IMG/VR virus record: IMGVR_UViG_3300046474_000274
Span: 36,425 to 100,424 of that record
DNA: 64,000 nucleotides
Direction: 5' to 3' (one strand)
Source of the DNA: a virus
Lineage: Duplodnaviria; Heunggongvirae; Uroviricota; Caudoviricetes
Shown here: positions 1 through 64,000 of the stretch, piece after piece
Position numbering within the stretch: the first letter of the stretch is position 1
How the letters are laid out: each line of letters starts with the position of its first letter
Notes under the pieces: generated by a model
The model's database searches: none
What the model saw: only the letters and a program-made list of their open reading frames with translations
What the model was told of the DNA's origin: nothing
Made by a program: the position numbers and the translations under genes

Positions 1-1
1 G

Positions 2-703
2 ATGCAGGAGATGAAGGACGCCTACAAGCGGCAGGTTCCTTACATCAAGAAGGCTCTCCGGTTCCTCGGCATTCCCCAGGTCTCAGCGCTCAACATGGAA
101 GCCGACGACCTAGGTGCGATCCTGACCGACCGCTACACTAAGACCGGCTCCAAGATCATTCTCGTCACCGGCGACAAGGACTGGCTGCAGCTCGTCTCGC
201 CCGGCGTCGTATGGAAGGACTTCGTCAACGATCGGCTCGTGACCGTGAAGAACTTCGAGGAGTTCACCGGCGTCAAGACCGTGCGCCAGTTCGTCGAGGT
301 CAAGGCGCTCGCCGGCGACATGGGCGACAACGTGGCCGGCGTCGGCGGCATCGGCCAGAAGGGCGCGATCGACTTCATCAAGGAATACGGCTCGTTCGGG
401 AACTTCTCGAACATGGCGATCCTCGACAAGACGATCGACCTCAAGAAGCTGCCGAAGAAGTATCGCGACCTTATCGAAAACGAGGACAAGGCGATCACCT
501 TCTCCCGCAACCTCGATCTCATGGATCTGCGCACGACGGCGCGTCCCGCGGCCCAGCACCTCGAGGTCGATAAGGGCACGCCCGACGCCGACAAGCTCCG
601 GCAGTTCTGTGAGCTCCTGCTGTTCAAGTCCATCCTCAAGGACTTCGACGAGTGGATCTCCGTCTTCCCCCATTTCCGCGCGCCGCGTGCGCTCGCCGCA
701 TAA
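2..703 (+). CDS. 5'-3' exonuclease / flap endonuclease (PolA N-terminal-like), 5' end lies outside the window
   Basis: ORF track 2..703; motifs LVTGDKDWLQL and the H3TH-like GVGGIGQKGA; high GC3. Confidence 0.8.
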   Translation: MQEMKDAYKRQVPYIKKALRFLGIPQVSALNMEADDLGAILTDRYTKTGSKIILVTGDKDWLQLVSPGVVWKDFVNDRLVTVKNFEEFTGVKTVRQFVEVKALAGDMGDNVAGVGGIGQKGAIDFIKEYGSFGNFSNMAILDKTIDLKKLPKKYRDLIENEDKAITFSRNLDLMDLRTTARPAAQHLEVDKGTPDADKLRQFCELLLFKSILKDFDEWISVFPHFRAPRALAA

Positions 704-720
704 CCTACGAAGGAGTGAAT

Positions 721-1881
721 ATGAGCAGTCCCGACGATATCGCAGCCGCACTTGGCGGGCTCGCCAAGCATGACGAGCTGTCTACGGTGAAGCACTATCT
801 GGACACCGGCTATCCGCCCTTGAACCACGCCCTTTCGTCGCGTTGGGATGGTGGCATGGCTTCCGGCCGTATCATCGAAATCTACGGTCCCGAGTCCGCT
901 GGCAAGACCGCGATCGCAACGATGGCGATGATCTCGGCGCAGAAGGCAGGCGGCTACGCAGCGTTCGCCGACCATGAACGGTCGTTTGCGCAGCACCTGG
1001 CCGTCGGCATGGGTCTCGATCCGCATCCCGGCCGCTTCCTCTACCGCAAGCCGAATACCTTCGAGGAGAGCCTGGCGCTCTGCATTGAGGTGGCGATGGT
1101 TATTCGCGAGAAGAAGCTGATCAAGCCGGAAGCGCCGATCTGCTGGGTCTTCGACTCCTTGCCGTTCATGATCCCGAACTCGGTCTTTTACGATCCGAAG
1201 ACGGGCAAGCCGAAGCCGCTCGGCCAGCGCTCGATGCACGACAACACGGCACTTGCCCGTGCAACGTCTGCGAACATGCCGGCATTCGCGCAGTTGGTCG
1301 ATGACCTGAACATCTGCGCTATCTTCCTCAACCAGATCCGTCTGAACATCGGCGTGGTTTACGGCAATCCCGAGACGACGCCGGGCGGCAAGACGCCTCG
1401 CTACGTCTACTCGACCCGTATCTCGCTCGGCATTCAGAAGATCGCCAAGGGCGATGGCAAGGACGCGGAAATCACCGGCTCGAAGATCACGGCCCGCACG
1501 ACCAAGAACAAGGTCTCGCGTCCGTTCCAGGCTGCATCGTTCATCCTGGATTACACCGAGGACGGCAAGGCGCGCTTCAATTTCCATCGTTCGATGATCG
1601 AGTTCCTGAAGGGCGAAAAGCTTCTCAAGATGGCCGGCGCCTACGTCGAGTGGGAGGGTAAGAAGTATTTCTCCGGCCAGCTCGCCGATAAGCTGATGGC
1701 TGAACCGGACGGCTACGATAAGCTCAAGGCTCTCCTGCCGGCAGAATACCAGCCCCCGATCATCAGCGATGACGAAGTTGCCGATATCACTGGCGAGGCA
1801 GCGGCTCCCGATATCGCATCGGCGCTGGCGAAGGCCGAGGAGCGGGCTGCGAAGTCGAAGGGTCTCGACGAAGCTGCCTAA
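721..1881 (+). CDS. recA: RecA-family recombinase (RecA/UvsX-like)
   Basis: ORF track 652..1881; start set to ATG 721 after GAAGGAG; Walker A GPESAGKT; NQIRLNIGVVYGNPETTPGG and YVEWEGKKYFSGQ align with E. coli RecA. Confidence 0.85.
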   Translation: MSSPDDIAAALGGLAKHDELSTVKHYLDTGYPPLNHALSSRWDGGMASGRIIEIYGPESAGKTAIATMAMISAQKAGGYAAFADHERSFAQHLAVGMGLDPHPGRFLYRKPNTFEESLALCIEVAMVIREKKLIKPEAPICWVFDSLPFMIPNSVFYDPKTGKPKPLGQRSMHDNTALARATSANMPAFAQLVDDLNICAIFLNQIRLNIGVVYGNPETTPGGKTPRYVYSTRISLGIQKIAKGDGKDAEITGSKITARTTKNKVSRPFQAASFILDYTEDGKARFNFHRSMIEFLKGEKLLKMAGAYVEWEGKKYFSGQLADKLMAEPDGYDKLKALLPAEYQPPIISDDEVADITGEAAAPDIASALAKAEERAAKSKGLDEAA

Positions 1882-1945
1882 GAGTAGGTGACACGACCAC
1901 GGCGGCGGGGTATTTAGCCCCGCCAACAACCTTTTGGAGAAATTA

Positions 1946-2434
1946 ATGGAAGTTATTGCACTCAAAATCCCGGCCGGAATGTATGTCGGGAACGCCGATC
2001 ATCATATCAAAACAGGCGAAGACACCATCTACTATGTCGTTGCGGATTCTTTAGCCGCAGCCCAAGACGTTCTGACTAGCTTTCTTGGCGCGCATGCGAG
2101 CGAGTCTTTCAGCTTCACCACGAAACAAGTTAACCTTTCGGAGGCGCTGAAAAACTCCTTTGAACAGTCTCAAAAGGATCGGGAAGTCGGCTACGCGACT
2201 GCCGAAGAAAAGCACATTCGTCGGCTTCTCGACAGAATATCTCTCGACCTCGGGTCGATCGTTATCGACCGCATGTTCTTCGTCATTTCGAATGAAGGAA
2301 AGCAATTGATAGGCGTGCGCATCGAAGCTCATGAGGGGGATCGTCGCCGCGTCGTGTATCTGGAAGACCAGCGCGATGCGCTGACAAACCTGAAGCCCGA
2401 GGCAATCATTCATGCCCTGGAAGAGAAGTTCTGA
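1946..2434 (+). CDS. hypothetical protein, visibly lower G+C than neighbours
   Basis: ORF track 1934..2434; ATG 1946 sits 6 nt after GGAG; AT-richer codons. Confidence 0.55.
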   Translation: MEVIALKIPAGMYVGNADHHIKTGEDTIYYVVADSLAAAQDVLTSFLGAHASESFSFTTKQVNLSEALKNSFEQSQKDREVGYATAEEKHIRRLLDRISLDLGSIVIDRMFFVISNEGKQLIGVRIEAHEGDRRRVVYLEDQRDALTNLKPEAIIHALEEKF

Positions 2435-2507
2435 GCCAAATCCCTGCATTCCCGTGCTCGTCTCGCTATAAGTGAGCAGTAAACACAAACAGCAAGTCGG
2501 GCACGCA

Positions 2508-3053
2508 ATGAAGGTTATCTCAATCTGGCAGCCCTTCGCCTCGTTAGCGGTGAAGGGCTTCAAATGTTTCGAAACACGCACCTGGCCTGCACCGGCTTCG
2601 ATTATTGGTCAAACTATTGGTATCGCGTCCACCAAGGGTCTGAAGCCGGTCCAGCGCGAATATTTCGAGGATGAGCGGTTCGCCGGATTCTACGCCTCGA
2701 CCGGAATGCCTCCTCTGGAAGAACTACCCTGCGGCTATCTGCTCGGCACCGTCACGATCGACGAATGCCTTGTCATGAGCGAGGAGTTCATGGACGAGGT
2801 ATCTGATGAGGAGAAGGCATACGGTCATTGGGAGCGGGGCAATTTTGCCTGGCGCCTGGCTGATCTAAACCCGCTCGAGCATCCGATCCCCATCCGCGGC
2901 GCCCAGGGCATATACGACTGGAACGGAGTTCTCCCCAATGGTAGCGAAGCGCAAGTTTCCCCGCCCGCCGCAGCGCAAGTTCTCGAAGGCGAACGTGAAG
3001 TGGGTGGTGAAGCGCAAGGCCAGGACCATCGGCGCGGTCTACGAATTGTCTGA
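2508..3053 (+). CDS. ASCH (PUA-like) domain protein; 3' end uncertain, the coding signal switches frame at about 2938
   Basis: ORF track 2472..3053; MKVISIWQPFASLAVKGFKCFETRTW is ASCH-like; GC3 falls after 2937 in this frame. Confidence 0.55.
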   Translation: MKVISIWQPFASLAVKGFKCFETRTWPAPASIIGQTIGIASTKGLKPVQREYFEDERFAGFYASTGMPPLEELPCGYLLGTVTIDECLVMSEEFMDEVSDEEKAYGHWERGNFAWRLADLNPLEHPIPIRGAQGIYDWNGVLPNGSEAQVSPPAAAQVLEGEREVGGEAQGQDHRRGLRIV

Positions 3054-3375
3054 TGGCAGCCTTGCCTACCTCGCCCGTCGCTGGCGCGGTGAAATCTTCT
3101 GCTGCGGAGAGGCCAATATCTCCGCAGCGATGGCCCTTAACAAGGAAGAATGGGCCTTCGACCATGACCATCTCCTCGAATTTCGCTTGAAGAAGGTGAA
3201 ATACGTCGGCGTCATCGAGCGCGAACGGGGCGGCATGATCTACCTCACGACGCTCGACGCCTGCATGGATCCGACGATCTATAAGTTCCGCAATTACGAG
3301 GCGCGGGGCGGTGCCATGCAGCACTACGTCAACCATCGGCATTTCATCAAGCTCGCCGGCAAGACGACCTTCTGA
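2938..3375 (+). CDS. hypothetical basic protein; overlaps the ASCH ORF by 116 nt in the +1 frame
   Basis: ORF track 2938..3375; very high GC3 from 2938 onward; GGAG 9 nt upstream of the ATG. Confidence 0.55.
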   Translation: MVAKRKFPRPPQRKFSKANVKWVVKRKARTIGAVYELSDGSLAYLARRWRGEIFCCGEANISAAMALNKEEWAFDHDHLLEFRLKKVKYVGVIERERGGMIYLTTLDACMDPTIYKFRNYEARGGAMQHYVNHRHFIKLAGKTTF

Positions 3376-3384
3376 ATCCGCTCG

Positions 3385-3447
3385 GAACCTGACGCGCTCC
3401 CATGCGCGTATCGCTATAAGTGACGATGTAAGTAAGAGATTACTTAG
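3385..3447 (+). promoter_or_regulatory. early promoter/operator cassette: hairpin GACGCGC..GCGCGT, then TCGCTATAAG, then palindrome TAAGTAAGagatTACTTAG, 12 nt before the sbcD ATG
   Basis: Member of a family of about 20 copies. Confidence 0.7.
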
Positions 3448-3459
3448 AAAGGAATTCAC

Positions 3460-4554
3460 ATGAAGTTCGCCGTTCTCGCTGACATTCACGCTTATGGCTC
3501 GACCGTCTATTCCGGCACCGGAGTTGATGGCATCAACACGCGCCTCTCGCTCATCCTCAGCGAACTGCAGCGGGCGGCTCTGACGCTACAGGCGCAGGGC
3601 GGCAACCTCATGTTCATCGCCGGTGATATCTTTCACACGCGCGGCTCGATCGACCCGGAAGTGTTGAACCCGCTCCGGGCGACGATCGAGGAGATCCTCA
3701 ACATGGGGATCGACATTCACGCGATCCCCGGCAACCACGATCTCAAGAGCAAGGACAGCCGGGCGCTGTCCTCGCAGATCGAGAACCTGGCCCAGATCTC
3801 CATCGCCGGTGGCATGTTCAAGTGCTACAACGAGGTCACATCCTTCCAGGTCGAGGGCGAGTGGTTCGGCTTCGTGCCGTGGCGCGCGTCCAACAAGGAT
3901 CTTCTCGAAGATCTCGGCGACCTGTCGGCGCATCCCAATCATGCCGAGATGCACGTCTTCATCCACGCAGGCATCGACGGCGTTCTCTCGGGTATGCCGG
4001 CGCATGGTCTGACCGATGGCGACCTCGCGGCGTTTGGCTTCAAGCGCGTCTACGCCGGCCACTACCACAACCATGTGATCTTCCCCGGCGACAAGGTCGT
4101 GTCGATCGGTGCGACCACCCATCACAATTGGGGTGACGTTGGCACCCGTGCCGGCTTCCTGATGGTCGAGACCGACGCCGACACGGTTTCCTTCCACGAC
4201 ACCCGCGCGCCGAAGTTCGCCGACCTGTCCGGCCTGGACGAGCTGGAAATGGAGCTCGAGTGCCGGGGCAACTATGTCCGCTTCCGCGGCCCGACCATGA
4301 CCCAGGCGGAAATCAACGAGCTCCGCGACCAGTTCCGCAAGTGGGGCGCTCTCGGCGTGTCGATCGAGGTGCCGAAGGCAACGGTCGCAACCCGCGCGGC
4401 CACCGCGACCACGAAGGGCGTCACGCTCGATCAGTCCGTCGCCAATTTTGTCGACGCGAAGAAGGACATTCCGGCGTCGATCGACCGGGCGGCCCTCAAG
4501 AAGCGCGCCCAGGAAGTCCTCGATAAGTCCCGCACGGTCTTTGAAGAAGCCTGA
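3460..4554 (+). CDS. sbcD: SbcD/Mre11-family nuclease (calcineurin-like phosphoesterase)
   Basis: ORF track; motifs LADIHAYGS, FIAGDIFH and IPGNHD; promoter cassette immediately upstream. Confidence 0.85.
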   Translation: MKFAVLADIHAYGSTVYSGTGVDGINTRLSLILSELQRAALTLQAQGGNLMFIAGDIFHTRGSIDPEVLNPLRATIEEILNMGIDIHAIPGNHDLKSKDSRALSSQIENLAQISIAGGMFKCYNEVTSFQVEGEWFGFVPWRASNKDLLEDLGDLSAHPNHAEMHVFIHAGIDGVLSGMPAHGLTDGDLAAFGFKRVYAGHYHNHVIFPGDKVVSIGATTHHNWGDVGTRAGFLMVETDADTVSFHDTRAPKFADLSGLDELEMELECRGNYVRFRGPTMTQAEINELRDQFRKWGALGVSIEVPKATVATRAATATTKGVTLDQSVANFVDAKKDIPASIDRAALKKRAQEVLDKSRTVFEEA

Positions 4555-4618
4555 CGAACTCCGCTCGCTGATGCGCTAAAACATATCAACGCATTGATTT
4601 TATACAGGAAACAGTATC

Positions 4619-4954
4619 ATGCAGCTTTACACCGTGCACTTCACGACCAAGCAGCTTGTCTCGAAGTTCGATGATAAGGGCAGGAAGATCGGCGAATACG
4701 ACATCGATTATCCGCAGACGCTTCATGCGCTGCCGCTGTCGACCTGCCAGGGCTACAAGAAGTTCGGCAATTGGCGCATCGAGCCCTATTACTCCGACGT
4801 GTCCAAGCGGCCGTTCGAAGGCAAGAAGGCAAAGACCGAATATCGCGGCTCGGTTCCGGCAGGCAAGCCCAAGGCGGCGCCCGTCACGAACACGGTCCAG
4901 AACGCCGCAGCGTCCGGGAACCTGGCCGCGGCCATCAACGCCGGGGCGAAGTGA
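4619..4954 (+). CDS. hypothetical protein ending in the AAASGNLAAAINAGAK motif
   Basis: ORF track 4619..4954. Confidence 0.6.
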   Translation: MQLYTVHFTTKQLVSKFDDKGRKIGEYDIDYPQTLHALPLSTCQGYKKFGNWRIEPYYSDVSKRPFEGKKAKTEYRGSVPAGKPKAAPVTNTVQNAAASGNLAAAINAGAK

Positions 4955-5451
4955 TGTCGATCGTCTGCCCTCATTGCGACGAGCAGCAGGAGACGGCCGA
5001 GGTTATGGACGGCCTGCTCGGCTCAATGACCTGTATTGGCTGCGGCGAGGACATGGAACTCGATCTCTATGAGCGTAACCTGATCCTTGAGCCGTTTCTC
5101 AAGCACCTGGTCGCCCTCGTTCCGGGCCTGCCGCTTGTGATCGAACTGGAAAAGGATCCGGCCGAGGAAGACGAGGCGCCGCAGCAGACGGCGATCCAGA
5201 AGGCGGCTGCTGCCGGCGACCTGGCTGCAGCGATCAGCAAGGGCAAAGCGACCGCGTTCACGCGCTTCTATCTGCGGTCCAGGCACGCCGAGGATATTTT
5301 CGTCACCAAGAACGGCTGCCTGGCGTTGTGCAGGCGGCGCAACAAGGATGGCTCGCTTCGCGGCGCCCTTCCCTTCCCGACCAAGCAGGAAGCCGAGGCG
5401 TTCTCCCAAGGCCGCTACGCGGTTGTGCCAGACATGCAGCAGGTGAACTGA
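4954..5451 (+). CDS. Zn-ribbon hypothetical protein (CPHC...CIGC) containing an AAAAGDLAAAIS motif
   Basis: In frame with ORF 4771..5451; ATG 4954 overlaps the preceding TGA (TGATG). Confidence 0.55.
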   Translation: MSIVCPHCDEQQETAEVMDGLLGSMTCIGCGEDMELDLYERNLILEPFLKHLVALVPGLPLVIELEKDPAEEDEAPQQTAIQKAAAAGDLAAAISKGKATAFTRFYLRSRHAEDIFVTKNGCLALCRRRNKDGSLRGALPFPTKQEAEAFSQGRYAVVPDMQQVN

Positions 5452-5651
5452 TGAGCTATTTCAGCGGCAATCACCAGACGGAATTCCAGTTCAAGTTCCC
5501 GGCGCCGATCGAACAGCACCCTTGCTACTGGAAGCTCGGCCGGCGCCTCTCCCACCGTGGCGTCATTCCCTACGACGACGAGCCATTCTTTTGCGAGCGC
5601 TGCTGCGCCGAATTGGATCGAACCAAGCGCGCTATTTGCGAGGAAGCCTGA
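5451..5651 (+). CDS. small Cys-rich hypothetical protein (66 aa)
   Basis: In frame with ORF 5328..5651; ATG overlaps the preceding TGA; CERCC pair. Confidence 0.5.
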   Translation: MSYFSGNHQTEFQFKFPAPIEQHPCYWKLGRRLSHRGVIPYDDEPFFCERCCAELDRTKRAICEEA

Positions 5652-5652
5652 C

Positions 5653-7590
5653 ATGAAGTTCCCCGAGCTCGAAATCCAGAACTTCCTGGCGCTGACCAAT
5701 GCCAAGGTCAATCTGTCTGATCGCGGCCTGGTCCTGATCCAGGGCGACAACCAGGCCGACACGTCGGCAGATTCCAACGGCGTCGGCAAGTCGTCCATTC
5801 CCGAAGCGCTCGAATGGTGCTGGTTCGGCGAGACGGCACGCGGCGTGTCCGGTGATGACGTGATCAACCGCGATGCGAAGAAGGATTGCTTCGTCAAGTC
5901 CGTCGCGATCGACGGTCACATCACCTACACCGCGACCAGGCACCGCAAGCACAAGACGGGCAAGAACACCTTCACCTTGAAGTCGTTCGACGGCGTGAAA
6001 GAGGTCGATCTCACCAAGGGCACCGAGAAGCTGACGCAGGAAGTTGCGATCGGCATTATCGGCTGTTCGCTCGACGTGTTCACGGCTTCGATCTATGCCG
6101 GCCAGGAGAAGATGCCTGACCTGCCGTCGATGACTGACAAGAACCTGAAGGTCATCATCGAAGAGGCATCCGGCGCATCCCTGCTCGAAGGCGCCTATCG
6201 GATGGCCCGCAAGGACCACGACGACGCGCTGAAGGCGCTCGAGGTGGTAAGGATCGAGCACGACAAGGCAGATACCCAGGAAGGCTTCCTGCGTGCCCAG
6301 GTCCACTCGGCGAAGAGCCAGCTCGGGGCGTGGGCCGGCGAGAAGACGGTGCGCGAGCAGAAGGTCAGGGATGAGATCTCCGCGGTCCTTCCTCACCTGC
6401 GGCGGGTCAAGGAAGATCTGGAGAAGTTCGACAAGGCGCTGATCGAGGCCGGCATTGCCGACTGCGACAGCAAGATCGGGCTTGTCCAGGAGGAGCAGCG
6501 GGGCCTCGCCGCGCTCGACAAGACGCTGAATGACGCCCGTGCTTATGAGATCGCCTACGCGAACGAAAAGCAGATGCACGAGCAGGCGAAGCTCCGCGCC
6601 GAGAAGTCCTTGGAGCAGATCGAGCACCAGGTCGGCTGCCCCTGCTCCTCGTGCGGCCGGCCGCTGACGGCTGCCGAGCTCGGCACGGCTAAGAGCAAGG
6701 CCACGGAGCAGTTCCAGGCTTACGACAAGGCGCTTGCCGACGCGATCACGAAGCTTGCCGGGCAGACCGACAACGTAAAGCTCGTTCAGGCCGCTCGCGA
6801 CGAATTCGCTGCATCGATGACTGATATCAGCACGGTCGCAGCCCAGCGCTCTGTATTCGAACGTCAGCTTGCAACCGTCAACGATCTGCTCAGGCATCAG
6901 ACGAGTTACGCGAACACGGCCAGGTCGTGGCGCGATCAGTTGCTGGCGATCCAGGCGGAAACTAATCCGCATCATGCGACGGTCGAGCGCCTCGAGAAGG
7001 AATTGGCCGCGGCCGAAACCAAGACGGCCGAGTTGAAGAAGAAGATCGCCGAGGAAGAGGTGAACGTCGCGCTCGAGGCCGAGGTGGTGAAGATCTATTC
7101 GCCGGCCGGCGTCCGCGCCCACATTCTCGACGATGTGACGCCCTTCCTCAATGCGCAGACGGCGAAGTATCTGACGATCCTGTCGGATGGCAACATCGAG
7201 GCTATCTGGACCACGCTGACGCCGGACTCGAAGGGCGTCATGAAGGAGAAGTTCACGATCGAGGTCACGAACGCGACGGGCGGCGGGCTGTTCAAGGGGC
7301 TGTCAGGCGGCGAGAAGCGCAAGGTTCGCGTTGCGACGGCGCTCGCGCTGCAGGATCTCGTTGCCACCCGCGCGACCAAGCCGATCGACCTGTTTATCGG
7401 CGACGAAATCGATGACGCGCTCGACAGCTCCGGCCTGGAACGGCTGATGCAGATCCTCGAGGAGAAGGCGCGCGAGCGCGGCTCCGTCTTCGTGATCAGC
7501 CACAACGAGCTCCGCGACCACATCAAGCAGGTTCTCCTGGTCGAGAAGCTGCCGAACAAGACCACAAAGATTACGGAGATGGCAGCATGA
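5653..7590 (+). CDS. sbcC: SbcC/Rad50-like SMC ATPase with a CxxC zinc hook
   Basis: In frame with ORF 5557..7590; N-terminal P-loop GVGKSS; long coiled coil; hook CPCSSC; signature LSGGEKRKV plus Walker B LFIGDEID. Confidence 0.85.
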   Translation: MKFPELEIQNFLALTNAKVNLSDRGLVLIQGDNQADTSADSNGVGKSSIPEALEWCWFGETARGVSGDDVINRDAKKDCFVKSVAIDGHITYTATRHRKHKTGKNTFTLKSFDGVKEVDLTKGTEKLTQEVAIGIIGCSLDVFTASIYAGQEKMPDLPSMTDKNLKVIIEEASGASLLEGAYRMARKDHDDALKALEVVRIEHDKADTQEGFLRAQVHSAKSQLGAWAGEKTVREQKVRDEISAVLPHLRRVKEDLEKFDKALIEAGIADCDSKIGLVQEEQRGLAALDKTLNDARAYEIAYANEKQMHEQAKLRAEKSLEQIEHQVGCPCSSCGRPLTAAELGTAKSKATEQFQAYDKALADAITKLAGQTDNVKLVQAARDEFAASMTDISTVAAQRSVFERQLATVNDLLRHQTSYANTARSWRDQLLAIQAETNPHHATVERLEKELAAAETKTAELKKKIAEEEVNVALEAEVVKIYSPAGVRAHILDDVTPFLNAQTAKYLTILSDGNIEAIWTTLTPDSKGVMKEKFTIEVTNATGGGLFKGLSGGEKRKVRVATALALQDLVATRATKPIDLFIGDEIDDALDSSGLERLMQILEEKARERGSVFVISHNELRDHIKQVLLVEKLPNKTTKITEMAA

Positions 7591-7742
7591 GCGGCTGTCT
7601 CTATCAGCTTCAGACCAACGCTCTGCCCGGTCAGATCATGATAATCGCCGGCCCGTATGACACCTACGGACGGGTGATCAAGTTGCAGGATAGTGGCTAT
7701 CACCTAATCCGCGGCCTTGGTCACAAGAAGCCCACCGAATAG
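7587..7742 (+). CDS. possible small protein (51 aa)
   Basis: ATG overlapping the sbcC stop; below the ORF-track size cutoff. Confidence 0.3.
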   Translation: MSGCLYQLQTNALPGQIMIIAGPYDTYGRVIKLQDSGYHLIRGLGHKKPTE

Positions 7743-7774
7743 GTCACAACATATAGCGCGCTCCCTCGAAAATT

Positions 7775-7806
7775 GCGCTATAACGTAAGTAAGCACTTAA
7801 TTAGAA
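7775..7806 (+). promoter_or_regulatory. promoter cassette copy (GCGCTATAACGTAAGTAAGCACTTAATTAG)
   Basis: Family member. Confidence 0.6.
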
Positions 7807-7818
7807 ATGGAGTTGAGG

Positions 7819-8289
7819 ATGCCGAAGGCGCGCACCGCTCTGAACGATGAAGTCAAGAAGATCCTGGAAGAGGTCGGCAACGAGGTCGTGGCCGCGCTCA
7901 AGGGTGAATTCTACGAGGTAGACGGCACGCCGATGGCGACCGTGAAATACGACACCGGCGCTTTCAAGAAGAAGCCGCTGATGCCGACGTGGCTCTTCCA
8001 GATCGAATACGCCTATGTCGGCGCGATGGGCAAGATCCAGTTCGGCCTCTCGCCGGAGGACGCCCAGGAATACAAGTTCGTGGAGATGCATCCGAAGGAA
8101 ATGGACGATGCCTTCCCGCTCGTAGGCCCGGCCGTCGCCAAGCACTTCGGCATCGAGGGTGAGAACCTCAAGATCGTTCTCGACGCCGAGCTGACCAGGC
8201 GCCTCAACGTGAAAGCCGACGCCGCAGAAGTCGAGCGCAAGCAGACCGAGGCCGCGTTGGAGCAGAACGAGCTGTTCGGCGCGTTCTGA
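7819..8289 (+). CDS. hypothetical protein with C-terminal ...ELFGAF
   Basis: ORF track 7807..8289; second ATG chosen because GGAGTTGAGG precedes it; promoter cassette upstream. Confidence 0.6.
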   Translation: MPKARTALNDEVKKILEEVGNEVVAALKGEFYEVDGTPMATVKYDTGAFKKKPLMPTWLFQIEYAYVGAMGKIQFGLSPEDAQEYKFVEMHPKEMDDAFPLVGPAVAKHFGIEGENLKIVLDAELTRRLNVKADAAEVERKQTEAALEQNELFGAF

Positions 8290-8316
8290 TTAACCCCTAA
8301 AAATTTGGAGTATTTG

Positions 8317-8889
8317 ATGGGCAAGATCCTCATCGCTGGCCTTGACGGGTCTCTGCGCAATTTCGGTGTCGCGACCGCTTGGCTCGACCTCGACACCCTC
8401 GAATTGGAGATCAAGGCCCTTATCCTGGTCGAAACCGAGAAGTCGAAGGTCAAGAATATCCGCGCGTCGTCCGACAATCTGGCGCGCGCCATCGAACTGC
8501 GCAAGGGCGTCCACCAGGCGCTGAAGGGCGTGACCACGGTCTTCTACGAAGTGCCCTCGGGCGGTCAGGACTACAACGCAGTCCTCGGCTTCGGCATCGT
8601 CATCGGCACGTATGCAGGCATTCCGATCCCCGGCATCGAAGTCTCGCCGGCAGAGACGAAGCTCGGCGCCGTCGGCACCAAGACCGCCTCGAAGGACGAA
8701 ATGATCGAATGGGCGTTCGAGAAGTATCCGAAGGCTCCCTGGTTGCTCACCAAGCGGGGCGGTGTGATGGTCCCGGTGAAGAAGAACGAGCACCTGGCCG
8801 ATGCTGTGGCGATCATGGAAGCCGGCATCAAGACGCCGAGCTTTGAGCAGACGCTCGCCATCCTCCGTTCTATGCCGATGGCCGCATAA
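8317..8889 (+). CDS. RuvC-like Holliday junction resolvase
   Basis: ORF track 8305..8889, which begins at a TTG; ATG 8317 follows GGAG; ILIAGLDGSLRNFGVA and HLADAVAIMEAG match RuvC catalytic regions. Confidence 0.75.
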   Translation: MGKILIAGLDGSLRNFGVATAWLDLDTLELEIKALILVETEKSKVKNIRASSDNLARAIELRKGVHQALKGVTTVFYEVPSGGQDYNAVLGFGIVIGTYAGIPIPGIEVSPAETKLGAVGTKTASKDEMIEWAFEKYPKAPWLLTKRGGVMVPVKKNEHLADAVAIMEAGIKTPSFEQTLAILRSMPMAA

Positions 8890-8905
8890 ATTATTTGTCA
8901 AGTCT

Positions 8906-8926
8906 AGTAAGTAATTACTTACTTAA
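8906..8926 (+). promoter_or_regulatory. promoter palindrome copy (TAGTAAGTAATTACTTACTTA) before nrdB
   Basis: Family member. Confidence 0.55.
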
Positions 8927-8950
8927 CTATGATGCGAACCCATCCTCGTG

Positions 8951-9955
8951 ATGGGTTCAACCATTCCCGAACCGACGAGATTTCACATGCTTTTTGAACG
9001 CCAGGTCGAGCGCTTACCCGACCATTATCCTTGGGCTCAGGACTTCATCGAAGCCATGCAGGACGGTTTCTGGACGGCCAAGAAGTTCAGCTTCGACAGT
9101 GATGTCACCGATTACGAACTGCACCTCACCGACCAGGAGCGCGAAATCATCAAGCGCTGCCTCGCCGCGATCGCGCAGATCGAGGTCAAGGTGAAGGAAT
9201 ATTGGGCGCTGCTCGGCCGCAAGCTGCAGCATCCGTCGATCTCTGATCTCGGCATCGTCATGGCGAATATCGAGGTCATTCATAATAACGCCTACGAAAA
9301 GCTCCTCAAGAAGCTCGGCCTGATCAGCGTCTTCAAGGACAACATGCACGTTCCGGCCATTGCCGGCCGCGTCAGTTATCTGAACAAGCACACGGAGCTG
9401 GCCTTCAAGGGCGACGATCGCAAGCAGTTCATCTACTCGCTGATCCTCTTCACGCTGTTTGTGGAGAACGTCAGCCTCTTCAGCCAGTTCTACATCGTTC
9501 TGTGGTTCAACCGCTTTGAGAACCGCTTCAAGGACGCGGCCCAGCAGGTGAAATACACCCGCAATGAGGAGATGCTCCACGCCCAGGCCGGCATGAAGAT
9601 CATCAACACGCTGCGCCAGGAATATCCGGAGCTCTTCGACGCCGAGCTCGAGGCGAAGATCAAGGAAGAGTGCCAGGTCGCGCTCGACGCGGAATCCGCC
9701 CTGATTGACTGGATGCTCGGCGACTACGACCAGCCGAAGCTCAATGCGTCGATCCTTAAGACCTATGTCGCCCAGCGCCTGAACGAGTCCCTCACCGGCA
9801 TTGGCTACACGCCGATGTTCGAGGTCTCCGAGGCTGAGAAGGCCGAGACCTTCTGGATGACCGAAGGGCTGCTCGCGCCCGCCAAGGTCGATTTCTTCCA
9901 CTCCGAACCCACTGCCTACCAGCAGGCCGACCAGCCTGACGACGACAATTTCTAA
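8951..9955 (+). CDS. nrdB: ribonucleotide reductase small subunit (R2, ferritin-like)
   Basis: ORF track 8948..9955; ferritin-like EVIHNNAYEKLL and FTLFVENVSLFSQF; start ambiguous, ATG 8987 is the alternative. Confidence 0.75.
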   Translation: MGSTIPEPTRFHMLFERQVERLPDHYPWAQDFIEAMQDGFWTAKKFSFDSDVTDYELHLTDQEREIIKRCLAAIAQIEVKVKEYWALLGRKLQHPSISDLGIVMANIEVIHNNAYEKLLKKLGLISVFKDNMHVPAIAGRVSYLNKHTELAFKGDDRKQFIYSLILFTLFVENVSLFSQFYIVLWFNRFENRFKDAAQQVKYTRNEEMLHAQAGMKIINTLRQEYPELFDAELEAKIKEECQVALDAESALIDWMLGDYDQPKLNASILKTYVAQRLNESLTGIGYTPMFEVSEAEKAETFWMTEGLLAPAKVDFFHSEPTAYQQADQPDDDNF

Positions 9956-9972
9956 GCAAGAAGGAAACGTAA

Positions 9973-11655
9973 ATGCGCCCTGATTGGGAACACTTCAACG
10001 ACATTGCGTTGAAGACCCTCTCCCGCGGATATCTGCGGGAGGGCATCGCAAAGGAAGACCTCAAGGATGAGGCCATCAAGCGCGCCAACGCGCTTGTTGA
10101 TGCTGCCGAGAAGGAACTCGGCATGAAGTTGCCGATGGTCCGGTTCGGCATGAAGCGCGGCTGGGTATCGCCGGCCTCGCCGATCTGGTCGAACTTCGGC
10201 ACGGATCGCGGTCTGCCGATCTCCTGCAACGGCTCGTTCATGGCCGACGACATGGACTCCATCCTGTTCAAGAACGCCGAGATCGGCGCGATGACGAAGG
10301 AAGGCGCCGGCACCTCGCTCTACATGGGCGCGCTGCGTCCGTTCGGCTCGCCGATCGCGGGCGGTGGAACGTCGGAAGGTCCGGTTCACTTCGCTCGTCT
10401 CCCGCAGGAGCAGGTCCAGGTGATTTCGCAGTCGAATGTCCGGCGCGGCAACTGCGCGGTCTATCTCGACATCGAGCACCAGGACATCGATCGCTGGATG
10501 CAGATGCGTTCGACGACCGAAGGCGTGCATCACCCGATCCAGCATCTGTCGTTCGGCGTCGTCATTGGCGATGACTGGATGAATGAAATGCTGGCCGAGG
10601 GCAAGGGCGGCCCGAAGCGCAAGCTGATGGCGAAGATCCGCAACAAGCGGCGCGAGACTGGCTTCCCCTACATCGTGTTCCGCGACAATGCGAACAACGC
10701 CCGGCCGGAGATCCTGAAGCGGCTTGGTCTGCTGATCTACGCCTCGAACCTCTGCACCGAGATCATGCTGCCGTCCAGCCCGGATGAAAGCTTCGTCTGC
10801 GATCTGTCGTCAGTCAACGTCCTCTATTACGACGAATGGAAGGGCACCGACTTCGTTCGGGAAATGATCTATTTCCTCGACGCGGTCATGTCCGAATACA
10901 TTCGCAAGACCAAGGGCAAGCGGCTCATGGCCGATGCGCGGCGCTTTGCCGTGCGTTGGCGCGCTCTCGGCCTCGGAACGCTCGGCTGGCACTCCTACCT
11001 GCAGTCGCGTGAGATCCCGATCGAGACGCAGGAAGCCCGCGACCTCAACATCGAGATCCACAAGTATCTCCATGACGAGTCCCACGCCGCGTCCCGCTGG
11101 ATGGCAGTGCAGTATGGCGAGCCTGAAGGTCTGAAGGGCACCGGCTACCGGAACCTGACCGTCAACGCGATCGCGCCGACCACTTCGTCCTCGATCATCT
11201 GCGGCCAGGTCTCGCAGTCCATCGAGCCCTGGGAAGCCGTCGTCTTCGAGAACGACAATGCCAAGGGCGTGTTCACGAACTACAATCCGCAGTTCGTCGC
11301 ACTCCTCGATCGCCTCGGCATGAACCGCACCGATGTCTGGGAGTCCATCCTGGGAGCAGGCGGCCGCGTCGAGCATCTGGACTTCCTGACCAGGCGCCAG
11401 AAGGACACCTACAAGCCGTGGGTCGACATCGACCAGATGGAGCTCGTGCGTCAGAACAACGACCGCACGCCGTTCATCGACCAGGGCATCTCCTTCAACG
11501 TCCAGCTTCCGCCCGAAGCAACCATGAAGGACGACATCGACATCATCGTGGCTCTGTGGAAGGGCGGCTCCAAGTCCGCCTACTACCGCAAGGGTCTGAA
11601 CAAGGCACAGGAGCTGGCCCGTGCCAACGCTTCGTGCGTAGCGTGCGAGGCATAA
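9973..11655 (+). CDS. nrdA: ribonucleotide reductase large subunit (class I-like)
   Basis: ORF track; catalytic SNLCTEI; C-terminal CVAC pair; AAGGAAA RBS. Confidence 0.8.
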   Translation: MRPDWEHFNDIALKTLSRGYLREGIAKEDLKDEAIKRANALVDAAEKELGMKLPMVRFGMKRGWVSPASPIWSNFGTDRGLPISCNGSFMADDMDSILFKNAEIGAMTKEGAGTSLYMGALRPFGSPIAGGGTSEGPVHFARLPQEQVQVISQSNVRRGNCAVYLDIEHQDIDRWMQMRSTTEGVHHPIQHLSFGVVIGDDWMNEMLAEGKGGPKRKLMAKIRNKRRETGFPYIVFRDNANNARPEILKRLGLLIYASNLCTEIMLPSSPDESFVCDLSSVNVLYYDEWKGTDFVREMIYFLDAVMSEYIRKTKGKRLMADARRFAVRWRALGLGTLGWHSYLQSREIPIETQEARDLNIEIHKYLHDESHAASRWMAVQYGEPEGLKGTGYRNLTVNAIAPTTSSSIICGQVSQSIEPWEAVVFENDNAKGVFTNYNPQFVALLDRLGMNRTDVWESILGAGGRVEHLDFLTRRQKDTYKPWVDIDQMELVRQNNDRTPFIDQGISFNVQLPPEATMKDDIDIIVALWKGGSKSAYYRKGLNKAQELARANASCVACEA

Positions 11656-11657
11656 AA

Positions 11658-11876
11658 ATGGGCTATCACATCATGACCAAGCCGGGCTGCAACTATTGCA
11701 CCCGCGCCAAGGCTCTCCTGAAGGGTCAGAATATCTCCTACACGATCCAGGATCACGACACCGAGGAGAAGATCCAGCGGTTCAAGGACGCTGGCTACAA
11801 GTCCTTCCCGATGATCTTCCACGATGGGGTGCTGGTCGGAGGGTATGACGCCCTCGTTGACTACCTGGAATACTAA
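11658..11876 (+). CDS. nrdH: glutaredoxin-like protein (NrdH-like redoxin)
   Basis: In frame with ORF 11418..11876; IMTKPGCNYC thioredoxin-fold motif; lies after nrdA. Confidence 0.75.
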   Translation: MGYHIMTKPGCNYCTRAKALLKGQNISYTIQDHDTEEKIQRFKDAGYKSFPMIFHDGVLVGGYDALVDYLEY

Positions 11877-11908
11877 AAAGTGGCGCTTCGGCGCCACTCT
11901 CTTTTTGT
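11876..11908 (+). terminator. rho-independent terminator after nrdH (GTGGCGC-TTCG-GCGCCAC then TCTCTTTTTGT)
   Basis: GC hairpin plus T-run. Confidence 0.8.
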
Positions 11909-11925
11909 GCGATCCCGTGACGAGC

Positions 11926-11962
11926 GCGCTATAAGTTAAGTAAGCACTTACTTTAAATAGGA
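11926..11962 (+). promoter_or_regulatory. promoter cassette copy (GCGCTATAAGTTAAGTAAGCACTTACTTT) before thyX
   Basis: Family member. Confidence 0.65.
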
Positions 11963-11968
11963 GAATTC

Positions 11969-12997
11969 ATGTCAGGTAAGGAACGCATGTTCGCCAAGAT
12001 CGTCTTGGCGTCGAAGGCAGCGAGCTCTACCGCTCTGCCGCTGATCACGATGCACCTGCATTATCCGGATATCATTCACGGCGAGGTGATGACGCATCGG
12101 GTGTTCTCACGCAACGCTCGCTCCATGCGCGCCGTCCCGGTCGCAACGATGGTCAAGGAAGTGCGCGAGGATCCTTTCGTGCCTTGGCATTGGGGCAAGA
12201 ACCAGAAGGGGATGCAGGCGTCGGAAGAATGCAACGAGCTGGTTAAGATCGGTTCCTATTGGGAAGGCGGCCCGCATAATGATCGCGAGGTCGATATCCT
12301 GAAGACCCGCGAAGAGGCATGGCGCCTCGCTGCGAATTCGGCAGCGGATTTCGCCGAGAACTACGCCCACGCCGGCTACCACAAGCAGATCGCCAACCGT
12401 ATCATCGCGCCCTACACCTGGAAGCACACGCTGATCACTTCGACCTCGTGGGCGAACTTCCTGCACCTGCGCGACCATGGAGATGCCGAGCCGCACTTCC
12501 ACGACCTGGCCGCTCTCGTTCGCGAAGCTCTCCAGGGCGCGAGGCCCGCCATCCTTCACCCCGGCGAATGGCACCTGCCCTACGTCGATCTCGGCGAATA
12601 TCACTCGATCCTGATGCGCCACGCCGGCCAGGACCGCGCGGTGGCTCTGTCGATTGCGCAGAAGCTCTCCGTCGCCCGCAGCGCCCGCATCTCCTACGCG
12701 CCGTTTGATGGTGATCCGTCGATTGAGCGTGAGCTGGAGCGCTACGACCTGCTCGTCGGCTCCTCGCCTCTCCACGCCTCGCCCACCGAACACCAGGCCA
12801 CGCCTGACACGCAGTCCACCTACCGTCGCCAGGTCAAGACCTTCGAGTCATCGATGAGTCGCGACCATGACCTCTGGAAGGCGGTCAGCGAAGGCAACGA
12901 CTGGAACAACCCGCATCTCGCCGGCAACCTCGGTCCCGGCTGGATCCAGTATCGCAAGACCCTCCTCAACGAATACATCAAGGATATCGCAGCATGA
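11969..12997 (+). CDS. thyX: FAD-dependent thymidylate synthase ThyX
   Basis: ORF track; ThyX motif HRVFSRNARSMRA (RHRxxxxxxxS); promoter cassette and AGGAGAA RBS. Confidence 0.85.
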   Translation: MSGKERMFAKIVLASKAASSTALPLITMHLHYPDIIHGEVMTHRVFSRNARSMRAVPVATMVKEVREDPFVPWHWGKNQKGMQASEECNELVKIGSYWEGGPHNDREVDILKTREEAWRLAANSAADFAENYAHAGYHKQIANRIIAPYTWKHTLITSTSWANFLHLRDHGDAEPHFHDLAALVREALQGARPAILHPGEWHLPYVDLGEYHSILMRHAGQDRAVALSIAQKLSVARSARISYAPFDGDPSIERELERYDLLVGSSPLHASPTEHQATPDTQSTYRRQVKTFESSMSRDHDLWKAVSEGNDWNNPHLAGNLGPGWIQYRKTLLNEYIKDIAA

Positions 12998-13251
12998 AGA
13001 AGCTGACCATGATCGCGGCGCTGGCCGCAACTACCCTGCTCGCTGGCTGCGGTGTCAATCCTGACTCCGCAAAGCGCTCGCTCGAGGCGCAGGGCATCAC
13101 CCAGGTCCAGATCGGCGGATACCCGTTCTGGGGCTGCTCGAAGGGCGATAACTTCGCATCGAAGTTCACCGGCATCGGCGCCAATGGAAAGCCGGTCTCC
13201 GGCGTCCTGTGCAGCGGGTTCCTGAAGGGCATCACGGTTCGCTATGACTAG
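12994..13251 (+). CDS. small lipoprotein (signal peptide plus lipobox LLAGC)
   Basis: ORF track; MKKLTMIAALAATTLLAGCG; ATGA overlap with thyX. Confidence 0.65.
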   Translation: MKKLTMIAALAATTLLAGCGVNPDSAKRSLEAQGITQVQIGGYPFWGCSKGDNFASKFTGIGANGKPVSGVLCSGFLKGITVRYD

Positions 13252-13435
13252 CATGACCATGAGTTTCGACGTGGAAGAGCGCCGGAACGGCTGGCTCTAT
13301 CGTTTCCCTTCGGGCGACGAGAAGGCCCTCTGGTTCGGCCCCTTTCAGACGCGCGCAGCGGCAGAGGAAGCCGCGATCAAGGCGTGTGAAAAGCATTTGG
13401 CGCAGTCCGTCATGGAAGCGCTTGGTTTAAAGTAA
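13244..13435 (+). CDS. hypothetical protein
   Basis: ORF track 13244..13435. Confidence 0.45.
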   Translation: MTSMTMSFDVEERRNGWLYRFPSGDEKALWFGPFQTRAAAEEAAIKACEKHLAQSVMEALGLK

Positions 13436-13441
13436 GGAGAA

Positions 13442-13918
13442 ATGAAAATGGGTGCATCCTTTAACGAAGCACAGCAGCTCCGCGTGAAGCTGCTCAACGA
13501 CGGCGCAAAGGTTCCGGAATACGGATCCGAGGAGGCAGCCGGCGCGGACCTGTTCGCGAACTTTGTCGGCCTGACCTCGCAGGATACGGTTCTGACCGTC
13601 CTTCCGGGGCAGCGCGTCCTGATTCCGACGGGTATCGCGGTGGAAATGAATCCCGGCACCTATGCCGAAGTCGCACCGCGTTCCGGCCTCGCCTTTAAGC
13701 AGGGCGTTGCGGTCCTGGGCGGTATCATCGACAGCGATTATCGCGGCGACATTGGCGTGATCCTGCTCAATACCTCGGAGAAGTCCGTTGAGCTGAAGCA
13801 CGGCGACCGGATCGCCCAGCTCATCATCAAGCCGTATGTTCGCGGCGTGTTCTCCGTCGCCGAGTCCCTCGACGAAACGAACCGCGGCGAAGGCGGCTTC
13901 GGCTCGACGGGCAAGTAA
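13442..13918 (+). CDS. dut: dUTPase
   Basis: ORF track; motifs AGADL, PRSGL, GIIDSDYRGD and GDRIAQL; AAGGAGAA RBS. Confidence 0.85.
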   Translation: MKMGASFNEAQQLRVKLLNDGAKVPEYGSEEAAGADLFANFVGLTSQDTVLTVLPGQRVLIPTGIAVEMNPGTYAEVAPRSGLAFKQGVAVLGGIIDSDYRGDIGVILLNTSEKSVELKHGDRIAQLIIKPYVRGVFSVAESLDETNRGEGGFGSTGK

Positions 13919-13919
13919 T

Positions 13920-14540
13920 ATGCTGTTCGGCATCACCGGCGCGGCCGGCACGGGAAAGACCACGCTCGCGAAGCGTGTCGCGGAAGACCTGGGCATTACC
14001 TACTTGTCTGGTTCGATCACTGAAATCGCAAAGCGCCACGGGTTTGATCCTGTGGCGCCAATGAGCCTGCAGGATCGCATCCGGCTGCAGTTCAAGCTTC
14101 TGGAAGACCATGTGTCTATGGTCGCCAAGGCAGAACGGCCGCTGATTGTCGATCGCACCCCGATTGATCTCGTTGGCTACATGCTCGCTGAAATCGACAT
14201 GCACAGCCATATGCGGCTCACCTCGGAAGAGATCGTCGCGATCGAGGAATACGTCGATCTTTGCCTCGAAACCACGGCGAAGCTCTACGACTACATCTTC
14301 ATCCTCGGCCAGCTTGATCATTACGAGGTCAAGGAAAGCCGCCCGGCCGACAACCGCGCCTACCAGACGCACACCCAGCTCATCATGCAGGGCTGCATGT
14401 CGCGGATCTACGGTCGGGTCAACTTCACGATCATCCGTCAGCAGGATCTCGAGGCGCGCCACGAGCTCGTCTTTGATACCGTGGTGAAACGGATGGACGA
14501 TATCTCGCGGGAACGGTCGAGCTCGGCTCACATTCACTGA
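13920..14540 (+). CDS. P-loop nucleotide/nucleoside kinase-like protein
   Basis: In frame with ORF 13836..14540; Walker A GITGAAGTGKTT; sits in the thyX/dut neighbourhood. Confidence 0.6.
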   Translation: MLFGITGAAGTGKTTLAKRVAEDLGITYLSGSITEIAKRHGFDPVAPMSLQDRIRLQFKLLEDHVSMVAKAERPLIVDRTPIDLVGYMLAEIDMHSHMRLTSEEIVAIEEYVDLCLETTAKLYDYIFILGQLDHYEVKESRPADNRAYQTHTQLIMQGCMSRIYGRVNFTIIRQQDLEARHELVFDTVVKRMDDISRERSSSAHIH

Positions 14541-14569
14541 ATTCTTCCCGCGCATAACCTGATGCGCTC

Positions 14570-14618
14570 CAACGAGCGCATCGCTATAAGTGAAAATGTA
14601 AGTAAGCACATACTGACA
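14570..14618 (+). promoter_or_regulatory. promoter cassette copy (hairpin GATGCGCT..AGCGCATC, then TCGCTATAAG, then TAAGTAAGCAC)
   Basis: Family member. Confidence 0.6.
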
Positions 14619-14633
14619 ACAAGAGAGACGACG

Positions 14634-14717
14634 ATGACCGGAACGCGCATCGCACAGGCCGCATTCGTCGCCTCTTTTCTCTTTGTCGCATGGTGCCTGA
14701 CGCTGAATTTGACCTGA
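14634..14717 (+). CDS. possible micro membrane peptide (27 aa)
   Basis: ATG after GAGAGACGACG; hydrophobic AAFVASFLFVAWCL; below the ORF-track cutoff. Confidence 0.3.
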   Translation: MTGTRIAQAAFVASFLFVAWCLTLNLT

Positions 14718-14737
14718 ATCCCTGAAGGAGAAAGTGC

Positions 14738-15178
14738 ATGCATCTCGAAAACCAGGCTTCCGACGCAGCCGCATCGACCGAAGTCACGAAGATCGACCCG
14801 ACCCTGGCATCGATCCGCGCTGAGCGGGAAGCTGCTGAAGCCGAACGCGCCCGCATCCAGGCTGAGCGCGAGGAAGCAGCTCGCGTCCGCGCAAAGCGCG
14901 CCCTGCTCGGCGAAGTCCTGAACATGCAGACGGACGTGGAAGCACGCTTCCAGGCGGTGAAGGCGCAGAAGAAGCTCCTCAAGAGCCTTCGCGAAGATCT
15001 GAAGGCGCTCGACACCGATGACGAGCTGACGGCCGACGAGCTCAGGGCGCTCCTGCAGCGTGGCTACGAAGCCTACACCGGCAGCGCTCCGACGTTCCAC
15101 AAGGGCGGCGTCGTCACTGCTGACACCATCATCGGCATTCTGAAGGGTGGTCTGAGCCCTGTCCGCTTCGCTGCTTGA
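14738..15178 (+). CDS. coiled-coil hypothetical protein
   Basis: ORF track; AAGGAGAAAG RBS; followed by a double hairpin. Confidence 0.6.
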   Translation: MHLENQASDAAASTEVTKIDPTLASIRAEREAAEAERARIQAEREEAARVRAKRALLGEVLNMQTDVEARFQAVKAQKKLLKSLREDLKALDTDDELTADELRALLQRGYEAYTGSAPTFHKGGVVTADTIIGILKGGLSPVRFAA

Positions 15179-15187
15179 TTGAGATAG

Positions 15188-15247
15188 GCGCCGACAACCG
15201 TCGGGTCGGCGTCTAGGGAAGCCGGCTGCCGAAAGGCCCGGCTTCCC
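15188..15247 (+). terminator. tandem hairpins (GCCGAC..GTCGGC and GGGAAGCCGG..CCGGCTTCCC) after the gene ending at 15178
   Basis: Stable stems but no clear T-run. Confidence 0.45.
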
Positions 15248-15266
15248 ACCAGCCCACGACACCTGA

Positions 15267-15340
15267 GCCGGGGTAGCTTAGGGCAGAGCAGCGACTTTCA
15301 GAGGTCGCAGGTCGAGGTTCGACTCCTTGCCCCGGAGCCA
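15267..15340 (+). tRNA. atypical tRNA-like gene: cloverleaf with a G1:A72 mismatch and an 8-nt anticodon loop UUUCAGAG (UCA if read as a 7-nt loop)
   Basis: T-arm CGAGG-TTCGACT-CCTTG; acceptor GCCGGGG/CCCCGGA with encoded CCA; D-arm TAGCTTAGGGCAGAGC; anticodon stem GCGAC/GTCGC. Confidence 0.45.
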
Positions 15341-15968
15341 AATTCGCCCGAATGGGCAGCAGAATGCCATCTTCCTGACGGGCATGTCGGTGGGTGGAGC
15401 AGCCAACAGCGAACCCGGTTGGCGCCAGCAATGGATCGGAGGGAGTATGCCCATAGGCTCCCTCCGGAAGGTTCCGAGTTTCGCCCGAACGGGTAACGAG
15501 CTGGGGCTGCGGGATCGATAAAGGTCTTGCCGGCACAGACCGAGATAACGCTCTCGGAAGCTCCAAACAGGCACGTCTGAGGCGCTGAGAAATCGATGGG
15601 CGGGTAGCAGACAAGTCCGCGATCGACCAAGGCAGGACTCAGGACGCAAACGTCAGCGCAGGCGTGACAGGCGGGGAGAGACCCGCACAAAAGATGCCCG
15701 AAAGGGCACGTCCGGGTAGCCCAAGCAGAACGCAAGAGGCAGCTCCAATGCGGGCCAAAGTGTGAGTAGGGGATGCTAAGCCGCTTTCCAGCGATGAACA
15801 TCCGACCCTCACCCTGGACACCAATTTCACAGGAATGCCGGCGCGACTCCGGCTCGCTGACCGAGGTTGAGTAAGGAAAAGTGGGTTCAAATCCCACCGA
15901 TGCGACAGACGATCGTCGCGGGACTGGATGGGTTCCAGGGGTCTGACAGTCCGGAAAGACGGACACGA
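15341..15968 (+). ncRNA. ORF-free structured region between two tRNA(-like) genes; carries a second T-arm-like element GTGGG-TTCAAAT-CCCAC (about 15885-15905) and an 8-bp hairpin GGAGGGAG..CTCCCTCC
   Basis: No ORF with coding GC3; multiple GC-rich stem-loops; repeated TTCGCCCGAAYGGG. Confidence 0.3.
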
Positions 15969-16044
15969 GGGGTCGTGGGTGAACTGGTCCAGCCACCGGA
16001 TTGCAAATCCGTCTATGCAGGTTCGAATCCTGTCGATCCCTCCA
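15969..16044 (+). tRNA. tRNA-Cys(GCA)
   Basis: GGATTGCAAATCCGTCTA is identical to the E. coli tRNA-Cys anticodon arm; T-arm GCAGG-TTCGAAT-CCTGT; acceptor GGGGTCG/CGATCCC plus T and CCA. Confidence 0.8.
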
Positions 16045-16055
16045 ACATTCTTCCC

Positions 16056-16118
16056 GCTCATCACCTACCGCACTCCGCGACGTGATGCGCTAAAACATCA
16101 TAAGTAAGTGATTACTTA
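16056..16118 (+). promoter_or_regulatory. composite element GCTCATCACCTACCGCACTCC...GCGCTAAAACATCATAAGTAAGTGATTACTTAG before the GHKL ATPase gene
   Basis: Carries both the CATCACC element and the TAAGTAAG palindrome. Confidence 0.6.
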
Positions 16119-16132
16119 GAAGAGGCAGCACA

Positions 16133-18526
16133 ATGCAGGTTTCATCGATCGCAGAACTGGACACACACGCCGTCATCGGTGGTGGAAAAGCCGAAGCTTT
16201 CGGCATGTCAGAGTCCGCAGAATTCTTCACCGTGCTTTCAGACACGCTCTATCGCGACAAGATCCGCGCGGTCGCCCGCGAAGTGATCTGCAACGCCTGG
16301 GACGCGCATATCATGGTCGGCGCAACCGACCGCCCGATCGAGATCACGCTGACTGACCAGGAGCTTATCATCCGCGACCACGGTCCCGGTATTGCGCCCG
16401 AGCGCATGCGTCCGATCTACTGCATCTACGGCGCCTCGACCAAGGTCAAGGACGAGAACCAGACGGGCGGCTTCGGTCTCGGCTCGAAGGCACCTTTCGC
16501 CTATTCCGACCACTTCTCGGTCGTCTCGGCTCATGAAGGTCTGCGCACCGTCTACGCTGTCTCGCGCGGTGGTGCAGAGACTGACGGCAAGCCCGACATG
16601 CGCGCCATGGTCCAGACGCCGACCAAGAATTCCGGCATCACCGTCTCGATCCCGATCCGCTCGCGTGATGACCGGCTCAGGTTCGAAAGCCACATCACGG
16701 CAGTCGTCAAGCAGGGCGGCATCAAGGCGCTGCTGAACGAGCAGGAGATGTTCACCTTCGATTACACCGAAGCTCGCAAGCGCGGCTATGCCCTGTGCGG
16801 CCAGAGCGCCGATTTGCGCGAGTCCCAGGTATACGTTCTCTACGGCACCGTGCTCTATCCGGTCTCCGGCACGAACTCCGACCTGGCGCACGCCGTCAAC
16901 TCGATCTCGAACTACAAGGATCACGGCGACAAGTTCATCCTGATCGCCAAGCCCAACACCGTCGGCGTGACGCCCTCCCGCGAGTCCCTCTCCTATTCTG
17001 ATCGCACTGTCGCGACGATCCTGGGGCTGATCACCAACATCAAGAAGTCGGTCGAAGGCCACGGCCGCAAGGCTGTGAAGGAGATCATCAAGGGTCGCCT
17101 GAAGGAAGCCAAGCGCTACGAAATCCGCAGCGATATCATCAACAGCGGCAGTCGGATCTCGACCCGTGGCGAAGTCGTCACCGATGCCAAGGCGCTCGCC
17201 AAGATCGCAGCGTCCGGAAACATGGACGCATTCACGACGGCGCTGCAGCGCCACAAGATCGTCATGGACGAGATGGCGAAGAAGTATCGCGACGATCGCC
17301 GCTTCTTCCGTCGCAACCGGCACACCATGTTCCGCAACCGCAGCTACTACGGTCAATACGCCGTCTCCAGCGAGCGCGACCAGTTCCTGAACGAGTCCCG
17401 GCTTGTCCGGCGCCTGATCGCCAAGTTCGATCTTTTCGGCAGCGCGTTCGTCAGCCATTGGGACGAAATCCAGGGTCGCAAGCTGATCCCGCTCGAAGAG
17501 TTCAACCACTTCGGCGCCGTCAACCAGCGCCTTATCTTCGCACCGACGCAGCGTGACGGCTTCAAGGCAGCCCGTGAATACCACGCGCTGGCGAAGGACG
17601 AGCCTGGCTACGAGCGCAAGCTGACCCTCGTCATCATCAATCGGCGCCTGTCGCCTGAAACGCTCGACAAGATCCGCGATGCTGCAAAGCACTGGAAGAT
17701 CGACATCGAGACCACGAACTTCGCCAAGCCCATCCGTCGCAAGCGGGCTGATATCGGCATCTACTACTCGCTGCGCGATGTGAAGGAAAACAAGGACGGC
17801 TACGTCCACAAGATCGATGAGATCAAGACCCTCTTAAAGGCTAACTACTACATGCCGATGCGCGGCGGGCTCGATCGCCTGGAGATGGACAAGTCTCTCT
17901 TCCAGGTGCGTGACAAGATTCTCGAACGCTATGGCGATGTTGCCTTGGCGATGTCGAGCAAGACCGAGGCGAAGCTCAAGGCTGCCGGCGCGAAGAACAT
18001 CTACGACGCACTGTTCGCCGACCTGCAGAAGGCCAACAACAGCCGCGAGGCGCAGATCGCCTCGATGATGCAGCATGACGGGTTCATCCAGAATCCGCAT
18101 TGGCACTCGCCTGGTCGCCTGATCAACGAGCTGTGCCACAAGGACATGAAGTTCGTGACCTTCTTCTTCGGCGTCAAGCCGTCGAAGGGCACGGCACTCG
18201 AAGACGCCAAGTTTCTGATGAGCGCTCTTGGCGGCAACCGCAATAGCGGTCGCGTCAGCCGTCACAATAACTCCGTCTCGCAGGAGATGGACCGGACCTA
18301 CGCTGAGGCCAAGAAGACCTTTGCGCACCTCATCCTTGACCGTGATCAGTCGGAGAAGGTCTTCGCCTGGCTCAAGCCCCTCACCGGCATGGGCGTCTCT
18401 CAGCGTGGCGACACGTCGAAGGACGATCTCATGACCATCCTGAAGTTCCTGAAGCGGACCTTCAGCGTCAAGTCTACCCCGAACAACGACAACGCAACGC
18501 TCGAAGAAGCCAAGGAGGCAGCATGA
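16133..18526 (+). CDS. Hsp90/GHKL (Bergerat-fold) ATPase family protein, 797 aa
   Basis: ORF track; N-box AREVICNAWDA (compare Hsp90 RELISNASDA); G1 IRDHGPGI; G2 TGGFGLGSKAPF; AGAGGCAGC RBS. Confidence 0.8.
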   Translation: MQVSSIAELDTHAVIGGGKAEAFGMSESAEFFTVLSDTLYRDKIRAVAREVICNAWDAHIMVGATDRPIEITLTDQELIIRDHGPGIAPERMRPIYCIYGASTKVKDENQTGGFGLGSKAPFAYSDHFSVVSAHEGLRTVYAVSRGGAETDGKPDMRAMVQTPTKNSGITVSIPIRSRDDRLRFESHITAVVKQGGIKALLNEQEMFTFDYTEARKRGYALCGQSADLRESQVYVLYGTVLYPVSGTNSDLAHAVNSISNYKDHGDKFILIAKPNTVGVTPSRESLSYSDRTVATILGLITNIKKSVEGHGRKAVKEIIKGRLKEAKRYEIRSDIINSGSRISTRGEVVTDAKALAKIAASGNMDAFTTALQRHKIVMDEMAKKYRDDRRFFRRNRHTMFRNRSYYGQYAVSSERDQFLNESRLVRRLIAKFDLFGSAFVSHWDEIQGRKLIPLEEFNHFGAVNQRLIFAPTQRDGFKAAREYHALAKDEPGYERKLTLVIINRRLSPETLDKIRDAAKHWKIDIETTNFAKPIRRKRADIGIYYSLRDVKENKDGYVHKIDEIKTLLKANYYMPMRGGLDRLEMDKSLFQVRDKILERYGDVALAMSSKTEAKLKAAGAKNIYDALFADLQKANNSREAQIASMMQHDGFIQNPHWHSPGRLINELCHKDMKFVTFFFGVKPSKGTALEDAKFLMSALGGNRNSGRVSRHNNSVSQEMDRTYAEAKKTFAHLILDRDQSEKVFAWLKPLTGMGVSQRGDTSKDDLMTILKFLKRTFSVKSTPNNDNATLEEAKEAA

Positions 18527-20067
18527 GCAAGATCCGCATCGTCGGTGCCATTGCCAGTGCAAACGGCATCACTTTCTACCTCGAAAACGGTGAAGAATTG
18601 AACCGTCCGAAGGATACCGCCCAGACGCGCCTGATCCTCGACCAGACGGTTGAAGCTCTCGCCCGTCACGAGATCGTCGAACTCGACCTGGACGACTACT
18701 CAGTCGAACGGCGCATCGAAGAACGCACGGGCGGCGCGATCCGCTTCCTGAAGACCACGGCTAAGCGCTTCAAGTCTCTCATGGGCATGGGCAACGCTTC
18801 CGACGCCGTTCTGATCGGCCGTCTGGAACGCCTGGCCGCGAAGCCTGCCCCGGCTCCCACTGCCGAGGTGGTCAAGAAGGAAGAGGAAGTCACCATCGCT
18901 GTCGTCAAGACCGCAACCGGTGAAGTCGCCATTCCGCACATCCAGCAGATCGACAAGCAGTTGGAACATGCGGCGTTCGAAAACGTCGTCGGCTTCCAGC
19001 GCTTCATGGATCGCATCGCGGCTGTTGCCTCGCAGCGCAAGCATACGGTCGATGAACTGCTCAACTTCATGAAGATGGGCGACTTGCCGATCGCGGAAGA
19101 TGGCTCGATCGTCGCCTACAAGATGCTCTACAACATGGGCGATCACTACGTCGATCCGCACACGAGGAAGGTCAAGCAGAAGCTCGGCTCGCACGTCTCG
19201 ATGCCGATCGATATCGTGGATGATAGCCGGCGCCATGAATGCTCGACGGGGCTGCACATCGCCCGTCGCGGCTATATCAAGTCGTTCAACGGCGATGCGA
19301 TCATGGTCGTAAAGGTCGCACCGGAAGACGTGATCGCGGTTCCGCACAACGAGCCGAACAAGATGCGCGCCGCTGCATATCATATCGTCGCCGAGGTGCC
19401 GAAGGAAGGTTTCGACCTGCTCAAGGCGAACCGCCCGATGACCTCGCACGAAGCGTCTTCGCGTCTCCTTGCCGATGTTATCGCCGGTCAGCATCCGAAG
19501 GTGCTCGAATACGTCCGCATCAACGGCACGATGGGCCAGGACGTGGTGATCACGCCGGCGGAAGGCACGACCTTCGAGAAGATCATGACGACCGGCAAGC
19601 TGGCGAAGGCGCTCGATGAAGGCGTCAACGTGGTCTCGCTCAAGTCGATCCGTGATCGTGCAGAGGCTGCTATCGTGGCTCAGAAGGAGGTGGAGACGCG
19701 GACTGAGGTGACGAAGCCGACGGTCGTTCAGTCCGCTGCAGCATCCGGGGATTATGGCGCCGCGATTAACGCCGCAGCGACGGCAGCGCCCACGAAGGCT
19801 GAGTCGCCGAAGGCCGCGTCTTCGCCGGCCCCGACGAAGGCAGCCAAGCCGACGCGGGCGAAGGCGGCCGAGACCGATCTGACCGACAAGAACGACGCCT
19901 ACATTGATGCGGCGCCTGCCGAGGCACCGAAGATCGACAAGAAGGCTGAAGCGCTTCGTCTGCATGGCGAAGGCAAGTCGAACCGTCAGATCGAGGCTGA
20001 GCTGCACATTTGCCGCAAGACCTTGAAGAAGTTGTTCGACAAGAACGGCCTGAAGCCCAACGGCTGA
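18523..20067 (+). CDS. hypothetical 514-aa protein with a C-terminal sigma-region-4/LuxR-like HTH and an AAASGDYGAAINAAAT linker motif
   Basis: ORF track; ATGA overlap with the GHKL gene; C-terminal GKSNRQIEAELHICRKTLKKLF. Confidence 0.7.
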   Translation: MSKIRIVGAIASANGITFYLENGEELNRPKDTAQTRLILDQTVEALARHEIVELDLDDYSVERRIEERTGGAIRFLKTTAKRFKSLMGMGNASDAVLIGRLERLAAKPAPAPTAEVVKKEEEVTIAVVKTATGEVAIPHIQQIDKQLEHAAFENVVGFQRFMDRIAAVASQRKHTVDELLNFMKMGDLPIAEDGSIVAYKMLYNMGDHYVDPHTRKVKQKLGSHVSMPIDIVDDSRRHECSTGLHIARRGYIKSFNGDAIMVVKVAPEDVIAVPHNEPNKMRAAAYHIVAEVPKEGFDLLKANRPMTSHEASSRLLADVIAGQHPKVLEYVRINGTMGQDVVITPAEGTTFEKIMTTGKLAKALDEGVNVVSLKSIRDRAEAAIVAQKEVETRTEVTKPTVVQSAAASGDYGAAINAAATAAPTKAESPKAASSPAPTKAAKPTRAKAAETDLTDKNDAYIDAAPAEAPKIDKKAEALRLHGEGKSNRQIEAELHICRKTLKKLFDKNGLKPNG

Positions 20068-20084
20068 TTCCACCTGAATAACCC

Positions 20085-20143
20085 GCGCGCAATGTGATGT
20101 CATCCGTCGCATTGCGCGCTATAAACTAAGTAAGCACTTACTT
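20085..20143 (+). promoter_or_regulatory. promoter cassette copy (10-bp hairpin GCGCGCAATG..CATTGCGCGC, then GCGCTATAAACTAAGTAAGCACTTACTTTT)
   Basis: Family member. Confidence 0.65.
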
Positions 20144-20160
20144 TTAACGGAGCATTTACT

Positions 20161-20340
20161 ATGACGGCCTGGCTCACATGCGTAATCGGCATAGTCGCCA
20201 CCCTTCTCTTGATTTTCGCCTGGCTGACGCACGTCGTCGTCTGCATCGCGACCGCCTCCTGGATGCTGCTGTTTGTCGGCGCCATCGGCTTCCCGATCGG
20301 CATCGTCCACGGCCTCATGATCTGGTTCGGCGCCATTTAA
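20161..20340 (+). CDS. small membrane protein (59 aa, two predicted TM helices)
   Basis: ATG 12 nt after the promoter palindrome; hydrophobic throughout; below the ORF-track cutoff. Confidence 0.5.
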   Translation: MTAWLTCVIGIVATLLLIFAWLTHVVVCIATASWMLLFVGAIGFPIGIVHGLMIWFGAI

Positions 20341-20349
20341 GGAATTCAC

Positions 20350-21039
20350 ATGCCCCTGATCGTTCACAAGCACACCGAAATCATGAGCCCGACGCCGGCT
20401 CCCGTCACGCGCGGCCAGTATATGCACTCCGCAAACGGCCGGAAGATCTATCCGTTCGACCCGCGTCCGGAGGAAATCAACATCGGCGTCGTCGCCCATC
20501 ACCTGGCGACCAACAATCGCTGGAATGGCGCCACGCAGCACAAGCGGTTCAGGACTCGGATCTCGTATTCGGTCGCGGAGCACTCGGTCTACTGCGCCCG
20601 CTACATTCGCGAGGTATTGCAGCGGCCGGACCTCGAACTTGAGGCGCTGCTCCACGACGGGCCGGAATACATCACCGGCGACCTGATCCGGCCGCTCAAG
20701 CATTCGCCGCAGATCCACCCGATCTATTCCCAGGTCGAGGATAAGATCGAGCAGGCGTTCGCCAAGCGTTTCGGATTGCTCTATCCGCTCCCGAAGGAAG
20801 TGAAGATGGCTGACGAAGCCGTCTGCGCCGCGGAGTCGATCCAGATCGTGCCGAAGGATCCCTGCGAAGAATGGCAGTCGGGCAAGATGCACGACGACAG
20901 CAAGGTAGCTCCTTACGAAATTCAGATGCTGGATGCCTTCCCCGCGAAGGAATTCTTCCTGATGGAATATGAAGACGCCATTCGTCGCCGGCCGAATTAC
21001 GCTGATCTCCCGTCTTCTGTTGAGCTATATTCTAAGTAA
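20350..21039 (+). CDS. HD-domain phosphohydrolase (YfbR-like 5'-deoxynucleotidase family)
   Basis: ORF track; H...HD...D pattern (VAHHLA and LLHDGPEYITGD). Confidence 0.75.
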   Translation: MPLIVHKHTEIMSPTPAPVTRGQYMHSANGRKIYPFDPRPEEINIGVVAHHLATNNRWNGATQHKRFRTRISYSVAEHSVYCARYIREVLQRPDLELEALLHDGPEYITGDLIRPLKHSPQIHPIYSQVEDKIEQAFAKRFGLLYPLPKEVKMADEAVCAAESIQIVPKDPCEEWQSGKMHDDSKVAPYEIQMLDAFPAKEFFLMEYEDAIRRRPNYADLPSSVELYSK

Positions 21040-21051
21040 TCAATTACTTAG
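21024..21051 (+). promoter_or_regulatory. promoter cassette copy (GCTATATTCTAAGTAATCAATTACTTAG)
   Basis: Family member. Confidence 0.55.
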
Positions 21052-21064
21052 CTCGGAGAAGAAC

Positions 21065-21316
21065 ATGGCCGACACCGACAACTGGCCCAGCTTCGCAGAG
21101 GAGCTGGGCCGAAAGTCCACCGATGTCATCGAAAAGTGGATGAAAGCCTACGACACCGGCCGGATCTCGCTGAAGGAATTCTATCTGATCGCGGTGTCGC
21201 TCTATGACTCCACAAGCGGCCTGGTGCCGAAAGAAATAAGCGAGCTTCTCGCCAATATAGAAAAGGAACTCAGGGATGAAGCGGCGCGTCGTAAGGCAGC
21301 AAAAGCTGGTGTGTGA
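21065..21316 (+). CDS. hypothetical protein
   Basis: In frame with ORF 20969..21316; GGAGAAGAAC RBS; promoter cassette upstream. Confidence 0.55.
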
Positions 21317-21572
21317 TGCCTGCCACCACATGGAAGAGATCGAGCGCGTCACGTTCGGCACGATCGGCAAGCGCTGCCCTTGCTGCGATACGGTCATGCT
21401 GACGGCCGAGGACTTCCGTGAGTATCGCCGCGTAGAGCGCCGCCTCGCCTGGATTGGGCTGTTCACCCGCGTCCTGGCGTTCTGCCGGCTGCTGCCGGCC
21501 GGCACGGTCGTCCGCTCGCAGATCAAGGACGGCGAGACGATTCATCGCCTGCGCGAGGGCGGCCTGCTTTGA
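21276..21572 (+). CDS. Zn-ribbon hypothetical protein (CDAC...CPCC)
   Basis: ORF track 21276..21572. Confidence 0.5.
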
Positions 21573-22105
21573 AGAAGTTTCCCAAGGATCAGTGGATCAA
21601 GGTAGCTCTGCGCAAGGGCTACCTCATCGTCTCCGAAGACGGCACGATCCGGCGCGCGAACAAGGCCGACGACAAGGGCAATGTTGACGCCTCGAAGGGC
21701 TATTCGGTCGTCACGCAACAGGTCCACAAGAAGTCCGGTCGCGTCTATTTCAACATGACCTTCATGGGCTTCACGAAGTCCGTGCTGACCAACAGGGTCG
21801 TCGCCTGGCGCTTTCACCCGAACCCTTTGAACTTGCCGCAGGTCAATCATATCGACGGCGACAAGGAAAATAACGCCAAGGACAATCTCGAATGGTCCAC
21901 CGGCGCCGACAACGAGAAGCACGCCCATCGCACCGGGCTCAAGACCGGGCGCGGCTCTGCCAATTCTAATGCGAAGCTCGATGTCGAGCGGGTGCTGAAG
22001 ATCCGTGCCTCAAATGACAACATCGAACAACTGATGGCGGAGCACAAGGTTAGTCGCTCGACCATCATCAACGTTCTCAATCGAACCACATGGACACACG
22101 TATGA
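21569..22105 (+). CDS. HNH endonuclease (probable TTG start)
   Basis: ORF track; HNH motif [17 protein letters not shown]...NEKHAH; C-terminal helix. Confidence 0.75.
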
Positions 22106-22374
22106 AGCGGAATGCGATGGGGCAGCCCCGCCCTTGGGGCCACGAAGAAATGCTTGAGGCGATGGAGGAGAAGGGCGCAATCGGTGACGAGCTTCACGCC
22201 ATCATTGAGCATCAGCCCGAAGGCACCGGTGATTTCGCGGGCTGGTCCGCCGAGGTTCTGACTAACGAGGAAGGCCAGCAGATTTTCTGCACGATGGGCT
22301 ATGAGCGCATTTCCGAGTTGAAAGAGCACCTGGTCGCCGTTGGCATCACCGATATCATGGGAGACAGCGAGTGA
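22102..22374 (+). CDS. hypothetical protein
   Basis: ORF track 22090..22374; ATG 22102 overlaps the HNH stop. Confidence 0.5.
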   Translation: MKRNAMGQPRPWGHEEMLEAMEEKGAIGDELHAIIEHQPEGTGDFAGWSAEVLTNEEGQQIFCTMGYERISELKEHLVAVGITDIMGDSE

Positions 22375-22937
22375 CCAATTCTCCGATTATCGCCGGTCTC
22401 GATTGGGAGACGACGGGCAAGAACGAGCCGGATCACCGCATCATCGAAGCCTATATTGGGCTCTACCGCGGCGGAACGAAGATCTGGGGCTATGAGCAGC
22501 GGATCGACCCGCAGCGCTCGATTTCCGCGGACGCGCAGCGCGTTCACAAGATCGCCGCGCCCGACCTGATCGGCTGCCCGATCTGGGACACCGTGGCTCC
22601 CACGATCAATCAGATCCTGCAGCGCGCCGACTTCATCGTCGCCCATAACGGCAACGAGTTCGACAAGCCGTTTGGCGAACGCGAGATGGAGCGGATTGGC
22701 CTGAAGCTGACCGAGAAGCCGTGGATCGACACCATGGTCGACGGCATGTGGGCGACCGCGGACGGCAAGAAGCCCCGCCTCGGTGAGCTCGCCTTCGCCT
22801 GTGGCGTCGACTACGACCCGTCGAAGGCGCACGGCGCAGCTTATGACGTGGATATTATGATGGACTGCTTCTACCGCGGTCTCGATTGGGGCTTCTTTGC
22901 CCTGCCTGAAACGGAAGGGTTAGCGCTCGCTGCATGA
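22371..22937 (+). CDS. DnaQ-like DEDDh 3'-5' exonuclease
   Basis: ORF track; Exo I GLDWETTG; Exo III HNGNEFDKPF; GTG start overlapping the upstream stop. Confidence 0.75.
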   Translation: MTNSPIIAGLDWETTGKNEPDHRIIEAYIGLYRGGTKIWGYEQRIDPQRSISADAQRVHKIAAPDLIGCPIWDTVAPTINQILQRADFIVAHNGNEFDKPFGEREMERIGLKLTEKPWIDTMVDGMWATADGKKPRLGELAFACGVDYDPSKAHGAAYDVDIMMDCFYRGLDWGFFALPETEGLALAA

Positions 22938-23016
22938 TCATCCTGCCGCATCCCAATTAGTGCTCTGCTATATCTAATTCATCAACAAACGCAGACACTT
23001 AGAAAGGAATGCAGCA

Positions 23017-23802
23017 ATGACCACTCCAGTCGCAGCCATCGCAGTCATGCCGAACGTAGCAGACCTTGAAGCCCTCGACGCTGTTCTCGCCGACTTCAAC
23101 CTCGAAGAAGGCACCAACGCCGACGATGACGTGATCCTCGACCCGACGCCGGAAGACGAAGCCGAGCTGGAAGCAGCCGAAGCTGCGCCGGCGATCGTCA
23201 GCGACGATGCGCTTGCCGACCTCGACCTGGCGCTTGCCAAGTCCGAGCTCTACGGCGAGCAGAAGTCCGCGTCCGTCACGACGACCGAACTGCCGAAGCC
23301 GACCGATGCCGTGCTCCCGAAGGGCCAGCGCGCGAAGAAGGCAGCCGGTTCGGCCGGTGCATCTGCCGCCCGCACGCCGCGCGATATCTCCAAGGTCGCC
23401 AACGAATTCTTCGTCCTCGCCGGTGATGTGTCGGCGATGTCGGAAGACGACCTCAAGGCCGCCCGTGACGCCACGATGAAGCTCGTGCCCAACCAGGTGA
23501 AGGTCGCCGAGAAGTTCGAAAACCTCTTCACGGCGCTCAGCGTCGGAAAGGCGCCGTCCACCTACGTCATGATCGCCTTCAAGCTGCTCGACGGCAAGGG
23601 CTCGATGACCTCCTCCGATGTCGTCGGCGCTTACAAGGCGTCCGGTCTCGGCGAAGGCACCGCTCGCTCGCAGTCGGGCCAGATCATGAACCTCTTTGCG
23701 ACTGTCAAGATTGCCGATCGGGCAGGACAGACGCTCACCCTGCGCTCGGACAGCTTGCTGGCCGAACGCCTGCGCAGCCTGCCGGCTCCTGCCGCAAGCT
23801 AG
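23017..23802 (+). CDS. acidic hypothetical protein
   Basis: ORF track; AAAGGAA RBS. Confidence 0.6.
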   Translation: MTTPVAAIAVMPNVADLEALDAVLADFNLEEGTNADDDVILDPTPEDEAELEAAEAAPAIVSDDALADLDLALAKSELYGEQKSASVTTTELPKPTDAVLPKGQRAKKAAGSAGASAARTPRDISKVANEFFVLAGDVSAMSEDDLKAARDATMKLVPNQVKVAEKFENLFTALSVGKAPSTYVMIAFKLLDGKGSMTSSDVVGAYKASGLGEGTARSQSGQIMNLFATVKIADRAGQTLTLRSDSLLAERLRSLPAPAAS

Positions 23803-23822
23803 CCCCGGCTTGCTCCGCAGAA

Positions 23823-23860
23823 GCGGCCGACGAGTCCCACCTGTTGTTCTCGTCGGCCGC
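23823..23860 (+). terminator. 12-bp hairpin GCGGCCGACGAG..CTCGTCGGCCGC after the gene ending at 23802
   Basis: No T-run. Confidence 0.35.
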
Positions 23861-23888
23861 TCACCACCTCATGCATCCCAAAATCGAT

Positions 23889-23919
23889 AGCGCTATAAGC
23901 TAAGTAAGAGATTACTTAG
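23889..23919 (+). promoter_or_regulatory. promoter cassette copy (AGCGCTATAAGCTAAGTAAGAGATTACTTAG)
   Basis: Family member. Confidence 0.65.
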
Positions 23920-23933
23920 CGGAGGAGAATTAC

Positions 23934-24215
23934 GTGAACCTCTACTTCATCAACGGAAGCGACGACAACGGCGACAGCATGGATCTCTTTGTGCGCGGCG
24001 AGTCTCCGCAGGAAGCGTTCGATATCTGGAAGGCCAACGATATCGCCCTCGGTTGGTCGGTCGTCTTCGAAGGCGTTCTTTCATCTGAGCCGGCCGAAGA
24101 AGCCGGGGTCGAAGATCTCCGCTTCTATCTCGTGCCGGAGAACAACGACGCCGGCGCCCTCGACTGGCACACGCCGGATGGCGTCAATTGCGTCGCCCAC
24201 GCCAACCCGATCTGA
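23934..24215 (+). CDS. hypothetical protein (GTG start)
   Basis: ORF track; GGAGGAG 7 nt upstream; promoter cassette upstream. Confidence 0.5.
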   Translation: MNLYFINGSDDNGDSMDLFVRGESPQEAFDIWKANDIALGWSVVFEGVLSSEPAEEAGVEDLRFYLVPENNDAGALDWHTPDGVNCVAHANPI

Positions 24216-24225
24216 GGAAACGTCC

Positions 24226-24678
24226 ATGTGGATCAACGTCTCCGACAAAGAAGCCGACCTCATCAGTTACGCGCTGAGTTCCTATTTCGCCGCGACCGGT
24301 GAAGAAGCCTGCTTCGATCTGAGGGAGAGGCTCTCGCGGCGCAAGAAAGCCTTCACCGCTGATCCTACCTGCTGCATCGACCAGATGGCCGGCGAGCTGG
24401 TCTACGGCGAAGAAGGCGGCGACTTCCAGGCTGCCGCCTTCGAGAAGCTCGACAGCCTCACCAACGGCTCCATCCACTACGACCAGGACACGATCATCGC
24501 CAGGGATGGAGCAGGTGGCGCCTACGTCATGGGCTGGATCCACATTTCAGACCTCCCGGACGATGAAGACGCCTGCCGCGAGTGCGGCGAGCACTACGCG
24601 GATGGTGGCGACGGTTACAACGGGCGCTGCCCCGACTGCGCCGATAAAGCAGAACAGGAAGGACGTTCCGATGACTGA
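24226..24678 (+). CDS. hypothetical protein with a C-terminal Zn-binding CxxC pair
   Basis: In frame with ORF 23989..24678; GAGGAAA RBS. Confidence 0.55.
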   Translation: MWINVSDKEADLISYALSSYFAATGEEACFDLRERLSRRKKAFTADPTCCIDQMAGELVYGEEGGDFQAAAFEKLDSLTNGSIHYDQDTIIARDGAGGAYVMGWIHISDLPDDEDACRECGEHYADGGDGYNGRCPDCADKAEQEGRSDD

Positions 24679-25024
24679 GATTTTCGTATTCGGCTCAAAC
24701 CTGGCCGGCCGTCACGGCGCAGGTGCCGCACTCTACGCGCTCCAGCACAAGGGCGCGATTTACGGCCAGGGCGTCGGGCTGCAGGGTGAATCCTATGGCA
24801 TCCCGACCAAGGACACTCTCATTCGCACCCTGCCGCTGCCGTATATCGACCAGGCGATCGACGACTTCATGACGTTCGCCAAGTCCCGGCCGGACCTCAC
24901 CTTCGACGTGACGCCGATCGGCTGCGGTCTGGCCGGCTATAAGCGCGAGCAGATCCGTCCTCTCTTCGAGGGTATGCCGGATAACTGCCGCTTCAACCCG
25001 AGCTGGGATGAGCATGTTGGCTAA
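24671..25024 (+). CDS. small Rossmann-like protein, possibly SLOG/LOG-DprA-like (motif FVFGSNLAGRHGAGAA)
   Basis: In frame with ORF 24506..25024; AGGAAGGA RBS. Confidence 0.45.
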   Translation: MTEIFVFGSNLAGRHGAGAALYALQHKGAIYGQGVGLQGESYGIPTKDTLIRTLPLPYIDQAIDDFMTFAKSRPDLTFDVTPIGCGLAGYKREQIRPLFEGMPDNCRFNPSWDEHVG

Positions 25025-25370
25025 GATGCGCGCACTCCTCCCCTATCAGAAGCACGCTGAGGACTTCTTCGGCATCACCAATCCCGACCGGGGCTTCTTC
25101 ATCAACGTCTATCTCCGGGAGGTCGGCACGCCTGGCGAGCATCTGGAACCGGGCAATCTCTGGGCGAACCGGAGGGAAGCTGCTGTCAACGGTCGCGCCC
25201 AGGTCAAGGGAAGCAGTGACAAGATCGCCTACCGCATTCGCGTGAAACCGAAGGGTCCGATCCCGAGGCGCCCGCCGCCCGAGCCATTCCCGTCTCGCGG
25301 GTTTTATCAGCCTTTCTATTTTCACGGGCCTTGCATGTGCCAGTCCCGTTCCATGAGGAGTTTTAGATGA
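25008..25370 (+). CDS. hypothetical protein
   Basis: ORF track 25008..25370. Confidence 0.4.
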   Translation: MSMLAKMRALLPYQKHAEDFFGITNPDRGFFINVYLREVGTPGEHLEPGNLWANRREAAVNGRAQVKGSSDKIAYRIRVKPKGPIPRRPPPEPFPSRGFYQPFYFHGPCMCQSRSMRSFR

Positions 25371-26800
25371 GCAACATCACCGGCAAGACGCTTGTTTCCT
25401 GGGGTCTGCAGCCTGGCGCCTGGTTTAAGGAGGCTCTGCCGATCGCCCGCGAAATGCGCGCCACTGGCAAGAGCGACAAGGAGATCATCCAGGCCCTGTT
25501 CCCGATGCAGGCAGCCAAGGCGATCGATGAAGGCGTGCCGCTGCGCACTAACAACATTCCATTCGGCCAGTTCATCGAGCCGGAAGGTGACGACGAGAAG
25601 GCGAATGTCGCCTCGGTTCTCGCTCATATGGACGCGCTGATGCGTGTTCCGACGATCGAGAAGGGTGCAGTCATGCCGGATGCGTGCCCTTCCGGCTCGG
25701 CGCTCGGCACCATCCCTGTCGGTGGTGTGGTCGCGACCAAGAACGCGATCCATCCGGGCTTCCACTCCGCGGACATCTGCTGCTCGATGGCGATCTCCGT
25801 CTTCAAGCGCGACACGCCTGTAGATTACGTCCTCGACATTGCGATGAAGGCGTCTCACTTCGGCGTCGGCAAGCGCACGGCATCGGAAGCGCGCCAGTAT
25901 AAGGATCTGGTGCAGTTGGTGGGCGGCTTCGATGCGAACCCCTTCCTGAAGGGCCTCGAGGATTACGCCATTCACCACTTCATGACGCAGGGCGACGGCA
26001 ATCACTTCTTCTATGTCGGGCAGCTCGAAAGCACCGGGCAGATGGCGATCGTCACGCACCACGGCTCGCGCGGTCTGGGCGGCCAGCTCTACAAGCGCGG
26101 CAAGGCAGCAGCCGAGCGTCACACGCGCATCGTCGCAGGGCGGATCCCGCTGCACAACGCATGGATCGAGGCAGATAGCCAGGTCGGCCAGGATTACTGG
26201 CAGGCGCTGCAGGCAATCCGCCTGTGGACGAAGATGAACCACTTCGCGATCCACAACATCGTCGCCAAGCGCCTCGGCAATCAGATCATCGGGCAGTTCT
26301 GGAACGAACACAACTTCGTCTTCCAGCGCTCCGACGGGCTGTTCTATCACGCCAAGGGCGCAACGCCGTCGTTCAAGGGCTTTGCGAAGGACGACCAGGG
26401 TCTGACGCTGATCCCGATGAACATGGCGCAGCCGATCCTGATCGCCGAGCACGCCGAGAATGAAGATGCCCTTGGCTTTGCACCGCACGGCGCCGGCCGC
26501 AATCTCTCCCGCACCGGGCACATCAAGCGGCTGATGGCAGAGTTCGGCGACACGCGCGGTCTGGGGCCGAATGCGATCAAGGCGATCATGGAGCGCGAGA
26601 CCAAGGGCCTCGATGTCCGCTTTTACACCGGCGACCCTGACGTTTCCGAGCTGCCGAGCGCCTACAAGAACGCGGACCAGGTCCAGGCTCAGATCGAGAA
26701 GTTCGGTCTCGCCAAGATCGCCGATCGCATTCTGCCGCGTGGCTCGATCATGGCCGGCGAAATGAAGTGGCACAAGCCCAAGAAGCCGAAGGCCGAATAA
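25367..26800 (+). CDS. rtcB: RtcB RNA 3'-phosphate/2',3'-cyclic-phosphate ligase
   Basis: ORF track; RtcB motifs GDGNHFFYVG, HHGSRGLG, NHNFV and APHGAGR; GGAG RBS. Confidence 0.9.
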   Translation: MSNITGKTLVSWGLQPGAWFKEALPIAREMRATGKSDKEIIQALFPMQAAKAIDEGVPLRTNNIPFGQFIEPEGDDEKANVASVLAHMDALMRVPTIEKGAVMPDACPSGSALGTIPVGGVVATKNAIHPGFHSADICCSMAISVFKRDTPVDYVLDIAMKASHFGVGKRTASEARQYKDLVQLVGGFDANPFLKGLEDYAIHHFMTQGDGNHFFYVGQLESTGQMAIVTHHGSRGLGGQLYKRGKAAAERHTRIVAGRIPLHNAWIEADSQVGQDYWQALQAIRLWTKMNHFAIHNIVAKRLGNQIIGQFWNEHNFVFQRSDGLFYHAKGATPSFKGFAKDDQGLTLIPMNMAQPILIAEHAENEDALGFAPHGAGRNLSRTGHIKRLMAEFGDTRGLGPNAIKAIMERETKGLDVRFYTGDPDVSELPSAYKNADQVQAQIEKFGLAKIADRILPRGSIMAGEMKWHKPKKPKAE

Positions 26801-26867
26801 CCCCTCCCGCATCCCAAAAACAACTGCGCGATACTCAATCTATCGACGCAACTGAAAGGACATGCAG

Positions 26868-28478
26868 ATGACTGCTGTTTCCGGCGTGAGTGCTCACGCC
26901 CATGACTATGACGACTTCCTGCCGTTCGCAGAAGCCGTGCGCAAGCGTTACACGGCATCGGTCGCCGGTGGTGCTCCGCTCTTCACGACCGACGCCGGCG
27001 ACCTCTGGGAGCGCTATCTCGAGGGCTTTGACGACCCGGATGAGCGCCAGCAGCACAACTGCAATTGCTGCAAGAACTTCATTCGCCATTACGGCGGCCT
27101 CGTCACCATCGACGACAAGGGTATTCAGCACTCAGCGCTCTGGGATGAGGCGCTTGTTCCGGTGTCCTTCGAGAAGGCCGCCCTTGGTCTTCGGAAGGCG
27201 GCTGTAAGGGCAACCGTCAATGGCGTCTTTCTGTCGTCCGAAACGACCTGGGGTAATGCCAAGACCGGGCTCTGGAATCACTTCTCGCTGACCCAGAGCA
27301 GCGAACGTGTCCACCGCGACCGCGTGAACACCGCGTTCCAGGTGATGGCGCAGAAGAAGCAGGACTTCGGCACGCTGAAGCATGGCCTCGCCGACTACTC
27401 CCGCGACGTTGTCGCCTCTGCAGTCAACCTGCTGGAGTCTGAAACGCTGTTTCGCTCCGAGAAGGTGATTGCGCCGGCGAAGTTCCTGCTCGCGATCCAC
27501 GACGCCTACCAGGGCAAGTTCAAGCATCGCCATGACAACCTGATCTGGAAGGCAGTCGCAACGGCCCCGGTCGGCTTCTGCACGCCGCGTTCGTCCATGA
27601 TCGGCACGCTCCTCGATGACCTGAAGGAAGGCATGAGCGTGGAGCTGGTCAAGAGCCGCTTCAAGACGAAGATGGATCCGCTGCAGTATCAGCGGCCGCA
27701 GTCAGCGCCGTCGGCAGGCAATATCGCCGTCGCCGAGAAGCTGGTCGAAAAGCTGGGCATTCAGAACTCCCTCAAGCGTCGTTTCGCCCGCCTCGACGAG
27801 GTCGAGACCATCTGGAAGCCTGCGGCACCTGCTAGTGCGCCGGCAGCGGGCGGTGTCTTCGGTCATCTGACGCCGAAGGGCGCAGCGTTCTCGATGCAGG
27901 CCGCACCCGTCGCACCGGTTAAGAACATCACCTGGGAGAAGTTCTTCCGGACGGTTGTTCCGAAGGCTCTGTCGATGGAAATGCAGATGCGTTCGGTGAG
28001 TGCCGCCTTCGTGGCGCTGGTAACGGCCGAGGATCCCGATGCCCCGCCGATCCTGCAGTGGGATAAGGAAGACAAGCGCAATCCGTTCTCCTGGTATCTC
28101 TACAGCGGTGGCTCGATGCCCGGTAATTGGAACCTGCCGTCGTCAGGCTGGATCAAGGTCAACGGCATCAGTCTGAAGCCGTCTGCCTGGCACCGCGATC
28201 CGGACGCTGAAGACAATCAGGGCAAGGGCGCTCTCTTCATCCTCGACGGCTGCCGTGACCTGCGCACGCCCGGCCTGTGCCTCTTCCCGGAGATCCTCAA
28301 GTCGAGCCTTCACGAGGTTCGCAAGACGATCGAGGCGTTCTCCCATCGCGGAACTTTGTCCGGTCAGAACGAGGCGTCCGCTTGCGGCGTCCTTTGTGGC
28401 CAGGTGGGTCTGAACTATGGCGTTCGCGTGACGACTGACCTCGGTCGCGCCGACTACCTCGTCGATCGTTGGGATTGA
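26868..28478 (+). CDS. hypothetical 537-aa protein, no recognised motifs
   Basis: ORF track 26862..28478; second ATG has better RBS spacing. Confidence 0.7.
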   Translation: MTAVSGVSAHAHDYDDFLPFAEAVRKRYTASVAGGAPLFTTDAGDLWERYLEGFDDPDERQQHNCNCCKNFIRHYGGLVTIDDKGIQHSALWDEALVPVSFEKAALGLRKAAVRATVNGVFLSSETTWGNAKTGLWNHFSLTQSSERVHRDRVNTAFQVMAQKKQDFGTLKHGLADYSRDVVASAVNLLESETLFRSEKVIAPAKFLLAIHDAYQGKFKHRHDNLIWKAVATAPVGFCTPRSSMIGTLLDDLKEGMSVELVKSRFKTKMDPLQYQRPQSAPSAGNIAVAEKLVEKLGIQNSLKRRFARLDEVETIWKPAAPASAPAAGGVFGHLTPKGAAFSMQAAPVAPVKNITWEKFFRTVVPKALSMEMQMRSVSAAFVALVTAEDPDAPPILQWDKEDKRNPFSWYLYSGGSMPGNWNLPSSGWIKVNGISLKPSAWHRDPDAEDNQGKGALFILDGCRDLRTPGLCLFPEILKSSLHEVRKTIEAFSHRGTLSGQNEASACGVLCGQVGLNYGVRVTTDLGRADYLVDRWD

Positions 28479-28483
28479 TCCCC

Positions 28484-28556
28484 TACATGGGAGCGCTCAT
28501 CACCTGGGCGCTCCCAATCTCGTTTGCGCTATAAGATAAGTAAGCAATTACTTTAG
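28484..28556 (+). promoter_or_regulatory. hairpin GGGAGCGC-tcatcacctg-GGCGCTCCC followed by GCGCTATAAGATAAGTAAGCAATTACTTTAG
   Basis: Family member. Confidence 0.65.
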
Positions 28557-28566
28557 CGAGGACGAA

Positions 28567-28755
28567 ATGAGCGAAACGCAGCGCATCGTAGGTCACGTCA
28601 CCAACGCCCGCTTTCTCACCATCGGCTCCGACAAGCAGGTGCTCGCCGGCACGCTGGACGGCAAGACCTTCTATTCCGAGCCGATCATCGAGCTCGACGG
28701 CAACATTATCCGGACTGCCAACGGCAGCTTCCGCTACAGCAGGAGCATTCACTGA
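28567..28755 (+). CDS. hypothetical protein
   Basis: ORF track; promoter cassette upstream. Confidence 0.5.
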   Translation: MSETQRIVGHVTNARFLTIGSDKQVLAGTLDGKTFYSEPIIELDGNIIRTANGSFRYSRSIH

Positions 28756-29792
28756 TGCGGGATTTCCACTACGGCATCTACATCGGCCGCTTTCAGCCGC
28801 TGCACATCGGTCATGAGCAGGTCATTCGCCAGGCGCTTGAGCGCTGCGAGACCCTGATCGTCATCGTCGGCTCGAGCCACATGGCGCGCAACCCGGTCAA
28901 TCCGTTCATCTTCGAGGAGCGCGAGGCGATGCTGCGCGCTGCCTTTCATCACGAGATGGCATCGGGCCGCATGATCGTCCTGCCCCTCTACGACTACGAG
29001 CATGACTACGACTGGTCGACCAACCTCAAGAAGGGCGTCACCGAAGCCATTCTCGATCACGCCAATAAGGGCGGCATCCGCCTGCACGGCACTCGCGACT
29101 TCAAGATCGCGCTCACCGGCTACGGCAAGGACTCCTCGTCCTACTATCTCGATATGTTCCCCGAGTGGGATAACATCCAGATCGATACGCAGCACGGCAC
29201 GATCAACGCGTCCGATATCCGCTACGATTATTTCCGTCGGCTCCCGCGCATGCCGCACGATGCCGTGTCGCCGAAGATCCTCACCTTTCTCAAGGAATTC
29301 TCGCTCACCGAGCCGTTCAAGGATCTCGTCGCCTACAAGGACGCGCTGTCCCGCGACAACATCGATTATGGTCAGGGTCCGTTTCTCGCGGCAGATGTGC
29401 TGATCACCTGGCGCGGCAAGATCCTGCTGATCACGCGCGGCAAGGATGTTGGCAAGGGCACGCTCGCCATGCCGGGCGGCTTCGTCGAGAAGGGTGAGCG
29501 CTTCCTGGACGCCGCGATCCGCGAGCTGAAGGAAGAAGCAAACATCGACGGCCAGGATATCGCCGACTACCTCGCCGGCCACACGCTGGCCGACAACCCG
29601 AAGCGCTCGCTGCGGGGCCGGATCGTGTCGATGGTCTTCCACTTTGACATTCCCGCCGAGGTCGAGGTCACGACGCCGAAGGGCGGCGACGATGCCTCGC
29701 ACGCCGATTGGTATGACTTCGAGAGCCTCGGCACCGAGCGCTTCTACGAAGATCACCACACCCTCATCACCAACATTCTTACTGGGGAGTAA
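28755..29792 (+). CDS. nadM: bifunctional NMN adenylyltransferase / Nudix hydrolase (NadM-like)
   Basis: ORF track; HxGH-type motif GRFQPLHIGH; C-terminal Nudix box GGFVEKGERFLDAAIRELKEEANI. Confidence 0.85.
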   Translation: MRDFHYGIYIGRFQPLHIGHEQVIRQALERCETLIVIVGSSHMARNPVNPFIFEEREAMLRAAFHHEMASGRMIVLPLYDYEHDYDWSTNLKKGVTEAILDHANKGGIRLHGTRDFKIALTGYGKDSSSYYLDMFPEWDNIQIDTQHGTINASDIRYDYFRRLPRMPHDAVSPKILTFLKEFSLTEPFKDLVAYKDALSRDNIDYGQGPFLAADVLITWRGKILLITRGKDVGKGTLAMPGGFVEKGERFLDAAIRELKEEANIDGQDIADYLAGHTLADNPKRSLRGRIVSMVFHFDIPAEVEVTTPKGGDDASHADWYDFESLGTERFYEDHHTLITNILTGE

Positions 29793-29794
29793 CC

Positions 29795-31246
29795 ATGAGG
29801 AACATCATCCTCTCGACCGACAGCTACAAGCACTCGCACTTCCTGCAGTATCCGCCCGGTGCGCAGTCCGTCTCCTCCTACATCGAGGCGCGCCGCGGCT
29901 CCGACAAGAAGCAGGTCTCGCTCTTCTTCGGCCTGCAGGCATTCCTGCTCGAATACCTGTCCGAATCCTTCACGCACGATGACGTGGAAGAAGCCGAGGA
30001 GCTCTGCAAGGTTCACGGCCTGCCGTTCAACCGCGAAGGCTGGGACTACATCCTCAAGGAACACCACGGCTACCTGCCGATCGAGATCCAGGCACTGCCG
30101 GAAGGCACGCTTGTTCCGCGCGGCACGCCGCTGATCCAGGTCAGGAACACCGACCCGAAGGTTCCGTGGCTGACGAGCTTCATCGAGACGGCGCTGCTGC
30201 GGGCCATCTGGTATCCGACTTCGGTCGCGACCCTGTCCTTCATCACCAAGGCGATCATCTACGACGCCCTGAAGCGCACGTCGGACAATCCGGACGCTCA
30301 GATCCCGTTCAAGCTGCACGACTTCGGCGCCCGCGGCGTCTCCTCCGGCGAGAGCGCCATGCTCGGCGGGATGGCGCACCTGGTCAACTTCAAGGGCACT
30401 GACACGCTCGAAGCCATCCAGGGCGCGATGCACTACTATCATGCTGCCTCGATGCCGGGCTTCTCCATCCCTGCATCCGAACATTCGACCATGACGAGCT
30501 GGGGCAAGGATCGCGAGTCCGCTGCCTACGCCAACATGATCGAGCGGTTCGGCGACGGGCTCTTCTCGATTGTCTCCGACAGCTACGACCTGTTCAACGC
30601 GGTCGAAAGCATCTTCGGCGACGAGCTGAAGGAGAAGATCCTCAACATCAAGGGCAAGCTGATCATCCGGCCGGACTCGGGCGACCCGATCTCGACGCCG
30701 ATCGCCGTCATCAGGAAGCTCTGGGAGATCTTCGGCGGGACCGTCAACTCGAAGGGCTACAAGGTGCTCAACGAGAAGATCGCCGTCATCCAGGGCGACG
30801 GCATGAACGGTTCCTCGATCGCCCATCTCGTGACCTCGCTGGTCGCTGAAGGCTTCTCCATCGACAATATCGCCTTCGGTATGGGCGGCGGACTGCTGCA
30901 GGGTCACATGCGCGACGACATGCGCTTCGCCATGAAGGCCAATGCGATCGACTTCGGCGATGGCTGGGTCGATGTCCAGAAGAAGCCCGCGACGGATCCC
31001 TTGAAGGCGTCGAAGGCAGGTCGCCAGGCTGTCATCAGTATCGACGGCGAGCTCGAAAGCGTCCGCGAGGATGCTCTGGAACAGCTCACCGGTGAAGTGA
31101 ACCTCCTCGAGGTCGTCTGGTCGAACGGTCAGATGGTGCGCGAGCACACCTGGGAAGAGGTCACGGAGCGCGCCCACAAGGAGCTCCAGAACTTCACCGA
31201 CACGGTGATGAAGCGCTCCGAGGAACAGGCGGAAGCGGCTGAATAA
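29795..31246 (+). CDS. nadV: nicotinamide phosphoribosyltransferase (NAMPT/NadV)
   Basis: ORF track; N-terminus ILSTDSYKHSH is typical of NAMPT; 483 aa. Confidence 0.9.
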   Translation: MRNIILSTDSYKHSHFLQYPPGAQSVSSYIEARRGSDKKQVSLFFGLQAFLLEYLSESFTHDDVEEAEELCKVHGLPFNREGWDYILKEHHGYLPIEIQALPEGTLVPRGTPLIQVRNTDPKVPWLTSFIETALLRAIWYPTSVATLSFITKAIIYDALKRTSDNPDAQIPFKLHDFGARGVSSGESAMLGGMAHLVNFKGTDTLEAIQGAMHYYHAASMPGFSIPASEHSTMTSWGKDRESAAYANMIERFGDGLFSIVSDSYDLFNAVESIFGDELKEKILNIKGKLIIRPDSGDPISTPIAVIRKLWEIFGGTVNSKGYKVLNEKIAVIQGDGMNGSSIAHLVTSLVAEGFSIDNIAFGMGGGLLQGHMRDDMRFAMKANAIDFGDGWVDVQKKPATDPLKASKAGRQAVISIDGELESVREDALEQLTGEVNLLEVVWSNGQMVREHTWEEVTERAHKELQNFTDTVMKRSEEQAEAAE

Positions 31247-31278
31247 GCCGCTCACTCCCTCCCGCGCTCCGTCGCGTT

Positions 31279-31305
31279 CAGCGATATAAGTAACTCATTA
31301 CTTAG
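31279..31305 (+). promoter_or_regulatory. promoter cassette copy (CAGCGATATAAGTAACTCATTACTTAG)
   Basis: Family member. Confidence 0.55.
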
Positions 31306-31321
31306 CTAGAGAGGAAAAATA

Positions 31322-31465
31322 ATGCGTCCCGAAGACATGAACATCATCAACAGCGACGGAAAGGCATTCAACGGCAACCGGGGCGCACTCATCGTCGCCG
31401 CCGTCATGTGCGCCGGGCTGCTGCTCGGCGCCGGCGTCAAGATCATCGCGGCGATTTTCTCATGA
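31322..31465 (+). CDS. micro membrane peptide (47 aa, one TM helix)
   Basis: GAGGAAAAATA RBS; ALIVAAVMCAGLLLGAGVKIIAAIF. Confidence 0.4.
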   Translation: MRPEDMNIINSDGKAFNGNRGALIVAAVMCAGLLLGAGVKIIAAIFS

Positions 31466-31584
31466 TCGAAGCCGTCATCATCGGTCGGCTCGTCATCGCC
31501 GCTGTCTTTTGCGCAGGAGCCTACTGGCTCCTGACCCACATCACCATCAAGCGTTCCGATAAGTCTAAAGGAGACAAGGAATAA
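31462..31584 (+). CDS. micro membrane peptide (40 aa, one TM helix)
   Basis: ATGA overlap with the previous peptide; IEAVIIGRLVIAAVFCAGAYWLL. Confidence 0.35.
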   Translation: MIEAVIIGRLVIAAVFCAGAYWLLTHITIKRSDKSKGDKE

Positions 31585-31586
31585 TC

Positions 31587-32435
31587 ATGAACCTTTTCAA
31601 GCTCATCCCGGCAGCGATTGTCGGTTTCATCGTCCTCGCTGCCGGCACTGGCTCTTTCTACCAGATCGACCAGGGCGAAGTCGGCGTCGTTCTGACCAAC
31701 GGGCGTGTGTCCTCGATCTCTGAAGCCGGTCTGCACTTCAAGACGCCGTTTGTCGATGAAGTCCGCTACATCTCCACGCAGACGCAGGCGCTGGAGTTCA
31801 AGGACGAATCCGCGTTCTCGACCGATCGTCAGGAAGTTCACGTTTCCTTCTCGATCAACTACACGCCGATCCCGTCTCAGGCCGGTGTTATCTACAGCCG
31901 CTACGGCTCGCTCGCCGTATTCGAACAGCGCGACCTGGTTCGCAAGGCACGTCAGGAGATGAAGGTCGTCGTTGGTCGCTACTCGATCGACGAGGCGATC
32001 AAGAACCGGGCAAAGCTGATTTCCGAGATCACCGGCTCCGTCACCAATCTTGGCGATGATATCGTGAAGATCGACAGCCTGCAGGTCGAAGATATCGTCT
32101 TCTCCAAGGTCGTTCTCGATGCTGCCGAAAAGCGCACCGTCGCCGAAATGCTCGTCAATACGAAGGAGCAGCAGCGCCTGGTCGCCGAGAAGGAAGCCTC
32201 GATCCAGGTGATCCAGGCTCAGGCACAGGCTGACAGTAACCTCAAGATTGCAACCGCTCAGGCTGACGCTGTGAAGCTGCAGGGCGAAGCCGAGGCTGCT
32301 GCGCTGCGTGCCAAGAACGACGCGATCAAGGAGTCTCCGAACTTGGTTGAGCTGACGAAGGCTCAGAAGTGGGATGGCAAGTTGCCGACCTCGTTCATTC
32401 CGGGCTCTGCAACGCCGTTCCTCAACATCAAGTAA
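31587..32435 (+). CDS. SPFH/band-7 (stomatin/prohibitin/HflK-like) membrane protein
   Basis: ORF track; N-terminal TM helix; SPFH core QIDQGEVGVVLTNGR...KTPFVDEV; C-terminal coiled coil. Confidence 0.85.
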   Translation: MNLFKLIPAAIVGFIVLAAGTGSFYQIDQGEVGVVLTNGRVSSISEAGLHFKTPFVDEVRYISTQTQALEFKDESAFSTDRQEVHVSFSINYTPIPSQAGVIYSRYGSLAVFEQRDLVRKARQEMKVVVGRYSIDEAIKNRAKLISEITGSVTNLGDDIVKIDSLQVEDIVFSKVVLDAAEKRTVAEMLVNTKEQQRLVAEKEASIQVIQAQAQADSNLKIATAQADAVKLQGEAEAAALRAKNDAIKESPNLVELTKAQKWDGKLPTSFIPGSATPFLNIK

Positions 32436-32458
32436 CCGCGGATCCCGCATGAACACGG

Positions 32459-32486
32459 AGAAGGCGCCCTAGTGGCGCCTTTTCTG
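32459..32486 (+). terminator. rho-independent terminator after the SPFH gene (GGCGCC-ctagt-GGCGCC then TTTTCTGG)
   Basis: Hairpin plus T-run. Confidence 0.75.
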
Positions 32487-32508
32487 GTTAGAGGCTATGG
32501 AGAGACAC

Positions 32509-33087
32509 ATGAGCACCAACTACAAGACCGCAGCCGCCCGGATCGAAGAAGCCCTCAAGGGCGCTGACGGCCTGGACAACTGGCATAAGTATGGCGAGGG
32601 CTATGGCTCGCTCCGCTCCGACATGGAAAAGCTGGCGAAGGATCTCGCCGGCAGCTACGACAACCCCGCCACCGTGGTCGTGCCGCTGGTCGAGGTCAAT
32701 GGTGGACTGCTGCTCGTGCGGCGCAAGCTCGCCGACGGCTATGGCAAGCTGGCGCTACCGGGCGGCTATCAGGCACTCGGCGAGACCTGGGAAGAAGCCG
32801 GCGCGCGTGAGGTGCTTGAGGAGACCGGCGTCGCGATCCGCCCGAGCGATCTGACGATCGTTGGTGTCGATACGGTCGAGGGTGGAAAGGTCAATCTGAT
32901 CTTCTGCCAGGCGATGTTCAAGGTCGCGGCTGACCTGAAGCCGCAGGAGGATGAGGTGATCGAGGTCGTCATCGCCGAGCGGGCGCCGGATCCCGCGGAA
33001 GTCGCCTTCCCGGCTCATTGGGCGCGTATCAACGCCTGGTTTATGATGGGTCGGGATCTGCTCTTCCCTACCGACAACCACGACTGA
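32509..33087 (+). CDS. Nudix hydrolase
   Basis: In frame with ORF 32497..33087; Nudix box GGYQALGETWEEAGAREVLEETG. Confidence 0.8.
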   Translation: MSTNYKTAAARIEEALKGADGLDNWHKYGEGYGSLRSDMEKLAKDLAGSYDNPATVVVPLVEVNGGLLLVRRKLADGYGKLALPGGYQALGETWEEAGAREVLEETGVAIRPSDLTIVGVDTVEGGKVNLIFCQAMFKVAADLKPQEDEVIEVVIAERAPDPAEVAFPAHWARINAWFMMGRDLLFPTDNHD

Positions 33088-33456
33088 GACTGCTACAGTC
33101 GACGAATCGAGAGCGAAAGCAGTATGCGCCGAGGCCAGCCGGCGCGCCGATGAAGATGGGCAACATCGGCATTGGCGAGTGCCTCGCTCTCGATGAAGGA
33201 GGTGAGAATGATGTGGTTGATACCCGTCAGGATCACGCTGCAGATACGAAAAACCCGGACGAGCTGGTCAGTGACCGTCCGGGTTAATCTTGTGTCCTAA
33301 GCAGTAAAGGTTGGCAGGGAGGTTCGCGCTTCCCTGTCAGCACTCCAAAAGATAGGCGTCGGCTCGCCGGCCGTCAATAGCCGCTGGTCACCTGCCGACT
33401 TCCATCAGCTAAATTGTCAAAATGTCTCTGTCAGCAATAAGACGGAGATCTAGGAA

Positions 33457-33762
33457 ATGTATTTTTATAGCGACACGGCGGCACGGGGCTCATCTGACAT
33501 CAATGTATGGAAGATGAACGGATCCATGCGCTACCTTGACCACTTCTCCAATTTCCTCTTCCTCAATTTTGTCGCCAAGAGCGGCTCAAGGGAGGAGCGG
33601 GCATCGGTCGAAAAGGAGATCGCTATTTGCGAGCGTAAGCTCGCCTTCTGGGAGAGGCATCCACGGTTTGACGCCGCCTTCGTTCAGCAGGAAAAGCAGA
33701 AGCTGATCCGCGCGTGGCGTCAGGAGTCCAAGGTCACCTCCGGAAAGACCTCGGCGCCATAA
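33457..33762 (+). CDS. hypothetical protein (low-GC island)
   Basis: ORF track; GGAG RBS; TTGTCA/ATAAGA-like own promoter upstream. Confidence 0.45.
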   Translation: MYFYSDTAARGSSDINVWKMNGSMRYLDHFSNFLFLNFVAKSGSREERASVEKEIAICERKLAFWERHPRFDAAFVQQEKQKLIRAWRQESKVTSGKTSAP

Positions 33763-33929
33763 AACAAGGCTTCTTTTCCTACTTCGGTTAGGTCGACCTC
33801 CTTCTGCTCGATGAATGCATCTCGCCGGAAGGGAAGCCCGTTAGTCCCGAGGTAGCCCTCGATCGCGGTCAAAATTGCTTGGCGGATCCCCTCCGCATGT
33901 TGGTAAAATTCCATATGCGTCATGCCCAT
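33720..33929 (-). CDS. small hypothetical protein, paralogue A (69 aa)
   Basis: ORF track; AGGAA RBS; homologous to the gene at 34947..35153. Confidence 0.5.
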   Translation of the reverse strand: MGMTHMEFYQHAEGIRQAILTAIEGYLGTNGLPFRRDAFIEQKEVDLTEVGKEALFYGAEVFPEVTLDS

Positions 33930-34244
33930 TGGTTCCTGTTACGTTCTATAGGAGTAAATTCCTATATGCTAGCCGATCATGTCAACCGGATTCTTTGCCG
34001 CGATGTCGTGATTGGTAAAAATTGCCTGCCGCAAGCCAAGCAGCGCTGAGATATATATAGACTTGTCATAAATCAAGAGATTTGCATGTAGCTAGCTAGC
34101 TATATAGCCATTGACTTGAGGTATAAATCAACTTTGAGTAAATATGCGCGGACCGACGGAATCATAAGAAAGTCAGACAGTTGGGCGCACATCCCGGTCA
34201 CCCATGCATACAATGCAGTCATTCTACTAGAAAGGGAAACATCA

Positions 34245-34649
34245 ATGAAGATCAATGACTTCACCCGTTCCGAACATCGTCGTCTTTCTGCCGCGATCGA
34301 GACTGCCCTGAAAAAGATCGGGGAAGATTTTGGGGTTGACTTGACGGCCGCAGGTGGCGTCTACGGGCAGACCAACCCGCACGTCAAGATCGCTGTCACG
34401 ATTCGGGACACCGGCGCCGGCGTCTCGGGTGCCAAGGCTAATTGGGATCGCTATGCGAAGCCCTACGGCATGGAGCCGGAGTGGTTCGGCCAGGCCATCA
34501 TCATCCAGAATACCGCCTACGAGATCTGCGGTTTCCTGCCGAACAAGCCGAAGTATGCGGTGCAGATCAAGCGCTGCCATGACGGAAAGATCTTCGGCAC
34601 GACCGTCTTGGCAGCGCAGCAGCAGTTGCGTATGAAGGCCGCGGCCTAA
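34245..34649 (+). CDS. hypothetical protein (low-GC island)
   Basis: In frame with ORF 34116..34649; AGGGAAA RBS. Confidence 0.5.
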   Translation: MKINDFTRSEHRRLSAAIETALKKIGEDFGVDLTAAGGVYGQTNPHVKIAVTIRDTGAGVSGAKANWDRYAKPYGMEPEWFGQAIIIQNTAYEICGFLPNKPKYAVQIKRCHDGKIFGTTVLAAQQQLRMKAAA

Positions 34650-34669
34650 CATCGCAGCAGGGGTAATTA

Positions 34670-34915
34670 ATGCAGATCGCCTATCTCGCCGTCACGCTCG
34701 CCATTCTCGGAGGTGGCAAGGTGCCCGAGCCCCAGGTCATCCCGCAGGGCTATTACGACAAGGCGGGCTGCGACGAGTGGAAGTCCAACATGGACAAGCA
34801 GGTAAAGACCACGGTCGACCCTGGCACGGGCCGGCCGCTCATCTCGCAGCAGTTCCTTTGCCAGGTGGTCGACCTTGATGACATGCAGCGGATGATCACC
34901 TCGTTCAAGCAATAG
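34670..34915 (+). CDS. small secreted/lipoprotein-like protein
   Basis: ORF track; N-terminal hydrophobic LAVTLAILGGG. Confidence 0.45.
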   Translation: MQIAYLAVTLAILGGGKVPEPQVIPQGYYDKAGCDEWKSNMDKQVKTTVDPGTGRPLISQQFLCQVVDLDDMQRMITSFKQ

Positions 34916-34946
34916 CAAAACGGCCCGTTTGGCGGGCCGTTGGCTC

Positions 34947-35153
34947 TTACTGATCTGTATCCACGGGGAATATTTCCGCTCCGTGGAAGTAGGCTTCACG
35001 AAGGAACTGACCTAAGTCAACCTCGGATTCTGCCAAGAAGCGCCCGATATTAAAGGCAATTTCCCGTTGTCTAAAATGCTCCTCGACGGCACAAATAACA
35101 GTCGCCTGAAGCTCCGATATTTGCCCTTCGAAATAGCCGCGCGTCATTGTTTT
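34947..35153 (-). CDS. small hypothetical protein, paralogue B (68 aa from the internal ATG; ORF extends to 35213)
   Basis: ORF track 34947..35213; GGGGGAGG RBS before the internal ATG; C-terminal ...VDLGQFLREAYFHGAEIFPV parallels paralogue A. Confidence 0.5.
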   Translation of the reverse strand, partial: KTMTRGYFEGQISELQATVICAVEEHFRQREIAFNIGRFLAESEVDLGQFLREAYFHGAEIFPVDTDQ

Positions 35154-35380
35154 TGTTCTCCATTTTCCCAGCACCTCCCCCTCGTTCGTCGGTGATTGAT
35201 GAGGAGATCCCAAGCGGCCTAATGATCCGATCCTTAACGCTTTGGCAACTGTTATATTCAGAAATTCTACCCAGGGTTAACGCGGATTCTACGCGCTGCC
35301 GTCGCTCTTTCGCTATAAGTGATTTCGTAACGAAACGCGCTATATGCGCGACTGCTGACACATAATTTAAGGAAATCTTC

Positions 35381-35698
35381 ATGACCGACCAGAACAACAT
35401 TTTCACGTCGTCCGAACCGGTCACGTCTAAGCTTATCGAGCCTGGTGATGTTGCCCTGCTCATCAAGAAGGACGGCACCGTCCAGCCGCTGACGTTCGGC
35501 TACGACTGCAGCAGGCTCACGCAGCCGGACGCGGCTCTCACCGACGAGGACAAGAAGATGCTCGAGCAGGGTCAGAAGCTGTTCGCCCTCGCCTTTGCGG
35601 CCGGTCATCCCAAGCTGATGCAGACGCTGATCGATATCGCCTCTGATCCCGAGGTTGTCGATCTTCAGACGCTCCGCGCCGCGACGACCCGGCACTAA
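35381..35698 (+). CDS. hypothetical protein
   Basis: ORF track; AAGGAAA RBS; variant promoter cassette with a TTTCGTAACGAAA palindrome. Confidence 0.55.
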   Translation: MTDQNNIFTSSEPVTSKLIEPGDVALLIKKDGTVQPLTFGYDCSRLTQPDAALTDEDKKMLEQGQKLFALAFAAGHPKLMQTLIDIASDPEVVDLQTLRAATTRH

Positions 35699-35704
35699 TC
35701 CGTG

Positions 35705-35962
35705 ATGGCAATGAACGTGACCAATCGACAGCGGCTGGAATTTGCAGCCGCTGGGTTCCTCGCCGAGATGCGCAAGCAATGGGCCAAGCTCCACCCCGAG
35801 GATCCCTGCCCCATTAAGAACCTCGCCGACTATCCCGAGAAGGAGCGGTCGGCGCTGATGGCTGGTGTCCAGAAGGCCGTGCAATACGCCGGCCCCGACA
35901 CCGACAACGCCTTCGCGGCCTGGATCGCGAAGCGGGAAGAAGTCAGTCCGCACACGACCTGA
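35705..35962 (+). CDS. hypothetical protein
   Basis: ORF track 35702..35962. Confidence 0.5.
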   Translation: MAMNVTNRQRLEFAAAGFLAEMRKQWAKLHPEDPCPIKNLADYPEKERSALMAGVQKAVQYAGPDTDNAFAAWIAKREEVSPHTT

Positions 35963-35980
35963 TGCGCTCCCAATGTCGTT

Positions 35981-36011
35981 TGCGCTATAAAGTAAGTAAG
36001 CAATTACTTAG
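35981..36011 (+). promoter_or_regulatory. promoter cassette copy (GCGCTATAAAGTAAGTAAGCAATTACTTAG)
   Basis: Family member. Confidence 0.65.
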
Positions 36012-36024
36012 GAAGGAACGCGAC

Positions 36025-36351
36025 ATGCTTCTGCCCATGCTCATGAACATCGCTCTCGGATCTGGAAAGCTCCAGGTCGACGAGGACGGGAAGAACTACC
36101 GGCTGGTCACCAAGAACCTCGGCGTCGTCGAGGTGCTGGCGAAGATCGACAAGGAAGCGATCTATCAGATGGCCCGGACGCCCGAGATGCCTGCCACGCG
36201 CGAGGAAGCCGTGCAGCAGGCGGCAGCGAAATTCGAGGCCGACGTTAGCGATGAGTCCAAGGTTCTCGCTGGCGAGCCTGTGCCGCTCCCTGTGCGGCGT
36301 CCTGCTCGCCAGAAGCCGCAGCTCGCCCTCATTCAGGGCGGTGCAGCATGA
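36025..36351 (+). CDS. hypothetical protein
   Basis: In frame with ORF 35962..36351; ATG after the promoter cassette and GGAAGGAA. Confidence 0.5.
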   Translation: MLLPMLMNIALGSGKLQVDEDGKNYRLVTKNLGVVEVLAKIDKEAIYQMARTPEMPATREEAVQQAAAKFEADVSDESKVLAGEPVPLPVRRPARQKPQLALIQGGAA

Positions 36352-36578
36352 GCGCCCGCCTGCTTGCCGAGGTCCAGCGCCGGCACAAGGCTGAGAACGA
36401 GAGGACGCCAACCCGCAACATGTTTGTAAAGCTCCACGTTGGCCAGGAGATCTTCAAGGGCTGGATCACCAAGATCGATCCGGCAGGCGGATATGTCGAG
36501 CTATCCCGCGACCGTAACGACGGCGGGTTGATCCTCATCGAAATGGATCGCATCGTCGCGGTCATGCCGAATTGGTGA
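36348..36578 (+). CDS. hypothetical protein
   Basis: ORF track. Confidence 0.5.
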   Translation: MSARLLAEVQRRHKAENERTPTRNMFVKLHVGQEIFKGWITKIDPAGGYVELSRDRNDGGLILIEMDRIVAVMPNW

Positions 36579-36581
36579 CCC

Positions 36582-37244
36582 ATGGTCAATATGAGCGAGT
36601 GGCTCCTCGACACCGAAGGTTGGTCAAAGGAGTTGTTGAGCGGGATCATTGCGCTGCCAAGTCGCGGCGCCGGTAAGAGCGTCTTCCAGCAGCTCTATAT
36701 GCAGCGGCCGCGTATCGATAAAGGCATCCGCGGCGCTACGGTCAACACCATCGTTGTCGACGAAGCCGCATCTGCCTTTACCGTCGATATTCTCCGCAAT
36801 GCGATTGAACACATCGAGCTCCGGCGTGACCGCCTCTCGTGGGAAGACTTCCCCAAGTTTGGTCCAATCCCGACCGCGAAGGTGGACGGTAAATGGCTCT
36901 CCCGCGATGACGTGAAGGCGACCTTTAAGGATGAGAAGCATCCCAGCGCCGACACCTACCTGGTGCTGGAAAAGCTCGACAGGAAGGATCCTCGCCATCC
37001 TAACCCGGCAGCCGGCACCCAGAGGCTTTGGTATGTCCTGCAGGGTCAGAAGCGCGTCCAGGTCAAGAACCTGTCCCAGGGCCAGGGGCGCGCCCGTGCG
37101 ATGCATCTGGCCGAGATCAAGCGGATCGAGGATGCGAAGGCTGCGGCCGAGCGCGAGCGTCTGATCGCTGCAACCGAAGCCTACGAGAAGGCACAGCGCG
37201 AACATGAACACCTAACCAACCTGCCGGCATTTGGAGGCTTCTGA
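36582..37244 (+). CDS. hypothetical protein with C-terminal ...LPAFGGF
   Basis: ORF track. Confidence 0.55.
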   Translation: MVNMSEWLLDTEGWSKELLSGIIALPSRGAGKSVFQQLYMQRPRIDKGIRGATVNTIVVDEAASAFTVDILRNAIEHIELRRDRLSWEDFPKFGPIPTAKVDGKWLSRDDVKATFKDEKHPSADTYLVLEKLDRKDPRHPNPAAGTQRLWYVLQGQKRVQVKNLSQGQGRARAMHLAEIKRIEDAKAAAERERLIAATEAYEKAQREHEHLTNLPAFGGF

Positions 37245-37591
37245 TGACCGAAGACGAGAAGAAGACCCGCATCCGCGAGCTTAACGACGAACTGCGCGCC
37301 AAGCGCCTTGTGCGCAACGGCAAGATCATCATCACCGGCGATCTGACCAACGAGGTCGACGACCGTGGGAAGATCATGGCGATCCTCGACGCCATCCGGG
37401 ACTTCAACGACTTTCCGAAGGGCAATGATCCCTATCTCGAGCACGACTTCGGCAGGTTCGCCGTCGGCGATGACACGTTCATCTTCAAGATCGACTACTA
37501 CGCCCTGGACGAGGCGACCCTTTCCCCTCACCCCGAGGATCCCGCGACCACGATCAGGGTTATGTCGGTCTTCTACGCCCACGACTATTGA
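37244..37591 (+). CDS. hypothetical protein
   Basis: ORF track. Confidence 0.55.
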   Translation: MTEDEKKTRIRELNDELRAKRLVRNGKIIITGDLTNEVDDRGKIMAILDAIRDFNDFPKGNDPYLEHDFGRFAVGDDTFIFKIDYYALDEATLSPHPEDPATTIRVMSVFYAHDY

Positions 37592-37599
37592 CTGCCATG

Positions 37600-37668
37600 T
37601 GAGCTGCGCTCGTTACCGAGCGCACTCCTACACGTTTTGCGCTATAAGCTAAGTAAGAGCTTACTTAT
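37600..37668 (+). promoter_or_regulatory. hairpin TGCGCTCG..CGAGCGCA followed by GCGCTATAAGCTAAGTAAGAGCTTACTTAT
   Basis: Family member. Confidence 0.65.
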
Positions 37669-37683
37669 AACACGGAGAAGACA

Positions 37684-37902
37684 ATGCCAGATGCCAACGT
37701 TCTCGACGCCCTGTTTGAGGCGGCGCTCGAACATGAGTTCTTCCCAAAAGGCACGATCATCAAGCGTCGTTTCGAAGGCGCTCATGGCCCTGGGTCCACT
37801 CACGACATCCTCTTTGAGGATCAGAGGACCGGCAAGACCTATCGGATCACGGCCGAGCTGCAGCCGACGCCTGTCGATTACGGCCGCTCCGTAGGCGCCT
37901 GA
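37684..37902 (+). CDS. hypothetical protein
   Basis: ORF track; promoter cassette upstream. Confidence 0.5.
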   Translation: MPDANVLDALFEAALEHEFFPKGTIIKRRFEGAHGPGSTHDILFEDQRTGKTYRITAELQPTPVDYGRSVGA

Positions 37903-37906
37903 GACG

Positions 37907-38194
37907 ATGAGCAAGCGGGTCAAGGTCGGCGATATCGAGGTCGGGGTGATGAGGAATCCTCTTCCCGAGAAAACCAATTGGATCGTCTACCGCTACCGGC
38001 CCCGGACCAACGAATACCTATCGAAGCAGGATGCCTACACCGACGTTCAGGCGGAAAACCTATTCACGCTGGTCATCGGACAGGAAGAACTTCGGCAGAA
38101 GCGGGCGGCGTTAGCGGCGTCTGCAGTGATGAGTGAGCCGGACCTGGCGGAAGTGGCTCACTACCAGACACATCCTTTCTTTGCGAGGTTCTGA
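37907..38194 (+). CDS. hypothetical protein with C-terminal ...HPFFARF
   Basis: ORF track. Confidence 0.5.
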   Translation: MSKRVKVGDIEVGVMRNPLPEKTNWIVYRYRPRTNEYLSKQDAYTDVQAENLFTLVIGQEELRQKRAALAASAVMSEPDLAEVAHYQTHPFFARF

Positions 38195-38195
38195 A

Positions 38196-38444
38196 ATGAG
38201 TGTGCAGAAGCGCAAGCGCGACCTGTTGAAGATGGCGCAGTCGATCTGCCCGAAGGCCAAAATAGAGCATTCGGGCCATCACCTAGCCATCACAATCTTC
38301 GGTCCGGAAGGATCTCGGAAGGTGTTCTGCGCATCGACCGCGTCCGACCATCGCGATGCCAAGAATATCAAGCGCGATCTCCTGGGCGCGGCGCGCGCCG
38401 TTGGTCTCGTTGCTAACCGCAATGAGCCTCCCGCATCCCAATAA
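38196..38444 (+). CDS. hypothetical protein
   Basis: In frame with ORF 38133..38444. Confidence 0.5.
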   Translation: MSVQKRKRDLLKMAQSICPKAKIEHSGHHLAITIFGPEGSRKVFCASTASDHRDAKNIKRDLLGAARAVGLVANRNEPPASQ

Positions 38445-38495
38445 TCAGCGCATTAGAATGCGAATATAAGCAACGTCTACACGAGGAAAGCTCCG

Positions 38496-39050
38496 ATGAA
38501 CCGTTATTCCGTGCATGGCGAGAACATGATCGCCAAGGCCGACCTGTTCGCCTTCGCCGCGCATACCGCGATCGGCCAGGTCCGCAAATACACTAACGAG
38601 CCCTATATTGATCATCCGCGCGCAGTCGCCGATATGGTGAGGGCTCTGCCGGATCACACCTGGCAGCAGGTCGTCCTGGCGCTGATCCACGACACGGTCG
38701 AGGATACGAAGATCGAGATGAGCCACGTCCGGGCGGTATTCGGCGAGGAGATCGCCGACGGGCTCTATTATCTGACCAATGTCGAACCCAGCGCCGGCAA
38801 TCGTGCGCGCCGGCATTACCTCAACTGCGAGCGGCTGCGGAACTCGCCCGCCCGTGTGGCGACGGTCAAGTGCCTCGACATCTTCCACAACACCGCGCGG
38901 ATCGCCGAGCTCGATCCGACTTTCGCGCCACAGTATCTGCGTGAGAAGGCCGAGGCGCTGGAGTCGCTGCGTCACGCCGACAATATCGTCTGGCGCATGA
39001 CCTGGGAGCAGATTGCCAACGCCGCACTTGCCGTAGGGGCCGCCTCATGA
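38496..39050 (+). CDS. SpoT/RelA-type HD-domain hydrolase (small alarmone hydrolase-like)
   Basis: ORF track; EPYIDHPRAVA...LIHDTVEDT aligns with the SpoT HD region EPYITHPVAVA...LLHDVIEDT. Confidence 0.75.
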   Translation: MNRYSVHGENMIAKADLFAFAAHTAIGQVRKYTNEPYIDHPRAVADMVRALPDHTWQQVVLALIHDTVEDTKIEMSHVRAVFGEEIADGLYYLTNVEPSAGNRARRHYLNCERLRNSPARVATVKCLDIFHNTARIAELDPTFAPQYLREKAEALESLRHADNIVWRMTWEQIANAALAVGAAS

Positions 39051-39586
39051 CCGACACCATCGCCGTTCACCATATCGAAGAGGTGCCGGGCGGTGCCTCC
39101 CTTCAGGTCATTTCGATCGAGGACAAGCTCGAGGGCGACAGGTTCTTCGTGCGCCTGGCCGAAGGCATGGAGTTCGAGGACACGCCCTTCGAGGACTATC
39201 CGCAAGCCTACGCGCATTGGCGCAACGTGTTGCGGACCCTCGGCATCACGGTCGCTTATGTGGCGCCAGTGGTCGAGTTCATCGACATGTCAGCGCCGGC
39301 TGACGTTCGCGGCGCCGTGGAGATCTATTTCGAGTTCCACAGCCATCTCAATCGACTTCGCGCCGGCACGGATGAGGCGACGGCGATCAGGGACAAGTAT
39401 CTGACCGACCCGGAGTTCATCGACAACGTCGCCGAGATCCTCGAGCTCGCCGGCTCCAACGGTTCCGATTGGGTCGCCGCGACCATCCGCACTGCCTGCC
39501 GGCGGGTGATGGCCCGTGAGCAGATGGCCCATAAGAAGTCCGTCGAGGAGCACCTGGGCGGCCTGTCGACCTTCGGCGCATTCTAG
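39047..39586 (+). CDS. hypothetical protein with C-terminal ...LSTFGAF
   Basis: ORF track. Confidence 0.55.
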   Translation: MTDTIAVHHIEEVPGGASLQVISIEDKLEGDRFFVRLAEGMEFEDTPFEDYPQAYAHWRNVLRTLGITVAYVAPVVEFIDMSAPADVRGAVEIYFEFHSHLNRLRAGTDEATAIRDKYLTDPEFIDNVAEILELAGSNGSDWVAATIRTACRRVMAREQMAHKKSVEEHLGGLSTFGAF

Positions 39587-39616
39587 TGGGAAGTGCTGCT
39601 CAGCAGCAGCCCCCTT

Positions 39617-39658
39617 GTCATCACCTACCGCGTTCCAACGCTGTTTTCGCTACAAATG
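39617..39658 (+). promoter_or_regulatory. GTCATCACCTACCGCGTTCCAACGC...GCTACAAATG element upstream of the gene at 39697
   Basis: Second motif family. Confidence 0.5.
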
Positions 39659-39696
39659 AATTGCAAGCGATGCAAATAGCAGAGGAGTGAGCGCTG

Positions 39697-40113
39697 ATGG
39701 TGAACGTGCCGAATGCCAAGCGCGTCATCGCGTCAATTAGAGGGCTTTTGCCCGAGACGCAGAACCTGGGCTTCAACATGGGCGGCTATGTCTACCCGAC
39801 GAGCGAAGCCCTGCCTGATCATAGCGGTCACAATCTCGAATGGGTCGCATGCGTCTGCGGCCACGCCTACATCCTCGAGACCGGGTGTTCCTTCCAGCAG
39901 GCTAAGGACGAGGAACCCGATGAGATCGAGGAAATCGCCCAGCTCTATCTGGGGCTAAGCCATGAGCAGGCAAATGCCCTGTTTTTCGATCTGCCCGATC
40001 ACCTGACGCTCGCCTGGATCCCGCTCGACCATGTGGTCGCAGTGCTGGAACGGCTGATCGCGACTGGCGAGGTCAACTGGATCCTGGAGGAAGCCCATGC
40101 CGAAGCTGCATGA
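39697..40113 (+). CDS. hypothetical protein
   Basis: ORF track; GGAGTGAG RBS. Confidence 0.55.
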   Translation: MVNVPNAKRVIASIRGLLPETQNLGFNMGGYVYPTSEALPDHSGHNLEWVACVCGHAYILETGCSFQQAKDEEPDEIEEIAQLYLGLSHEQANALFFDLPDHLTLAWIPLDHVVAVLERLIATGEVNWILEEAHAEAA

Positions 40114-40387
40114 CGGCTGGACGCAGCTCCAAGGCGTCTCCGGTGCCGGCTGGGATATCTGGGCAGGCACCAGTCCTTACATGCCGGAGGGCTCGCGCTT
40201 TGCGATGTTCCGGCGCCGCATCGCCGAGGAGGAGACCTACACCAGAGGGCTCATCTACCCGACGCTGACGCAGGTGCAGGCCGCGATCTATCAGATCCGG
40301 CTTCAATTCGAGCGCGGCAAATACCAATTCGAAGACCTCTTTCCCAATGAGGTCATCATCGATCATCCCAATTTCGGAGCATTCTGA
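40097..40387 (+). CDS. hypothetical protein with C-terminal ...HPNFGAF
   Basis: ORF track. Confidence 0.5.
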   Translation: MPKLHDGWTQLQGVSGAGWDIWAGTSPYMPEGSRFAMFRRRIAEEETYTRGLIYPTLTQVQAAIYQIRLQFERGKYQFEDLFPNEVIIDHPNFGAF

Positions 40388-40746
40388 TGAAGGTCTATCT
40401 CGCAGCCATCACTCATAAGCAGGGCATCAACCTCTATGCTGGCGCTTCCAAGGAAGAGCTGCTCTCCCAGCTCGCCGGTTATGTCCGTGAACAGGGCGGC
40501 CCGGTCGAATGGGCAGGCTCCTATGAGCCGGCAAGCCAGGACGAAATCGACGCTATGACCGACGAGAAGGTCGTGGAGCTGTATTTCGAAGGTCATCCGT
40601 CAGAGTTCATCGATGAGGATTCGTCCGAGATCTCCGAGTCGGTATGGCTCGTTTCGAGCCCCGGTGGCGCTGCGTCGAAGGCCGCCTGGGACGATTCCTA
40701 TCGTCCGCAGGGCACGGCAATTTCCAGCCAGGAGCGGAAGCATTGA
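40387..40746 (+). CDS. hypothetical acidic protein
   Basis: ORF track. Confidence 0.5.
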   Translation: MKVYLAAITHKQGINLYAGASKEELLSQLAGYVREQGGPVEWAGSYEPASQDEIDAMTDEKVVELYFEGHPSEFIDEDSSEISESVWLVSSPGGAASKAAWDDSYRPQGTAISSQERKH

Positions 40747-41177
40747 GCGACACCACTGAACCGACCAGCATCTGGACCAAGTTGAAGCTGGATCCTGACC
40801 TGGTGCCCTTCATCGTGCTCTCGCCGCTGGACATCGCCCAGATGGCCGAGCTTGCTGCGTGCGCGGAGGATCCCGTTGCCTGGCTGACCGAAGAGCTGCA
40901 CAAGCGCGGCCGGCGCCGGAGGGATATCAAGGCGGTGTTCAGGGCGCAGCGCATGGCCGAGGACGCGCGCCGGATCAAGGATTCGTCGCACTGGCCCTCC
41001 TACCCGATCCTGCCGCTGAAGTCGCAGCCGTGGGTCACTGAGGCCAATAACGGCCTTATGAAGTTCGGCTACATCAACGAGGCGAACCGGCTGATCGTCA
41101 TGGACAAGCCTGCCGGCAAGACCCTGAAGGTCTACGCCTCGGTCGAGGAGCTGGTCGAAGAATGGAGCGTGGACTGA
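40743..41177 (+). CDS. hypothetical protein (probable TTG start)
   Basis: In frame with ORF 40644..41177; no upstream ATG after the preceding stop. Confidence 0.45.
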   Translation: MSDTTEPTSIWTKLKLDPDLVPFIVLSPLDIAQMAELAACAEDPVAWLTEELHKRGRRRRDIKAVFRAQRMAEDARRIKDSSHWPSYPILPLKSQPWVTEANNGLMKFGYINEANRLIVMDKPAGKTLKVYASVEELVEEWSVD

Positions 41178-41503
41178 TGAGCGAAACCATCATCCAGCGC
41201 CCTATCGGCACGCCGTTATATTTCGTCCCGATCCGCTATTGGGAGGCTGAGCCGATTGAGACCGGCACTGTTGCGCTTCATATCGGCGTAGAGGACGAGA
41301 TTTGGGATTCCTTTACCAAGGATGGCTTCGTCTACGCCTATCACAATGACTACGGGCACGAGGTCTATATGCGGGCGGCCGACACCTTTCTGACCGTTGA
41401 GGCTGCGATGGAGGAGCGCGACCGGCGCGCCCTTGCCCGCAAGATCGAGCAAGAAGCCGAGCTTGAGGCATTCATGTTGCGGGTATTTCCTGACCATCGA
41501 TAA
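41177..41503 (+). CDS. hypothetical protein
   Basis: ORF track 41162..41503. Confidence 0.5.
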   Translation: MSETIIQRPIGTPLYFVPIRYWEAEPIETGTVALHIGVEDEIWDSFTKDGFVYAYHNDYGHEVYMRAADTFLTVEAAMEERDRRALARKIEQEAELEAFMLRVFPDHR

Positions 41504-41546
41504 GAGGTAGTTATCGATGGTTAGATGCGCCGCCCGCGACTCCCAT

Positions 41547-41592
41547 GGCTAACGGAAGCGACGACTCCAGCCGCTTCCGTTAACCTTTCATT
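41547..41592. terminator. bidirectional terminator (AACGGAAGCG..CGCTTCCGTT then TTTCATT) between convergent genes
   Basis: 10-bp stem. Confidence 0.6.
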
Positions 41593-41614
41593 AAGCCTAA
41601 ATTTCAATGGTTTA

Positions 41615-41902
41615 TTAACGCGGCAACTGCCCCAGGATCCACTTGTTTCCCTCGCGGTTTCCGCAGCTCCGACACCGCAGCCGGGGTGCGAGCGAACTTA
41701 GGTAGGTCTGCTTGCCCCATTTCTGCGACAGCTCCCAGCGGAGGAGCCACCCTTCCCGCTCGCACTTCGAGCAGTGCCCGCCGAGGGCGTGCCATTCCGG
41801 GATGTCGTCAAGGGTCGTGTGCGCCGGATCCATTACTGGACCCAGGTAGACGATCTCGTCGCGCCGTGGGCGGCCGAGCTGTATACCGCGGCGATGTTTC
41901 AT
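41615..41902 (-). CDS. Zn-ribbon protein (CxxC-x30-CxxC) on the minus strand between a bidirectional terminator and a bidirectional promoter palindrome; candidate transcription factor
   Basis: ORF track 41615..41929; ATG 41902 follows AGGAA. Confidence 0.5.
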   Translation of the reverse strand: MKHRRGIQLGRPRRDEIVYLGPVMDPAHTTLDDIPEWHALGGHCSKCEREGWLLRWELSQKWGKQTYLSSLAPRLRCRSCGNREGNKWILGQLPR

Positions 41903-41957
41903 GTTCCTAATTTGTTCATGCGACCCCAAAGAGTCAATGGTGCTTTGCTTCGGGGCG

Positions 41958-41981
41958 GAATAAGTAAGTGTTTACTTACCT
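41958..41981. promoter_or_regulatory. palindrome-only copy GGAATAAGTAAGTGTTTACTTACC lying between divergent genes (minus-strand Zn-ribbon gene and +strand tail fibre gene)
   Basis: Symmetric core, so it may act in both directions. Confidence 0.5.
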
Positions 41982-42028
41982 CACCTGGGCCAGTAAAATC
42001 AGGCTCTCTGGAACCGGACACCACACCC

Positions 42029-43876
42029 ATGAAGATCTTCGCCAAGGGCACCATGCTCGGCAATCCGCTGCTGTCGAGCGAAGTCGTAATTCCCGTCTAC
42101 CTCGCCCCGACGATGCCTCCCTCTTATACCCAGCGGTCGGGCGCGGACGAGAAGTGGGGCTTCCTGGATTCCATGGTGACCGAGGCCGGCGCCGCGGTGA
42201 ATTCGACCATTGGCCGCGTCCTGGTGACCAACGCACCCTCGCCCAACGCGCTCTACATCATGACCGGCGAGACGAACGGCCTCGCGATCGTGCCTGACAC
42301 CGGCATGATCTACGTGACGAACGGCTCGCTGCTGACGGTCGGTATTCGCACCATCACCGTCACCGCGGTCAATCTCGCCGGCTTCGCCAGCACGACCATC
42401 CGCATTGCGGTCGTGGGCACGGCGACCAACGTCATCTACATCGACCCGACGGCCGGCGATGACAGCAACACCGGCATCAAGCCCTCGCAGGCGATCAAGA
42501 CCTGGGCGGCCCGCACGTCCAAGGGCTCGGGCACGAAGACCTACGCCGTTCGCCGCGGCACCGCGCTCGATGCTGCCATGGTTCTCGCCAACAATGAAAC
42601 CGTCCGCTGCTATGGCGACCCTGCCCTGCCCGCACCGAAGATCAGCACCACGTCCGCTTTTGGGCTCACCGGCACCGATCTAGCCGGCGCAACCGTCCAG
42701 GACATCGAAATCTCGGCCGGCCAGCGCGCCGTTCACATCAACCGCGGCACGAATTTCAAGGCTTTCCGCTGCGTGTTCCGCGTCCCGACCGACGGCACCA
42801 ACCGCGCCCCCTTCTACACGACCCAGGTCACGGGTCTGAGGTTCAGGCACAATTGGGTGCCGGCGAGCTCCTATGGTGACAATGTGTATTGCCGCGGCCT
42901 GAAGAACGCCGAGCTCGCCTATAATCTACTGGAAACGCCGCTGGGCAGCACCTCGGACAATATGCAGATCACCTCGGAGCGCAACGTCCTCTACCCGTGC
43001 GCCGATGTCTGGATCCATCACAACACGATGGTCAACGTGGGCGGCACGTCCGCCAAGGGCAACTGCGTCATCGAGGGCTGCCTGCGGGCGCTGGTCGAAA
43101 ACAACGATTTCAGCGGTCTCTATTTCTGCGTATCCTCAGTGTCGACTTTCAACACCATCCGCAACAACCGGATGAGCAAGGCGACCTACAGCTCCAACTC
43201 CTTCACCATGGGCATCGGCTCGACCTACGACACTGGCGACCAGTCTTGGTATGATAATCGCCTGTCTGGGCCGGGCAACCGCGCCTTCTCGATCTCCGGC
43301 ACCGGCGAGGCTGCTGGTGCTCCGCTGTGGTCGCGCTACGACCTTGAGATTAACGACAACATCGGCGAAGGGCACACGACCTTCTTCCACCAGAACCGCC
43401 TGATGTCCGGCTACTTCCAGTATAACGTCGGACAGAGCAACGTCTCCAATACGGTCTCGGGTGTGGCGACGGTTGCGACGGGTGGCGATTACACGACCCG
43501 CACGGTCACGCCGAACTTCCTTAACACCGCAGATGGGCCGATCTGCATGGAACGGGCCAGGATCTCAGGGACGGTCCAGAATGGGCAGACCGTGACGGTC
43601 AGCGCGCCCTCCTTCACCGGCGCCGTGTCGGTTGAATATCAGTGGCGCCTGAACGGCAAGTATATCGCCGGCGAGACGGGCCAGAGCTTCACGATCCCGG
43701 CAGGCTACAGCGGCCAGGTCTCCGATCGGGTGCCGACCTTTGCCACGACCGGCTTTCCTGGTGGAGCTGCCGGCGAGCTGTCGTGCATCACCCGTGGCAT
43801 CGATGCAGCGGGCAATGTGATGATCGCCCCTGCCCTGTTTGCCAACGACGAAGCCTATATGCCGATCGCTGCATAA
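42029..43876 (+). CDS. tail fibre / tailspike-like protein with right-handed beta-helix (pectin-lyase-like) repeats
   Basis: In frame with ORF 41774..43876; repeated hydrophobic-N-N/G beta-helix signatures (IHHNTMVNVGG, NNDFSG). Confidence 0.7.
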   Translation: MKIFAKGTMLGNPLLSSEVVIPVYLAPTMPPSYTQRSGADEKWGFLDSMVTEAGAAVNSTIGRVLVTNAPSPNALYIMTGETNGLAIVPDTGMIYVTNGSLLTVGIRTITVTAVNLAGFASTTIRIAVVGTATNVIYIDPTAGDDSNTGIKPSQAIKTWAARTSKGSGTKTYAVRRGTALDAAMVLANNETVRCYGDPALPAPKISTTSAFGLTGTDLAGATVQDIEISAGQRAVHINRGTNFKAFRCVFRVPTDGTNRAPFYTTQVTGLRFRHNWVPASSYGDNVYCRGLKNAELAYNLLETPLGSTSDNMQITSERNVLYPCADVWIHHNTMVNVGGTSAKGNCVIEGCLRALVENNDFSGLYFCVSSVSTFNTIRNNRMSKATYSSNSFTMGIGSTYDTGDQSWYDNRLSGPGNRAFSISGTGEAAGAPLWSRYDLEINDNIGEGHTTFFHQNRLMSGYFQYNVGQSNVSNTVSGVATVATGGDYTTRTVTPNFLNTADGPICMERARISGTVQNGQTVTVSAPSFTGAVSVEYQWRLNGKYIAGETGQSFTIPAGYSGQVSDRVPTFATTGFPGGAAGELSCITRGIDAAGNVMIAPALFANDEAYMPIAA

Positions 43877-43882
43877 GCCGCT

Positions 43883-43920
43883 CGCATCCTGCCGCACTCC
43901 AACGCGAATACAGCTAAAAC
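43883..43920 (+). promoter_or_regulatory. CATCCTGCCGCACTCCAACGCG...GCTAAAAC element, copy 1 of two in the 520-nt ORF-free region
   Basis: Second motif family. Confidence 0.5.
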
Positions 43921-44327
43921 TTAATCATCAAGAGCGAAGCAACGAAAGACGCGAGCGACACGATGACATGGGTTTTGCTTTGAGGGTGGCTACCTCGACC
44001 ACAAATAGCCCGGCCTGGATGAAGCCGTTATCCCACATACGGTAGGCGTGCCGTTATAGGAGATGGGCAGAGCAAATAGAGCCCTACCTCCCGGACGCTG
44101 ATTCCGATCCGTCGCCCCGCCGTCACGGTTAGCCTGGGTGAAAACAACTCAACCCCTATGCCTCGAATGGTCCGGCTACCGGCCGCAGTCGTTGTCAGGG
44201 GATCTGCTTGAGTGCTCACGATCCTCTCCTAGATCCGTATCCCGCCTTCCTGAAGGGTGATGACGGTGCGGAGAGAGATCAATGAACTCTCGGCATAGCT
44301 CCATAGCTATCTAGCTGCAAAGCTACC

Positions 44328-44383
44328 GCTCATAACCTACCGCGCCCCGAGAGCTCGGTTGCTAAAACTGAACGCAGCAATGA
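44328..44383 (+). promoter_or_regulatory. CATAACCTACCGCGCCCC...GCTAAAAC element immediately upstream of the AAA ATPase gene
   Basis: Second motif family. Confidence 0.55.
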
Positions 44384-44402
44384 CAACAAGGAAAGGTCAA
44401 GC

Positions 44403-46193
44403 ATGTCCACCACCAAGGAACGCGGTCTCGAGGTTCTCGAAGAGCTCCGCAAGGACAAGATCGAGGTCATCGTGGAGAACGATGAATTTCGCCACTTCAA
44501 GCTGAATGGCGTCGAATTCATCGAATTCCTGGAGAGCGGCTACGCCTATACCAACTGGATCGAGGCGATCTCTGCCACGCTCGGCCATCACGCGCTCAGC
44601 GATCGGAACGTCTATTCCGTTTCGTTCCTCGCCAACAATATGAAGAAGCTGGTCGAGCGCATCAGGCGGGTGCAGCGGGCTTTCGATAGCAACGCCCTCT
44701 TCAAGGAATCCCGCGCGGTTCTCGAAGTCGTTAAGGCAGCGGCCGCCCGCGTCGAAGAAGATCGCCGCACGCGTTTCGATGCCGGCTTGACGACCTTCGA
44801 CGACCTGCCGTTCCTCTTCGCCGAAGACGAGCGTATCACCTGGGAAAACAGCGACGAAATCCAGGTCGGCGGGTATTTCAAGAGCGCCGAATCCAAGCGG
44901 AGCTGGGGCGGCTCCTACATGCTCTTCCAGATCGAGGTGATCGCGAAGGTCGGCGTGTCCGTCACCCGCGCTCAGGTCGCTGCGACCGTTCCCGAGTTCA
45001 GCGGCACCATGGAAGTTGCCAAGCTGCCGATCGTCAAGCTGGTCGCGGGCTCGAAGGTCGAACGTGAATTGGTCGACCGCGGTCAGATTTTCGCATCGAT
45101 TGCTTCCGGCACTGCCTATGTCGAATACACCGGAATGCTGATCAAGCCGTCTTACTGGTCCGACGCCGTGCTTCGTGCCGACGGCCGCGTCATGATTGAC
45201 CCGGAATCGATGGGCCGTATCGACAACAAGGTCTACGACCAGGCCAAGCGCCGCATCATGTCGAAGAAGGGCTACAACGAGGACGATGATGTCGAGGTGA
45301 AGATCGAGACGGTCGAGGAGAAGGATCTCTTCGCCTGCTCGCCTTATGTCCTCGGCTTCTCGTTCCGTGCGAAGACCTGGGGCATGATGTTGGTCTCCGG
45401 CATCAAGCCGATCGATTGGGCGAAGGACGCTTTCGAGCGCCTGGTCCTCGAGCCCAAGACGAAGAAGCGCGTCCGCGCCCTCGTGCAGAACTCCAGCGGA
45501 TCGTTCTCCGACATCATCGGTGGCAAGGGCGGTGGTTGCGTCTTCCTGCTGCACGGCGAACCCGGTCAGGGCAAGACGCTGACGGCTGAAACCGTCGCTG
45601 AAGACCTGCGCCGGCCGCTCTACTCGATCTCCGTCGGCGAGCTCGGCACCGATCCGGACCAGCTCGAGGAACGCCTGCGCGAAATCCTCGACCTGGCGAC
45701 CATCTGGAATGCGGTCCTGCTGCTCGATGAAGCGGACATCTTCCTCGAAGCCCGCGATGAGAAGGACGTGCTCCGCAACGCCATGGTTGGCGTGTTCCTG
45801 CGTCTGCTCGAATATCACCAGGGCGTTCTGTTCCTGACCACGAACCGCGTTCGCAACATCGATCGCGCCTTCTATAGCCGTATCTCCGTCGCGATCGCCT
45901 TCACCAAGGCCGATATCGACAAGCGGGTGAAGGTCTGGACCAACCTGCTGAAGGCTGCCGGCCTCGCCATCAATGCGAGCGACATCACCGAACTGGCCGA
46001 CTCCGATCTCAACGGGCGTCAGATCAAGAACGTGATCCGCACGGCCGCAACCCTGGCCAAGCTCGACGGCGAGGCTGTCACGACCGATCGTCTGAAGGAA
46101 GAGATCGAGGAAGCGACCCGCTTCGAGCGCGAAATGCTCCAGGCACCTGACTACCTTGAAAAGCCCAAGCCGACGCTGGTCCGCGCGGCCTAA
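44403..46193 (+). CDS. AAA+ ATPase with a long N-terminal domain
   Basis: ORF track; Walker A GEPGQGKT; Walker B LLLDEAD; sensor/arginine region TTNRVRNIDRAFYSR. Confidence 0.85.
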   Translation: MSTTKERGLEVLEELRKDKIEVIVENDEFRHFKLNGVEFIEFLESGYAYTNWIEAISATLGHHALSDRNVYSVSFLANNMKKLVERIRRVQRAFDSNALFKESRAVLEVVKAAAARVEEDRRTRFDAGLTTFDDLPFLFAEDERITWENSDEIQVGGYFKSAESKRSWGGSYMLFQIEVIAKVGVSVTRAQVAATVPEFSGTMEVAKLPIVKLVAGSKVERELVDRGQIFASIASGTAYVEYTGMLIKPSYWSDAVLRADGRVMIDPESMGRIDNKVYDQAKRRIMSKKGYNEDDDVEVKIETVEEKDLFACSPYVLGFSFRAKTWGMMLVSGIKPIDWAKDAFERLVLEPKTKKRVRALVQNSSGSFSDIIGGKGGGCVFLLHGEPGQGKTLTAETVAEDLRRPLYSISVGELGTDPDQLEERLREILDLATIWNAVLLLDEADIFLEARDEKDVLRNAMVGVFLRLLEYHQGVLFLTTNRVRNIDRAFYSRISVAIAFTKADIDKRVKVWTNLLKAAGLAINASDITELADSDLNGRQIKNVIRTAATLAKLDGEAVTTDRLKEEIEEATRFEREMLQAPDYLEKPKPTLVRAA

Positions 46194-46275
46194 GCCTCAC
46201 GCAATGATCTGGAGAGGGCGCTTTCGAGCGCCCTTTTCGATGCGCCCCACCTGCCCGCGGATCCCTTTCGAACCC

Positions 46276-46335
46276 GCTCATCACCTGCCGCTCTCCAAGC
46301 GTGCGCTTGCTAAAACTAATCATCAGCAACGCACA
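46276..46335 (+). promoter_or_regulatory. GCTCATCACCTGCCGCTCTCCAAGCG...GCTAAAAC element upstream of the gene at 46351
   Basis: Second motif family. Confidence 0.55.
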
Positions 46336-46350
46336 AAGCGAGCCAACGCC

Positions 46351-46830
46351 ATGACCGACGAAGAACGCCACGCCAAGATCCGCGAACTCCTTACCGAAGA
46401 GGAGATGCTTGCTATCGCCACGGTATGCGGTGCGGCCGACGAGACCGCGGATGTGTGCGAAAGCAATGGCGACGAGAAGGAGGCGGATGAAATCTGGGAG
46501 GCGACAGGCAAGTTGGCCGCAATTCTCGGCCCCGAGCCCGAGCAGCCCGAGATGGCGCCACTGTCTGCATTTGTCTGCGTCGACTGCAGCACCAACACCC
46601 ACGAGACCGACGAATATTACATGGTGCATGACCATGTGTGGGAGAAGGAAGCGAGCATGGACAAGGAAGGCGGCATGCTTTGCATCGGTTGCCTCGAAAC
46701 CCGCATCAAGCGCCGGCTCACCGCTGACGACTTCACCTATGCGCCGGTCAACTTCATCTTCCTGCGGTCTGAGCGTCTCGCTGACCGGCTCCAGGGAAAG
46801 TCCCCTCTCGATATGAAGGAAGCAGCGTAA
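46351..46830 (+). CDS. Zn-binding hypothetical protein
   Basis: In frame with ORF 46156..46830; ATG after the conserved upstream element. Confidence 0.55.
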   Translation: MTDEERHAKIRELLTEEEMLAIATVCGAADETADVCESNGDEKEADEIWEATGKLAAILGPEPEQPEMAPLSAFVCVDCSTNTHETDEYYMVHDHVWEKEASMDKEGGMLCIGCLETRIKRRLTADDFTYAPVNFIFLRSERLADRLQGKSPLDMKEAA

Positions 46831-47090
46831 TGGCATACGGCGACTACGACGGCCCCAATAAGCCCGACAAGGGCCACGAGAACGGCTCCTGCAACCGCAC
46901 CCGCTGCCAGGCCGCACCGGCGCGCTGGTATAACCACGGCTCATACTCCTGGTATTGCGACTCCTGCCGCAACCAGATCGAGTTCGACACCTTGAACCTG
47001 CGCGACTGGCAGCGGAACTATCAGCCTCGGCTCAAGCACCCCATGTTCGAGACCCGTGAAATGATGGACGCGCGCAAGGAGGCGGCATGA
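46830..47090 (+). CDS. Zn-ribbon hypothetical protein
   Basis: ORF track. Confidence 0.5.
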   Translation: MAYGDYDGPNKPDKGHENGSCNRTRCQAAPARWYNHGSYSWYCDSCRNQIEFDTLNLRDWQRNYQPRLKHPMFETREMMDARKEAA

Positions 47091-47326
47091 GCAAGACCGT
47101 CACCTTCGGCAAGGGTATCGTCACGTTTCATAACGACGAGGGCGAGCAGATCGGACCCGCCTACCCCTGCACCGAGTTCAAGCTAACGGTCGAGAATCCT
47201 GAGCCGGTCACTAAAACGAAGATCAAGTGGTATGTTGGGACGACCGTCGATAAGGAAGGCAAGCTCACCAACTGGACCGCGGATAGCAAAGGAGGACTGA
47301 AGCCATGCCCCAATACCGCGTTGTGA
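47087..47326 (+). CDS. hypothetical protein
   Basis: ORF track. Confidence 0.5.
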   Translation: MSKTVTFGKGIVTFHNDEGEQIGPAYPCTEFKLTVENPEPVTKTKIKWYVGTTVDKEGKLTNWTADSKGGLKPCPNTAL

Positions 47327-47550
47327 CCGTATTGACCGTCGAAGCCGACGACCCGAAGCAGGCAGCGATGAAGGTCTTCGCCTTGCACGACACCATGACG
47401 CCGGAGGACTACCAGGTCCATCTGGCCTACGGCGTCAATGAGCCCAGCGTCGACGTGTTCCTCGAGCCGGACGACAAGGACGAGGCGCGCCGGGCGTATG
47501 CAGCGGGTGAATACTTCCCCGAGGTTAATATCTCCGAGAGCAAACCGTAA
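47305..47550 (+). CDS. hypothetical acidic protein
   Basis: ORF track; rho-independent terminator follows. Confidence 0.5.
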   Translation: MPQYRVVTVLTVEADDPKQAAMKVFALHDTMTPEDYQVHLAYGVNEPSVDVFLEPDDKDEARRAYAAGEYFPEVNISESKP

Positions 47551-47583
47551 TCCTCGGCAGGATATACTTCAAGACCTTCAGCT

Positions 47584-47615
47584 AAGGCGCCACCCCAGGC
47601 GCCTTTCTTTTTGCC
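47584..47615 (+). terminator. rho-independent terminator (GGCGCC-acccca-GGCGCC then TTTCTTTTTG)
   Basis: Hairpin plus T-run. Confidence 0.8.
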
Positions 47616-47667
47616 GTATGAATTGTTTCGCGCCACTGAACTTCGCGTATAGCGGGCGGATCCCTGT

Positions 47668-47696
47668 CTAAAAGTAAGTAAGTATTTACTTATATT
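47668..47696 (+). promoter_or_regulatory. palindrome copy CTAAAAGTAAGTAAGTATTTACTTATATT
   Basis: Family member. Confidence 0.5.
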
Positions 47697-47744
47697 AGCA
47701 GACCTGATATTTGTTGTGGATCCCAACTAATAGGATCCCAGGTC

Positions 47745-48020
47745 GTGACCGAACGCTTCAATTCTACTGCGGCATCTGGCGAAAGCGCCGCATTCTCACC
47801 TGCCGGCGAAATCATCCTGCAGCTCAAGGCCGATGACCCCAGGGCGAGAGTCGCGATCAAGGCGCGCGTTGATAGCGCAGCCGATTGGGAGATCGTCGCG
47901 ATCCTCGATCGCGCGATACCGGACAACCGGTTCATCAGGCTGCCCAAGTTTCCCTACCTCAAGCTCGAAATCGTCCGCAACACGGTCGGCAAGCTCGTCT
48001 CCGTCCGGGACGACAGCTAA
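47745..48020 (+). CDS. hypothetical protein (GTG start)
   Basis: ORF track. Confidence 0.45.
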   Translation: MTERFNSTAASGESAAFSPAGEIILQLKADDPRARVAIKARVDSAADWEIVAILDRAIPDNRFIRLPKFPYLKLEIVRNTVGKLVSVRDDS

Positions 48021-48334
48021 TGCTTCGGCTTCCCCTGATCCTGCCGTTGCACGAGAGGACGCGCCTGCGGTCGCTTAGGCGCGCGCCGCCCAGCGTTCAA
48101 GAGCCTGAGATCCCGGCAGTCGGCTCGGCTCTGCTGCTGAGCGACGGTGGGGTCTTCGCCCTCGCCGGCGACCAGGCCGCCTTTGACCTCGCCATTCACT
48201 ACGCCAGCGACAGAACGCTCGGCGACCTCCCCATTCGCACAGAAGCCGCGCCCAGCGACCTGCTGCTCGTCCACACGAGCGCCGGATCGCGCAAGATCAC
48301 CCTCGGCGATCTGCTTGACTCATTGGAGACCTAA
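48020..48334 (+). CDS. hypothetical protein
   Basis: In frame with ORF 47885..48334; TAATG overlap. Confidence 0.45.
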   Translation: MLRLPLILPLHERTRLRSLRRAPPSVQEPEIPAVGSALLLSDGGVFALAGDQAAFDLAIHYASDRTLGDLPIRTEAAPSDLLLVHTSAGSRKITLGDLLDSLET

Positions 48335-51300
48335 ATGGCTGATCGCCGCTTTATAGACCAGATGTTGACCGCGTCGCCCGAGACCGTCGCCACGGGCAAC
48401 CTGATTATCGAAGCCAATGGGCAGGAATACCGCGCGACGACGGCTGTCCTCGGCGGCGTGCACCTGTTCTTCCTGGACGAAGACAACCGCACGCCGGTTG
48501 TGCAATTTCGCCTGACCAGCCCCGGCCGGACGGTCGAGAACGTTCCAGTGACTTTGACGGCGACCGCGCCGAATGGAACGGTCGTGACCAAGTCGGCAAC
48601 GACCGACGCCCTTGGCAATGGATCGTTCGATTACACCGGCATCCTGGCACGCGGCCAGACCTATACGATCGAAGCCCGTGCGGCGATCTACCTGACCGCG
48701 ACGACGCAGAAGACCATCAATGCGCTGTCTGCACCGATCGACCCTGTCACGGCCACGTCGACGGGCAAGGTTGGCGATACCATCACCGTCAACGCCCTGA
48801 ACTTCGACGGCAGCCCGACCGGCTACCGCTATCGCTATCTGCGCGGCACCTCCTACGTCATTCCCGGCGCCGAAGGGCCGATCTACACCCTGCAGGCCGA
48901 CGACGACGCCGATATCATCACGGCTCAGGTCCAGGCGACGAACGCAGGTGGCGACAGCTCCTGGTATCCCGCAAACGGCATCGGCCCGGTGTCCAACAAG
49001 ACCTCCGCGCTGCTTGCGTCTCCGGTAATCAGCGGCTCCACCGCGCCCGGTAGCCGGCTGACCGTTACCTCGCCCGGCGCCGCGAGCGAGAATGCCGTCG
49101 TCAAGTCCGACGAGTGGCAGATCAACCAGGCCAAGATCCAGGCGCTGAAGGCTCCCCTCACCCGCTACCTGGGCGGCGCTGCGGCCGGTTCTGCGCCCAC
49201 GGCCTACCCCGACGGCGCCAATCATCATGGCGTCGGTCTCTCCAGTTCCGCCTACAGCGGCTCCAACACCTATAGCTTCTCCGTCAACACCAGTGCGACC
49301 GAGAACGACTATATTCCCGTTCTCGTCGGCGCGGCCGGTGGCAACGAAGGTGCGCAGGTTTACGACCTCTTCATCCGGCACCTCAACACCAATTCCAGCA
49401 TCCGCATCAAGATGTTCGCGGCGAAGTATCGAGGCGGCGCGCTGGTCGAAGAAGCGCAGATGACCAAGGTCGGCGCGACGGCTGGGCAGGAGCTGGCCGA
49501 ATGGGCAACGGTTGCCAATTCCACGCCGCACTGGACGCTGACGCACGACTTCGGCGAATGGCTGGAAGGCGATTATCTCGTCTTCCGGCAGCAGGCTCGC
49601 AACATCTCTGGCTCTGGCGCCAACAGCTACCAGTGGGACGCCCGCGCTGGCATTTCCTATGCAACGCTGCCGATCGGCAACGTCCAGGATCTGCAGAAGA
49701 CGCTGTCGGTGTTCACCACCCGTGCCGACATGGCCGGCAAGAATGTCCGGCTGGCCCGCACCTTCTCCAATCGCAACAACGACGTGGTCGCCTACTCCAA
49801 CGAAATCAGCATGGCAGCGGCTGTAGCCCAGACCCAGGCTCCGGCAAATACGACGCTGCCGACGATTGTCGCCGCCTCCGCTCGCTCCAACACCACCTGG
49901 CAGATCGACCTCGGCGCATGGAGCAATCAGCCGACCGGCTACGGCGTTCAGTGGCGTGCCGACGGTGTCGATATCGCTGGCGCCACGCTCATGAGCTATA
50001 AGCCGACTTCCGCCCAGGAAGGCCAGACGATCACCTGTGCCGTGATCCCGACCAACGGCGTCGGTGCTGGGATCGCTGCTGTCAGTCCGGGCGTCGTTGT
50101 CCAGTCCGCTGCAGCCTACTGGAATATCGCAACCGGCAACGACCTCAATGACGGCCTGACGGCTGAATTCGCCAAGCAGAACCTGACTGGCACCGACACC
50201 ATCCCGTCGGGCGCTACGGCTATTCTGAACGGCGATTTCGGGACGCGGTTGAAGGTCGGTAGCGGCCGGTTTTACGAAGGTCTTGGCGCTGCCCTGACCT
50301 CGATCGGCTCGACCAGCACCGCCTACGCCATCGACCACTACACCGATGATGGCTCGCTCGGCCGCAGCAACGTCACCGTCCGCAAGATGCGCATCACCTC
50401 TGGTGACCGCGCCATCATGGCTCGCCAGGGCAGCAACTGGGTGATCGAGGACGTTGTCATCGACAGCGCCGGCTTCAACCCGGTCGGCTCTGCCGAGAAC
50501 GCGTCCGGCATCTATTTCTACCGCAACAACGGCATCACGCTGCGCCGCGTTCAGTTGCTCCAGGTCATGTCTGACGGGTTTTACTCCGACACCAATGACA
50601 AGATCACGGTCGAGGACTGTCTCTTCATGCCGGTCTACACGGCCGAAGGCGACACCATCCAGACCCGTGCGGACCGCAACGACAGCAATGGCGCACCTGG
50701 TCCGCACCAGAAGGGCTTCCTCATGCGGGGAACCTTCCTGGACATGCATTCGCGCAAGACCGCGTCCGGCAAGGGCTGCCTGGTCACCAACATGCACGAC
50801 TACATTTTGATCCGGGATAACATCCTGGATGGGAACAACTTCGTCCACGGCACCGACGAGGGCGACAACCAGGTCTTCTGCCGCAACGTCAGCCGCTATT
50901 CGCGCAAGAATACCTATTCCTTCGGCTATGGCATCGGTGGCTACGACAACCAGCCGTCCTCGCACAATCACCAGCTCTACGACAATTCCTGGTATGACAT
51001 GAACCGGGCGCTGTCGTTCACCGGGATCTCGGTGACCGGCTATACCGGCACCAAGTCGGGCCGTGTCGACATCGTTGCCCACGACGAGACCGTCATCAAG
51101 TGCGCCAATGGCGTTCGTATCGACCGGCCGACCTCGGGCCGCTTCCGTGGCTTTGTCTTCCACAATGTCAGCAAGCCGCTCGATCGGACGCTGACGACGC
51201 TGCCGGTGGGTGGTGATATCCAGGCTTTCTTCTGGAGCGACCACTTCATCTATAACGGCAGCATCGCAGAGCCGCCCAAGGTCTTTGCTCGCGCACAGAT

Positions 51301-51952
51301 CAGCGGCAGCCGTGTGCCCGGCCAGGTTCTCTCCGGCCCCGACAGCATCTTCGACACGGCAGCGGTGCTTGCGGCCTTCCCGACCGCGGTCATCACTCGC
51401 TCCTACCAGTGGCGCCGGCACAAGCCTGCTGTCCAGTGGGCAAACTGGACCGGCGTGCACCTGGGCTGGCTGTGCGAGTGGATCGAGGGCGCTACCTCGT
51501 CCAGCTACACCGTCACCGACGCCGAACAGGGCTGCCGCGTCAGCCGCGTCGATCGCATTCACCTGACCTTCACCGAGGCTGGTGTTACGAAGACCATCAC
51601 GGCGCTGGCCTACGATGCGACCTATTCGACCTCGAGCGAGGTGCCGCGCACGGGTGATCTTGCCATCGCCCTGCCGGCGATGCCGACCACGGGTAACATC
51701 TCTGCGGCGTCCGCTGAAGGCGCCGTGGTTGTGGACCTGCCGGCACTGCTTAACGGTGAGACGCGCACGCTGCTGCACCCCAGCCGCGGCTATGACCCCT
51801 ACACCGGCACGGCAATCACCCTCGACGCCAACGGTGACCTGGTTCGTGGCGCTGGCGTTCTGACGGCCGGTAATACGGTCAGCTTCAAGATCCGGCAGAA
51901 GCGCGGCGTCGACGTGATCGACACCTCGGCCTCTTTGACGGTCGTTGCGTAG
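48335..51952 (+). CDS. large tail fibre / host-specificity protein (1205 aa) with Ig-like N-terminal repeats and a C-terminal beta-helix depolymerase-like domain
   Basis: ORF track; GGAGACC RBS; beta-helix signatures (DNILDGNNFVHG, RRVQLLQVMSDGFY). Confidence 0.8.
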   Translation: MADRRFIDQMLTASPETVATGNLIIEANGQEYRATTAVLGGVHLFFLDEDNRTPVVQFRLTSPGRTVENVPVTLTATAPNGTVVTKSATTDALGNGSFDYTGILARGQTYTIEARAAIYLTATTQKTINALSAPIDPVTATSTGKVGDTITVNALNFDGSPTGYRYRYLRGTSYVIPGAEGPIYTLQADDDADIITAQVQATNAGGDSSWYPANGIGPVSNKTSALLASPVISGSTAPGSRLTVTSPGAASENAVVKSDEWQINQAKIQALKAPLTRYLGGAAAGSAPTAYPDGANHHGVGLSSSAYSGSNTYSFSVNTSATENDYIPVLVGAAGGNEGAQVYDLFIRHLNTNSSIRIKMFAAKYRGGALVEEAQMTKVGATAGQELAEWATVANSTPHWTLTHDFGEWLEGDYLVFRQQARNISGSGANSYQWDARAGISYATLPIGNVQDLQKTLSVFTTRADMAGKNVRLARTFSNRNNDVVAYSNEISMAAAVAQTQAPANTTLPTIVAASARSNTTWQIDLGAWSNQPTGYGVQWRADGVDIAGATLMSYKPTSAQEGQTITCAVIPTNGVGAGIAAVSPGVVVQSAAAYWNIATGNDLNDGLTAEFAKQNLTGTDTIPSGATAILNGDFGTRLKVGSGRFYEGLGAALTSIGSTSTAYAIDHYTDDGSLGRSNVTVRKMRITSGDRAIMARQGSNWVIEDVVIDSAGFNPVGSAENASGIYFYRNNGITLRRVQLLQVMSDGFYSDTNDKITVEDCLFMPVYTAEGDTIQTRADRNDSNGAPGPHQKGFLMRGTFLDMHSRKTASGKGCLVTNMHDYILIRDNILDGNNFVHGTDEGDNQVFCRNVSRYSRKNTYSFGYGIGGYDNQPSSHNHQLYDNSWYDMNRALSFTGISVTGYTGTKSGRVDIVAHDETVIKCANGVRIDRPTSGRFRGFVFHNVSKPLDRTLTTLPVGGDIQAFFWSDHFIYNGSIAEPPKVFARAQISGSRVPGQVLSGPDSIFDTAAVLAAFPTAVITRSYQWRRHKPAVQWANWTGVHLGWLCEWIEGATSSSYTVTDAEQGCRVSRVDRIHLTFTEAGVTKTITALAYDATYSTSSEVPRTGDLAIALPAMPTTGNISAASAEGAVVVDLPALLNGETRTLLHPSRGYDPYTGTAITLDANGDLVRGAGVLTAGNTVSFKIRQKRGVDVIDTSASLTVVA

Positions 51953-51967
51953 CTACATAGCTATATA

Positions 51968-52004
51968 GCTCCATAGCTGTTTGCGCGGCTATGGAGCCTT
52001 TTCG
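51968..52004 (+). terminator. terminator after the 1205-aa fibre gene (GCTCCATAGC..GCTATGGAGC then CTTTTCG)
   Basis: 10-bp stem plus short T-run; embedded in a TAGCTA array. Confidence 0.65.
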
Positions 52005-52064
52005 ACGCCCTCGACAAAACGCCCTCTCCGCGCTATCCATCAGAAAGAACGGATGAGGAACGCT

Positions 52065-52298
52065 ATGACGATCCGGCTGCCAAGGCACATCACACCATAT
52101 CCAGACCGCGACCTCGACTGCCAGCAGGCGCTGGAGGATACCTTCCGGCATATCCTCAAACTGGCCGAGGCTTCCGGCTGGGATAAGGCAGAGGCAGCCC
52201 ACGCCCTCCAGGAGCTCGCCTTCGCTCACCTCGCGGCCGAGGAGGAGAATGTCCGAACCACGGTTGCCATGATCCAGGCGGGCCTGACCAAGCATTGA
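52065..52298 (+). CDS. hypothetical protein
   Basis: In frame with ORF 51981..52298; GAGGAA RBS. Confidence 0.45.
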   Translation: MTIRLPRHITPYPDRDLDCQQALEDTFRHILKLAEASGWDKAEAAHALQELAFAHLAAEEENVRTTVAMIQAGLTKH

Positions 52299-52328
52299 TA
52301 TTTAACCAATCCCTGATGTAATGGCTGG

Positions 52329-53357
52329 ATGGCAAAACCACCCAGGAAGCCGCGTGCGATTGGCCTGCAGAAGGACACCGAGGGACCGCTGAAGAGCGGC
52401 ACCACCCGGCGCGCTGACTTTAAAAAGCCCCAGCTCCTGCTCGACCCGATGCCTGCTCGTGTTGAGCCCTGCCTCGCCGAGCTGTCAGCCAAGCCACCCA
52501 AGGGCGACCAATGGGGCTACGAGATCAAGTGGGATGGCTACCGCGGCCACATACACCGCGAGCCGAACGGCATCCGGATCCTCACCAAGAACGGGCACGA
52601 CTGGACAGCCAAGTTCCCGGCGATCGCAGAGGCAGCCCTCGCCCTCAGCCCAACCACCTACATCATGGATGGCGAGATCGTGGTGTTCGACGAGGAAGGG
52701 CGCTCCGACTTCAACCTCCTCGTTAGCTCGCTTGGTGGACGTGCAGGCCACAGGGCAGCCCCGGACGCGATGTTCATGGCTTTCGACCTCTTCTACCAGA
52801 ACGGTCACGACCTTCGCCGGATGGAATACGGCTCGAGGCGTCACATCCTCGAGCAGGCACTCGACGGTGCTGCCGGCGCAATTAGGCTCTCGGAAGAGTT
52901 CGAAGCCGACCCGGACGACCTCTTTCGCCACGCCTGCAAGCTCAACCTCGAAGGCATCATCGCCAAGGACAGAGAGGCACCGCACACACCGGGCAGAGAG
53001 GGCACCTGGCGCAAGATCAAGTGCGTGCAGTCCGATAGCTTCCGGATCATCGGCTACGAGCCCTCGAGCTCGCCTGGCGCCATAGCAAGCCTCTTGCTGG
53101 CACAGGACGACAACGGCACCCTCACCTATGTCGGCGGGGTCGGCACAGGGCTGAAGGAGCGGGATCACCGCACCATCAAGGCACAGGTCGACAAGCAGAA
53201 GATCGTAAAGCCCCTCACCCCGGTCAACACCAGCCGGAAGAACCTCGTCTTCACCAAGGCCACCCTCTATGCAGAGATCGCCTACAGGGGCTGGACAGCA
53301 GACCGGAAGCTTCGCCATGCCTCGTTCAAGGGTCTCAGGGATCCCGAAGACCTCTAA
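52329..53357 (+). CDS. ATP-dependent DNA ligase
   Basis: ORF track; motif I YEIKWDGYRG (KxDG); OB-fold C-terminus. Confidence 0.85.
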   Translation: MAKPPRKPRAIGLQKDTEGPLKSGTTRRADFKKPQLLLDPMPARVEPCLAELSAKPPKGDQWGYEIKWDGYRGHIHREPNGIRILTKNGHDWTAKFPAIAEAALALSPTTYIMDGEIVVFDEEGRSDFNLLVSSLGGRAGHRAAPDAMFMAFDLFYQNGHDLRRMEYGSRRHILEQALDGAAGAIRLSEEFEADPDDLFRHACKLNLEGIIAKDREAPHTPGREGTWRKIKCVQSDSFRIIGYEPSSSPGAIASLLLAQDDNGTLTYVGGVGTGLKERDHRTIKAQVDKQKIVKPLTPVNTSRKNLVFTKATLYAEIAYRGWTADRKLRHASFKGLRDPEDL

Positions 53358-54590
53358 TAGGTTGCACCACAACCTTTACATACAACCTTCCACATGACAA
53401 GGTTTGTCAGGTCTAGGCCCGGCCAGGCCATTAAAACAGGTATTCGGCCAGCCCAAAACGTAAAGGTCAGGCAAGGCTAAAACCCACCTTCTCTGGGACC
53501 AACCTTGACAGAGTTTTACCTTTTCTTGACAAAAACACCCGAAATCGCAAATTTCGGCAATCTGTCAAGTTAAGCAACAGCTAATCCTCGATCTCGAAAA
53601 CAGACATAGAGACTCGCTGACGCGATCCCTGACATAGAGATGAGTCACAGAGCGTCAGACACGACCCTCGCACTCACAGACGAGATATGAGCGAACCCTG
53701 GAAGCTCGGGCACCAAAGGGTCAAAACATATTCGAGCATCACGACACCCATAGAGAGGGAGACACATAGACGGGTAGCTAGATGGCTATAGAGCTAGGTG
53801 TGACCATAGAGAGGTGACGTGCGTATAGAGGGAGACAGTGCGTCGGGGTGTGCCTGGGGTGAGTGCCTGCGTGTGGAGAGGGTGCGTAGGGTAATCGTCG
53901 AGAGGAGGTAGTAGGCCGCGCCGCGGTTTCCCACGGTCGCACACGGACACCCATCACCTCCCGCCCCAGACCACGCCAATCCACGGAGACGCACGGCGCC
54001 CGACCCCTCGCCTGCCCTGATTGCACTCCATGCTGCCCTGAGCTAAACGTCAATCATCGAATTCGAGCGCTGTCACCCGGAGCGCTCTTGAGCGGAGCAG
54101 TCATGCTCCCGCTTTCTTCGTAGTTGCTGATCTCGCCGTCGGGTGCGAGCGAGACACCTAATAGGCGCGTCTGGTCCGAAATGGCCGGCGCGCCTTCTTT
54201 TTGGCATTTCGGGGAACGGGGCGCATCTGCCTCACCGGAGAGTAGGAGCCCTCACCCATGGACTGCCGTGGAGATCCGCGGATCTCATCACCGGAACCTT
54301 CATTCCCGTCCGCACACCGTCTATACCTTACACCTAATGACAAAGGTATAAGGTATATAATATTTACGATGAACGGACGGGAATGAAGGTTCCGGCATTT
54401 CGTTTCGCCGCGGCTATCCGTGGAGTTCCGTGGGTGTGACCAGTATAGGCAAAGGCTTACCTGCGGGCCGTGGCTCCCGCCCGTGTATTGCCCTCTGCCG
54501 CCCCGTCCCTCACCACTACTACCCCTAGAATTCTCTCTGTATTGTCTAATCATCGAAAGCGATAAAGCTTCGATCTAAACAGCAACACAG
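53358..54590. repeat. 1.2-kb ORF-free region: nested palindrome CTTGACA..CGAAAT-CGC-AAATTTCG..TGTCAAG, seven (C/T)ATAGAG(A/G) iterons, a purine/G-run-rich tract, palindrome GAGATCCGCGGATCTC, and a 20-bp-arm inverted repeat GGAACCTTCATTCCCGTCCG..CGGACGGGAATGAAGGTTCC around an AT-rich core; origin or terminus candidate
   Basis: No ORF with coding GC3; repeats read directly from the sequence. Confidence 0.6.
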
Positions 54591-54604
54591 AAGGAATGAC
54601 CGAA

Positions 54605-55597
54605 ATGACCAAGAAAAACGCAAAGAACACCGCCGTTGTAGTTGCCGATGCTGCTGCACCACTCGATCTTGCCTCTTTCCTCGACCTGGCAGCCGATGCG
54701 ATCGCCGATATGGGCGTTGAAGCAGCCGAACTCGCGGCCAAGGAGCAGGCAGACGCCGACGCACTTGCTGAGCTCGCAGCCCTTGCGGCAGCCAACGAGG
54801 CTCGTCCGCTCGAGACCTTCGAAGGCGAGACTGGCCGCTGGACGCAGACCGATGACGGTCCGGTCTGGACCAAGATCGAAGCTGGCCTCGAGCCCGGCCA
54901 GGTAGGCGACAAGGAGCCGGCCACCGACGGCGACACCGACCTCTCCGACATCGAGGATCCGACCCACGTTCCGGGCGAGCTCAAGACGCTGAAGGGCAAC
55001 TTCACGGCCGAGGAGAAGGAAGGCAAGCGCGACGAAATCATCTCCGAGTTCACCGACCGCAAGGCGTTCGAAGCTGCGCAGCCGGGCATGTCCTCGAAGA
55101 TGCTGCCGAACCTCGAGGCCGAGGAGAAGAAGATGGCGACGATCGGCGCTGCAGGCTTGTTCCTGGCGATGGACATCGACCCGTCCTTCATCAACCGCGA
55201 GGTCTCGACCGGCAGCCGCTTCAACGTCTACGCCTTCCAGAAGGTCAATGACCTGATCGTGGCGCTCGACGGCGGGTTCATGCAGAACGCCATCAACCGT
55301 GCGATCGTGCAGAGCCTGTTCAACTTCCGCGACGCAGGCATTCCCTTCACGGGCACTGCAGCACTCTGCGCCGCGTCCGACAAGGTGAAGGCCGATCGGG
55401 CGATCACGAAGCACCTGGTCCGGCACACGGTCAGCGCCAACACCGCCTCGACCCAGAAGTCGTCGACGATGGTGGCTCTGAAGACCCTCGGCATCGTCAC
55501 CAACTCCGGTGCACGCGGCCAGGAGGTCTGGACCTTGACCGACACGCCGCAGACGCGCCGGCTCGAAGAGGTCGTCCGGGGCAAGATCGCAGCCTGA
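54605..55597 (+). CDS. hypothetical protein with acidic N-terminal half
   Basis: In frame with ORF 54596..55597; rho-independent terminator follows. Confidence 0.55.
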   Translation: MTKKNAKNTAVVVADAAAPLDLASFLDLAADAIADMGVEAAELAAKEQADADALAELAALAAANEARPLETFEGETGRWTQTDDGPVWTKIEAGLEPGQVGDKEPATDGDTDLSDIEDPTHVPGELKTLKGNFTAEEKEGKRDEIISEFTDRKAFEAAQPGMSSKMLPNLEAEEKKMATIGAAGLFLAMDIDPSFINREVSTGSRFNVYAFQKVNDLIVALDGGFMQNAINRAIVQSLFNFRDAGIPFTGTAALCAASDKVKADRAITKHLVRHTVSANTASTQKSSTMVALKTLGIVTNSGARGQEVWTLTDTPQTRRLEEVVRGKIAA

Positions 55598-55608
55598 TAA
55601 CCAGAGGG

Positions 55609-55646
55609 GAGAAAGGGCGCTCGCGACAGCGCCCTTTCTTTTGGGT
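55609..55646 (+). terminator. rho-independent terminator (AAAGGGCGCTCGCGACAGCGCCCTTT then CTTTTGGG)
   Basis: Hairpin plus T-run. Confidence 0.8.
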
Positions 55647-55880
55647 AGGCGGAAGGGCACGGGGTTGGGGAACGGCTTAGGATCAAGGGATCCGTGGTTA
55701 GGAGGAATTGACAGGGGACGGGCTCCACCGATGGCCGTGCCCCGGCCAGGCCCTGAGACCGGCCACCCCTGCCCTACTCCCGGCCATTCCCACGGGAGCC
55801 CGTGGCACACCATCCATCACCGCGAGACACCCGCGACTGCCATTTGCGAAACTCTTCACATCAACAAAGGAGAGTTTCAA

Positions 55881-56018
55881 ATGTTCGACGACCGCAGCTT
55901 CAAGGAAATCATCCTCGACCAACTCAAGGACACCGCGGCCTTTGCTGCCGTCATTGCCCTCGTCTGGGCCATCGCTGCCTGGGCCGTCTACAACGCGCCC
56001 GCACACTTGCCTGTATAA
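55881..56018 (+). CDS. micro membrane protein (45 aa, one TM helix)
   Basis: AAAGGAGAG RBS; in frame with the C-terminus of ORF 55641..56018. Confidence 0.5.
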   Translation: MFDDRSFKEIILDQLKDTAAFAAVIALVWAIAAWAVYNAPAHLPV

Positions 56019-56023
56019 GCCTG

Positions 56024-56052
56024 TAGCTATCTAGCTAGATAGCTAATAATCT
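56024..56052. repeat. TAGCTA palindromic-hexamer array (GTAGCTATCTAGCTAGATAGCTAATAATC); one of about 11 such arrays between 44.3 and 61.4 kb
   Basis: Other arrays near 44294, 51950, 53772, 56710, 57772, 57862, 59022, 59300, 60230 and 61357. Confidence 0.6.
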
Positions 56053-56094
56053 AACAATGCAAACAGCAACTTAGCTCAAAACGGAGATAGCTAA

Positions 56095-56433
56095 ATGTCC
56101 TACCTGACCGAACTCACCACCCAGCACTCGATCGCCGAAGCAGCTCGCTCCCTCGACATCCTGCAGGCGGCTCAACAGCACAAGCTGCCTGCGGACGCCA
56201 AGAAGCACGCTCTGCTCGCAACGGTGATGCGCGAGCATGCTGACCGCTTCCAGCGCCTGGCGACGCAGCAGAGCGTCATGAGCCCGGACGAGTTCTTCAA
56301 GAAGGCGTTCGAACGTGTCCGCGAAATGCGCGCCGACGCAGCCTCGATGATGAAGATCAGGCGCGAGAAGCGCGAGCGTGATGCAGCCGAACGCGCCGAC
56401 GTGCTCGAACAGATGGGCATGATCGCCGCCTGA
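56095..56433 (+). CDS. hypothetical protein
   Basis: ORF track; ACGGAGA RBS; TAGCTA array upstream. Confidence 0.55.
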   Translation: MSYLTELTTQHSIAEAARSLDILQAAQQHKLPADAKKHALLATVMREHADRFQRLATQQSVMSPDEFFKKAFERVREMRADAASMMKIRREKRERDAAERADVLEQMGMIAA

Positions 56434-56991
56434 TCGAACGAACCGCAGCGATGACCGCAGCTCTCATGGGCTGCGGTTGTTTCTGGGCTCGGTCATAGGG
56501 CACGGGCATGGGAGAAGGGGTTTTGGGGAACGGCTTAGGATACAGGGATCCGGCGTCTGGCTGAGGCGGGCTAGGGCACGGACCCCAGGGGCGCGGGGTA
56601 GGGGTCCGCCGAACCCTTGTGACGGGTTCGGCTTTAGGCGTGCCCTGCCCCTTCCGCCTGCCCAAACGAAAGCCCCGGTCCTTGGGAGACCGAGGCTATC
56701 CGTGGATGTGGCTAGGTAGCTATATGGCTATCGAGGTCAAGCCCAGCCGCGGGCTTGCGAACCGGTTGCGATGATGAGGGTCCGGGTGATAATCAAGAGC
56801 CCGTGGCGAGACCAGGTGAACCGTGGGGAGTAGCAAGGGTTCGAGCGGATAAGCATGGTCTGGGCTCCGTGGGGATTTGGGGAACGGGGTGGCTCACCCC
56901 TATGGGTGGTCAGGGGACGCGGCAGGGAGGCGCCGGGCGTCAAGCTAATGTAGCGAGCGCTTATGTAGCGCTCGCTCTTATTAGTGCTTGC

Positions 56992-57588
56992 TTATGCAGC
57001 TATCTCGTCTTCGCTGCTTTCGTCTTCGATTTCGACCTTCGCGGTGTCGAGCTTGAACGCGTCAGCGAGAGCTTGCGCCAGTGACGTGAGGTTGACGGTG
57101 TAAGCGTTTCTCATGTCTGCGCGAGCTTCGATGATGTTCAGCGTCAGGAGCGCGTCTCTGCTCGTCTGTGACTGCGCGGCGATCGTTTCAGGCGTCTGAA
57201 TGATCGCACGACGGTAGACGAGGTGCGTCAAGCTGTCATCGACAGTTAAGTCTCTGCTAATAGACGCTTCGATCATTGCTTGCGTCAGCGGAGCGTCATT
57301 ACGGTAGCAGAGGAGCGCGGTGCGGAAGATCGCATAGGTGTTTTCGTTAAGGTCTTTGGCATTGAGAGCGACGGCTTGAGAAGCGAACTTGACGACTTTC
57401 TCACATGCATAGATGGCGCGTGAGAGACGGTCGGGATCGACGGATGCTTCGGCGAGCATATCGGCGAGCTTTTCGTTAGCGAGCATGGTGGCGAGCTTGC
57501 GCATCTTCTTTTCGTTAGAAGCGGAGCAGTCATTCGTCAGAGCGATGGAGAGACGAGCGACGATTGCAGAGTGATATTCATTAGACAT
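56992..57588 (-). CDS. hypothetical protein on the minus strand inside a lower-GC island
   Basis: ORF track; codon usage is AT-richer than the rest of the window. Confidence 0.6.
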   Translation of the reverse strand: MSNEYHSAIVARLSIALTNDCSASNEKKMRKLATMLANEKLADMLAEASVDPDRLSRAIYACEKVVKFASQAVALNAKDLNENTYAIFRTALLCYRNDAPLTQAMIEASISRDLTVDDSLTHLVYRRAIIQTPETIAAQSQTSRDALLTLNIIEARADMRNAYTVNLTSLAQALADAFKLDTAKVEIEDESSEDEIAA

Positions 57589-57861
57589 TGCTTGGACTTT
57601 CTTCGTTAGCGTTATGAGCGTTGCTTAGCTCGACTTCGAAGCGGTGCTTATTTGCTTGTTTCGCTTCGATGATTTGACTTTATCGAAGTCTTAGATTGGT
57701 TCAAGCGAGCTGATGGGGATGCCTTCTGCGGCCCAGAGATCCGGTGATCGGAACCTCCCATACCTGGCCACGTAGCTATCTAGCCAGGTCCGTTCTCTCC
57801 ACTTCTCCACCCCGGCCGCAGTTACCCCGGTGCCCTATCCTCCTCTGCCATAGCCAGGCAG

Positions 57862-57903
57862 CCAAATAGCCATCTAGCTAGATGTAAGTAAGTGTTTACT
57901 TAT
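57862..57903 (+). promoter_or_regulatory. TAGCTA array followed by the TAAGTAAGTGTTTACTTA palindrome just upstream of the tRNA-Met/Trp pair
   Basis: Carries both motif classes. Confidence 0.5.
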
Positions 57904-57937
57904 CTCTCCAAGGATGCTAGGGATTTCCTATCGTTGA

Positions 57938-58014
57938 CGCGGGATAGCTCAGTTGGTCAGAGCGCTGGACTCATAATCCAGAGGTCGTCGGTTCAAGTCC
58001 GACTCCCGCAACCA
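57938..58014 (+). tRNA. tRNA-Met(CAU) with an initiator-like C1:A72 mismatch; ends ...CCCGCAACCA as in E. coli tRNA-fMet
   Basis: D-arm TAGCTCAGTTGGTCAGAGC; anticodon arm CTGGA-CTCATAA-TCCAG; T-arm GTCGG-TTCAAGT-CCGAC; CCA encoded. Confidence 0.85.
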
Positions 58015-58029
58015 GCCTCCTCGTCGCAA

Positions 58030-58105
58030 GGGTGTGTAGCTCAATGGATCAGAGCAGCGGTCTCCAAAACCAAAGACCAGGGTTCGATTCCCTGCTCACC
58101 CGCCA
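58030..58105 (+). tRNA. tRNA-Trp(CCA)-like; anticodon loop CTCCAAA as in E. coli tRNA-Trp but the anticodon stem has two mismatches
   Basis: Acceptor GGGTGTG/CTCACCC (one mismatch); D-arm TAGCTCAATGGATCAGAGC; T-arm CAGGG-TTCGATT-CCCTG; CCA encoded. Confidence 0.6.
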
Positions 58106-58128
58106 ACTCTAACGTGGTTCGTTGCCTT

Positions 58129-58524
58129 ATGCCCTCTCCCTACAAGAACGCCGTCTGCCGCGGCTCCATCTTCCTCAACACCGGCTGCGGTCATTGCGAG
58201 CGCTGCAAGGAAGAACAGGCACGCATCGCCGAGAAGTCCGATACTCATGAAGCTGAAAAGCTGGATAGCCATGTAGCTACACAGGTCGCTGGCCTGCCGG
58301 TCGCGGGCTACAAGAAGACCCAGCCGCCTCACCTCATCGCGCTCGTCAACGAGAACAAGGTTCTCGAGGAGAAGATCCTTCGCCAGATCGACCTGCACGT
58401 CCAGCGCGGCGCCGAACTCGACCAGCGCTCGGTGCAGATGGCCCGTGGATTGATCGAGGATGCCTTCATGCGGCTCAACCGCGGCGTCTTCCAGCCGCAG
58501 CGCCTCGATGGTGACCTCGAATGA
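58129..58524 (+). CDS. Zn-finger hypothetical protein (CRGSIFLNTGCGHCERC)
   Basis: C-terminal part of ORF 57892..58524; the N-terminal part of that ORF runs across the two tRNA genes and is spurious. Confidence 0.5.
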   Translation: MPSPYKNAVCRGSIFLNTGCGHCERCKEEQARIAEKSDTHEAEKLDSHVATQVAGLPVAGYKKTQPPHLIALVNENKVLEEKILRQIDLHVQRGAELDQRSVQMARGLIEDAFMRLNRGVFQPQRLDGDLE

Positions 58525-59033
58525 GCGTCGTCATCTACGACAGCCAGCGGGGCCTGATGGCTGCTGACAGCCGCGCCTACGGTGGCGATGCGCATCCAAT
58601 CGGTAACAAGATGAAGATCCACCGGATCAAGAGCGGCCCGTTCGAAGGCTGCCTTCTCGGGGTCACCTCGGCCGTGCCCGGCATGGCAGAAGAATTCAGG
58701 CAGTGGGTGACGGAAGGCATGAACAAGGAAGCCTTTGCGCCGACGACGCCGGACCTCGATGCTCTCCTGGTGAACACTGACGGCGAGGTCTACCTCTTCA
58801 GCGATGCCTATTATCCGTCCGGGCCGCTGATGGGTGACGTGTTTACCGTCGGCTCGGGCAAGAAGTATGCGCTTGGTGCCTTTCACGCCGGCGCCAGTGC
58901 CTCCCAGGCCGTCGAGGCTGCGATCGCCTGCGATACCATGTGCGGCGGGCCGGTCGCGACCCTCGAGCTGCATCCCAGGGCCGACCCTGACCAGCTTCCG
59001 CTCGACCTCCCTTCCCCTCGCGTAGCTGAATAG
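58521..59033 (+). CDS. HslV/proteasome-like Ntn-hydrolase family protein
   Basis: ORF track; N-terminal MSVVIYDS; VFTVGSGKKYALGAFHAGA parallels the HslV segment LIAIGSGGPYAQAAARALL. Confidence 0.6.
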   Translation: MSVVIYDSQRGLMAADSRAYGGDAHPIGNKMKIHRIKSGPFEGCLLGVTSAVPGMAEEFRQWVTEGMNKEAFAPTTPDLDALLVNTDGEVYLFSDAYYPSGPLMGDVFTVGSGKKYALGAFHAGASASQAVEAAIACDTMCGGPVATLELHPRADPDQLPLDLPSPRVAE

Positions 59034-59056
59034 CTACCTAGCCAGAAAGCTATTTC

Positions 59057-59263
59057 ATGCTCAAGCACGTCCTCCTGACGCTCAACCTGTTCGCGGCGCT
59101 GATCGTCGTGGCGCTCCTCATTGCATTCGCCGGCGTCGTCATCCCGATCGCGCTCGCGTGCTTCGTCGGCTTCATCCTCTTCCTCTGGCGGATGTCGCAC
59201 CTGGTCGAAGGTGGCTACTTCCTCTGGTGCCGGCTGAAGCGGTTCCCGCGCGAGTTCGATTAA
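59057..59263 (+). CDS. small membrane protein (two TM helices)
   Basis: ORF track; a bidirectional terminator follows. Confidence 0.55.
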   Translation: MLKHVLLTLNLFAALIVVALLIAFAGVVIPIALACFVGFILFLWRMSHLVEGGYFLWCRLKRFPREFD

Positions 59264-59266
59264 ACC

Positions 59267-59299
59267 AAAAGGCCCGGCGATGACCGGGCCTTCCTCATT
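59267..59299. terminator. bidirectional terminator at the strand switch (GGCCCGG-cgatga-CCGGGCC flanked by AAAA and TTCCTCATT)
   Basis: Lies between convergent genes. Confidence 0.7.
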
Positions 59300-59318
59300 C
59301 AGCTATGTGGCTCTGTAG

Positions 59319-59567
59319 CTATTTAGCTTTTTCCTTCTCGACACGCTCCCAGGTCGCGAAGCACTCGATCAGCAGATCCTTCATGTCCATACCGCGCGAG
59401 ACCGCGGTCATTTTGAATCGGGTGTGCCAGTCGCGCGGCATGTTGAAGGTCATGCCGACCAACTTCTCACCCTTCATGTTATTGGCCGCCTCGACCGGCT
59501 TTGTCTGCTCGGGCAGGAAGGCGGTCTTCTTCGGGGGAGGGGCTACCTTGGCACGGCTCTCTATCAT
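59319..59567 (-). CDS. parG: ParG-like ribbon-helix-helix centromere-binding protein
   Basis: ORF track; ...MPRDWHTRFKMTAVSRGMDMKDLLIECF fits the ParG RHH region (HTRFK); ATGA overlap with parA. Confidence 0.65.
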   Translation of the reverse strand: MIESRAKVAPPPKKTAFLPEQTKPVEAANNMKGEKLVGMTFNMPRDWHTRFKMTAVSRGMDMKDLLIECFATWERVEKEKAK

Positions 59568-60217
59568 GCGGCTTCTCCAATAGCGCTGGCGCGATCGACA
59601 ATCTCGGCTGCGAGCAGGTCTGCAACTTCTTCCAGCTTACCCACATGCTTCTCGACCTCAGATAAGGCGTAGCCGTGGTTTTGTGCGCGCTGGTATGAAA
59701 TCTTGGCCGCGATCTCCTGGCGAGCGACATAGAAGCCGGTCGCCGTGGTCAGGTAATCGCGGGCCGCGTTGACCGCGGACTTGCTCTCGGTGATCTTGTT
59801 GAGGACGAAGACGATCCGCTCCTTCGGCACGCCCTTGGCGATGAGCTCCATACCAAAGGCAAGCTGCGGCTCCAGGTCGTCGAGCGGCAGCCCGGTCGGG
59901 ATGACGACCAGGTCCGAGAGGAGGGCGATGTCGAGTGAGGATTGATCGGAGTCCGGTCTGCCGTCGGCAACGACCAGATTGTAGTCCTCGCGGCGCATGG
60001 CTGTCGGCTGGACGAAGGGTGCTGCGTCGATGACGGGCTCGAGGCCGGCCTGCTTGCGGATCTCGGCCCATTTGACCGAGGTGAGCTGCTTCGTGTTGAA
60101 GTCCGCGATCTTCACGGTCCATTGGGCCGTGGCGTATGTTCTGGCAATCAGACGGGCGAGGGTGGACTTGCCAACCCCGCCCTTCTGGGACAGGCATGCG
60201 ATGATCAGGTCAGCCAT
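59564..60217 (-). CDS. parA: ParA/ParF-type partition ATPase
   Basis: ORF track; deviant Walker A LSQKGGVGKST; 217 aa. Confidence 0.85.
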   Translation of the reverse strand: MADLIIACLSQKGGVGKSTLARLIARTYATAQWTVKIADFNTKQLTSVKWAEIRKQAGLEPVIDAAPFVQPTAMRREDYNLVVADGRPDSDQSSLDIALLSDLVVIPTGLPLDDLEPQLAFGMELIAKGVPKERIVFVLNKITESKSAVNAARDYLTTATGFYVARQEIAAKISYQRAQNHGYALSEVEKHVGKLEEVADLLAAEIVDRASAIGEAA

Positions 60218-60285
60218 ATGTCTATGTCCCTATGTAGCTATCTAAGTGGATAGCTACAGGGCTACCTGATTCAGGTTAATGGAGT

Positions 60286-60726
60286 CTATACCGAATAGCC
60301 GCGCATCATCATTTCGCGACGACGTTCCATGTATTCCCGATCCGGAGGACCATCGGCCGGCTCGAACCAGTCCATGTCGAAGATCTCCTCGAGCTGATCC
60401 TTGTCGACCTGTAAGACCCGGTAGCGGTAGTCCTTGCAGTCCTGCGCGAAGTTCTCGATAACCTCGCACTCCTCCTTCGAGACGCCGTGCTTCTTAAACA
60501 CCTCTGCCTCGAATTCAGGGCCATACTCAGCAAGGTGAAGATTGTCGATCCGGAAATGAGCCCATTCGATCGACAAGCGCAGCTCGCGCACCGCTTCGAA
60601 AGTGGGCAAGGCTCCAGAAGCGGCGAACGAGACTTCGGGCGCGATCGCGATCCTGTGTTCGCGCTGGCCGGGGCGAGGGGAGATCTTAGCCTCCCCAACC
60701 CGGCGATTGCCGAGATACACCTGCAT
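60286..60726 (-). CDS. hypothetical protein
   Basis: ORF track. Confidence 0.55.
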   Translation of the reverse strand: MQVYLGNRRVGEAKISPRPGQREHRIAIAPEVSFAASGALPTFEAVRELRLSIEWAHFRIDNLHLAEYGPEFEAEVFKKHGVSKEECEVIENFAQDCKDYRYRVLQVDKDQLEEIFDMDWFEPADGPPDREYMERRREMMMRGYSV

Positions 60727-61289
60727 CAGTGAACACGCCCGATGACGGTGACCAGCTTCTCCATGAGATCCAGGCGCGCGGCCTTCGAATCCATGCCGCG
60801 GGCGAGACCATCATTGTGAATGATGTGATCGGCGTATTCGGGATTATAGCGGTCGAACTCGTAAGGGCTCTCGCCTGCCAGCGGGTTCTTGATCTCGAGG
60901 ACGAGAGCGCCCTTTTCCTTCCAGTAGCGACCCTGCTCACGCCGGACGGAGCCGAACACGGAGTAGGCGCCCTTCGGCCGGGCGTTGTGGCTCATGATCG
61001 GGATGATGTCGCCGCCGAACTTCTCTTCGAAGGCATTGCCGATTTCGCCGAGGATCTCGCGCACGACCCACTCGCGGCCGTTGAGCGTGACCTTTTCGAG
61101 CTTGCCTTCCTGGGTGAAGACCTGCTCGGGCGTGAGGCCGAAATAGTCGATGGCGATCATGCGCAAGGGCCGGCCGTCATCGGCGACATCGTGACCGTAG
61201 ATTTCGTTGATGATCTCGGAAGCCGTGGTCTTGCCGGACGTGGGATTGCCGCAAAGGGCGATGATCTTCGGGATGCTCGGGGTGGTCAT
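60726..61289 (-). CDS. deoxynucleoside monophosphate kinase-like P-loop protein
   Basis: ORF track; P-loop CGNPTSGKTT; AGGAGA RBS; minus-orientation promoter cassette upstream. Confidence 0.7.
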   Translation of the reverse strand: MTTPSIPKIIALCGNPTSGKTTASEIINEIYGHDVADDGRPLRMIAIDYFGLTPEQVFTQEGKLEKVTLNGREWVVREILGEIGNAFEEKFGGDIIPIMSHNARPKGAYSVFGSVRREQGRYWKEKGALVLEIKNPLAGESPYEFDRYNPEYADHIIHNDGLARGMDSKAARLDLMEKLVTVIGRVH

Positions 61290-61308
61290 AAGCGCTTGTC
61301 TCCTGCGA

Positions 61309-61340
61309 CTAAGTAAGTGCTTACTTACTTATAGCGAGAC
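61309..61340 (-). promoter_or_regulatory. promoter cassette in minus orientation (reads CTCGCTATAAGTAAGTAAGCACTTACTTAG on the minus strand) upstream of the minus-strand dNMP kinase operon
   Basis: Its orientation follows gene orientation. Confidence 0.65.
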
Positions 61341-61382
61341 AGCGGGAGCGCTGCATATTTAGCTAGGCAGCTAGATAGCTAT

Positions 61383-61571
61383 TCAGCCAGAAATGACAGG
61401 TTCGGCTTCGTCCTCGCCGGCGAGCACAGCCAGGCGCATTGCGAGCGAGCGGCAGCGCCGCTCAAGCTCGTCGTTTTCGTCCCGCAGCCGCTGCAGCTCG
61501 GCGTGCAGGTGATCAGCAGATAAAATCGAGTGGCCGCGCTCGTTGAAGAAATGGATCGGATTGATCAGCAT
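61383..61571 (-). CDS. possible small protein
   Basis: ORF track; start overlaps the helicase stop. Confidence 0.35.
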   Translation of the reverse strand: MLINPIHFFNERGHSILSADHLHAELQRLRDENDELERRCRSLAMRLAVLAGEDEAEPVISG

Positions 61572-63145
61572 CAGGCGGCTGCCTTCCTCTCGAAGACTTC
61601 CCAGGGGAAGTTCTGGTTAGCGGCCAAGATCCCCTCAACGAAGCCCGGCGTCTGGCGCACGATGTTCTCGCGCTTGCGAGCGTGGTCGCGCAGGGTGCCA
61701 TTGAGATTGATCGAATAGTCCGCGATGAACGTGATGTTCGGTCCCTTCTTCTTATAGCGCAGACCGCGCCCGATGCGCTGACGAAGTTCGACTTCCGCCT
61801 TCATCCCGCCACCCAACTGCACCAGGCCGATCGCCGGGCAGTCGACGCCGACATCGAGGATCTTGGTGCCGATGATGAAATCGATGACGCCGGCAGCCAG
61901 GTCCGCGAGCTTTGCCTTGCGCACCTTCTGATCGTCGTCGCCGCGCAGGAAGACGCCCTTGAGCCCATGACGCTTGTAGAGCGCCAGGAGATTGTCGCCG
62001 GCCTCGGTGCGGGCAACCAGCGTCAGCACCGGCAGGCCATAGAGCTGTGCCATGCGCGCGTCCCGCAGCATCGCGGCATGCATAGGGGAGGTGTCCTTGA
62101 CGTAGCCCAGCGTATAGGCGCGCTCGAAGGGCGAGGACTTGTGCAGGCCCTTCGGCGCCTCGCAGTCGATGAACTTGAAATAGGGCTTGGCGAGAATGCC
62201 GCGCTCGATCAGCAACGACTCCGGAATGTCGATCAGGATCGGGCCGAAGGCAGCCATCAAACGCATGTTGTCGGCTGCCGAGTCCTTCATGAAGGGCGTA
62301 GCCGTCAGCGCCACACGGATCGTCGCGTTCTTGCAGTGGCGCAGGATCTCGTAATAGGCCGTGCCACCCGCCTCATGGGCTTCCTCGCCGATGACGACCT
62401 CGACAAGCTCGAGGAACTTCTTGATCGCTTCCCGGCGCTTGGTCTTCCTGTCGAACTTCGCCTGGGCGAGCTTTAAAATGTCGTCGCGGGACATGTTCGC
62501 GTCCTTGTTCTTCGACAGGTGCTGCGACTTCACGATCGCGCGGATCTCGGCGTTGATATCCGGCTCTTCGAGCGCCTGGATCAGCGTCTGGACCATGCCG
62601 AGGTTGACGCCCCGCACAAAGCGCAGCTCGCCATCACCGATCTGCCCGGTGTTGAGCCCGATCTCCTTGAGCTGGTCGTCCATCTGATAGAGCAGGATCC
62701 CGCGCGTGGTCAGGAACAGGGTCATGCGCCGGAAGCGGGCCGCGATCAGCTTGGCGATCTTCGACTTGCCACCGCCCGTCGCTACACGAATGATGCCGGC
62801 GCCATGCTTCTCGACCTGGCGCAGCGCCTTCATCTGGTAGTCGTAGCGCGGATCATCATTGCCGAACTCATCCACGATCGGGTTTTCGGGGCCGAGCGGC
62901 GTGGCGTGCGGCCGGGCGACCTCGTAGACGGTGTGGCCGATCTTCTCGAGCTCCGACTTGACGAGATAGGCAAAGCCAGCCGGGAAGCTGTTCCTGGTGA
63001 CGGAAAAGAAGCTCGACGTGCCGGAGAAGCCGAGACCGCCTTCAACCTGGTAGGAGAGCAGGTTGGTGACGAAAGCCTTGACCTCCTTGGGCGGGTCGCG
63101 GAGCTGGGCGACGACTGCATTGCGGGCGATCGTGACGACGGCCAT
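61571..63145 (-). CDS. SF2 DEAD/DEAH-box DNA helicase
   Basis: ORF track; Walker A ATGGGKS; DExH box IGEEAHEAGG; helicase C-terminal motifs. Confidence 0.85.
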   Translation of the reverse strand: MAVVTIARNAVVAQLRDPPKEVKAFVTNLLSYQVEGGLGFSGTSSFFSVTRNSFPAGFAYLVKSELEKIGHTVYEVARPHATPLGPENPIVDEFGNDDPRYDYQMKALRQVEKHGAGIIRVATGGGKSKIAKLIAARFRRMTLFLTTRGILLYQMDDQLKEIGLNTGQIGDGELRFVRGVNLGMVQTLIQALEEPDINAEIRAIVKSQHLSKNKDANMSRDDILKLAQAKFDRKTKRREAIKKFLELVEVVIGEEAHEAGGTAYYEILRHCKNATIRVALTATPFMKDSAADNMRLMAAFGPILIDIPESLLIERGILAKPYFKFIDCEAPKGLHKSSPFERAYTLGYVKDTSPMHAAMLRDARMAQLYGLPVLTLVARTEAGDNLLALYKRHGLKGVFLRGDDDQKVRKAKLADLAAGVIDFIIGTKILDVGVDCPAIGLVQLGGGMKAEVELRQRIGRGLRYKKKGPNITFIADYSINLNGTLRDHARKRENIVRQTPGFVEGILAANQNFPWEVFERKAAA

Positions 63146-63186
63146 TATTGTTCCTTCAAAACTTGCCTATTGCGTTCTCAACCAGA

Positions 63187-63214
63187 TATAGTAAGTAATC
63201 ACTTACTTATTCGG
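63187..63214 (+). promoter_or_regulatory. promoter cassette copy (ATATAGTAAGTAATCACTTACTTATTCGG) before the ParB-like gene
   Basis: Family member. Confidence 0.6.
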
Positions 63215-63224
63215 AACCATCCAT

Positions 63225-63965
63225 ATGCGCAAGATTGAATATCTGAACGTCGCTGTTTCCCAGTTGCGGAAGAACCCCTGGAATACCAATAAGGTCTCGC
63301 CTGAAAACGAGCTCAAGATCCGCGAAAGCCTCAACCGCAACGGCATGTTCAAGCCGATTGTCGTTCGCGAAGTCGAGGGTGTGCCTGGCTATGAGATCCT
63401 GGGCGGCGAGCATCGCTGGGAACAGGCGATCGAACTTGGCGAATCTGAGGTGCCTGTTGCCAACCTCGGCGTCATTGCCGAAAAGCAGGCCAAGGAAATC
63501 GGTCTCATCGACAACGCCCGGTATGGCGCCGATGACACGCTCGGTCTTTCTGATCTTCTCAAGGAGATTGGTGACGTTCCTGAACTTCAAAGCTTTCTTC
63601 CTTATGGGCAGGCCGATATTGACGCTATTTTCTCAGCGTCAGTTATAGCGCTCGACGACTTGGAGATTGACGAAAGCTTCGAAAAGTCGTCCGAAACGGA
63701 CGAGGCTGAAACGCCTCTGCCGAAGGTCGCCAAGACCCACGCCGTCATGCGCTACAAGGTGCCGCTCGCCGACGCCGAACGGCTGACCGCTCTCATCGCA
63801 AAGACCCAGAAGAGCCACGGCTACACGACCGAGGACGAGCTCACCAACGCCGGTGACGCCCTGGTCCATCTCCTCTCCGATCATCTGAAGCGCGCCAGCG
63901 GCCCCAAGGACGAAGACCTTGAAGCCGTGCTCGACGCTGCTCTCGCCAACCCGGAAGATCTCTGA
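63225..63965 (+). CDS. ParB-like nuclease-domain protein (ParB/Srx fold)
   Basis: ORF track; KPIVVRE and ILGGEHRWEQA ParB-box motifs; promoter cassette upstream. Confidence 0.8.
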   Translation: MRKIEYLNVAVSQLRKNPWNTNKVSPENELKIRESLNRNGMFKPIVVREVEGVPGYEILGGEHRWEQAIELGESEVPVANLGVIAEKQAKEIGLIDNARYGADDTLGLSDLLKEIGDVPELQSFLPYGQADIDAIFSASVIALDDLEIDESFEKSSETDEAETPLPKVAKTHAVMRYKVPLADAERLTALIAKTQKSHGYTTEDELTNAGDALVHLLSDHLKRASGPKDEDLEAVLDAALANPEDL

Positions 63966-64000
63966 TGTCTGAACACGCCATCGAAATTGTCGATATCACC
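63964..64000 (+). CDS. start of a further ORF that runs off the window
   Basis: ATG overlapping the ParB-like stop (TGATG). Confidence 0.3.

Follow-up and report, generated by a model that had tools for sequence, protein, structure and literature searches.

A 64,000-nt stretch of DNA from a virus of the class Caudoviricetes (the window) repeats a short signal ahead of its genes, raising the questions of whether that signal is one element or several and whether it acts as DNA or as RNA. The initial annotation read it as one constant cassette of a GC-rich hairpin, a −10-like CTATAAG and an inverted repeat. The analysis below retained the recurrent palindrome and its orientation but not the single three-part cassette.

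An 18-bp palindrome recurs between genes

All 18 copies recorded earlier carry an 18-bp palindrome, TAAGTAA-N4-TTACTTA, and every one is intergenic. With one mismatch or fewer allowed, 17 sites were found in the window compared to 0.00 expected from 100 shuffles, and CGCTATAAG occurred 10 times compared to 0.13 expected. Most copies read TAAGTAAG-NN-CTTACTTA, and the spacer, previously given as 2 to 5 nt, is constant: arms of 7 bp are always separated by 4 nt and arms of 8 bp by 2 nt. The genome is 60% GC, but the palindrome is AT-rich, and its many copies mark the boundaries between genes.

Thirteen sites have the order promoter, palindrome, and then ribosome-binding site and start codon, and each site of the window has an ortholog in the complete relative B1VFA (B1VFA positions in parentheses). 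The palindromes at 7786 to 7803 (one mismatch; 114793), 11937 to 11954, 20127 to 20144 (4535), 23901 to 23918 (8858), 28537 to 28554 (13374), 35993 to 36010 (20052) and 37650 to 37667 (a perfect 8+2+8 palindrome; 21724) begin 2 nt past GCTATAA, and a true terminator (GTGGCGCttcgGCGCCAC plus a T run) precedes the promoter at 11937. The copy TAAGTAAGAGATTACTTA at 3429 to 3446 (110015) begins 9 nt past GCTATAA and ends 13 nt before the ATG at 3460, and the degenerate copy at 14599 to 14616 (two mismatches; 121644) is likewise 9 nt past GCTATAA. The palindrome at 16101 to 16118 (486), upstream of a rIIA-like gene (16133), is 5 nt past GCTAAAA; that at 21033 to 21050 (6135), which overlaps the stop codon of the upstream gene, is 2 nt past GCTATAT; and that at 31287 to 31304 (16121) overlaps the −10 element (GATATAAGTAA). 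The single minus-strand copy, at 61310 to 61327 (47835), begins 1 nt past a minus-strand GCTATAA and stands ahead of a minus-strand operon, in agreement with the earlier view that orientation tracks the genes and that the set is a transcription signal.

Five palindromes lack the promoter found at the other sites. One lies upstream of the ribonucleotide reductase (RNR) beta gene (8908 to 8925; 115902). Another stands alone in a divergent intergenic region (41961 to 41978; 26353) between a minus-strand open reading frame (41615 to 41929) and a plus-strand tail-fibre-like gene, and a second lone copy (47675 to 47692) has flanks conserved with those of its ortholog (32839). The palindrome at 57885 to 57902 lies 36 nt upstream of a tRNA-Met/tRNA-Trp cluster, rather than of a start codon, and its ortholog (44256) also lies upstream of tRNA-Met. 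Finally, the palindrome at 63192 to 63209 (49721), in the divergent region shared by a ParB_N gene and a helicase gene, abuts TATAGT, the −10 element of a sigma70-like promoter (CTTGCC/TTGCCT, 18- to 19-nt spacer) that serves the ParB_N gene.

The promoter is a separate module

The accompanying promoter has a conserved part that is a linear motif, with box A (CCGCTCAtcACCT) and box B (GCgCTCCcA), the latter mostly 10 nt upstream of GCTATAA, and it occurs at least 22 times in the window. Representatives lie on the plus strand at 3365 to 3419 (box A, box B CTCCCA and GCTATAA), 14535 to 14589, 28480 to 28534 (near-consensus GCGCTCATCACCTGGGCGCTCCCA-N11-GCTATAA) and 35936 to 35990, and on the minus strand at 61329 to 61383. 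A scan for canonical sigma70 promoters recovered 0 of the cassette promoters, and a canonical −35 element is absent from these phage-type promoters. The rhizobial −10 consensus is CTATAT, and GCTATAA fits it, in support of the earlier reading of CTATAAG as −10-like. Box A would lie at about −50 and box B at about −30, upstream of a host-like −10 element. Sigma70_r2 was the sole match of B1VFA_132 and of RHEph10 gp045, and host core RNA polymerase carrying this small phage sigma factor, in which only region 2 is recognizable, is the probable reader of the promoter; alternatively, host sigma70 may act with a phage activator.

Promoter and palindrome also occur apart. Eight promoters lack the palindrome (−10 elements at 2465, 4575, 22967, 26828, 39649, 43913, 44361 and 46309), including one at 43865 to 43919 on the plus strand (GCCGCTCGCATCCTGCCGCACTCCAA-N10-GCTAAAA), and the promoter at 35312 has a different dyad in its place. 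With the five promoterless palindromes, these sites show that the three-part architecture is not obligatory. Nor is the GC-rich hairpin a constant, terminator-like part: of 22 promoter sites, only 6 folded better than shuffles (z < −2), with varying stem positions. The promoter at 3365 is one of the six, that at 14535 has an 8- to 10-bp hairpin around box B (z = −3.9), and that at 35936 is not significant (z = −0.4). A terminator scan of the window gave 18 sites compared to 15.9 expected and flagged only one cassette. At the phage-type promoters of the window, the palindrome starts 0 to 9 nt past the −10 element, mostly 1 to 2 nt. We conclude that promoter and palindrome are distinct modules that are often adjacent.

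The palindrome diverges in place among relatives

B1VFA carries about 40 palindromes genome-wide, all intergenic or overlapping stop codons. They stand on late and structural promoters, on the tRNA operon and on partition operons too, and many promoters of the same class have no palindrome; the description of an early/middle regulon is not supported. Overall nucleotide identity with the window is about 80%, and between orthologous sites the arms are intact and the central 4 nt have diverged. Placement in B1VFA takes three forms: within the spacer of a sigma70-like promoter, abutting the −10 element, or as a pair flanking the promoter about 50 bp apart. In-spacer copies, which in relatives lie in sigma70-like late promoters, occur in TTGCAA-N17-TACAAT-type promoters at B1VFA 56339, 73107 and 60129 and in the RHEph10 portal promoter (TTGACG-N17-TACCAT). 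Among 230 unique sites, 34 were of the spacer type, compared to about 1% of 20,000 control positions, 23 abutted a −10 element (0.2% of controls) and 24 followed a phage-type promoter (0.7%). Paired sites were typically 50 to 52 bp apart.

Absence of the motif from relatives with conserved gene order had been named as evidence against a regulatory signal. The exact window motif is indeed absent from RHEph10, but a diverged palindrome, TCAGTCAATATTGACTGA, lies at the corresponding positions, which favors a co-evolving operator rather than loss of function. Lineage-specific GTAA, GTCA, ATCA or CTAA box variants likewise occupy corresponding positions in related phage-plasmids of Rhizobium, Sinorhizobium, Paracoccus, Methylocystis, Phyllobacterium, Roseospira, Chitinibacter and others, with relatives across the Alphaproteobacteria.

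These comparisons bear on whether the palindrome is read by a global regulator or nucleoid protein of the host, or is merely an AT-rich element for melting or recombination by which promoter cassettes spread. The promoter-stem-loop (PeSL) cassettes of T4-type phages have been proposed to spread promoters between gene modules in such a way. The AT-rich composition, boundary location and high copy number noted above would suit either role, as would the identical sequence in phage-plasmids of different host genera (Rhizobium, Sinorhizobium and Qipengyuania). However, phages of Rhizobium alone use two variants, TAAGTAAG (B1VFA and the window) and TCAGTCAAT (RHEph10, N1_10 and Y2_11), which a single host factor would not easily explain. 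Moreover, sites are kept at orthologous positions rather than shuffled, and the exact registers to −35 and −10 elements and the strict dyad favor a specific protein-DNA operator. A host factor, or a melting or recombination element, thus seems very improbable.

The palindrome probably acts as DNA rather than RNA

The initial annotation offered two roles, an operator for a dimeric regulator or a 5′-untranslated-region stem-loop. As RNA, the palindrome would be a shared 5′-leader or intercistronic hairpin, UAAGUAA-N4-UUACUUA, acting in mRNA stability, translation or RNase processing. Consistent with such a role, 13 of the 18 window sites lie 10 to 22 nt upstream of a ribosome-binding site and start codon, and a 7-bp hairpin with a tetraloop is possible, several loops being GNRA-like (GAGA, GCAA and GTGA). 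The arms co-vary between lineages, so RNA pairing is also preserved. Spacings of 5 to 9 nt past GCTATAA could put the whole hairpin at the transcript 5′ end, and, at sites with wider spacing, a short 5′ hairpin could form if transcription began at the very start of the palindrome.

Many copies, however, lie outside the transcript of the accompanying promoter, either in the −35/−10 spacer or upstream of −35, and one copy fronts a tRNA operon. Since the palindrome mostly begins 1 to 2 nt past the −10 element, the expected start would fall inside the left arm at most window sites. Arm sequence itself is conserved beyond pairing and the loop is free to vary. G8 and C11 extend the dyad to 8+2+8, an extension that an RNA loop could not use, and the RHEph10-type AATATT center also carries the dyad through the would-be loop. 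Mismatched pairs showed no G·U bias (G·T, 4; A·C, 4; other, 28), RNA stems were weak, nine of the ten folded having energies of −2.3 to −5.5 kcal/mol, and no Rfam match was found. An RNA role is improbable, the stem-loop reading being disfavored by the sites within promoter spacers and upstream of −35 boxes, by the lack of wobble bias and by the weak stems. The palindrome is most likely an operator in the DNA, bound by a multimeric regulator of the phage, a role that it fits far better than that of an RNA leader.

A ParG-like protein is the best candidate binder

The regulators named earlier did not hold up. The 514-amino-acid "HTH" protein (18523 to 20067) is an rIIB homologue (PF26926; RHEph10 annotation) without a match to any HTH family, and no supporting evidence was found for the Zn-ribbon open reading frame at 41615 to 41929. 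The best candidate is an 82-amino-acid ParG-like ribbon-helix-helix (RHH) protein (ribbon VGMTFNMP; 59319 to 59567, minus strand) encoded just after its partner ParA, a small, putative type Ib partition ATPase (59564 to 60217, minus strand; weak CbiA match). It aligned with the RHH domain of TP228 ParG (hhalign, 93%; best PDB match, 1p94), and its ParG and RHH_10 matches fell just under threshold. The operon served by the palindrome at 61310 ends with these two genes, making autoregulation possible.

The 8-residue ribbon of ParG determines its specificity (PMC3413123; PMC3130281). Consistent with a ParG-like reader, operator classes are separated by ribbon positions 2, 4 and 6, and in about 20 lineages residue 4 is T or S with xTAA boxes and N with xTCA boxes, a covariation that is partly phylogenetic because the lineages are related. 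Exceptions are L160, with a changed box position 1 (CTAA) and the same ribbon, L161, which is ambiguous, and L168 and L170, which have a D-S-K ribbon yet GTAA boxes.

A different phage protein could instead read the operator, either an unrecognized repressor or, in the manner of KorB, one of two ParB_N proteins with RHH-like C termini, of which one is encoded at 63225 to 63965 on the plus strand. The ParG-like protein would then bind a second repeat near parA, TAGCTA or TAGCGA, which could be its true site. Inverted repeats of the TAGCTA type lie directly upstream of parA in most relatives, and this family switches to TAGCGA in parallel in many lineages, the very ones in which the ribbon switches. 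Moreover, the palindrome at 63192 lies in the promoter of the ParB_N gene, and three palindrome-bearing relatives (L138, L201 and L204) show neither a ParA nor a ParG-like gene less than 10 kb from the ParB_N gene. Plasmid RK2 offers a precedent, with 12 OB sites. There, the ParB-family protein KorB is a plasmid-wide repressor acting through these palindromes (PMC11790492). Against such a binder, lineages with a T or S ribbon that lack TAGCTA enrichment (Paracoccus, L150, L163 and L160) retain xTAA palindromes and the ribbon-box pattern, and the window genes yielded no HTH or repressor family. The ParB_N protein is disfavored as binder by its putative DNA-reading strand (KTHxxMRFK, GFKRVTI), which is nearly invariant across lineages with differing boxes and does not covary with the operator. 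Another phage protein is thus an unlikely reader.

Discussion

We propose, with a probability of roughly 0.6, that the cassette is two independent, often adjacent DNA modules, a family-specific promoter and an operator for a phage repressor that is likely ParG-like. The earlier interpretation is supported as to a transcription signal, a −10-like element and a probable operator; its hairpin part, named regulators, early/middle regulon and leader stem-loop are not retained. The operator would be TAA-GTAA-NNNN-TTAC-TTA, two inverted tetramer boxes whose 4-bp separation could let two protein dimers occupy the same DNA face. At the window promoters this site overlies the presumed start of transcription, and a protein of the phage sitting on it would obstruct RNA polymerase. 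Some 40 such sites in a genome of roughly 120 kb, spread over early-type and late promoters and those of tRNA and partition operons, resemble a master network of repression. It would silence the plasmid-prophage and confer superinfection immunity, the eight palindrome-free promoters would escape it, and the operon of the ParG-like protein itself carries the operator.

Phages of the B1VFA type were isolated as plaque formers. Relatives are found as plasmids, including pLM21S1 (PMC4447125) and pRlX6 (PMC12509600), from which we infer a lysogenic plasmid state for this type. Read as two signals, the repeat suggests a switch that turns the whole genome on or off in this phage-plasmid family, which is widespread and little studied.

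A partition role for the palindromes is unsupported, since on pSM19035 two boxes are insufficient for ParA activation (PMC9499535). ParG binds tetramer boxes, direct or inverted and 4 bp apart, in an operator downstream of the −10 element (PMC3413123; PMC3130281). The spacers of ParG sites are AT-rich, whereas those 4 nt at the center of the palindrome often contain G or C. The geometry of the palindrome, a pair of inverted tetramer boxes with 4 bp between them, is of the ParG type.

RESULTS

An 18-bp palindrome recurs between the genes of a phage-plasmid lineage

The window is approximately 60% GC and represents about half of a siphophage genome from the B1VFA, V1VFA-S and RHph_X66 group, with which it has approximately 80% nucleotide identity across 66 to 71% of queried stretches. 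Plasmids pRlX6 and pLM21S1 are of the same lineage, which is phage-plasmid-like (PMC12509600, PMC4447125), and metagenomes hold near-identical contigs of 102 and 119.5 kb. The phage-plasmid family extends across the Alphaproteobacteria and has at least one betaproteobacterial member. RHEph10, RHph_N1_10 and RHph_Y2_11 share the gene order of the window at approximately 75% nucleotide identity.

The end points listed in the initial annotation all carry an 18-bp palindrome, TAAGTAA-N4-TTACTTA, the commonest form of which in the window is TAAGTAAG-NN-CTTACTTA. Seventeen window palindromes have at most one mismatch (0.00 expected), and CGCTATAAG occurs 10 times against 0.13 expected. Each of the 18 window sites, here named by start coordinate, is intergenic; site 57885 lies 36 nt upstream of tRNA-Met. 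The proposed order of promoter, palindrome, ribosome-binding site and start codon was seen at 13 sites, and orientation does follow that of the genes, with the sole minus-strand palindrome serving a minus-strand operon. The complete B1VFA genome contains approximately 40 palindromes distributed genome-wide, structural/late region included, every one of them intergenic or overlapping a stop codon. Moreover, B1VFA has an orthologous site for all 18 window palindromes, in which the arms are intact and the central 4 nt are free to differ. Searches of the literature by motif sequence and by related phages gave no description of the repeat.

Several genes of the window and its surroundings are of separate interest. 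Homologues of rIIA/rIIB, an RtcB RNA ligase and a NadM/NadV NAD-salvage pair (16133-20067, 25367-26800 and 28755-31246) are probably counter-defence or auxiliary metabolic genes under cassette promoters. Two anti-defence candidates are a protein with an Acb2/Tad1 hairpin domain (approximately 58129-58524; E = 1.3e-9) and a Tad2-like protein encoded just past the window end (12495-12806 of related contig L121). The long open reading frame at 57892-58524 overlaps two tRNA genes, and thus the real gene is its 131-aa C-terminal part. A tRNA-like gene at 15267-15340 (Rfam tRNA, 45 bits) was given a four-base "anticodon," tcag, and no amino acid by ARAGORN, and could be a pseudo-tRNA or a frameshift-suppressor-type tRNA. 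Finally, a regulatory-looking region of low GC content (0.565) at 33100-35400 contains an open reading frame with a Y4mA_C domain and two paralogous small minus-strand open reading frames (33720-33929 and 34947-35147).

The palindrome is separable from a linear phage-type promoter motif

The initial annotation had described a shared three-part cassette in which a terminator-like GC-rich hairpin precedes a −10-like element and the palindrome. The hairpin did not hold up as a constant part, as z scores below −2 relative to dinucleotide shuffles were obtained at only 6 of 22 promoter sites and stem positions and geometries differ. A terminator scan likewise gave no enrichment (18 sites against 15.9 expected in 20-40 kb), the sole flagged cassette being that at 28488-28516, and a T/U tract directly after the stem is absent, the stems being followed by GCTATAAG. 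Because the hairpin is inconstant and terminator-like sites are not enriched, its interpretation as a terminator or as an N4-like hairpin promoter was rejected. The conserved upstream part is instead a linear motif made of box A, CCGCTCAtcACCT, and box B, GCgCTCCcA, with box B mostly 10 nt upstream of GCTA(T/A)AA (15 of 19 sites), and the apparent dyads arise largely because both conserved boxes contain GCGC. The remaining modules are not obligatory partners, as each occurs without the other: five palindromes lack a phage-type promoter (8908, 41961, 47675, 57885 and 63192), eight promoters of the same class lack a palindrome and a ninth bears a different dyad. At promoter 35312, TTTCGTAACGAAA and GCGCTATATGCGC stand in place of the usual palindrome. 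Palindrome-free promoters with −10 elements at 22967, 43913 and 46309 have in common a downstream motif, CT(T/A)AATCATCA, which hints at a separately regulated subclass.

Rhizobial housekeeping promoters have the consensus CTTGAC-N17-CTATAT, and the GCTATAA element of the phage-type promoters resembles its −10. In the window, a −10 of the form GCTA(T/A)AA, like CTATAT or TATAAT, was found at 22 sites. A TTGACA or CTTGAC element 16 to 18 nt upstream was not found, and a scan for the sigma70 consensus recovered none of the cassette promoters (2 matches elsewhere against 5.6 expected). Rather, the −35 region is occupied by box B, with box A further upstream. By analogy with MotA of phage T4, host sigma70 could be directed to these promoters by an activator bound at box B. 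B1VFA and RHEph10 encode a sigma-family protein of approximately 212 aa, from a gene outside the window, in which Pfam recognizes region 2 only. We infer that a phage sigma factor combining host-like −10 reading with an upstream specificity of its own is the simplest account of the promoter module.

Promoter registers of the palindrome point to a probable DNA operator

At most window promoters the palindrome begins 1 to 2 nt after GCTATAA, such that a start 6 to 8 nt after the −10 would fall within the left arm. Such a predicted placement favors DNA over an RNA stem-loop. In B1VFA and many IMG/VR relatives, the palindrome also takes equally precise registers, relative to sigma70-like elements, other than that of the window. 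Registers were counted for 230 non-identical sites and compared with 20,000 control positions. The palindrome was inside the −35/−10 spacer at 34 of the 230 sites (controls, approximately 1%), abutted the −10 at 23 (controls, 0.2%) and followed a phage-type promoter at 24 (controls, 0.7%). An example of the spacer register is GCTTGCAAc[TAAGTAAGCACTTACTTA]CAAT, which reads as TTGCAA-N17-TACAAT, and one of the abutting register is TTGTCA-N18-TATTG[T...], in which the palindrome begins at the bracketed T. Some sites are paired, the second copy lying just upstream of the −35, 50 to 52 bp from the first. A palindrome in the promoter spacer or upstream of the −35 cannot be in the transcript of that promoter, and thus, relative to the inferred start sites, the palindrome is not within the transcript in every copy as a structured RNA would be.

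The sequence of the palindrome also bears on whether it acts as RNA. Mismatched pairs in imperfect palindromes were G·T four times, A·C four times and other combinations 28 times, and so lack the wobble bias that RNA pairing would leave. Stem stability as RNA is low (−2.3 to −5.5 kcal/mol for 9 of the 10 stems tested), and Rfam matched tRNAs only and not the palindrome. Moreover, G8 and C11 lengthen the dyad of the window type to 8+2+8, and in the RHEph10 variant, a 9+9 dyad, the AATATT center is conserved; such extension is of no use to an RNA loop and favors DNA. The palindrome is a strict dyad and not an asymmetric site of the stoperator kind. Taken together, the promoter-spacer sites, the conserved arms with a drifting center, the extended dyads, the absence of wobble bias, the weak stems and the Rfam result argue for DNA. 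We conclude from sequence comparison that the palindrome likely is a DNA operator, not an RNA element, and we put the probability that it is the operator of a phage-encoded protein at roughly 0.8.

Two other structures were observed near palindromes in relatives. Late-gene leaders (3331 in contig L006, 7286 in L048 and 2083 in L102; 59159 and 66348 in B1VFA) have a GC-rich hairpin right after the palindrome at +1, with compensatory changes between contigs (CTTCGTCC...GGACGAAG versus CTTCATCC...GGATGAAG). This hairpin may be a genuine 5′-untranslated-region RNA structure, distinct from the palindrome. In B1VFA (54260-54410) and contigs L031, L044, L061, L075 and L020, a large covarying inverted repeat, e.g., CCCGTCCATTCACTGTC ... 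GACAATGAACGGACGGG, encloses the palindrome just upstream of a small-terminase-like gene and might serve in packaging or late control. Near 54380-54400, the window has a similar word, TTCCCGTCCGTTCATCG.

The putative operator varies by lineage

The TAAGTAA palindrome is absent from RHEph10, RHph_N1_10 and RHph_Y2_11, in which TCAGTCAATATTGACTGA-type dyads occur at matching positions, including the spacer of the portal promoter and dual sites around the capsid promoter. The ParB_N gene adjoining the palindrome-bearing promoter 63192 has 827 homologues, and loci around such homologues were taken from 13 genomes and 80 viral contigs. These loci contain dyads of the same kind with lineage-specific boxes: GTAA in Rhizobium (the window type), Sinorhizobium, Qipengyuania, Chelativorans and Paracoccus; GTCA in Methylocystis, Faunimonas and Chitinibacter; ATCA in Phyllobacterium, Roseospira and the RHEph10 group; and CTAA in one IMG/VR contig. 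Because phages of a single host genus carry two variants, the binder is more likely to be phage encoded than a host factor.

A second repeat, (A/C)TAGCTA, was observed in the window at approximately 34086-34108, 44335-44360, 51952-51975, 56712-56735, 57850-57884, 60232-60262 and 61357-61395, often as 8+2+8 dyads, e.g., GTAGCTATCcacttaGATAGCTAC directly upstream of parA. It too differs by lineage: the window type has TAGCTA, RHEph10-type relatives have TTTAGCGA-NN-TCGCTAAA and the Paracoccus relative has CCTAGG. The RHEph10-type form is more like the half-site of the KorB operator OB than is the TAAGTAA palindrome. The second repeat is probably either the site of another regulator or a centromere.

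A ParG-like protein is a candidate binder

Within or near the window, no helix-turn-helix or repressor family was detected. The 514-aa product of 18523-20067, previously suggested as a helix-turn-helix regulator, is rIIB (PF26926) and matches no DNA-binding family. A Zn-ribbon open reading frame (41615-41929), a 198-aa open reading frame on the minus strand (56992-57588) and other small open reading frames gave no informative Pfam or PHROG match, which counts neither for nor against them as binders. The plus-strand gene at 63225-63965 encodes a ParB_N domain and a ribbon-helix-helix (RHH)-like C terminus. The next gene (10741-11400 of contig L121) encodes a second ParB_N protein, and the RHH-looking C termini of the two read KTHAVMRYKVP... 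and GFKRVTIEQS.... If the ParB_N protein set operator specificity in the manner of KorB, its DNA-binding element should track the site, as expected for sites of the parS or OB type. In the C termini of the ParB_N proteins, however, the putative DNA-reading strand hardly varies among 120 homologues or between lineages with different operators, and the ParB_N protein was rejected as the specificity determinant.

Downstream of ParA, on the minus strand at 59319-59567, lies the gene for an 82-aa ParG-like protein, which places a potential cognate RHH protein of the palindrome beside a small ParA. The protein aligned to the RHH domain of TP228 ParG with an hhalign probability of 93%, its best PDB match was 1p94, and Pfam matches to ParG and RHH_10 were slightly below threshold. 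The specificity of ParG is set by an 8-residue ribbon, with homologues recognizing different boxes; it binds tetramer boxes 4 bp apart in direct or inverted orientation, at least two dimers are needed, and the operator lies downstream of the −10 (PMC3413123, PMC3130281). By analogy, the palindrome may be read as two inverted boxes with 4 bp between them, TAA-GTAA-NNNN-TTAC-TTA, a geometry shared by every one of the 18 window sites. Spacers between ParG-type boxes are AT rich; here the central 4 nt vary, being frequently G..C in the window type and AT rich (AATATT) in RHEph10-type dyads.

When gene families around the par locus were scanned without bias, the ParG-like protein ranked first for the fraction of columns separating operator classes, and those columns were ribbon positions 2, 4 and 6. 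Across approximately 20 related lineages, xTAA boxes go with T or S at ribbon residue 4 and xTCA boxes go with N, with an imperfect fit in lineages L160, L161, L168 and L170. The covariation is confounded by the TAGCTA-family repeat, which switches partly in parallel and might be what the ribbon follows, but T/S ribbons accompany xTAA palindromes even in lineages without TAGCTA. Some palindrome-bearing relatives show no ParA or ParG-like gene within 10 kb of the ParB_N gene, and an IMG/VR scan with a ParG-like profile for these seemingly gene-less lineages returned 17 loci, mostly known. We consider the ParG-like protein a candidate binder of the palindrome, with a chance a little below even.

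DISCUSSION

In our model, most promoters carry an operator; these are the phage-type promoters of the window and, in relatives, the sigma70-like promoters of late, tRNA and partition genes. A multimeric phage protein, probably a pair of RHH dimers, would cover the −10 and +1, cover the spacer or bracket the promoter. Its binding would keep the genome silent both in the plasmid-prophage state and upon superinfection, and operator-free promoters would escape repression. The ParA/ParG-like operon has an operator of its own, 61310, which suggests autoregulation. Extended to its fullest form, which we hold to be rather doubtful, the model would have a ParG-like centromere-binding RHH protein double as master repressor and immunity determinant of phage-plasmids of approximately 100 to 120 kb, acting through approximately 40 dispersed two-box operators on every promoter class (early-type, late, tRNA and partition). 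Ribbon/box coevolution (T/S with xTAA and N with xTCA) would then define immunity or incompatibility groups.

If the master-repressor reading is true, one protein-DNA code runs both plasmid segregation and lysis-lysogeny control. B1VFA, V1VFA-S, RHph_X66, pRlX6, pLM21S1 and RHEph10 have no described regulatory circuitry and no recognizable repressor gene, and a single 18-bp code on approximately 40 promoters offers a testable handle on plasmid silence and on divergence of immunity groups. The promoter motif defines a phage-specific class usable for annotating transcription units in hundreds of related contigs. Should the ParG-like protein bind, it would represent a partition protein of the RHH class that regulates a phage genome-wide and a natural case of ribbon/box specificity switching.

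The closest parallel is the type Ib partition system of TP228 (ParG, OF and parH), in which a small RHH protein likewise follows a small ParA directly, tetramer boxes are 4 bp apart and the operator is downstream of the −10 of its own operon. TP228, however, has one array of at least eight boxes at the par locus, whereas here isolated two-box palindromes are spread over approximately 40 promoters of a phage-plasmid of approximately 120 kb. The boxes also differ (ACTC versus GTAA), the spacer here is not consistently AT rich and binding here is predicted. The RHH ParB protein omega of pSM19035 has sites overlapping the copS, delta and omega promoters, where two dimers occupy two adjacent repeats, direct or inverted (PMC9499535). 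Omega is thus similar as an RHH centromere-binding protein with sites over several promoters, but its six sites consist of 7 to 10 contiguous 7-bp heptads, whereas the approximately 40 sites here have two boxes each and include promoters of phage structural genes.

Partition proteins of other folds also act at dispersed sites. KorB of RK2 is a partition-family protein and plasmid-wide repressor with palindromic OB operators at varied promoter positions (PMC11790492). The present system resembles it in having a partition-family candidate and palindromic operators in varied registers. KorB, however, is a helix-turn-helix ParB CTPase clamp, and in the present system the ParB_N proteins show no covariation with the palindrome. 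RK2 has 12 OB sites. The centromere of the N15 prophage-plasmid consists of several separate inverted repeats, IR1 to IR4, bound by SopB (PMC7205306). N15 is therefore also a phage-plasmid with a partition protein on separate inverted repeats, but it has four sites and a SopB of the helix-turn-helix type, as opposed to approximately 40 sites and an RHH candidate. The N15 repeats are dispersed among regulatory regions.

Temperate phages provide the precedent for one repressor acting on many operons. The C1 operators of P1, the conserved inverted repeats of phiC31 and the stoperators of L5 and Bxb1 are each approximately 17 to 35 copies of one short site, distributed genome-wide. Those of phiC31 are associated with a phage-specific class of noncanonical promoters, and in cluster A mycobacteriophages the site sequence coevolves with the repressor. 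The sites of P1 and L5 are asymmetric, stoperators acting in a single orientation on elongation. By contrast, the site described here is a strict dyad that also covers late, tRNA and partition promoters, and no CI-, C1- or helix-turn-helix-type repressor gene is detectable. As predicted from sequence, the system would be set apart from known genome-wide repressor networks by its strict two-box dyad, by approximately 40 sites on all promoter classes, by the lack of a classical repressor gene and by a likely RHH partition-protein binder.

Follow-up and report, generated by a model that had tools for sequence, protein, structure and literature searches.

An aromatic C-terminal tail on unrelated Rhizobium phage proteins and chromosomal recombinases that behaves as a portable short linear motif

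Why should several small phage proteins with nothing else in common finish on nearly the same few residues? The question is raised by a 64,000-nucleotide stretch of a Rhizobium phage (positions 36,425 to 100,424 of IMG/VR record IMGVR_UViG_3300046474_000274), referred to here as the window, in which the initial annotation had picked out four unrelated, supposedly early proteins ending in F-G-[AG]-F and a fifth ending in HPFFARF. The four termini, NELFGAF, LPAFGGF, LSTFGAF and HPNFGAF, are all encoded on the + strand and are present as described, as is the fifth, and the proteins are unrelated as claimed, with BLAST similarity among the five confined to the last ~28 residues (best E = 0.05).

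The first tail gene (7819..8289, +) codes for 156 amino acids, with NELFGAF at 8266..8286, and lies between an SbcC-like gene (5557..7590) and a RuvC-like gene (8305..8889); its start at 7819 is preferred over the ORF-list start at 7807 because homologues begin MPKAK. The 220 amino acid product of 36582..37244 (+), for which no family was found in Pfam or PHROG, carries LPAFGGF at 37221..37241, and its stop codon overlaps the start of a DUF3768 gene (37244..37591). The divergent member of the set, 95 amino acids long (37907..38194, +; HPFFARF at 38171..38191), has Ala at position −2 (the terminal residue being counted as 0), where Gly is usual. A protein of 179 amino acids (39047..39586, +; LSTFGAF at 39563..39583) is encoded from a start that overlaps the stop of an HD-domain gene (38496..39050), and one of 96 amino acids (40097..40387, +; HPNFGAF at 40364..40384) from a gene whose stop overlaps the next start as TGATG. 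One of the five genes belongs to a module for recombination and nucleotide metabolism, and scanning 32-42 kb of the window for the sigma-70 consensus gave no excess of promoters.

The frequency of such C-terminal tetrapeptides, which the initial annotation had proposed to test, proved far beyond chance. Termini of the form [FY]G[AGTR]F were observed four times in 92 genes against an expectation of 0.005 (Poisson P = 2.6e-11), and a look-elsewhere shuffle, in which any C-terminal x-y-*-z pattern shared by at least four proteins was counted, produced such a case in 1/5000 shuffles. All four occurrences of FG[AGT]F in the ~18.9 k residues of the predicted window proteome are C-terminal, as are 5/5 in the related phage V1VFA-S, and in a six-frame set of 571 ORFs (35 aa or longer) F-x-x-F C-termini are confined to the five tail ORFs.

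Loss of the terminus among orthologues had been named in advance as grounds for abandoning a functional reading; the tail is kept in every orthologue examined (17, 12 and 2-3 per family). In the 7819..8289 family it is found in 17/17 homologues and in the orthologue of the phage RHph_N1_10, with the variants NELFGAF, SLPTFGAF, NPSYGMF, NPLFGRF and NPNFGRF. FGAF is invariant in 12 homologues of the 39047..39586 product (51-67% identity), with positions −4 to −8 only 25-67% conserved, and the clade-B homologue L021 ends in LPNFGRF. Orthologues of 36582..37244 end in HPEFGGF (V1VFA-S), HPAFGGF (B1VFA) and, in the clade-B relative L016, NPNFGRF; HPFFARF is identical in the V1VFA-S and B1VFA orthologues of 37907..38194, with differing residues upstream; and the orthologue of 40097..40387 in B1VFA (B1VFA_040) ends in RHPNYGTF, the gene being absent from V1VFA-S. 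Identity within tail families is 88-100% over the last four residues and 25-82% at flanking positions. The codons tell a different story from the residues, as across 40 non-redundant phage tails Gly and Pro are each written with all four of their codons, Arg with codons of both its families, and termination with any of the three stops; judged by this usage, purifying selection acts on the tail peptide and not on the DNA. Together with the recurrence on unrelated proteins, orthologue conservation and this protein-level selection uphold the suggestion that the shared terminus is a functional common tag and not a coincidence.

Aligned, the tails give a consensus of ~10 residues, Y(−9)-x-x-[H/N](−6)-P(−5)-N(−4)-[F/Y](−3)-G(−2)-x(−1)-F(0)-COOH, of which EEYAAHPNFGRF is an example. 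Position −1 is strictly Arg in the N1_10/RHEph10 clade and Ala, Gly, Thr or Arg in the clade of the window. AF2 models show a globular domain, then a long charged helix or Pro-rich linker, and then the tail at low confidence. In the 7819..8289 product, which gave no informative match in fold comparison, a beta-rich domain (10-110) leads into a long helix (117-154) and pLDDT drops to 54 at the tail, and in the 39047..39586 product the tail (172-179) is disordered after a helix at 142-171. Short linear motifs typically span 3-12 residues of a disordered segment, and the tail, at ~10 residues with pLDDT of ~50 or less in both models, is of that size and exposure; it also has the distribution expected of one, being conserved among orthologues and carried by non-homologous proteins, WGR-domain and resolvase proteins among them. 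One phage protein has two tails in tandem. Neither a profile search of PDB sequences nor a full-text literature search for the motif returned a match. On these sequence features, the tail behaves as a portable C-terminal short linear motif.

Related phages show where such tails are used. V1VFA-S has eight tail proteins, including a seventh of the FG type, NELYGRF, on a WGR-domain protein, and the distant relative RHph_N1_10 has eight proteins with the terminus [HN]-P-N-[FY]-G-R-F. A tail gene overlaps the DnaE stop codon in three lineages (V1VFAS_112, L022 and L171), the gene of the WGR-domain tail protein follows that of primase, the interval between SbcC and RuvC holds one to three tail genes (three in L157), and the RNR gene is followed by one. 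Tail genes are thus found beside DnaE, primase, SbcCD/RuvC and RNR, also outside the set that had been called early.

The tail is not limited to phages. The same position-specific profile was found in a ~249-aa family of serine recombinases (at least 61 cluster representatives, drawn from Rhizobium, Sinorhizobium, Neorhizobium, Mesorhizobium, Pleomorphomonas and Ancylobacter), whose ~223-aa homologues are without the extension. In Rhizobiales chromosomes the genes adjoin BREX, GmrSD and other defence loci; their flanks differ from island to island, with no common candidate receptor gene adjacent, and a search of phage and plasmid collections for the tailed recombinases gave no match. The terminal residue is Phe in 40/40 phage tails and 62/62 recombinase tails, and position −1 of the recombinases varies freely (R, A, L, Q, I, M, V, Y), perhaps for want of any constraint. 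Five recombinases have one extra residue past the terminal Phe (...GRFG/S), which, together with the tandem tails, fits docking into a groove better than strict recognition of the terminal carboxylate.

What, then, might the tail do? Its conservation and the variety of its carriers, from neighbors of DnaE, primase, SbcC and RNR to recombinases, argue for a portable motif that would be read by one common receptor. The reading favored here, with a probability of about 0.5, is that the tail, which a charged helical or Pro-rich spacer presents on small proteins that have nothing else in common, is an address tag, and that this exposed peptide, in which the terminal Phe and the Gly are invariant and position −3 is aromatic, would dock into a common putative receptor encoded by the Rhizobiales host. 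Differing N-terminal domains would all be brought to one place through the shared tail, and the tagged proteins tethered or recruited at sites of DNA transactions. The motif, its confinement to the C-terminus, its conservation, the selection on the peptide, the order of domain, spacer and tail, the neighboring genes and the distribution are observed directly, whereas we infer binding to a protein receptor, its encoding by the host and the tethering outcome: the receptor would most likely be host-encoded because the tail also occurs on chromosomal recombinases without phage context, and tethering is favored over destruction of the tagged proteins because tail genes adjoin DnaE, primase, SbcCD/RuvC and RNR and one tail is fused to a recombinase. 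Of the alternatives listed in the initial annotation, a common binding-pocket ligand comes closest.

Against an address tag it must be said that, as far as residue patterns tell, the tail fits none of the known hub-binding motifs with which it was compared. The clamp-binding tails of T4/RB69 gp43, gp33 and gp55 and the bacterial beta-clamp motifs (QL[SD]LF or QLxLxL) are alike in principle, with unrelated proteins plugging one short hydrophobic terminal peptide into one hub, and clamp motifs are typically carried by polymerase-associated proteins and by mobile-element recombinases and transposases. The tail, N-[FY]-G-[R/A/G...]-F, differs in having no Gln, in spacing its aromatics at i and i+3, in never being internal and in placing Arg, Ala or Gly at −1, a position that must be hydrophobic in the clamp motif (the position-4 equivalent is Arg, Ala, Gly, Thr, Gln or others). 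The replicative polymerase does not use it either: phage DnaE carries a canonical-looking clamp motif, QIELL/QLELL, at about residues 915-933, in roughly the region that holds the clamp motif of E. coli DnaE, and no clamp gene was seen in the phage. The SSB C-terminal tip (D-D-D-I-P-F-COOH), which organizes a DNA-metabolism interactome through partner pockets that recognize the side chain and carboxylate of its terminal Phe, is similar in that there too an invariant Phe closes a disordered linker. Only that Phe is common to both, as the tail has no acidic Asp run, Pro at −5 and not at −1 (here Arg or Ala) and an invariant Gly at −2, and the polarity is reversed, with many tail carriers and presumably one receptor. 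In eukaryotes, repair, replication and recombination factors use terminal short linear motifs for one DNA-bound ring (Ku-binding motifs, PIP-boxes), a likeness of concept and by analogy only, with no sequence relationship to the tail.

The same exposure, terminal position and conservation would also be predicted for a degron. The initial annotation had offered timed proteolysis, with the phage HslV-like peptidase in mind, as a speculative possibility, and it is possible, if on balance doubtful, that the tail is a degron or protease-docking peptide, its exposed aromatic C-terminus being read by a host AAA+ protease or adaptor (the Lon N-domain, ClpXP/ClpAP, FtsH or HslUV), with the tagged proteins either short-lived or acting as SspB-like adaptors or activators docked on the protease. 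Protease substrates classically include recombinases and small phage regulators, and the domain-linker-tail layout of the adaptor SspB, in which a substrate-binding domain and a long linker precede the ClpX-docking XB peptide, is also that of the tail proteins; like XB and ssrA, the tail is a conserved, transferable C-terminal peptide behind a spacer, found on unrelated proteins, and a second conserved C-terminal signal, Ala-Ala, exists in the same proteome. The tail itself is dissimilar to both XB (...LRVVK) and ssrA (...LAA). Lon degrons are five-residue C-terminal tags, transferable to other proteins, and the N-domain pocket of alphaproteobacterial Lon reads a terminal aromatic or hydrophobic residue together with its carboxylate (PMC11882793, PMC10665427). 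Those degrons (LarA ...VxVH; sul20/H-degron x-[LI]-[LIV]-H) nevertheless strongly prefer a terminal His, and recognition suffers when the terminal residue is large (PMC11986505); the phage and recombinase tails, all ending in Phe, do not match the H-degron. Ten conserved positions also far exceed the footprint of the Lon pocket, since the LarA complex showed specific binding of the terminal residue only (PMC11882793). Further points against proteolysis are the recombinase subfamily with a residue after Phe, the occurrence of tails outside the early set, and the translational coupling of tail genes to DnaE within operons for replication and recombination, where it is hard to see the use of short-lived products.

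A reading that dispenses with a dedicated receptor takes the tail as a weak aromatic-Gly-aromatic sticker for self-association, for a condensate or replication factory, or for direct contact with nucleic acid. NFGAF, with which the window tail at 40364..40384 ends, appears in literature on the low-complexity domain of TDP-43 as a kinked amyloid-like (LARKS) segment; the aromatic residues stand together with Arg or His, and the phage has a gp32-like SSB with a long Ala/Pro-rich low-complexity linker. We regard this as unlikely, since eight position-specific constraints over ten residues, including the invariant Gly and Pro, favor a defined interface, Arg at −1 is dispensable, and the tail is present in a single copy per protein save for the tandem pair.

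An improbable variant of docking has the receptor encoded by the phage itself, the candidates being the HslV-like peptidase, on which the tails would dock as HslU tails do on HslV, or else a different protein of the phage replisome, for instance the gp32-like SSB or the DnaB-like helicase. The gene at 58521..59033 does belong to the HslV family, as the initial annotation had it (PHROG 1040, E = 5e-31), and a member co-occurs with tails in both the window and N1_10 (EVB77_017). Self-compartmentalized peptidases are docked and activated by the C-terminal tails of partners. Position −1 shifts in concert in at least four protein families between the two clades, both of which include R. phaseoli phages, as co-evolution would give, and these clade-wide differences could point to a co-evolving phage partner in place of a host one. 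Position −1 also varies freely in the recombinases, however. These keep the tail in six genera with no shared candidate receptor gene beside them and in genomes that give no hint of a phage HslV, although their hosts probably encode HslUV. Among PDB sequences the HslV-like protein has no match; it is highly divergent and has an N-terminal Ser instead of Thr, and the tail, having x at −1 and Gly at −2, follows neither the HslU C-terminus (...[DE]-L-S-[RK]-F-I-L, as in ...LSRFIL) nor the HbYX (hydrophobic-Tyr-X) pattern.

C-terminal virion-targeting and secretion signals exist in other systems, and the former had been put forward for this tail; such a role is very improbable, as the structural modules of V1VFA-S and N1_10 contain no gene for a tail protein, the recombinases encoded next to defence islands in chromosomes carry the tail too, and DNA-binding types (the WGR-domain protein and the resolvase) are among the tail proteins. 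A chance or nucleotide-level origin, for which it could be said that 3/5 window stops overlap or abut the next start and that their Gly-x codons contain GGAG or GAGG, as a Shine-Dalgarno sequence of the next gene would, is effectively refuted by the codon usage and the Poisson and shuffle statistics, the other 2/5 tails using GGC with no downstream gene close by and the constraint also holding for Pro, Asn, His and Tyr as far as ten residues upstream.

In the protein networks of eukaryotes and viruses short linear motifs have a central place, but to our knowledge few are described from bacteria and phages apart from the clamp, SSB, FtsZ and ssrA peptides. The tail is a motif of ~10 residues and high information content that has been gained convergently by at least 12 unrelated families, including phage proteins and one defence-island recombinase family. 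The putative receptor of the address tag, once found, would be a new hub or a hijacked host machine in Rhizobiales, would give a functional handle on many "hypothetical" phage proteins together, and would supply a ready transferable tag to recruit or destabilize proteins in rhizobia. The recombinases beside BREX, GmrSD and other defence loci offer a testable tie between phage infection and defence-island dynamics. A bolder proposal, speculative and itself unlikely, is that the tail is a mobilome-wide Rhizobiales address code at the point of conflict between phage and defence island, where phage proteins and border recombinases would compete for the host receptor and infection, bringing five to eight tail proteins, would titrate it and alter recombinase stability or activity. 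If so, titration could serve as an inbuilt sensor of infection that sets off inversion, excision or spread of the islands.

A separate and much larger set of phage proteins ends in Ala-Ala (20/92 in the window, ~22%), and these ends are kept in 15/17 V1VFA-S orthologues and 8/11 N1_10 orthologues. Ala-Ala is the end of the ssrA tag recognized by ClpXP; the G-x-F tails do not match this type of degron (...[LV]-A-A-COOH), and the 20 Ala-Ala proteins are others. Its presence on about a fifth of the proteins suggests that C-terminal proteolytic signals could be a theme of this genome, and with the tails it might, on the bolder proposal above, amount to a two-letter C-terminal code in the phage proteome.

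Five genes on the plus strand of the window encode proteins that end in a common C-terminal peptide, here called the tail, just as the initial annotation had described: 7819..8289 (…NELFGAF), whose start was set to 7819 to match the MPKAK with which its homologues open, 36582..37244 (…LPAFGGF), 37907..38194 (…HPFFARF), 39047..39586 (…LSTFGAF) and 40097..40387 (…HPNFGAF). Of the window's six-frame ORFs of 35 aa or longer, 571 in all, these five alone have an F-x-x-F terminus. Within the predicted window proteome (GC3-based prediction; 92 genes, 18,942 aa), each of the four FG[AGT]F occurrences is C-terminal, as are all five in the related Rhizobium phage V1VFA-S. Termini of the form [FY]G[AGTR]F were observed four times in the window with 0.005 expected (P = 2.6e-11), and when the residues were shuffled within each protein as a look-elsewhere control, 1 of 5000 shuffles gave any C-terminal x-y-*-z pattern in at least four proteins. 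Paralogy was ruled out by all-against-all BLAST, where similarity was confined to the last ~28 residues of two of the proteins (E = 0.05). With the termini verified, the chance statistics in hand and the proteins unrelated, the observation is confirmed. The label "early" was not established: the neighbours of 7819..8289 are SbcC and RuvC, and scanning 32-42 kb with a sigma-70 consensus revealed no enrichment of promoters.

The window is a piece of a siphophage genome of ~120 kb and 60% G+C, related to the Rhizobium phages V1VFA-S, B1VFA and RHph_X66 and more distantly to RHph_N1_10 (N1_10), RHph_Y2_11 and RHEph10. The initial annotation had asked whether the tail is lost in orthologues; those in V1VFA-S and B1VFA retain it (HPEFGGF/HPAFGGF, HPFFARF, LSTFGAF/LSNFGAF, NELFGAF and RHPNYGTF). 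Across the family of 7819..8289, comprising 17 homologues and the N1_10 protein with identities down to 34%, Gly(-2) and Phe(0), the last residue, are invariant in tails such as NELFGAF, SLPTFGAF, NPSYGMF, NPLFGRF and NPNFGRF. One homologue, from IMGVR_UViG_3300048850_000049 (P0009; L162 8226..8720), carries the tail as a tandem duplicate, …ANPIFGAF-LIPNFGAF-COOH. In the family of 39047..39586 (12 homologues, 51-67% identity), FGAF is invariant and positions -4 to -8 are conserved at 25-67%. The more distant N1_10 has eight proteins that end in [HN]-P-N-[FY]-G-R-F, including the 7819..8289 orthologue and a WGR-domain protein.

A consensus was built on 40 non-redundant phage tails from the window, V1VFA-S, N1_10 and IMG/VR contigs; EEYAAHPNFGRF and VIIDHPNFGAF are examples of the tail. 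The profile has Y(-9) in 18/40, H or N(-6) in 31/40, P(-5) in 33/40, N(-4) in 27/40, F or Y(-3) in 40/40, G(-2) in 38/40, R, A, G or T at -1, and F(0) in 40/40. Across these tails, Gly is encoded by each of its four codons, Arg by both families (CGN and AGR) and Pro by each of its four codons, and no stop codon goes unused; this diversity of codon and stop choice places the selection on the tail peptide and not on the DNA. The idea that the tail is a nucleotide-level by-product of Shine-Dalgarno sequences or start-stop overlaps in the Gly codons, which had looked possible from three window cases with GGAG or GAGG beside TGATG, was rejected on the same grounds.

All tail carriers are small (54-250 aa), and the tail is usually preceded by a long charged helix, as in …AERERLIAATEAYEKAQREHEHL-TNLPAFGGF, or by a Pro-rich linker, as in …PPVPEVPVVPVDPYAS-HPNYGRF. 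For 7819..8289, AlphaFold2 (pLDDT 84.7) predicts a small beta-rich domain and a helix at 117-154, with confidence dropping to 54 at the tail, and for 39047..39586 (pLDDT 77.9) it predicts two domains, a helix at 142-171 and a disordered tail with pLDDT <50. Pfam and PHROG searches with the tail proteins returned no family other than WGR, for V1VFAS_096, and Resolvase, for a Sinorhizobium protein discussed below.

The gene content of these phages includes DnaE, a DnaB-like helicase, primase, a gp32-like SSB, RecA, SbcCD, RNR, a sigma factor and an HslV-family peptidase, along with many small proteins of unknown function. Tail genes occupy recurrent fixed places in the DNA-metabolism modules, and none lies in a structural module in the gene maps of V1VFA-S and N1_10. 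Three lineages have a tail gene overlapping the stop codon of DnaE (V1VFAS_112, …IPNFGAF; L022 1056..1277; L171 3149..3481), the WGR-domain protein (V1VFAS_096, …NELYGRF) follows primase, and a tail gene follows RNR both in V1VFA-S (V1VFAS_135, …APNFGTF) and in the contig L157 (12698..13072). The three V1VFA-S genes named here are additional to those of the window, being outside it or without a counterpart in it. Between SbcC and RuvC there are one to three tail genes, with three in succession in L157 (8121..9621), and other tail genes are grouped among the small ORFs at 36.5-40.4 kb of the window. L157 (IMGVR_UViG_3300024987_000008; 36 kb, 64% G+C) represents a further phage lineage; its SbcC-RuvC trio ends in …NPIFGMF, …QPSFGAF and …APNFGAF, and a fourth tail gene (…NPNFGAF) follows the gene for a 777-aa protein. 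In the window, overlapping stop and start codons give translational coupling of two further genes, each with a tail gene: a DUF3768 gene (37244..37591, E = 2.9e-23) and an HD-domain gene (38496..39050), labelled a (p)ppGpp synthetase/hydrolase in relatives.

Three exact pattern scans of IMG/VR (PNFGRF, PNFGAF and PNYGRF, each with a stop codon) gave genuine ORF-terminal matches in high-GC contigs alone, these being either syntenic with the Rhizobium phages or derived from Rhizobiales-type material, and the low-GC matches were not located at ORF ends. Among the 120 matches listed from a scan of GTDB genomes for PNFGRF plus stop, most were chance occurrences in open frames of 6-40 codons, and the genuine ones came from Rhizobiales or other alphaproteobacteria, namely Sinorhizobium, Mesorhizobium, Phyllobacterium (a 118-kb phage contig) and an alphaproteobacterial MAG. 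Apparent matches in Gammaproteobacteria, from Stenotrophomonas (L074) and Halothiobacillaceae (L063), seem to be either spurious or isolated. The tail protein of contig L055 had no tblastn match among isolated phages. An identical 39-codon ORF ending …KKPPNFGRF, a putative gene, was seen in four metagenomic contigs of 52-56% G+C (L010 4873..4992, L011, L031 and L033).

The Sinorhizobium match (L035 4897..5646, minus strand) belongs to the small serine recombinases, contains both a Resolvase domain and an HTH, and ends …EDYQHHPNFGRF. A homology search placed it in a family of ~249 aa (P0030-P0097) from Rhizobium, Sinorhizobium, Neorhizobium, Mesorhizobium, Pleomorphomonas and Ancylobacter, in which the tail takes the form …D-Y-Q-x-[HN]-P-N-[FY]-G-x-F, and homologues of ~223 aa were found without the tail extension. 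Among the best 120 cluster representatives, at least 61 end in [FYW]-G-x-F and one more in …YARF, while five others retain one residue past the Phe (…GRFG/S). The recombinase profile, with Y(-9) in 54/62, N or H(-6) in 49/62, P(-5) in 56/62, F or Y(-3) in 62/62, G(-2) in 61/62, F(0) in 62/62 and a free choice at -1 (R, A, L, Q, I, M, V or Y), agrees position by position with that of the phage tails. The tail-bearing recombinase genes are chromosomal and border defence loci: BREX in L180 (recombinase at 10001..10750) and L181, GmrSD with an SNF2 helicase and a methyltransferase in L178 (10001..10750), and a RecQ-like helicase in L035. The remaining neighbours vary between islands, no tail was found on any other gene of these islands, and the L035 recombinase had no tblastn match in the isolated-phage and plasmid collections. 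Small serine recombinases were recently described as markers of defence islands (PMC13552941), with no mention of the tail in that paper.

The sequence of the tail does not qualify it as a beta-clamp-binding motif, an SSB tip, an ssrA-type tag or a Lon H-degron. Nor does it fit the HslU and HbYX tail patterns, and an identity with the LarA-type Lon activator tail or the Lon H-degron was discarded, as the sequence classes differ. A profile of 22 tails matched no PDB chain sequence at E up to 10, full-text searches for NFGRF, PNFGRF, NYGRF and NFGAF returned TDP-43 amyloid segments and unrelated epitopes alone, and a literature search on shared C-terminal motifs in phage early proteins found nothing. 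By its sequence, the tail would be a new form of shared terminal docking or degron peptide, belonging to no family tested.

As for the clamp, the phage DnaE, encoded outside the window (V1VFA-S, L004 31075..34443; N1_10, L007 17641..21048), has KDQIELLPGL or KDQLELLPGL at residues ~915-933, which looks like a canonical beta-clamp-binding motif and stands roughly where E. coli DnaE has its own. As no clamp gene was seen in the phage, its polymerase probably relies on the clamp of the host. A phage-encoded sliding clamp was considered as the receptor of the tail and rejected, as the candidate V1VFAS_115 proved to be a gp32-like SSB, the tail is unlike clamp motifs and the phage DnaE carries its own QxELL motif.

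High in information, C-terminal only, exposed on a spacer, present on many unrelated proteins and under purifying selection, the tail matches what is expected of a short linear motif serving as a portable tag. Its presence on chromosomal recombinases of six genera with no common neighbour gene argues for a host-encoded receptor. Since tail genes adjoin DnaE, primase, SbcCD/RuvC and RNR, and a recombinase carries one tail as a direct fusion, the preferred reading, to which a probability of about one half is given, is that the tail would recruit its carriers to a hub where DNA transactions take place, on the model of the clamp-binding tails of T4 and the SSB interactome.

The main rival, close to the timed proteolysis that the initial annotation raised as a speculation, takes the tail for a degron or protease-docking peptide, and this is judged unlikely, if still the strongest competitor. 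Degrons of the defined Lon class have a terminal His, and large residues are disfavoured at that position (PMC11986505), the conserved footprint of the tail is far longer than the Lon pocket requires, the tail genes are coupled to replication genes, and a recombinase subfamily keeps a residue past the Phe. A phage-encoded receptor, such as the peptidase at 58521..59033 that the initial annotation rightly assigned to the HslV family, could explain why position -1 shifts in concert between clades in at least four families (strictly Arg in the N1_10/RHEph10 clade; Ala, Gly, Thr or Arg in the window clade), but it is quite improbable, as the tail is also on chromosomal recombinases, where position -1 is unconstrained too.

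A second conserved terminus, Ala-Ala, ends 20 of the 92 predicted window proteins with 1.05 expected, as in 5557..7590 (…EMAA), 8305..8889 (…PMAA), 11969..12997 (…DIAA), 16133..18526 (…KEAA), 41774..43876 (…PIAA) and, on the minus strand, 61571..63145 (…KAAA). V1VFA-S has 24/157 and N1_10 has 19/158, and such ends are also numerous in the L157 locus. For genes of at least 80 aa, the count is 20/73 in the window versus a baseline of 6/142 in high-GC bacterial loci that are unrelated (Fisher P = 2e-6). The Ala-Ala end is retained in 15/17 orthologues in V1VFA-S and 8/11 in N1_10, while the residues before it vary, and ATGA start-stop overlaps account for some of the cases, not all. The ssrA tag ends in AA-COOH, and so do ClpXP substrates in alphaproteobacteria. 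No paper on conserved Ala-Ala phage termini turned up in a literature search, and this terminus may be part of the same story as the tail.

The HslV-like protein had no match among PDB sequences; it begins MSVV…, so Ser may take the place of Thr as the N-terminal nucleophile. Directly upstream on the plus strand, and translationally coupled to it by overlap with its start, 57892..58524 encodes an Acb2/Tad1 hairpin domain (PF24729, E = 1.3e-9), which has the fold of the "sponges" used by phages against the signalling nucleotides of CBASS and Thoeris.

Follow-up and report, generated by a model that had tools for sequence, protein, structure and literature searches.

Phage tRNA genes are increasingly regarded as countermeasures to host tRNA-cleaving defences, and nearly all of the cases studied are ordinary decoders with subtle changes in the anticodon loop. 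In the tRNA cluster of phage T4, stable RNAs (species 1 and 2) are transcribed together with the tRNAs and Pnkp/Rnl1 repair answers PrrC; the tRNA fold also directs RNA processing in the tRNA-miRNA units of MHV68 and in mascRNA. Cluster M mycobacteriophages reportedly carry tRNAs with expanded loops. Anticodon-loop changes in phage tRNAs have been proposed to evade anticodon nucleases, as for mycobacteriophage tRNAs and VapC (PMC10264068), a virally encoded tRNA neutralises PARIS (PMC11464382), and phage tRNAs evade retron effectors (PMC11555353). Larger loops are also described: in the +1 frameshift suppressor SufJ, the insertion of C31.5 on the 5' side of the anticodon gives a loop of 8 nt (PMC4238358), quadruplet-decoding tRNAs have been engineered (PMC9094753), and yeast mitochondrial tRNA-Thr1(UAG), which derives from tRNA-His by loop insertion, has a natural 8-nt loop and reads in-frame CUN codons (PMC3113583).

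The gene described here lies on the plus strand at positions 15267..15340 (74 nt) of a 64,000-nt stretch of Rhizobium phage DNA, which we call the window, and its assignment as a tRNA-like gene draws on ARAGORN, Rfam, a family covariance model and covariation. ARAGORN called it 'tRNA-???' with a four-base anticodon, 'tcag', so the loop has 8 nt. Rfam RF00005 matched 15267..15337 over the whole model with 45.3 bits (E 1.9e-6; gathering score 29), flagging pair 1:72 as non-standard and fitting the anticodon loop only with an insertion. The cloverleaf, the 8-nt loop and the G1:A72 mismatch proposed in the initial annotation are thus all confirmed, the first two by both programs and the mismatch by Rfam and the parsed sequence. 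On the plus strand, the acceptor stem GCCGGGG/CCCCGGA (15267-15273 / 15330-15336), with G1·A72 as its sole mismatch, is followed by U8 A9, the D arm GCUU-AGGGCA-GAGC (15276-15289), A26 (15290), an anticodon stem GCGAC/GUCGC (15291-15295 / 15304-15308) enclosing the loop UUUCAGAG (15296-15303), a 4-nt variable region AGGU (15309-15312), the T arm CGAGG-UUCGACU-CCUUG (15313-15329), G73 (15337) and an encoded CCA (15338-15340). Stems of 7, 4, 5 and 5 bp and the nucleotides U8, A14, G18-G19, U54-U55-C56, A58 and G53:C61 are all there. Judged as an RF00005 elongator tRNA, the gene departs in two respects, having the 8-nt loop instead of a 7-nt loop with U33 and purine 37, and G1·A72 instead of a paired 1:72. 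The latter is not unique, since the family member L009 1825 likewise has G·A at this pair. In the window copy the loop insertion and G1·A72 are the only irregularities; the other 20 stem pairs, the conserved tertiary nucleotides and the CCA are intact. The identical gene occurs with different flanks in independent assemblies (Logan SRR26077923 and SRR26076609, JGI 3300046694) and is therefore no assembly error.

Sequence comparison places the gene in a phage-specific family of tRNAs that occurs in related Rhizobium phage-plasmids. The canonical tRNA of this family is tRNA-Gln(CUG), and other members have CAG, or C33 or A33. Family members share a slot 3' of the hairpin that follows a 146-aa ORF (14738-15178 in the window) and upstream of rIIA; this slot holds Gln-CUG in L021-23, L025 and L027/L053, CUG in RHph_X66, and CAG in L014/L024 and in the remnant in V1VFA-S. 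The window gene carries the shared scaffold UAGCUYAGGSCARAGC ... GGUUSGACUCC and departs from the canonical family in having CAG in an 8-nt loop rather than CUG in a 7-nt loop. It scores 86.2 bits with the family covariance model R1, whose training set includes the window sequence, and family members outside the training set (L009 1825, L025 3517 and RHph_X66) score 58-68 bits. An alignment of six distinct family sequences has 96.2% of stem cells paired and two-sided changes in 12 of 22 pairs, among them the tertiary pair 19:56, where G:C becomes C:G. Neither value was matched in any of 500 shuffles, and slid controls collapsed. Uncompensated stem substitutions in related phages, which the initial annotation had raised as evidence against a tRNA gene, are confined to RHph_X66 and V1VFA-S, whose copies have decayed; across the family the stems are strongly compensated. 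The gene is very probably a real tRNA-fold gene that belongs to the Gln(CUG)/CAG lineage, and no opal suppressor.

Scans of IMG/VR with exact and gapped patterns of the anticodon arm or of the 3' half gave no matches, nor did a gapped anticodon-arm pattern in the GTDB genome set, and a degenerate D-arm pattern recovered a single true relative, L014, from IMG/VR. Elsewhere, all matches to the D-arm patterns were chance ones inside coding sequence, both in metagenomes (L015) and in bacteria (22 genomes), and no bacterial source of the tRNA type or D arm was found in the GTDB set (one genome per species). A blastn search of GenBank phages with the intergenic region returned no matches. Among the distant rIIA relatives L005-L012, the gene is absent except in L009.

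Variation in the family is concentrated in the anticodon loop, where 6 of 8 columns vary, as against 4 of 16 for the remaining unpaired positions of the body (p 0.03). Within the loop, C34, G36 and purine 37 are invariant and positions 32, 33 and 38 vary; position 33 is U, A or C, and position 35 switches between U and A, even between the sister copies of RHph_X66 and L014. At least seven family members have non-canonical loops on otherwise intact cloverleaves. In the window gene the core CAG (15299-15301) aligns with the CUG/CAG of relatives, which places the extra base in the 5' part of the loop. Its predicted fold closes by U·G and U-A around a UCAG tetraloop, so that the 8-nt loop may in effect be a 7-bp stem capped by a tetraloop. 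All three 8-nt loops in the family are predicted to close as tetraloop hairpins, including a second, independent one, that of L009 2838. This closure is a thermodynamic prediction only; in real tRNAs, modifications and context shape the anticodon loop.

Strain L056, 99.2% identical to the window, provides a close comparison. Its tRNA differs at three sites in 74 nt, all of them unpaired and two within the loop (15296 U>C and 15298 U>A), the first of which turns the loop-closing U·G into C-G. The resulting loop, CUACAGAG, retains the 8-nt length and CAGAG, and contains UCA in no register. Two or more changes within 8 nt at the synonymous rate have a probability of 0.012-0.02, and the 8-nt loop length is retained across three strain variants; the evidence for selection within the gene's own lineage consists of these three variants and three substitutions.

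The loop of the window gene contains UCA with a U directly 5' and a purine 3', and the initial annotation had read it, with one base looped out, as the anticodon of an opal (UGA) suppressor or Sec-like tRNA. We reject this reading on the homologues, the strain variant and stop-codon usage, and consider it extremely improbable. The aligned anticodon of the homologues is CUG or CAG, and the loop of L056, without UCA, effectively refutes the reading by comparison of sequences. Ordinary use of TGA as a stop, also proposed in the initial annotation, holds for the window: TGA is the commonest stop there, ending 32 of 62 greedily chosen ORFs, and within alignments of the window to RHph_X66 proteins no consistent residue stands opposite in-frame TGA. 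Sec architecture is absent as well, with an acceptor stem of 7 rather than 8 bp, a D stem of 4 rather than 6 bp and a variable region of 4 nt in place of a long arm. More tenable are the fallback readings of the initial annotation, namely a pseudogene, a decoy or an RNA with an anti-defence role, and a tRNA that reads quadruplets or is non-canonical in some other way.

Can the expanded loop nevertheless decode? The gene might be a +1 frameshifter at CUG(N)/CUGA or an in-frame reader of CUG, perhaps carrying an amino acid other than leucine. As in frameshift suppressors, the loop is one base longer, with the extra base beside a sensible anticodon on its 5' side; body and CCA are intact. G73 and the unpaired 1:72 end, which we take to resemble a glutamine-type acceptor end (GlnRS identity), also count for a decoder. 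Like SufJ and the engineered quadruplet tRNAs, the window gene combines an 8-nt loop and an extra 5' base with an otherwise normal anticodon and body, but SufJ arose in the laboratory by mutation of a tRNA-Thr that can be charged, and its quadruplet target is defined, whereas for the window gene we found neither a target nor a conserved quadruplet. With tRNA-Thr1 it shares a natural 8-nt loop, an NAG-type CUN anticodon, a non-leucine class I body and a loop insertion; tRNA-Thr1, however, serves a reassigned code with a dedicated synthetase, whereas in the window phage CUG aligns with leucine and no dedicated enzyme is evident. Precedent is favourable in that tRNAs with 8-nt loops have been shown to bind in the A site and to read codons (PMC4238358, PMC3113583) and many scaffolds tolerate four-base anticodons (PMC9094753).

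Several results nonetheless speak against decoding. When codons were compared with orthologue residues, CUG corresponded to Leu and CAG to Gln, and CUG aligned to Leu at 78%, similar to CUC and CUU. There is therefore no sign of recoding, and from these alignments the genetic code appears standard. A tblastn comparison of RHph_X66 frames with the window, covering the conserved genes in about the first 50 kb, found no conserved gene that needs a +1 shift; the four multi-frame matches in this +1-split screen were antisense frames or gene-boundary artefacts. The ORF set contains 576 CUG codons, and CUGA occurs in frame 162 times, so a frameshifter that worked efficiently would do widespread harm; toxicity has been described for quadruplet-decoding tRNAs (PMC9094753). 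The bases 5' of CAG are UUU in the window and CUA in the near-identical strain, so the quadruplet is not conserved (UCAG against ACAG in L056). A35 would remove a main anticodon determinant of Gln/Glu identity, and the class I body with G73 presumably lacks leucine identity. The loop is, moreover, predicted to close. We therefore regard a working decoder as improbable, and the gene is probably not an ordinary decoder.

The gene could instead be a neutral relic, a Gln-lineage tRNA lately disabled by the anticodon change and the 1-nt loop insertion, functionless and decaying; that this is so, we think, is plausible but rather doubtful. The same gene is damaged or missing in many relatives. The RHph_X66 copy has three mismatched stem pairs at only ~5% divergence from L014, the V1VFA-S copy is truncated, the gene is lost from B1VFA, L028 and L054, and decay, truncation or deletion is also seen in pLM21S1 and pRlX6. 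The RHph_X66 and V1VFA-S copies are clearly pseudogenes. Because the nearest relatives in GenBank show visible decay or absence of the gene, plain loss of function is common in the group. The published tRNA lists of B1VFA and V1VFA-S contain a 'pseudo-CCA' tRNA (PMC12509600), and the window tRNA differs from that of L056 at or above the synonymous rate (3/74 nt vs ~2%). Like the pseudogenes and 'undetermined' tRNAs of phage clusters, the window gene draws a 'tRNA-???' call and sits in a region of gain, decay and loss; unlike them, it has undamaged stems and tertiary nucleotides, belongs to a covarying family and keeps its 8-nt loop across strains. Its stems might be intact merely for want of elapsed time, a proposal we likewise hold credible without favouring it. 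Yet 20 stem pairs and the CCA remain undamaged where RHph_X66 has three mismatches, the three changes in L056 spare paired positions and one of them strengthens a potential pair, and the recurrence of odd loops on intact cloverleaves is unlike a distribution of random damage. That the gene is kept by selection rather than neutral is, on balance, possible at a little under an even chance.

The surroundings of the gene bear on its expression. Between the 146-aa ORF and the tRNA-like gene, a strong hairpin at 15216..15247 on the plus strand (-32.8 kcal/mol, z -4.8) is present at this position in all relatives and is not followed by a T-run. A sigma-70 promoter scan gave no candidates, and terminator-like sites were found on the minus strand only, with none on the plus strand. 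Downstream, a non-coding plus-strand spacer (15341..15968) separates the gene from tRNA-Cys(GCA) and is made up of modules that relatives share in mosaic fashion. It has one difference from L056 in 628 nt, compared with ~2% at synonymous sites, and is probably co-transcribed small-RNA material; an Rfam search of the spacer returned no match. An antisense 232-aa ORF over the spacer was rejected as a gene, as only short nucleotide-conserved blocks and no coding signal were seen. Within the spacer, a 113-nt plus-strand element (15362..15474) is, in this group of phages, invariably adjacent to a tRNA gene or a tRNA-like one, and shows 97-98% identity in L014, L024, L028 and L054 and 95% in the Sinorhizobium plasmid pLM21S1. 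The genomes sharing it are otherwise far more diverged. Its fold is unexceptional (z -1.0). The tRNA-Cys(GCA) at 15969..16044 on the plus strand, called by ARAGORN, supported by Rfam at 52.8 bits and annotated in RHph_X66 and B1VFA, is the canonical neighbour that closes the intergenic tRNA/sRNA region.

This arrangement raises the alternative that the gene is purely processing punctuation, its fold kept for release of the neighbouring small RNAs by RNase P and 3'-end processing and its own RNA a by-product. RNase P recognises the acceptor, elbow and CCA; the 113-nt element is in every case 10-25 nt away from either a tRNA gene or a tRNA-like one, being 3' of the window gene but 5' of tRNA-Cys in L014, L028 and L054; and spacer conservation far exceeds that of synonymous sites. 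On the other hand, orthologues of the gene in other phages do not adjoin the 113-nt element, the anticodon stem is also compensated, which goes beyond what RNase P requires, and the observed surplus of loop substitutions above the neutral rate would not be expected. As the whole explanation, punctuation therefore strikes us as quite improbable.

The window also encodes an RtcB-type RNA ligase (25367..26800, plus strand; Pfam PF01139 at 90.7 bits; PHROG 'tRNA splicing ligase') with 95.6% amino-acid identity to that of RHph_X66. Characterised RtcB joins 2',3'-cyclic-phosphate to 5'-OH ends, and the presence of the enzyme is relevant context for a possible tRNA-cleavage conflict. The adjoining 538-aa protein had no TROVE match and no PDB sequence match, and its AlphaFold2 model (pLDDT 81) had no Foldseek match in the PDB. 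A Ro60/Y-RNA (YrlA-like) system, an idea suggested by the RtcB neighbourhood, was rejected, there being no TROVE domain and the RNA having the topology of a normal tRNA. As in T4, MHV68 and mascRNA, tRNA genes are here interleaved with small structured RNAs, an RNA ligase is encoded and the fold is usable for processing. Unlike in T4, the ligase is RtcB and not Rnl1/Pnkp, the host belongs to another clade, and processing of the window gene is something we infer.

The reading we favour, tentatively and at somewhat less than an even chance, is that the gene gives rise to a processed, tRNA-like, non-decoding RNA whose body is retained, possibly in a conflict over tRNA cleavage; the neutral relic is nearly as likely. 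The gene descends from a phage tRNA-Gln(CUG) lineage, its anticodon position now being CAG with one additional base 5' (UUU-CAG-AG). It is probably transcribed jointly with the neighbouring small-RNA modules and tRNA-Cys, and RNase P cleavage and trimming of the 3' end probably release it as an L-shaped RNA that ends in CCA. With its CAG anticodon on a class I body (G73, short variable arm) that seems to carry no recognisable leucine identity, this RNA would not be used as an ordinary decoder. The tRNA body (acceptor, elbow and stems) appears to be under selection, with the anticodon loop left free or diversifying. A processing-handle role alone would also account for a conserved body with a free loop, and the RNA may at the same time act as such a handle for the conserved small RNAs beside it.

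More specifically, the RNA might act, alongside the phage RtcB repair ligase, as bait or as an uncleavable stand-in (competitive inhibitor) against a host nuclease with CNG anticodon loops (tRNA-Gln CUG / tRNA-Leu CAG) as its targets, a proposal that on its own we hold to be rather unlikely. In vivo, the toxin nuclease VapC-mt11 cuts exactly tRNA-Gln(CUG) and tRNA-Leu(CAG) (PMC6459853). This precedent comes from Mycobacterium and not from Rhizobium. We know of no host tRNA nuclease for Rhizobium. Like the phage tRNAs that escape nucleases, the window gene is phage-encoded, belongs to a family variable at 32, 33 and 38 with a conserved body, and occurs in a phage that has invested in RtcB repair. 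Those tRNAs, however, have 7-nt loops and host anticodons and serve as replacement decoders, whereas the window gene has an 8-nt loop and a Gln-/Leu-type switch at position 35, and its decoding is doubtful. It is also conceivable, if again unlikely, that the phage group as a whole maintains tRNA mimics, with the body under purifying and the loop under diversifying selection, the window member being a bait.

The window gene belongs to a small and tractable family whose body is held by selection, as judged from compensatory changes that include the elbow pair, and whose loop breaks the rules repeatedly, with a non-U33, a CUG/CAG switch and 8-nt loops, and differs even between 99%-identical strains; the members that break the rules occur in genomes that also encode RtcB. 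Whatever its role, annotation of a suppressor tRNA from loop sequence alone is unsafe. If the gene is non-functional, the family would offer a time series of the death of a phage tRNA gene, from loop to stems to deletion. If it is functional, tRNA-shaped phage RNAs would serve beyond decoding, and the family would hint at an as yet unknown rhizobial defence that targets tRNA.

Of the four tRNA genes that ARAGORN called in the window, one is a 'tRNA-???' at 15267..15340 (+) with the four-base anticodon 'tcag', that is, with an anticodon loop of 8 nt, and the Rfam tRNA model covers 15267..15337 end to end (45.3 bits; gathering score 29) with a non-standard 1:72 pair and an insertion in the anticodon loop. 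The gene reads GCCGGGG-UA-GCUU-AGGGCA-GAGC-A-GCGAC-UUUCAGAG-GUCGC-AGGU-CGAGG-UUCGACU-CCUUG-CCCCGGA-G-CCA; it retains U8, A14, G18-G19, U54-U55-C56, A58 and G53:C61, its sole stem mismatch is G1·A72, and its CCA end is encoded. The cloverleaf, 8-nt loop, G1:A72 mismatch and G-CCA end proposed in the initial annotation are thus confirmed by both programs and by our parse. Since identical copies occur in the related contigs L016, L017 and L018, which are independent assemblies from different samples with differing flanks, the gene is not an assembly error.

The window (~60% G+C) shares patchy nucleotide identity of 75-85% with the Rhizobium phages RHph_X66, V1VFA-S and B1VFA, siphophages of ~120 kb with phage-plasmid features (PMC12509600). 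The gene lies within a non-coding stretch of ~950 nt; on its 5' side are a 146-aa ORF (14738-15178) and then a strong hairpin (15216-15247; fold z -4.8), and on its 3' side, in this order, a 628-nt non-coding spacer (15341-15968), tRNA-Cys(GCA) (15969-16044) and rIIA (16133-18526).

The initial annotation had read the loop, with one nucleotide looped out, as a UCA anticodon, and hence the gene as a possible opal suppressor. Comparison with L056, a near-identical strain (99.2% identity across 3,248 nt; 26 mismatches, no gaps), argues against this. The L056 tRNA differs from that of the window at three sites, all outside paired positions: A26G (15290), U to C at 15296 (loop position 1) and U to A at 15298 (loop position 3). 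Its loop, CUACAGAG (ARAGORN anticodon 'acag'), keeps the 8-nt length and CAGAG but has lost UCA, which rules out both the opal-suppressor reading and a conserved UCAG quadruplet and leaves opal suppression exceedingly improbable. The relevant triplet in the loop is CAG, and the extra base sits 5' of it. As had been proposed, UGA is an ordinary stop: TGA terminates 32 of 62 greedily chosen ORFs in the window. In RHph_X66 reading frames aligned to the window, 78% of CUG codons are matched by Leu (CUC 75%, CUU 72%) and 66% of CAG codons by Gln; the few TGA codons within these alignments have no consistent partner residue, and none of the conserved genes covered, in roughly the first 50 kb of the window, is split across frames. 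The code of the window therefore appears standard. Fifteen of the 26 L056 mismatches are synonymous third-position changes in ~765 codons (~2%), so that two changes in the 8 nt of the loop amount to ~10 times the synonymous rate (P 0.012-0.02). In L017 and L018, 96.6% identical to the window across an alignable 4.4 kb, the tRNA is unchanged.

Scans for exact patterns of the gene had zero matches in IMG/VR and in the GTDB genome set, and the D-arm pattern gave only a chance match in the metagenome collection. By combining the D-arm pattern with contigs on which the 146-aa ORF has a homologue, we recovered the same genomic slot, 3' of the hairpin and upstream of rIIA, in many related phages. It holds a canonical-looking tRNA-Gln(CUG) in L027 and L053 (loop UUCUGAU) and in L021-23 (UUCUGGU), a CUG loop with A33 in L025 (UACUGAA), and a CUG loop with C33 and three stem mismatches, missed by ARAGORN, in RHph_X66 (CCCUGAA). 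In L014 and L024 the loop is CCCAGAA (CAG, C33), called 'tRNA-Leu' by ARAGORN yet set on a class I body; in V1VFA-S the 5' half alone remains (AUCAGAU), and in B1VFA, L028, L029, L054, L026 and the plasmids pLM21S1 and pRlX6 the slot is without the gene.

An alignment of six distinct slot sequences provided the covariation called for at the outset: 96.2% of cells are standard pairs, and 12 of 22 pairs show two-sided changes. None of 500 shuffles matched the observed pairing or covariation, and sliding partners by 1-3 columns reduced pairing to 37-53%. Even the tertiary elbow pair 19:56 swaps from G:C (AGGGCA / UUCGACU) to C:G (AGGCCA / UUGGACU). The tRNA body is thus kept through compensatory changes. 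The anticodon loop, in contrast, is unusually variable, with changes in 6 of 8 columns, compared with 4 of 16 unpaired positions elsewhere in the body (Fisher p 0.03). U, A or C occupies position 33, where tRNAs normally keep an invariant U; position 35 switches between U and A even between the sister copies of RHph_X66 and L014, and the discriminator is G, C or A; C34, G36 and purine 37 are constant.

The sequence closest to the window gene (83% identity, identical T arm and G73-CCA end) is a paralogue with UGG, A33 and loop UAUGGAG at position 2465 of L009, a distant relative. Other members of the scaffold carry a UGA anticodon and G1·A72 (L009 1825; loop CUUGAAA), a GAA anticodon (L026), a 6/8-nt loop (L025 3517) and a second 8-nt loop, CUGACGAG (L009 2838). 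Upstream of rIIA, L009 1825-2914 (IMGVR_UViG_2617270923_000003) holds three tRNA or tRNA-like genes on this scaffold plus a fourth gene, a tRNA-Cys of 88 nt whose variable arm is long. Among bacteria in the GTDB set (one genome per species) no tRNA has the scaffold's D arm, all 22 of 22 pattern hits lying outside tRNA genes, and we therefore treat the scaffold as phage-specific. The window gene is a real tRNA-fold gene of this lineage.

ViennaRNA folds the anticodon arm of the window gene into a 7-bp stem, with an extra U·G and U-A and a UCAG tetraloop cap (-7.7 kcal/mol); in L056 the U to C change converts U·G to C-G (-10.7 kcal/mol). L009 2838, with its independent 8-nt loop, is predicted to fold likewise, and the 7-nt arms of L027 and L014 to remain open; the predicted closure fits an arm no longer displaying an anticodon. 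Working decoders with an expanded loop are known from SufJ (PMC4238358) and from yeast mitochondrial tRNA-Thr1, whose 8-nt loop reads CUN (PMC3113583). Quadruplet-decoding tRNAs can be toxic (PMC9094753); the window ORF set contains 576 CUG codons, and CUGA occurs in frame 162 times, so that efficient frameshifting at CUG(A) would do widespread damage, and we consider a decoder unlikely. We take the class I body with G73 to lack leucine identity despite its CAG anticodon, and A35 presumably eliminates a main Gln/Glu determinant. With its expanded, closable loop as well, the RNA is probably not an ordinary decoder; intact RNase P determinants and CCA suggest that it would be made and trimmed in tRNA style.

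The 628-nt spacer differs from L056 at one position (P about 5e-5 under neutrality, with synonymous sites at ~2%) and is therefore constrained; it probably comprises several functional non-coding RNAs. Its blocks are shared, as a mosaic, with different relatives, and one of them (15599-15690, ending GTGACAGGCGGGGAGAGACCCGCACAAAAGAT) lies directly 5' of tRNA-Cys in B1VFA. A 113-nt element (15362-15474) is 97-98% identical in L014, L024, L028 and L054 and 95% in the Sinorhizobium plasmid pLM21S1, genomes otherwise far more diverged (146-aa ORF just 52-62% protein identity). It always has a tRNA or tRNA-like gene 10-25 nt away, has no Rfam match and an unexceptional predicted fold (z -1.0), and may be a small RNA that is either mobile or under strong constraint. 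A motif, TTCGCCCGAATGGGCA (15343-15358; second copy TTCGCCCGAACGGGTA at 15480-15495), recurs beside tRNA genes: 3' of the 8-nt-loop gene in the window, 5' of tRNA-Cys in RHph_X66 and 3' of it in L009. A T-arm-like hairpin with perfect pairing (15881-15897; GTGGG-TTCAAAT-CCCAC) lies isolated in the spacer, with no recognisable remaining tRNA; in a comparable place L054 has a tRNA-like gene (GTCCAGT...ACTGGAC-G-CCA) split by a large insertion. The tRNA-Cys(GCA) is a 76-nt form in the window and RHph_X66, and an 87-nt form with a long extra arm in L003 (344-430), L014 (2583-2669), L028 (3440-3526) and L054 (1519-1605). Just upstream of tRNA-Cys in pLM21S1, a related prophage-plasmid (L057), an HNH-type endonuclease ORF is inserted (2371-2871), which fits a hot spot for mobile insertions. 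Elsewhere, the Rfam alignment of the window's tRNA-Trp(CCA) (58030-58105) shows one non-standard pair in the acceptor stem and two in the anticodon stem, and the published tRNA lists of B1VFA and V1VFA-S contain 'pseudo-CCA' (PMC12509600); a second tRNA of this phage group may therefore be degenerate.

Our tentative preference is that the gene is retained for a role depending on its body, as bait or stand-in in a conflict over tRNA cleavage, as a handle for processing the conserved small RNAs beside it, or as both. Nearly as likely is a neutral relic: the closest relatives show decay or deletion at this slot, and the within-lineage selection test comprises three substitutions only. The window encodes an RtcB RNA ligase (25367-26800; Pfam 90.7 bits), among the best-conserved proteins compared (95.6% identity to RHph_X66). 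RtcB ligates 2',3'-cyclic-phosphate and 5'-OH ends, those left by anticodon nucleases. Directly 3' of it, a 538-aa protein (26862-28478) belongs to a very large, well-conserved family (>2,800 hits, with bacterial proteins 45-55% identical to it; Pfam PF26675, precomputed; PHROG 1735, function unknown), with no PDB sequence match and an AlphaFold2 model (pLDDT 81) without a Foldseek PDB match. Homologues of a bifunctional NMN adenylyltransferase/Nudix protein (28755-29792; 91% identical to RHph_X66) and of nicotinamide phosphoribosyltransferase (29798-31219; 71%) follow, a NAD-salvage pair that would fit counter-defence against NAD depletion. Phage tRNAs have been proposed to evade anticodon nucleases via loop changes (PMC10264068), and PARIS and retron effectors are neutralised by phage tRNAs (PMC11464382, PMC11555353). 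The toxin VapC-mt11, from Mycobacterium and not Rhizobium, cuts exactly tRNA-Gln(CUG) and tRNA-Leu(CAG) in vivo (PMC6459853), a precedent for one nuclease recognising both CNG loops.

Non-canonical or 'undetermined' phage tRNAs, and the idea of nuclease-driven loop changes, were already known. What is new here is a coherent family with a covarying body and a loop that repeatedly violates tRNA rules, an 8-nt loop that persists and nonetheless mutates between near-identical strains, and the co-occurrence of this loop-variant tRNA family with RtcB.
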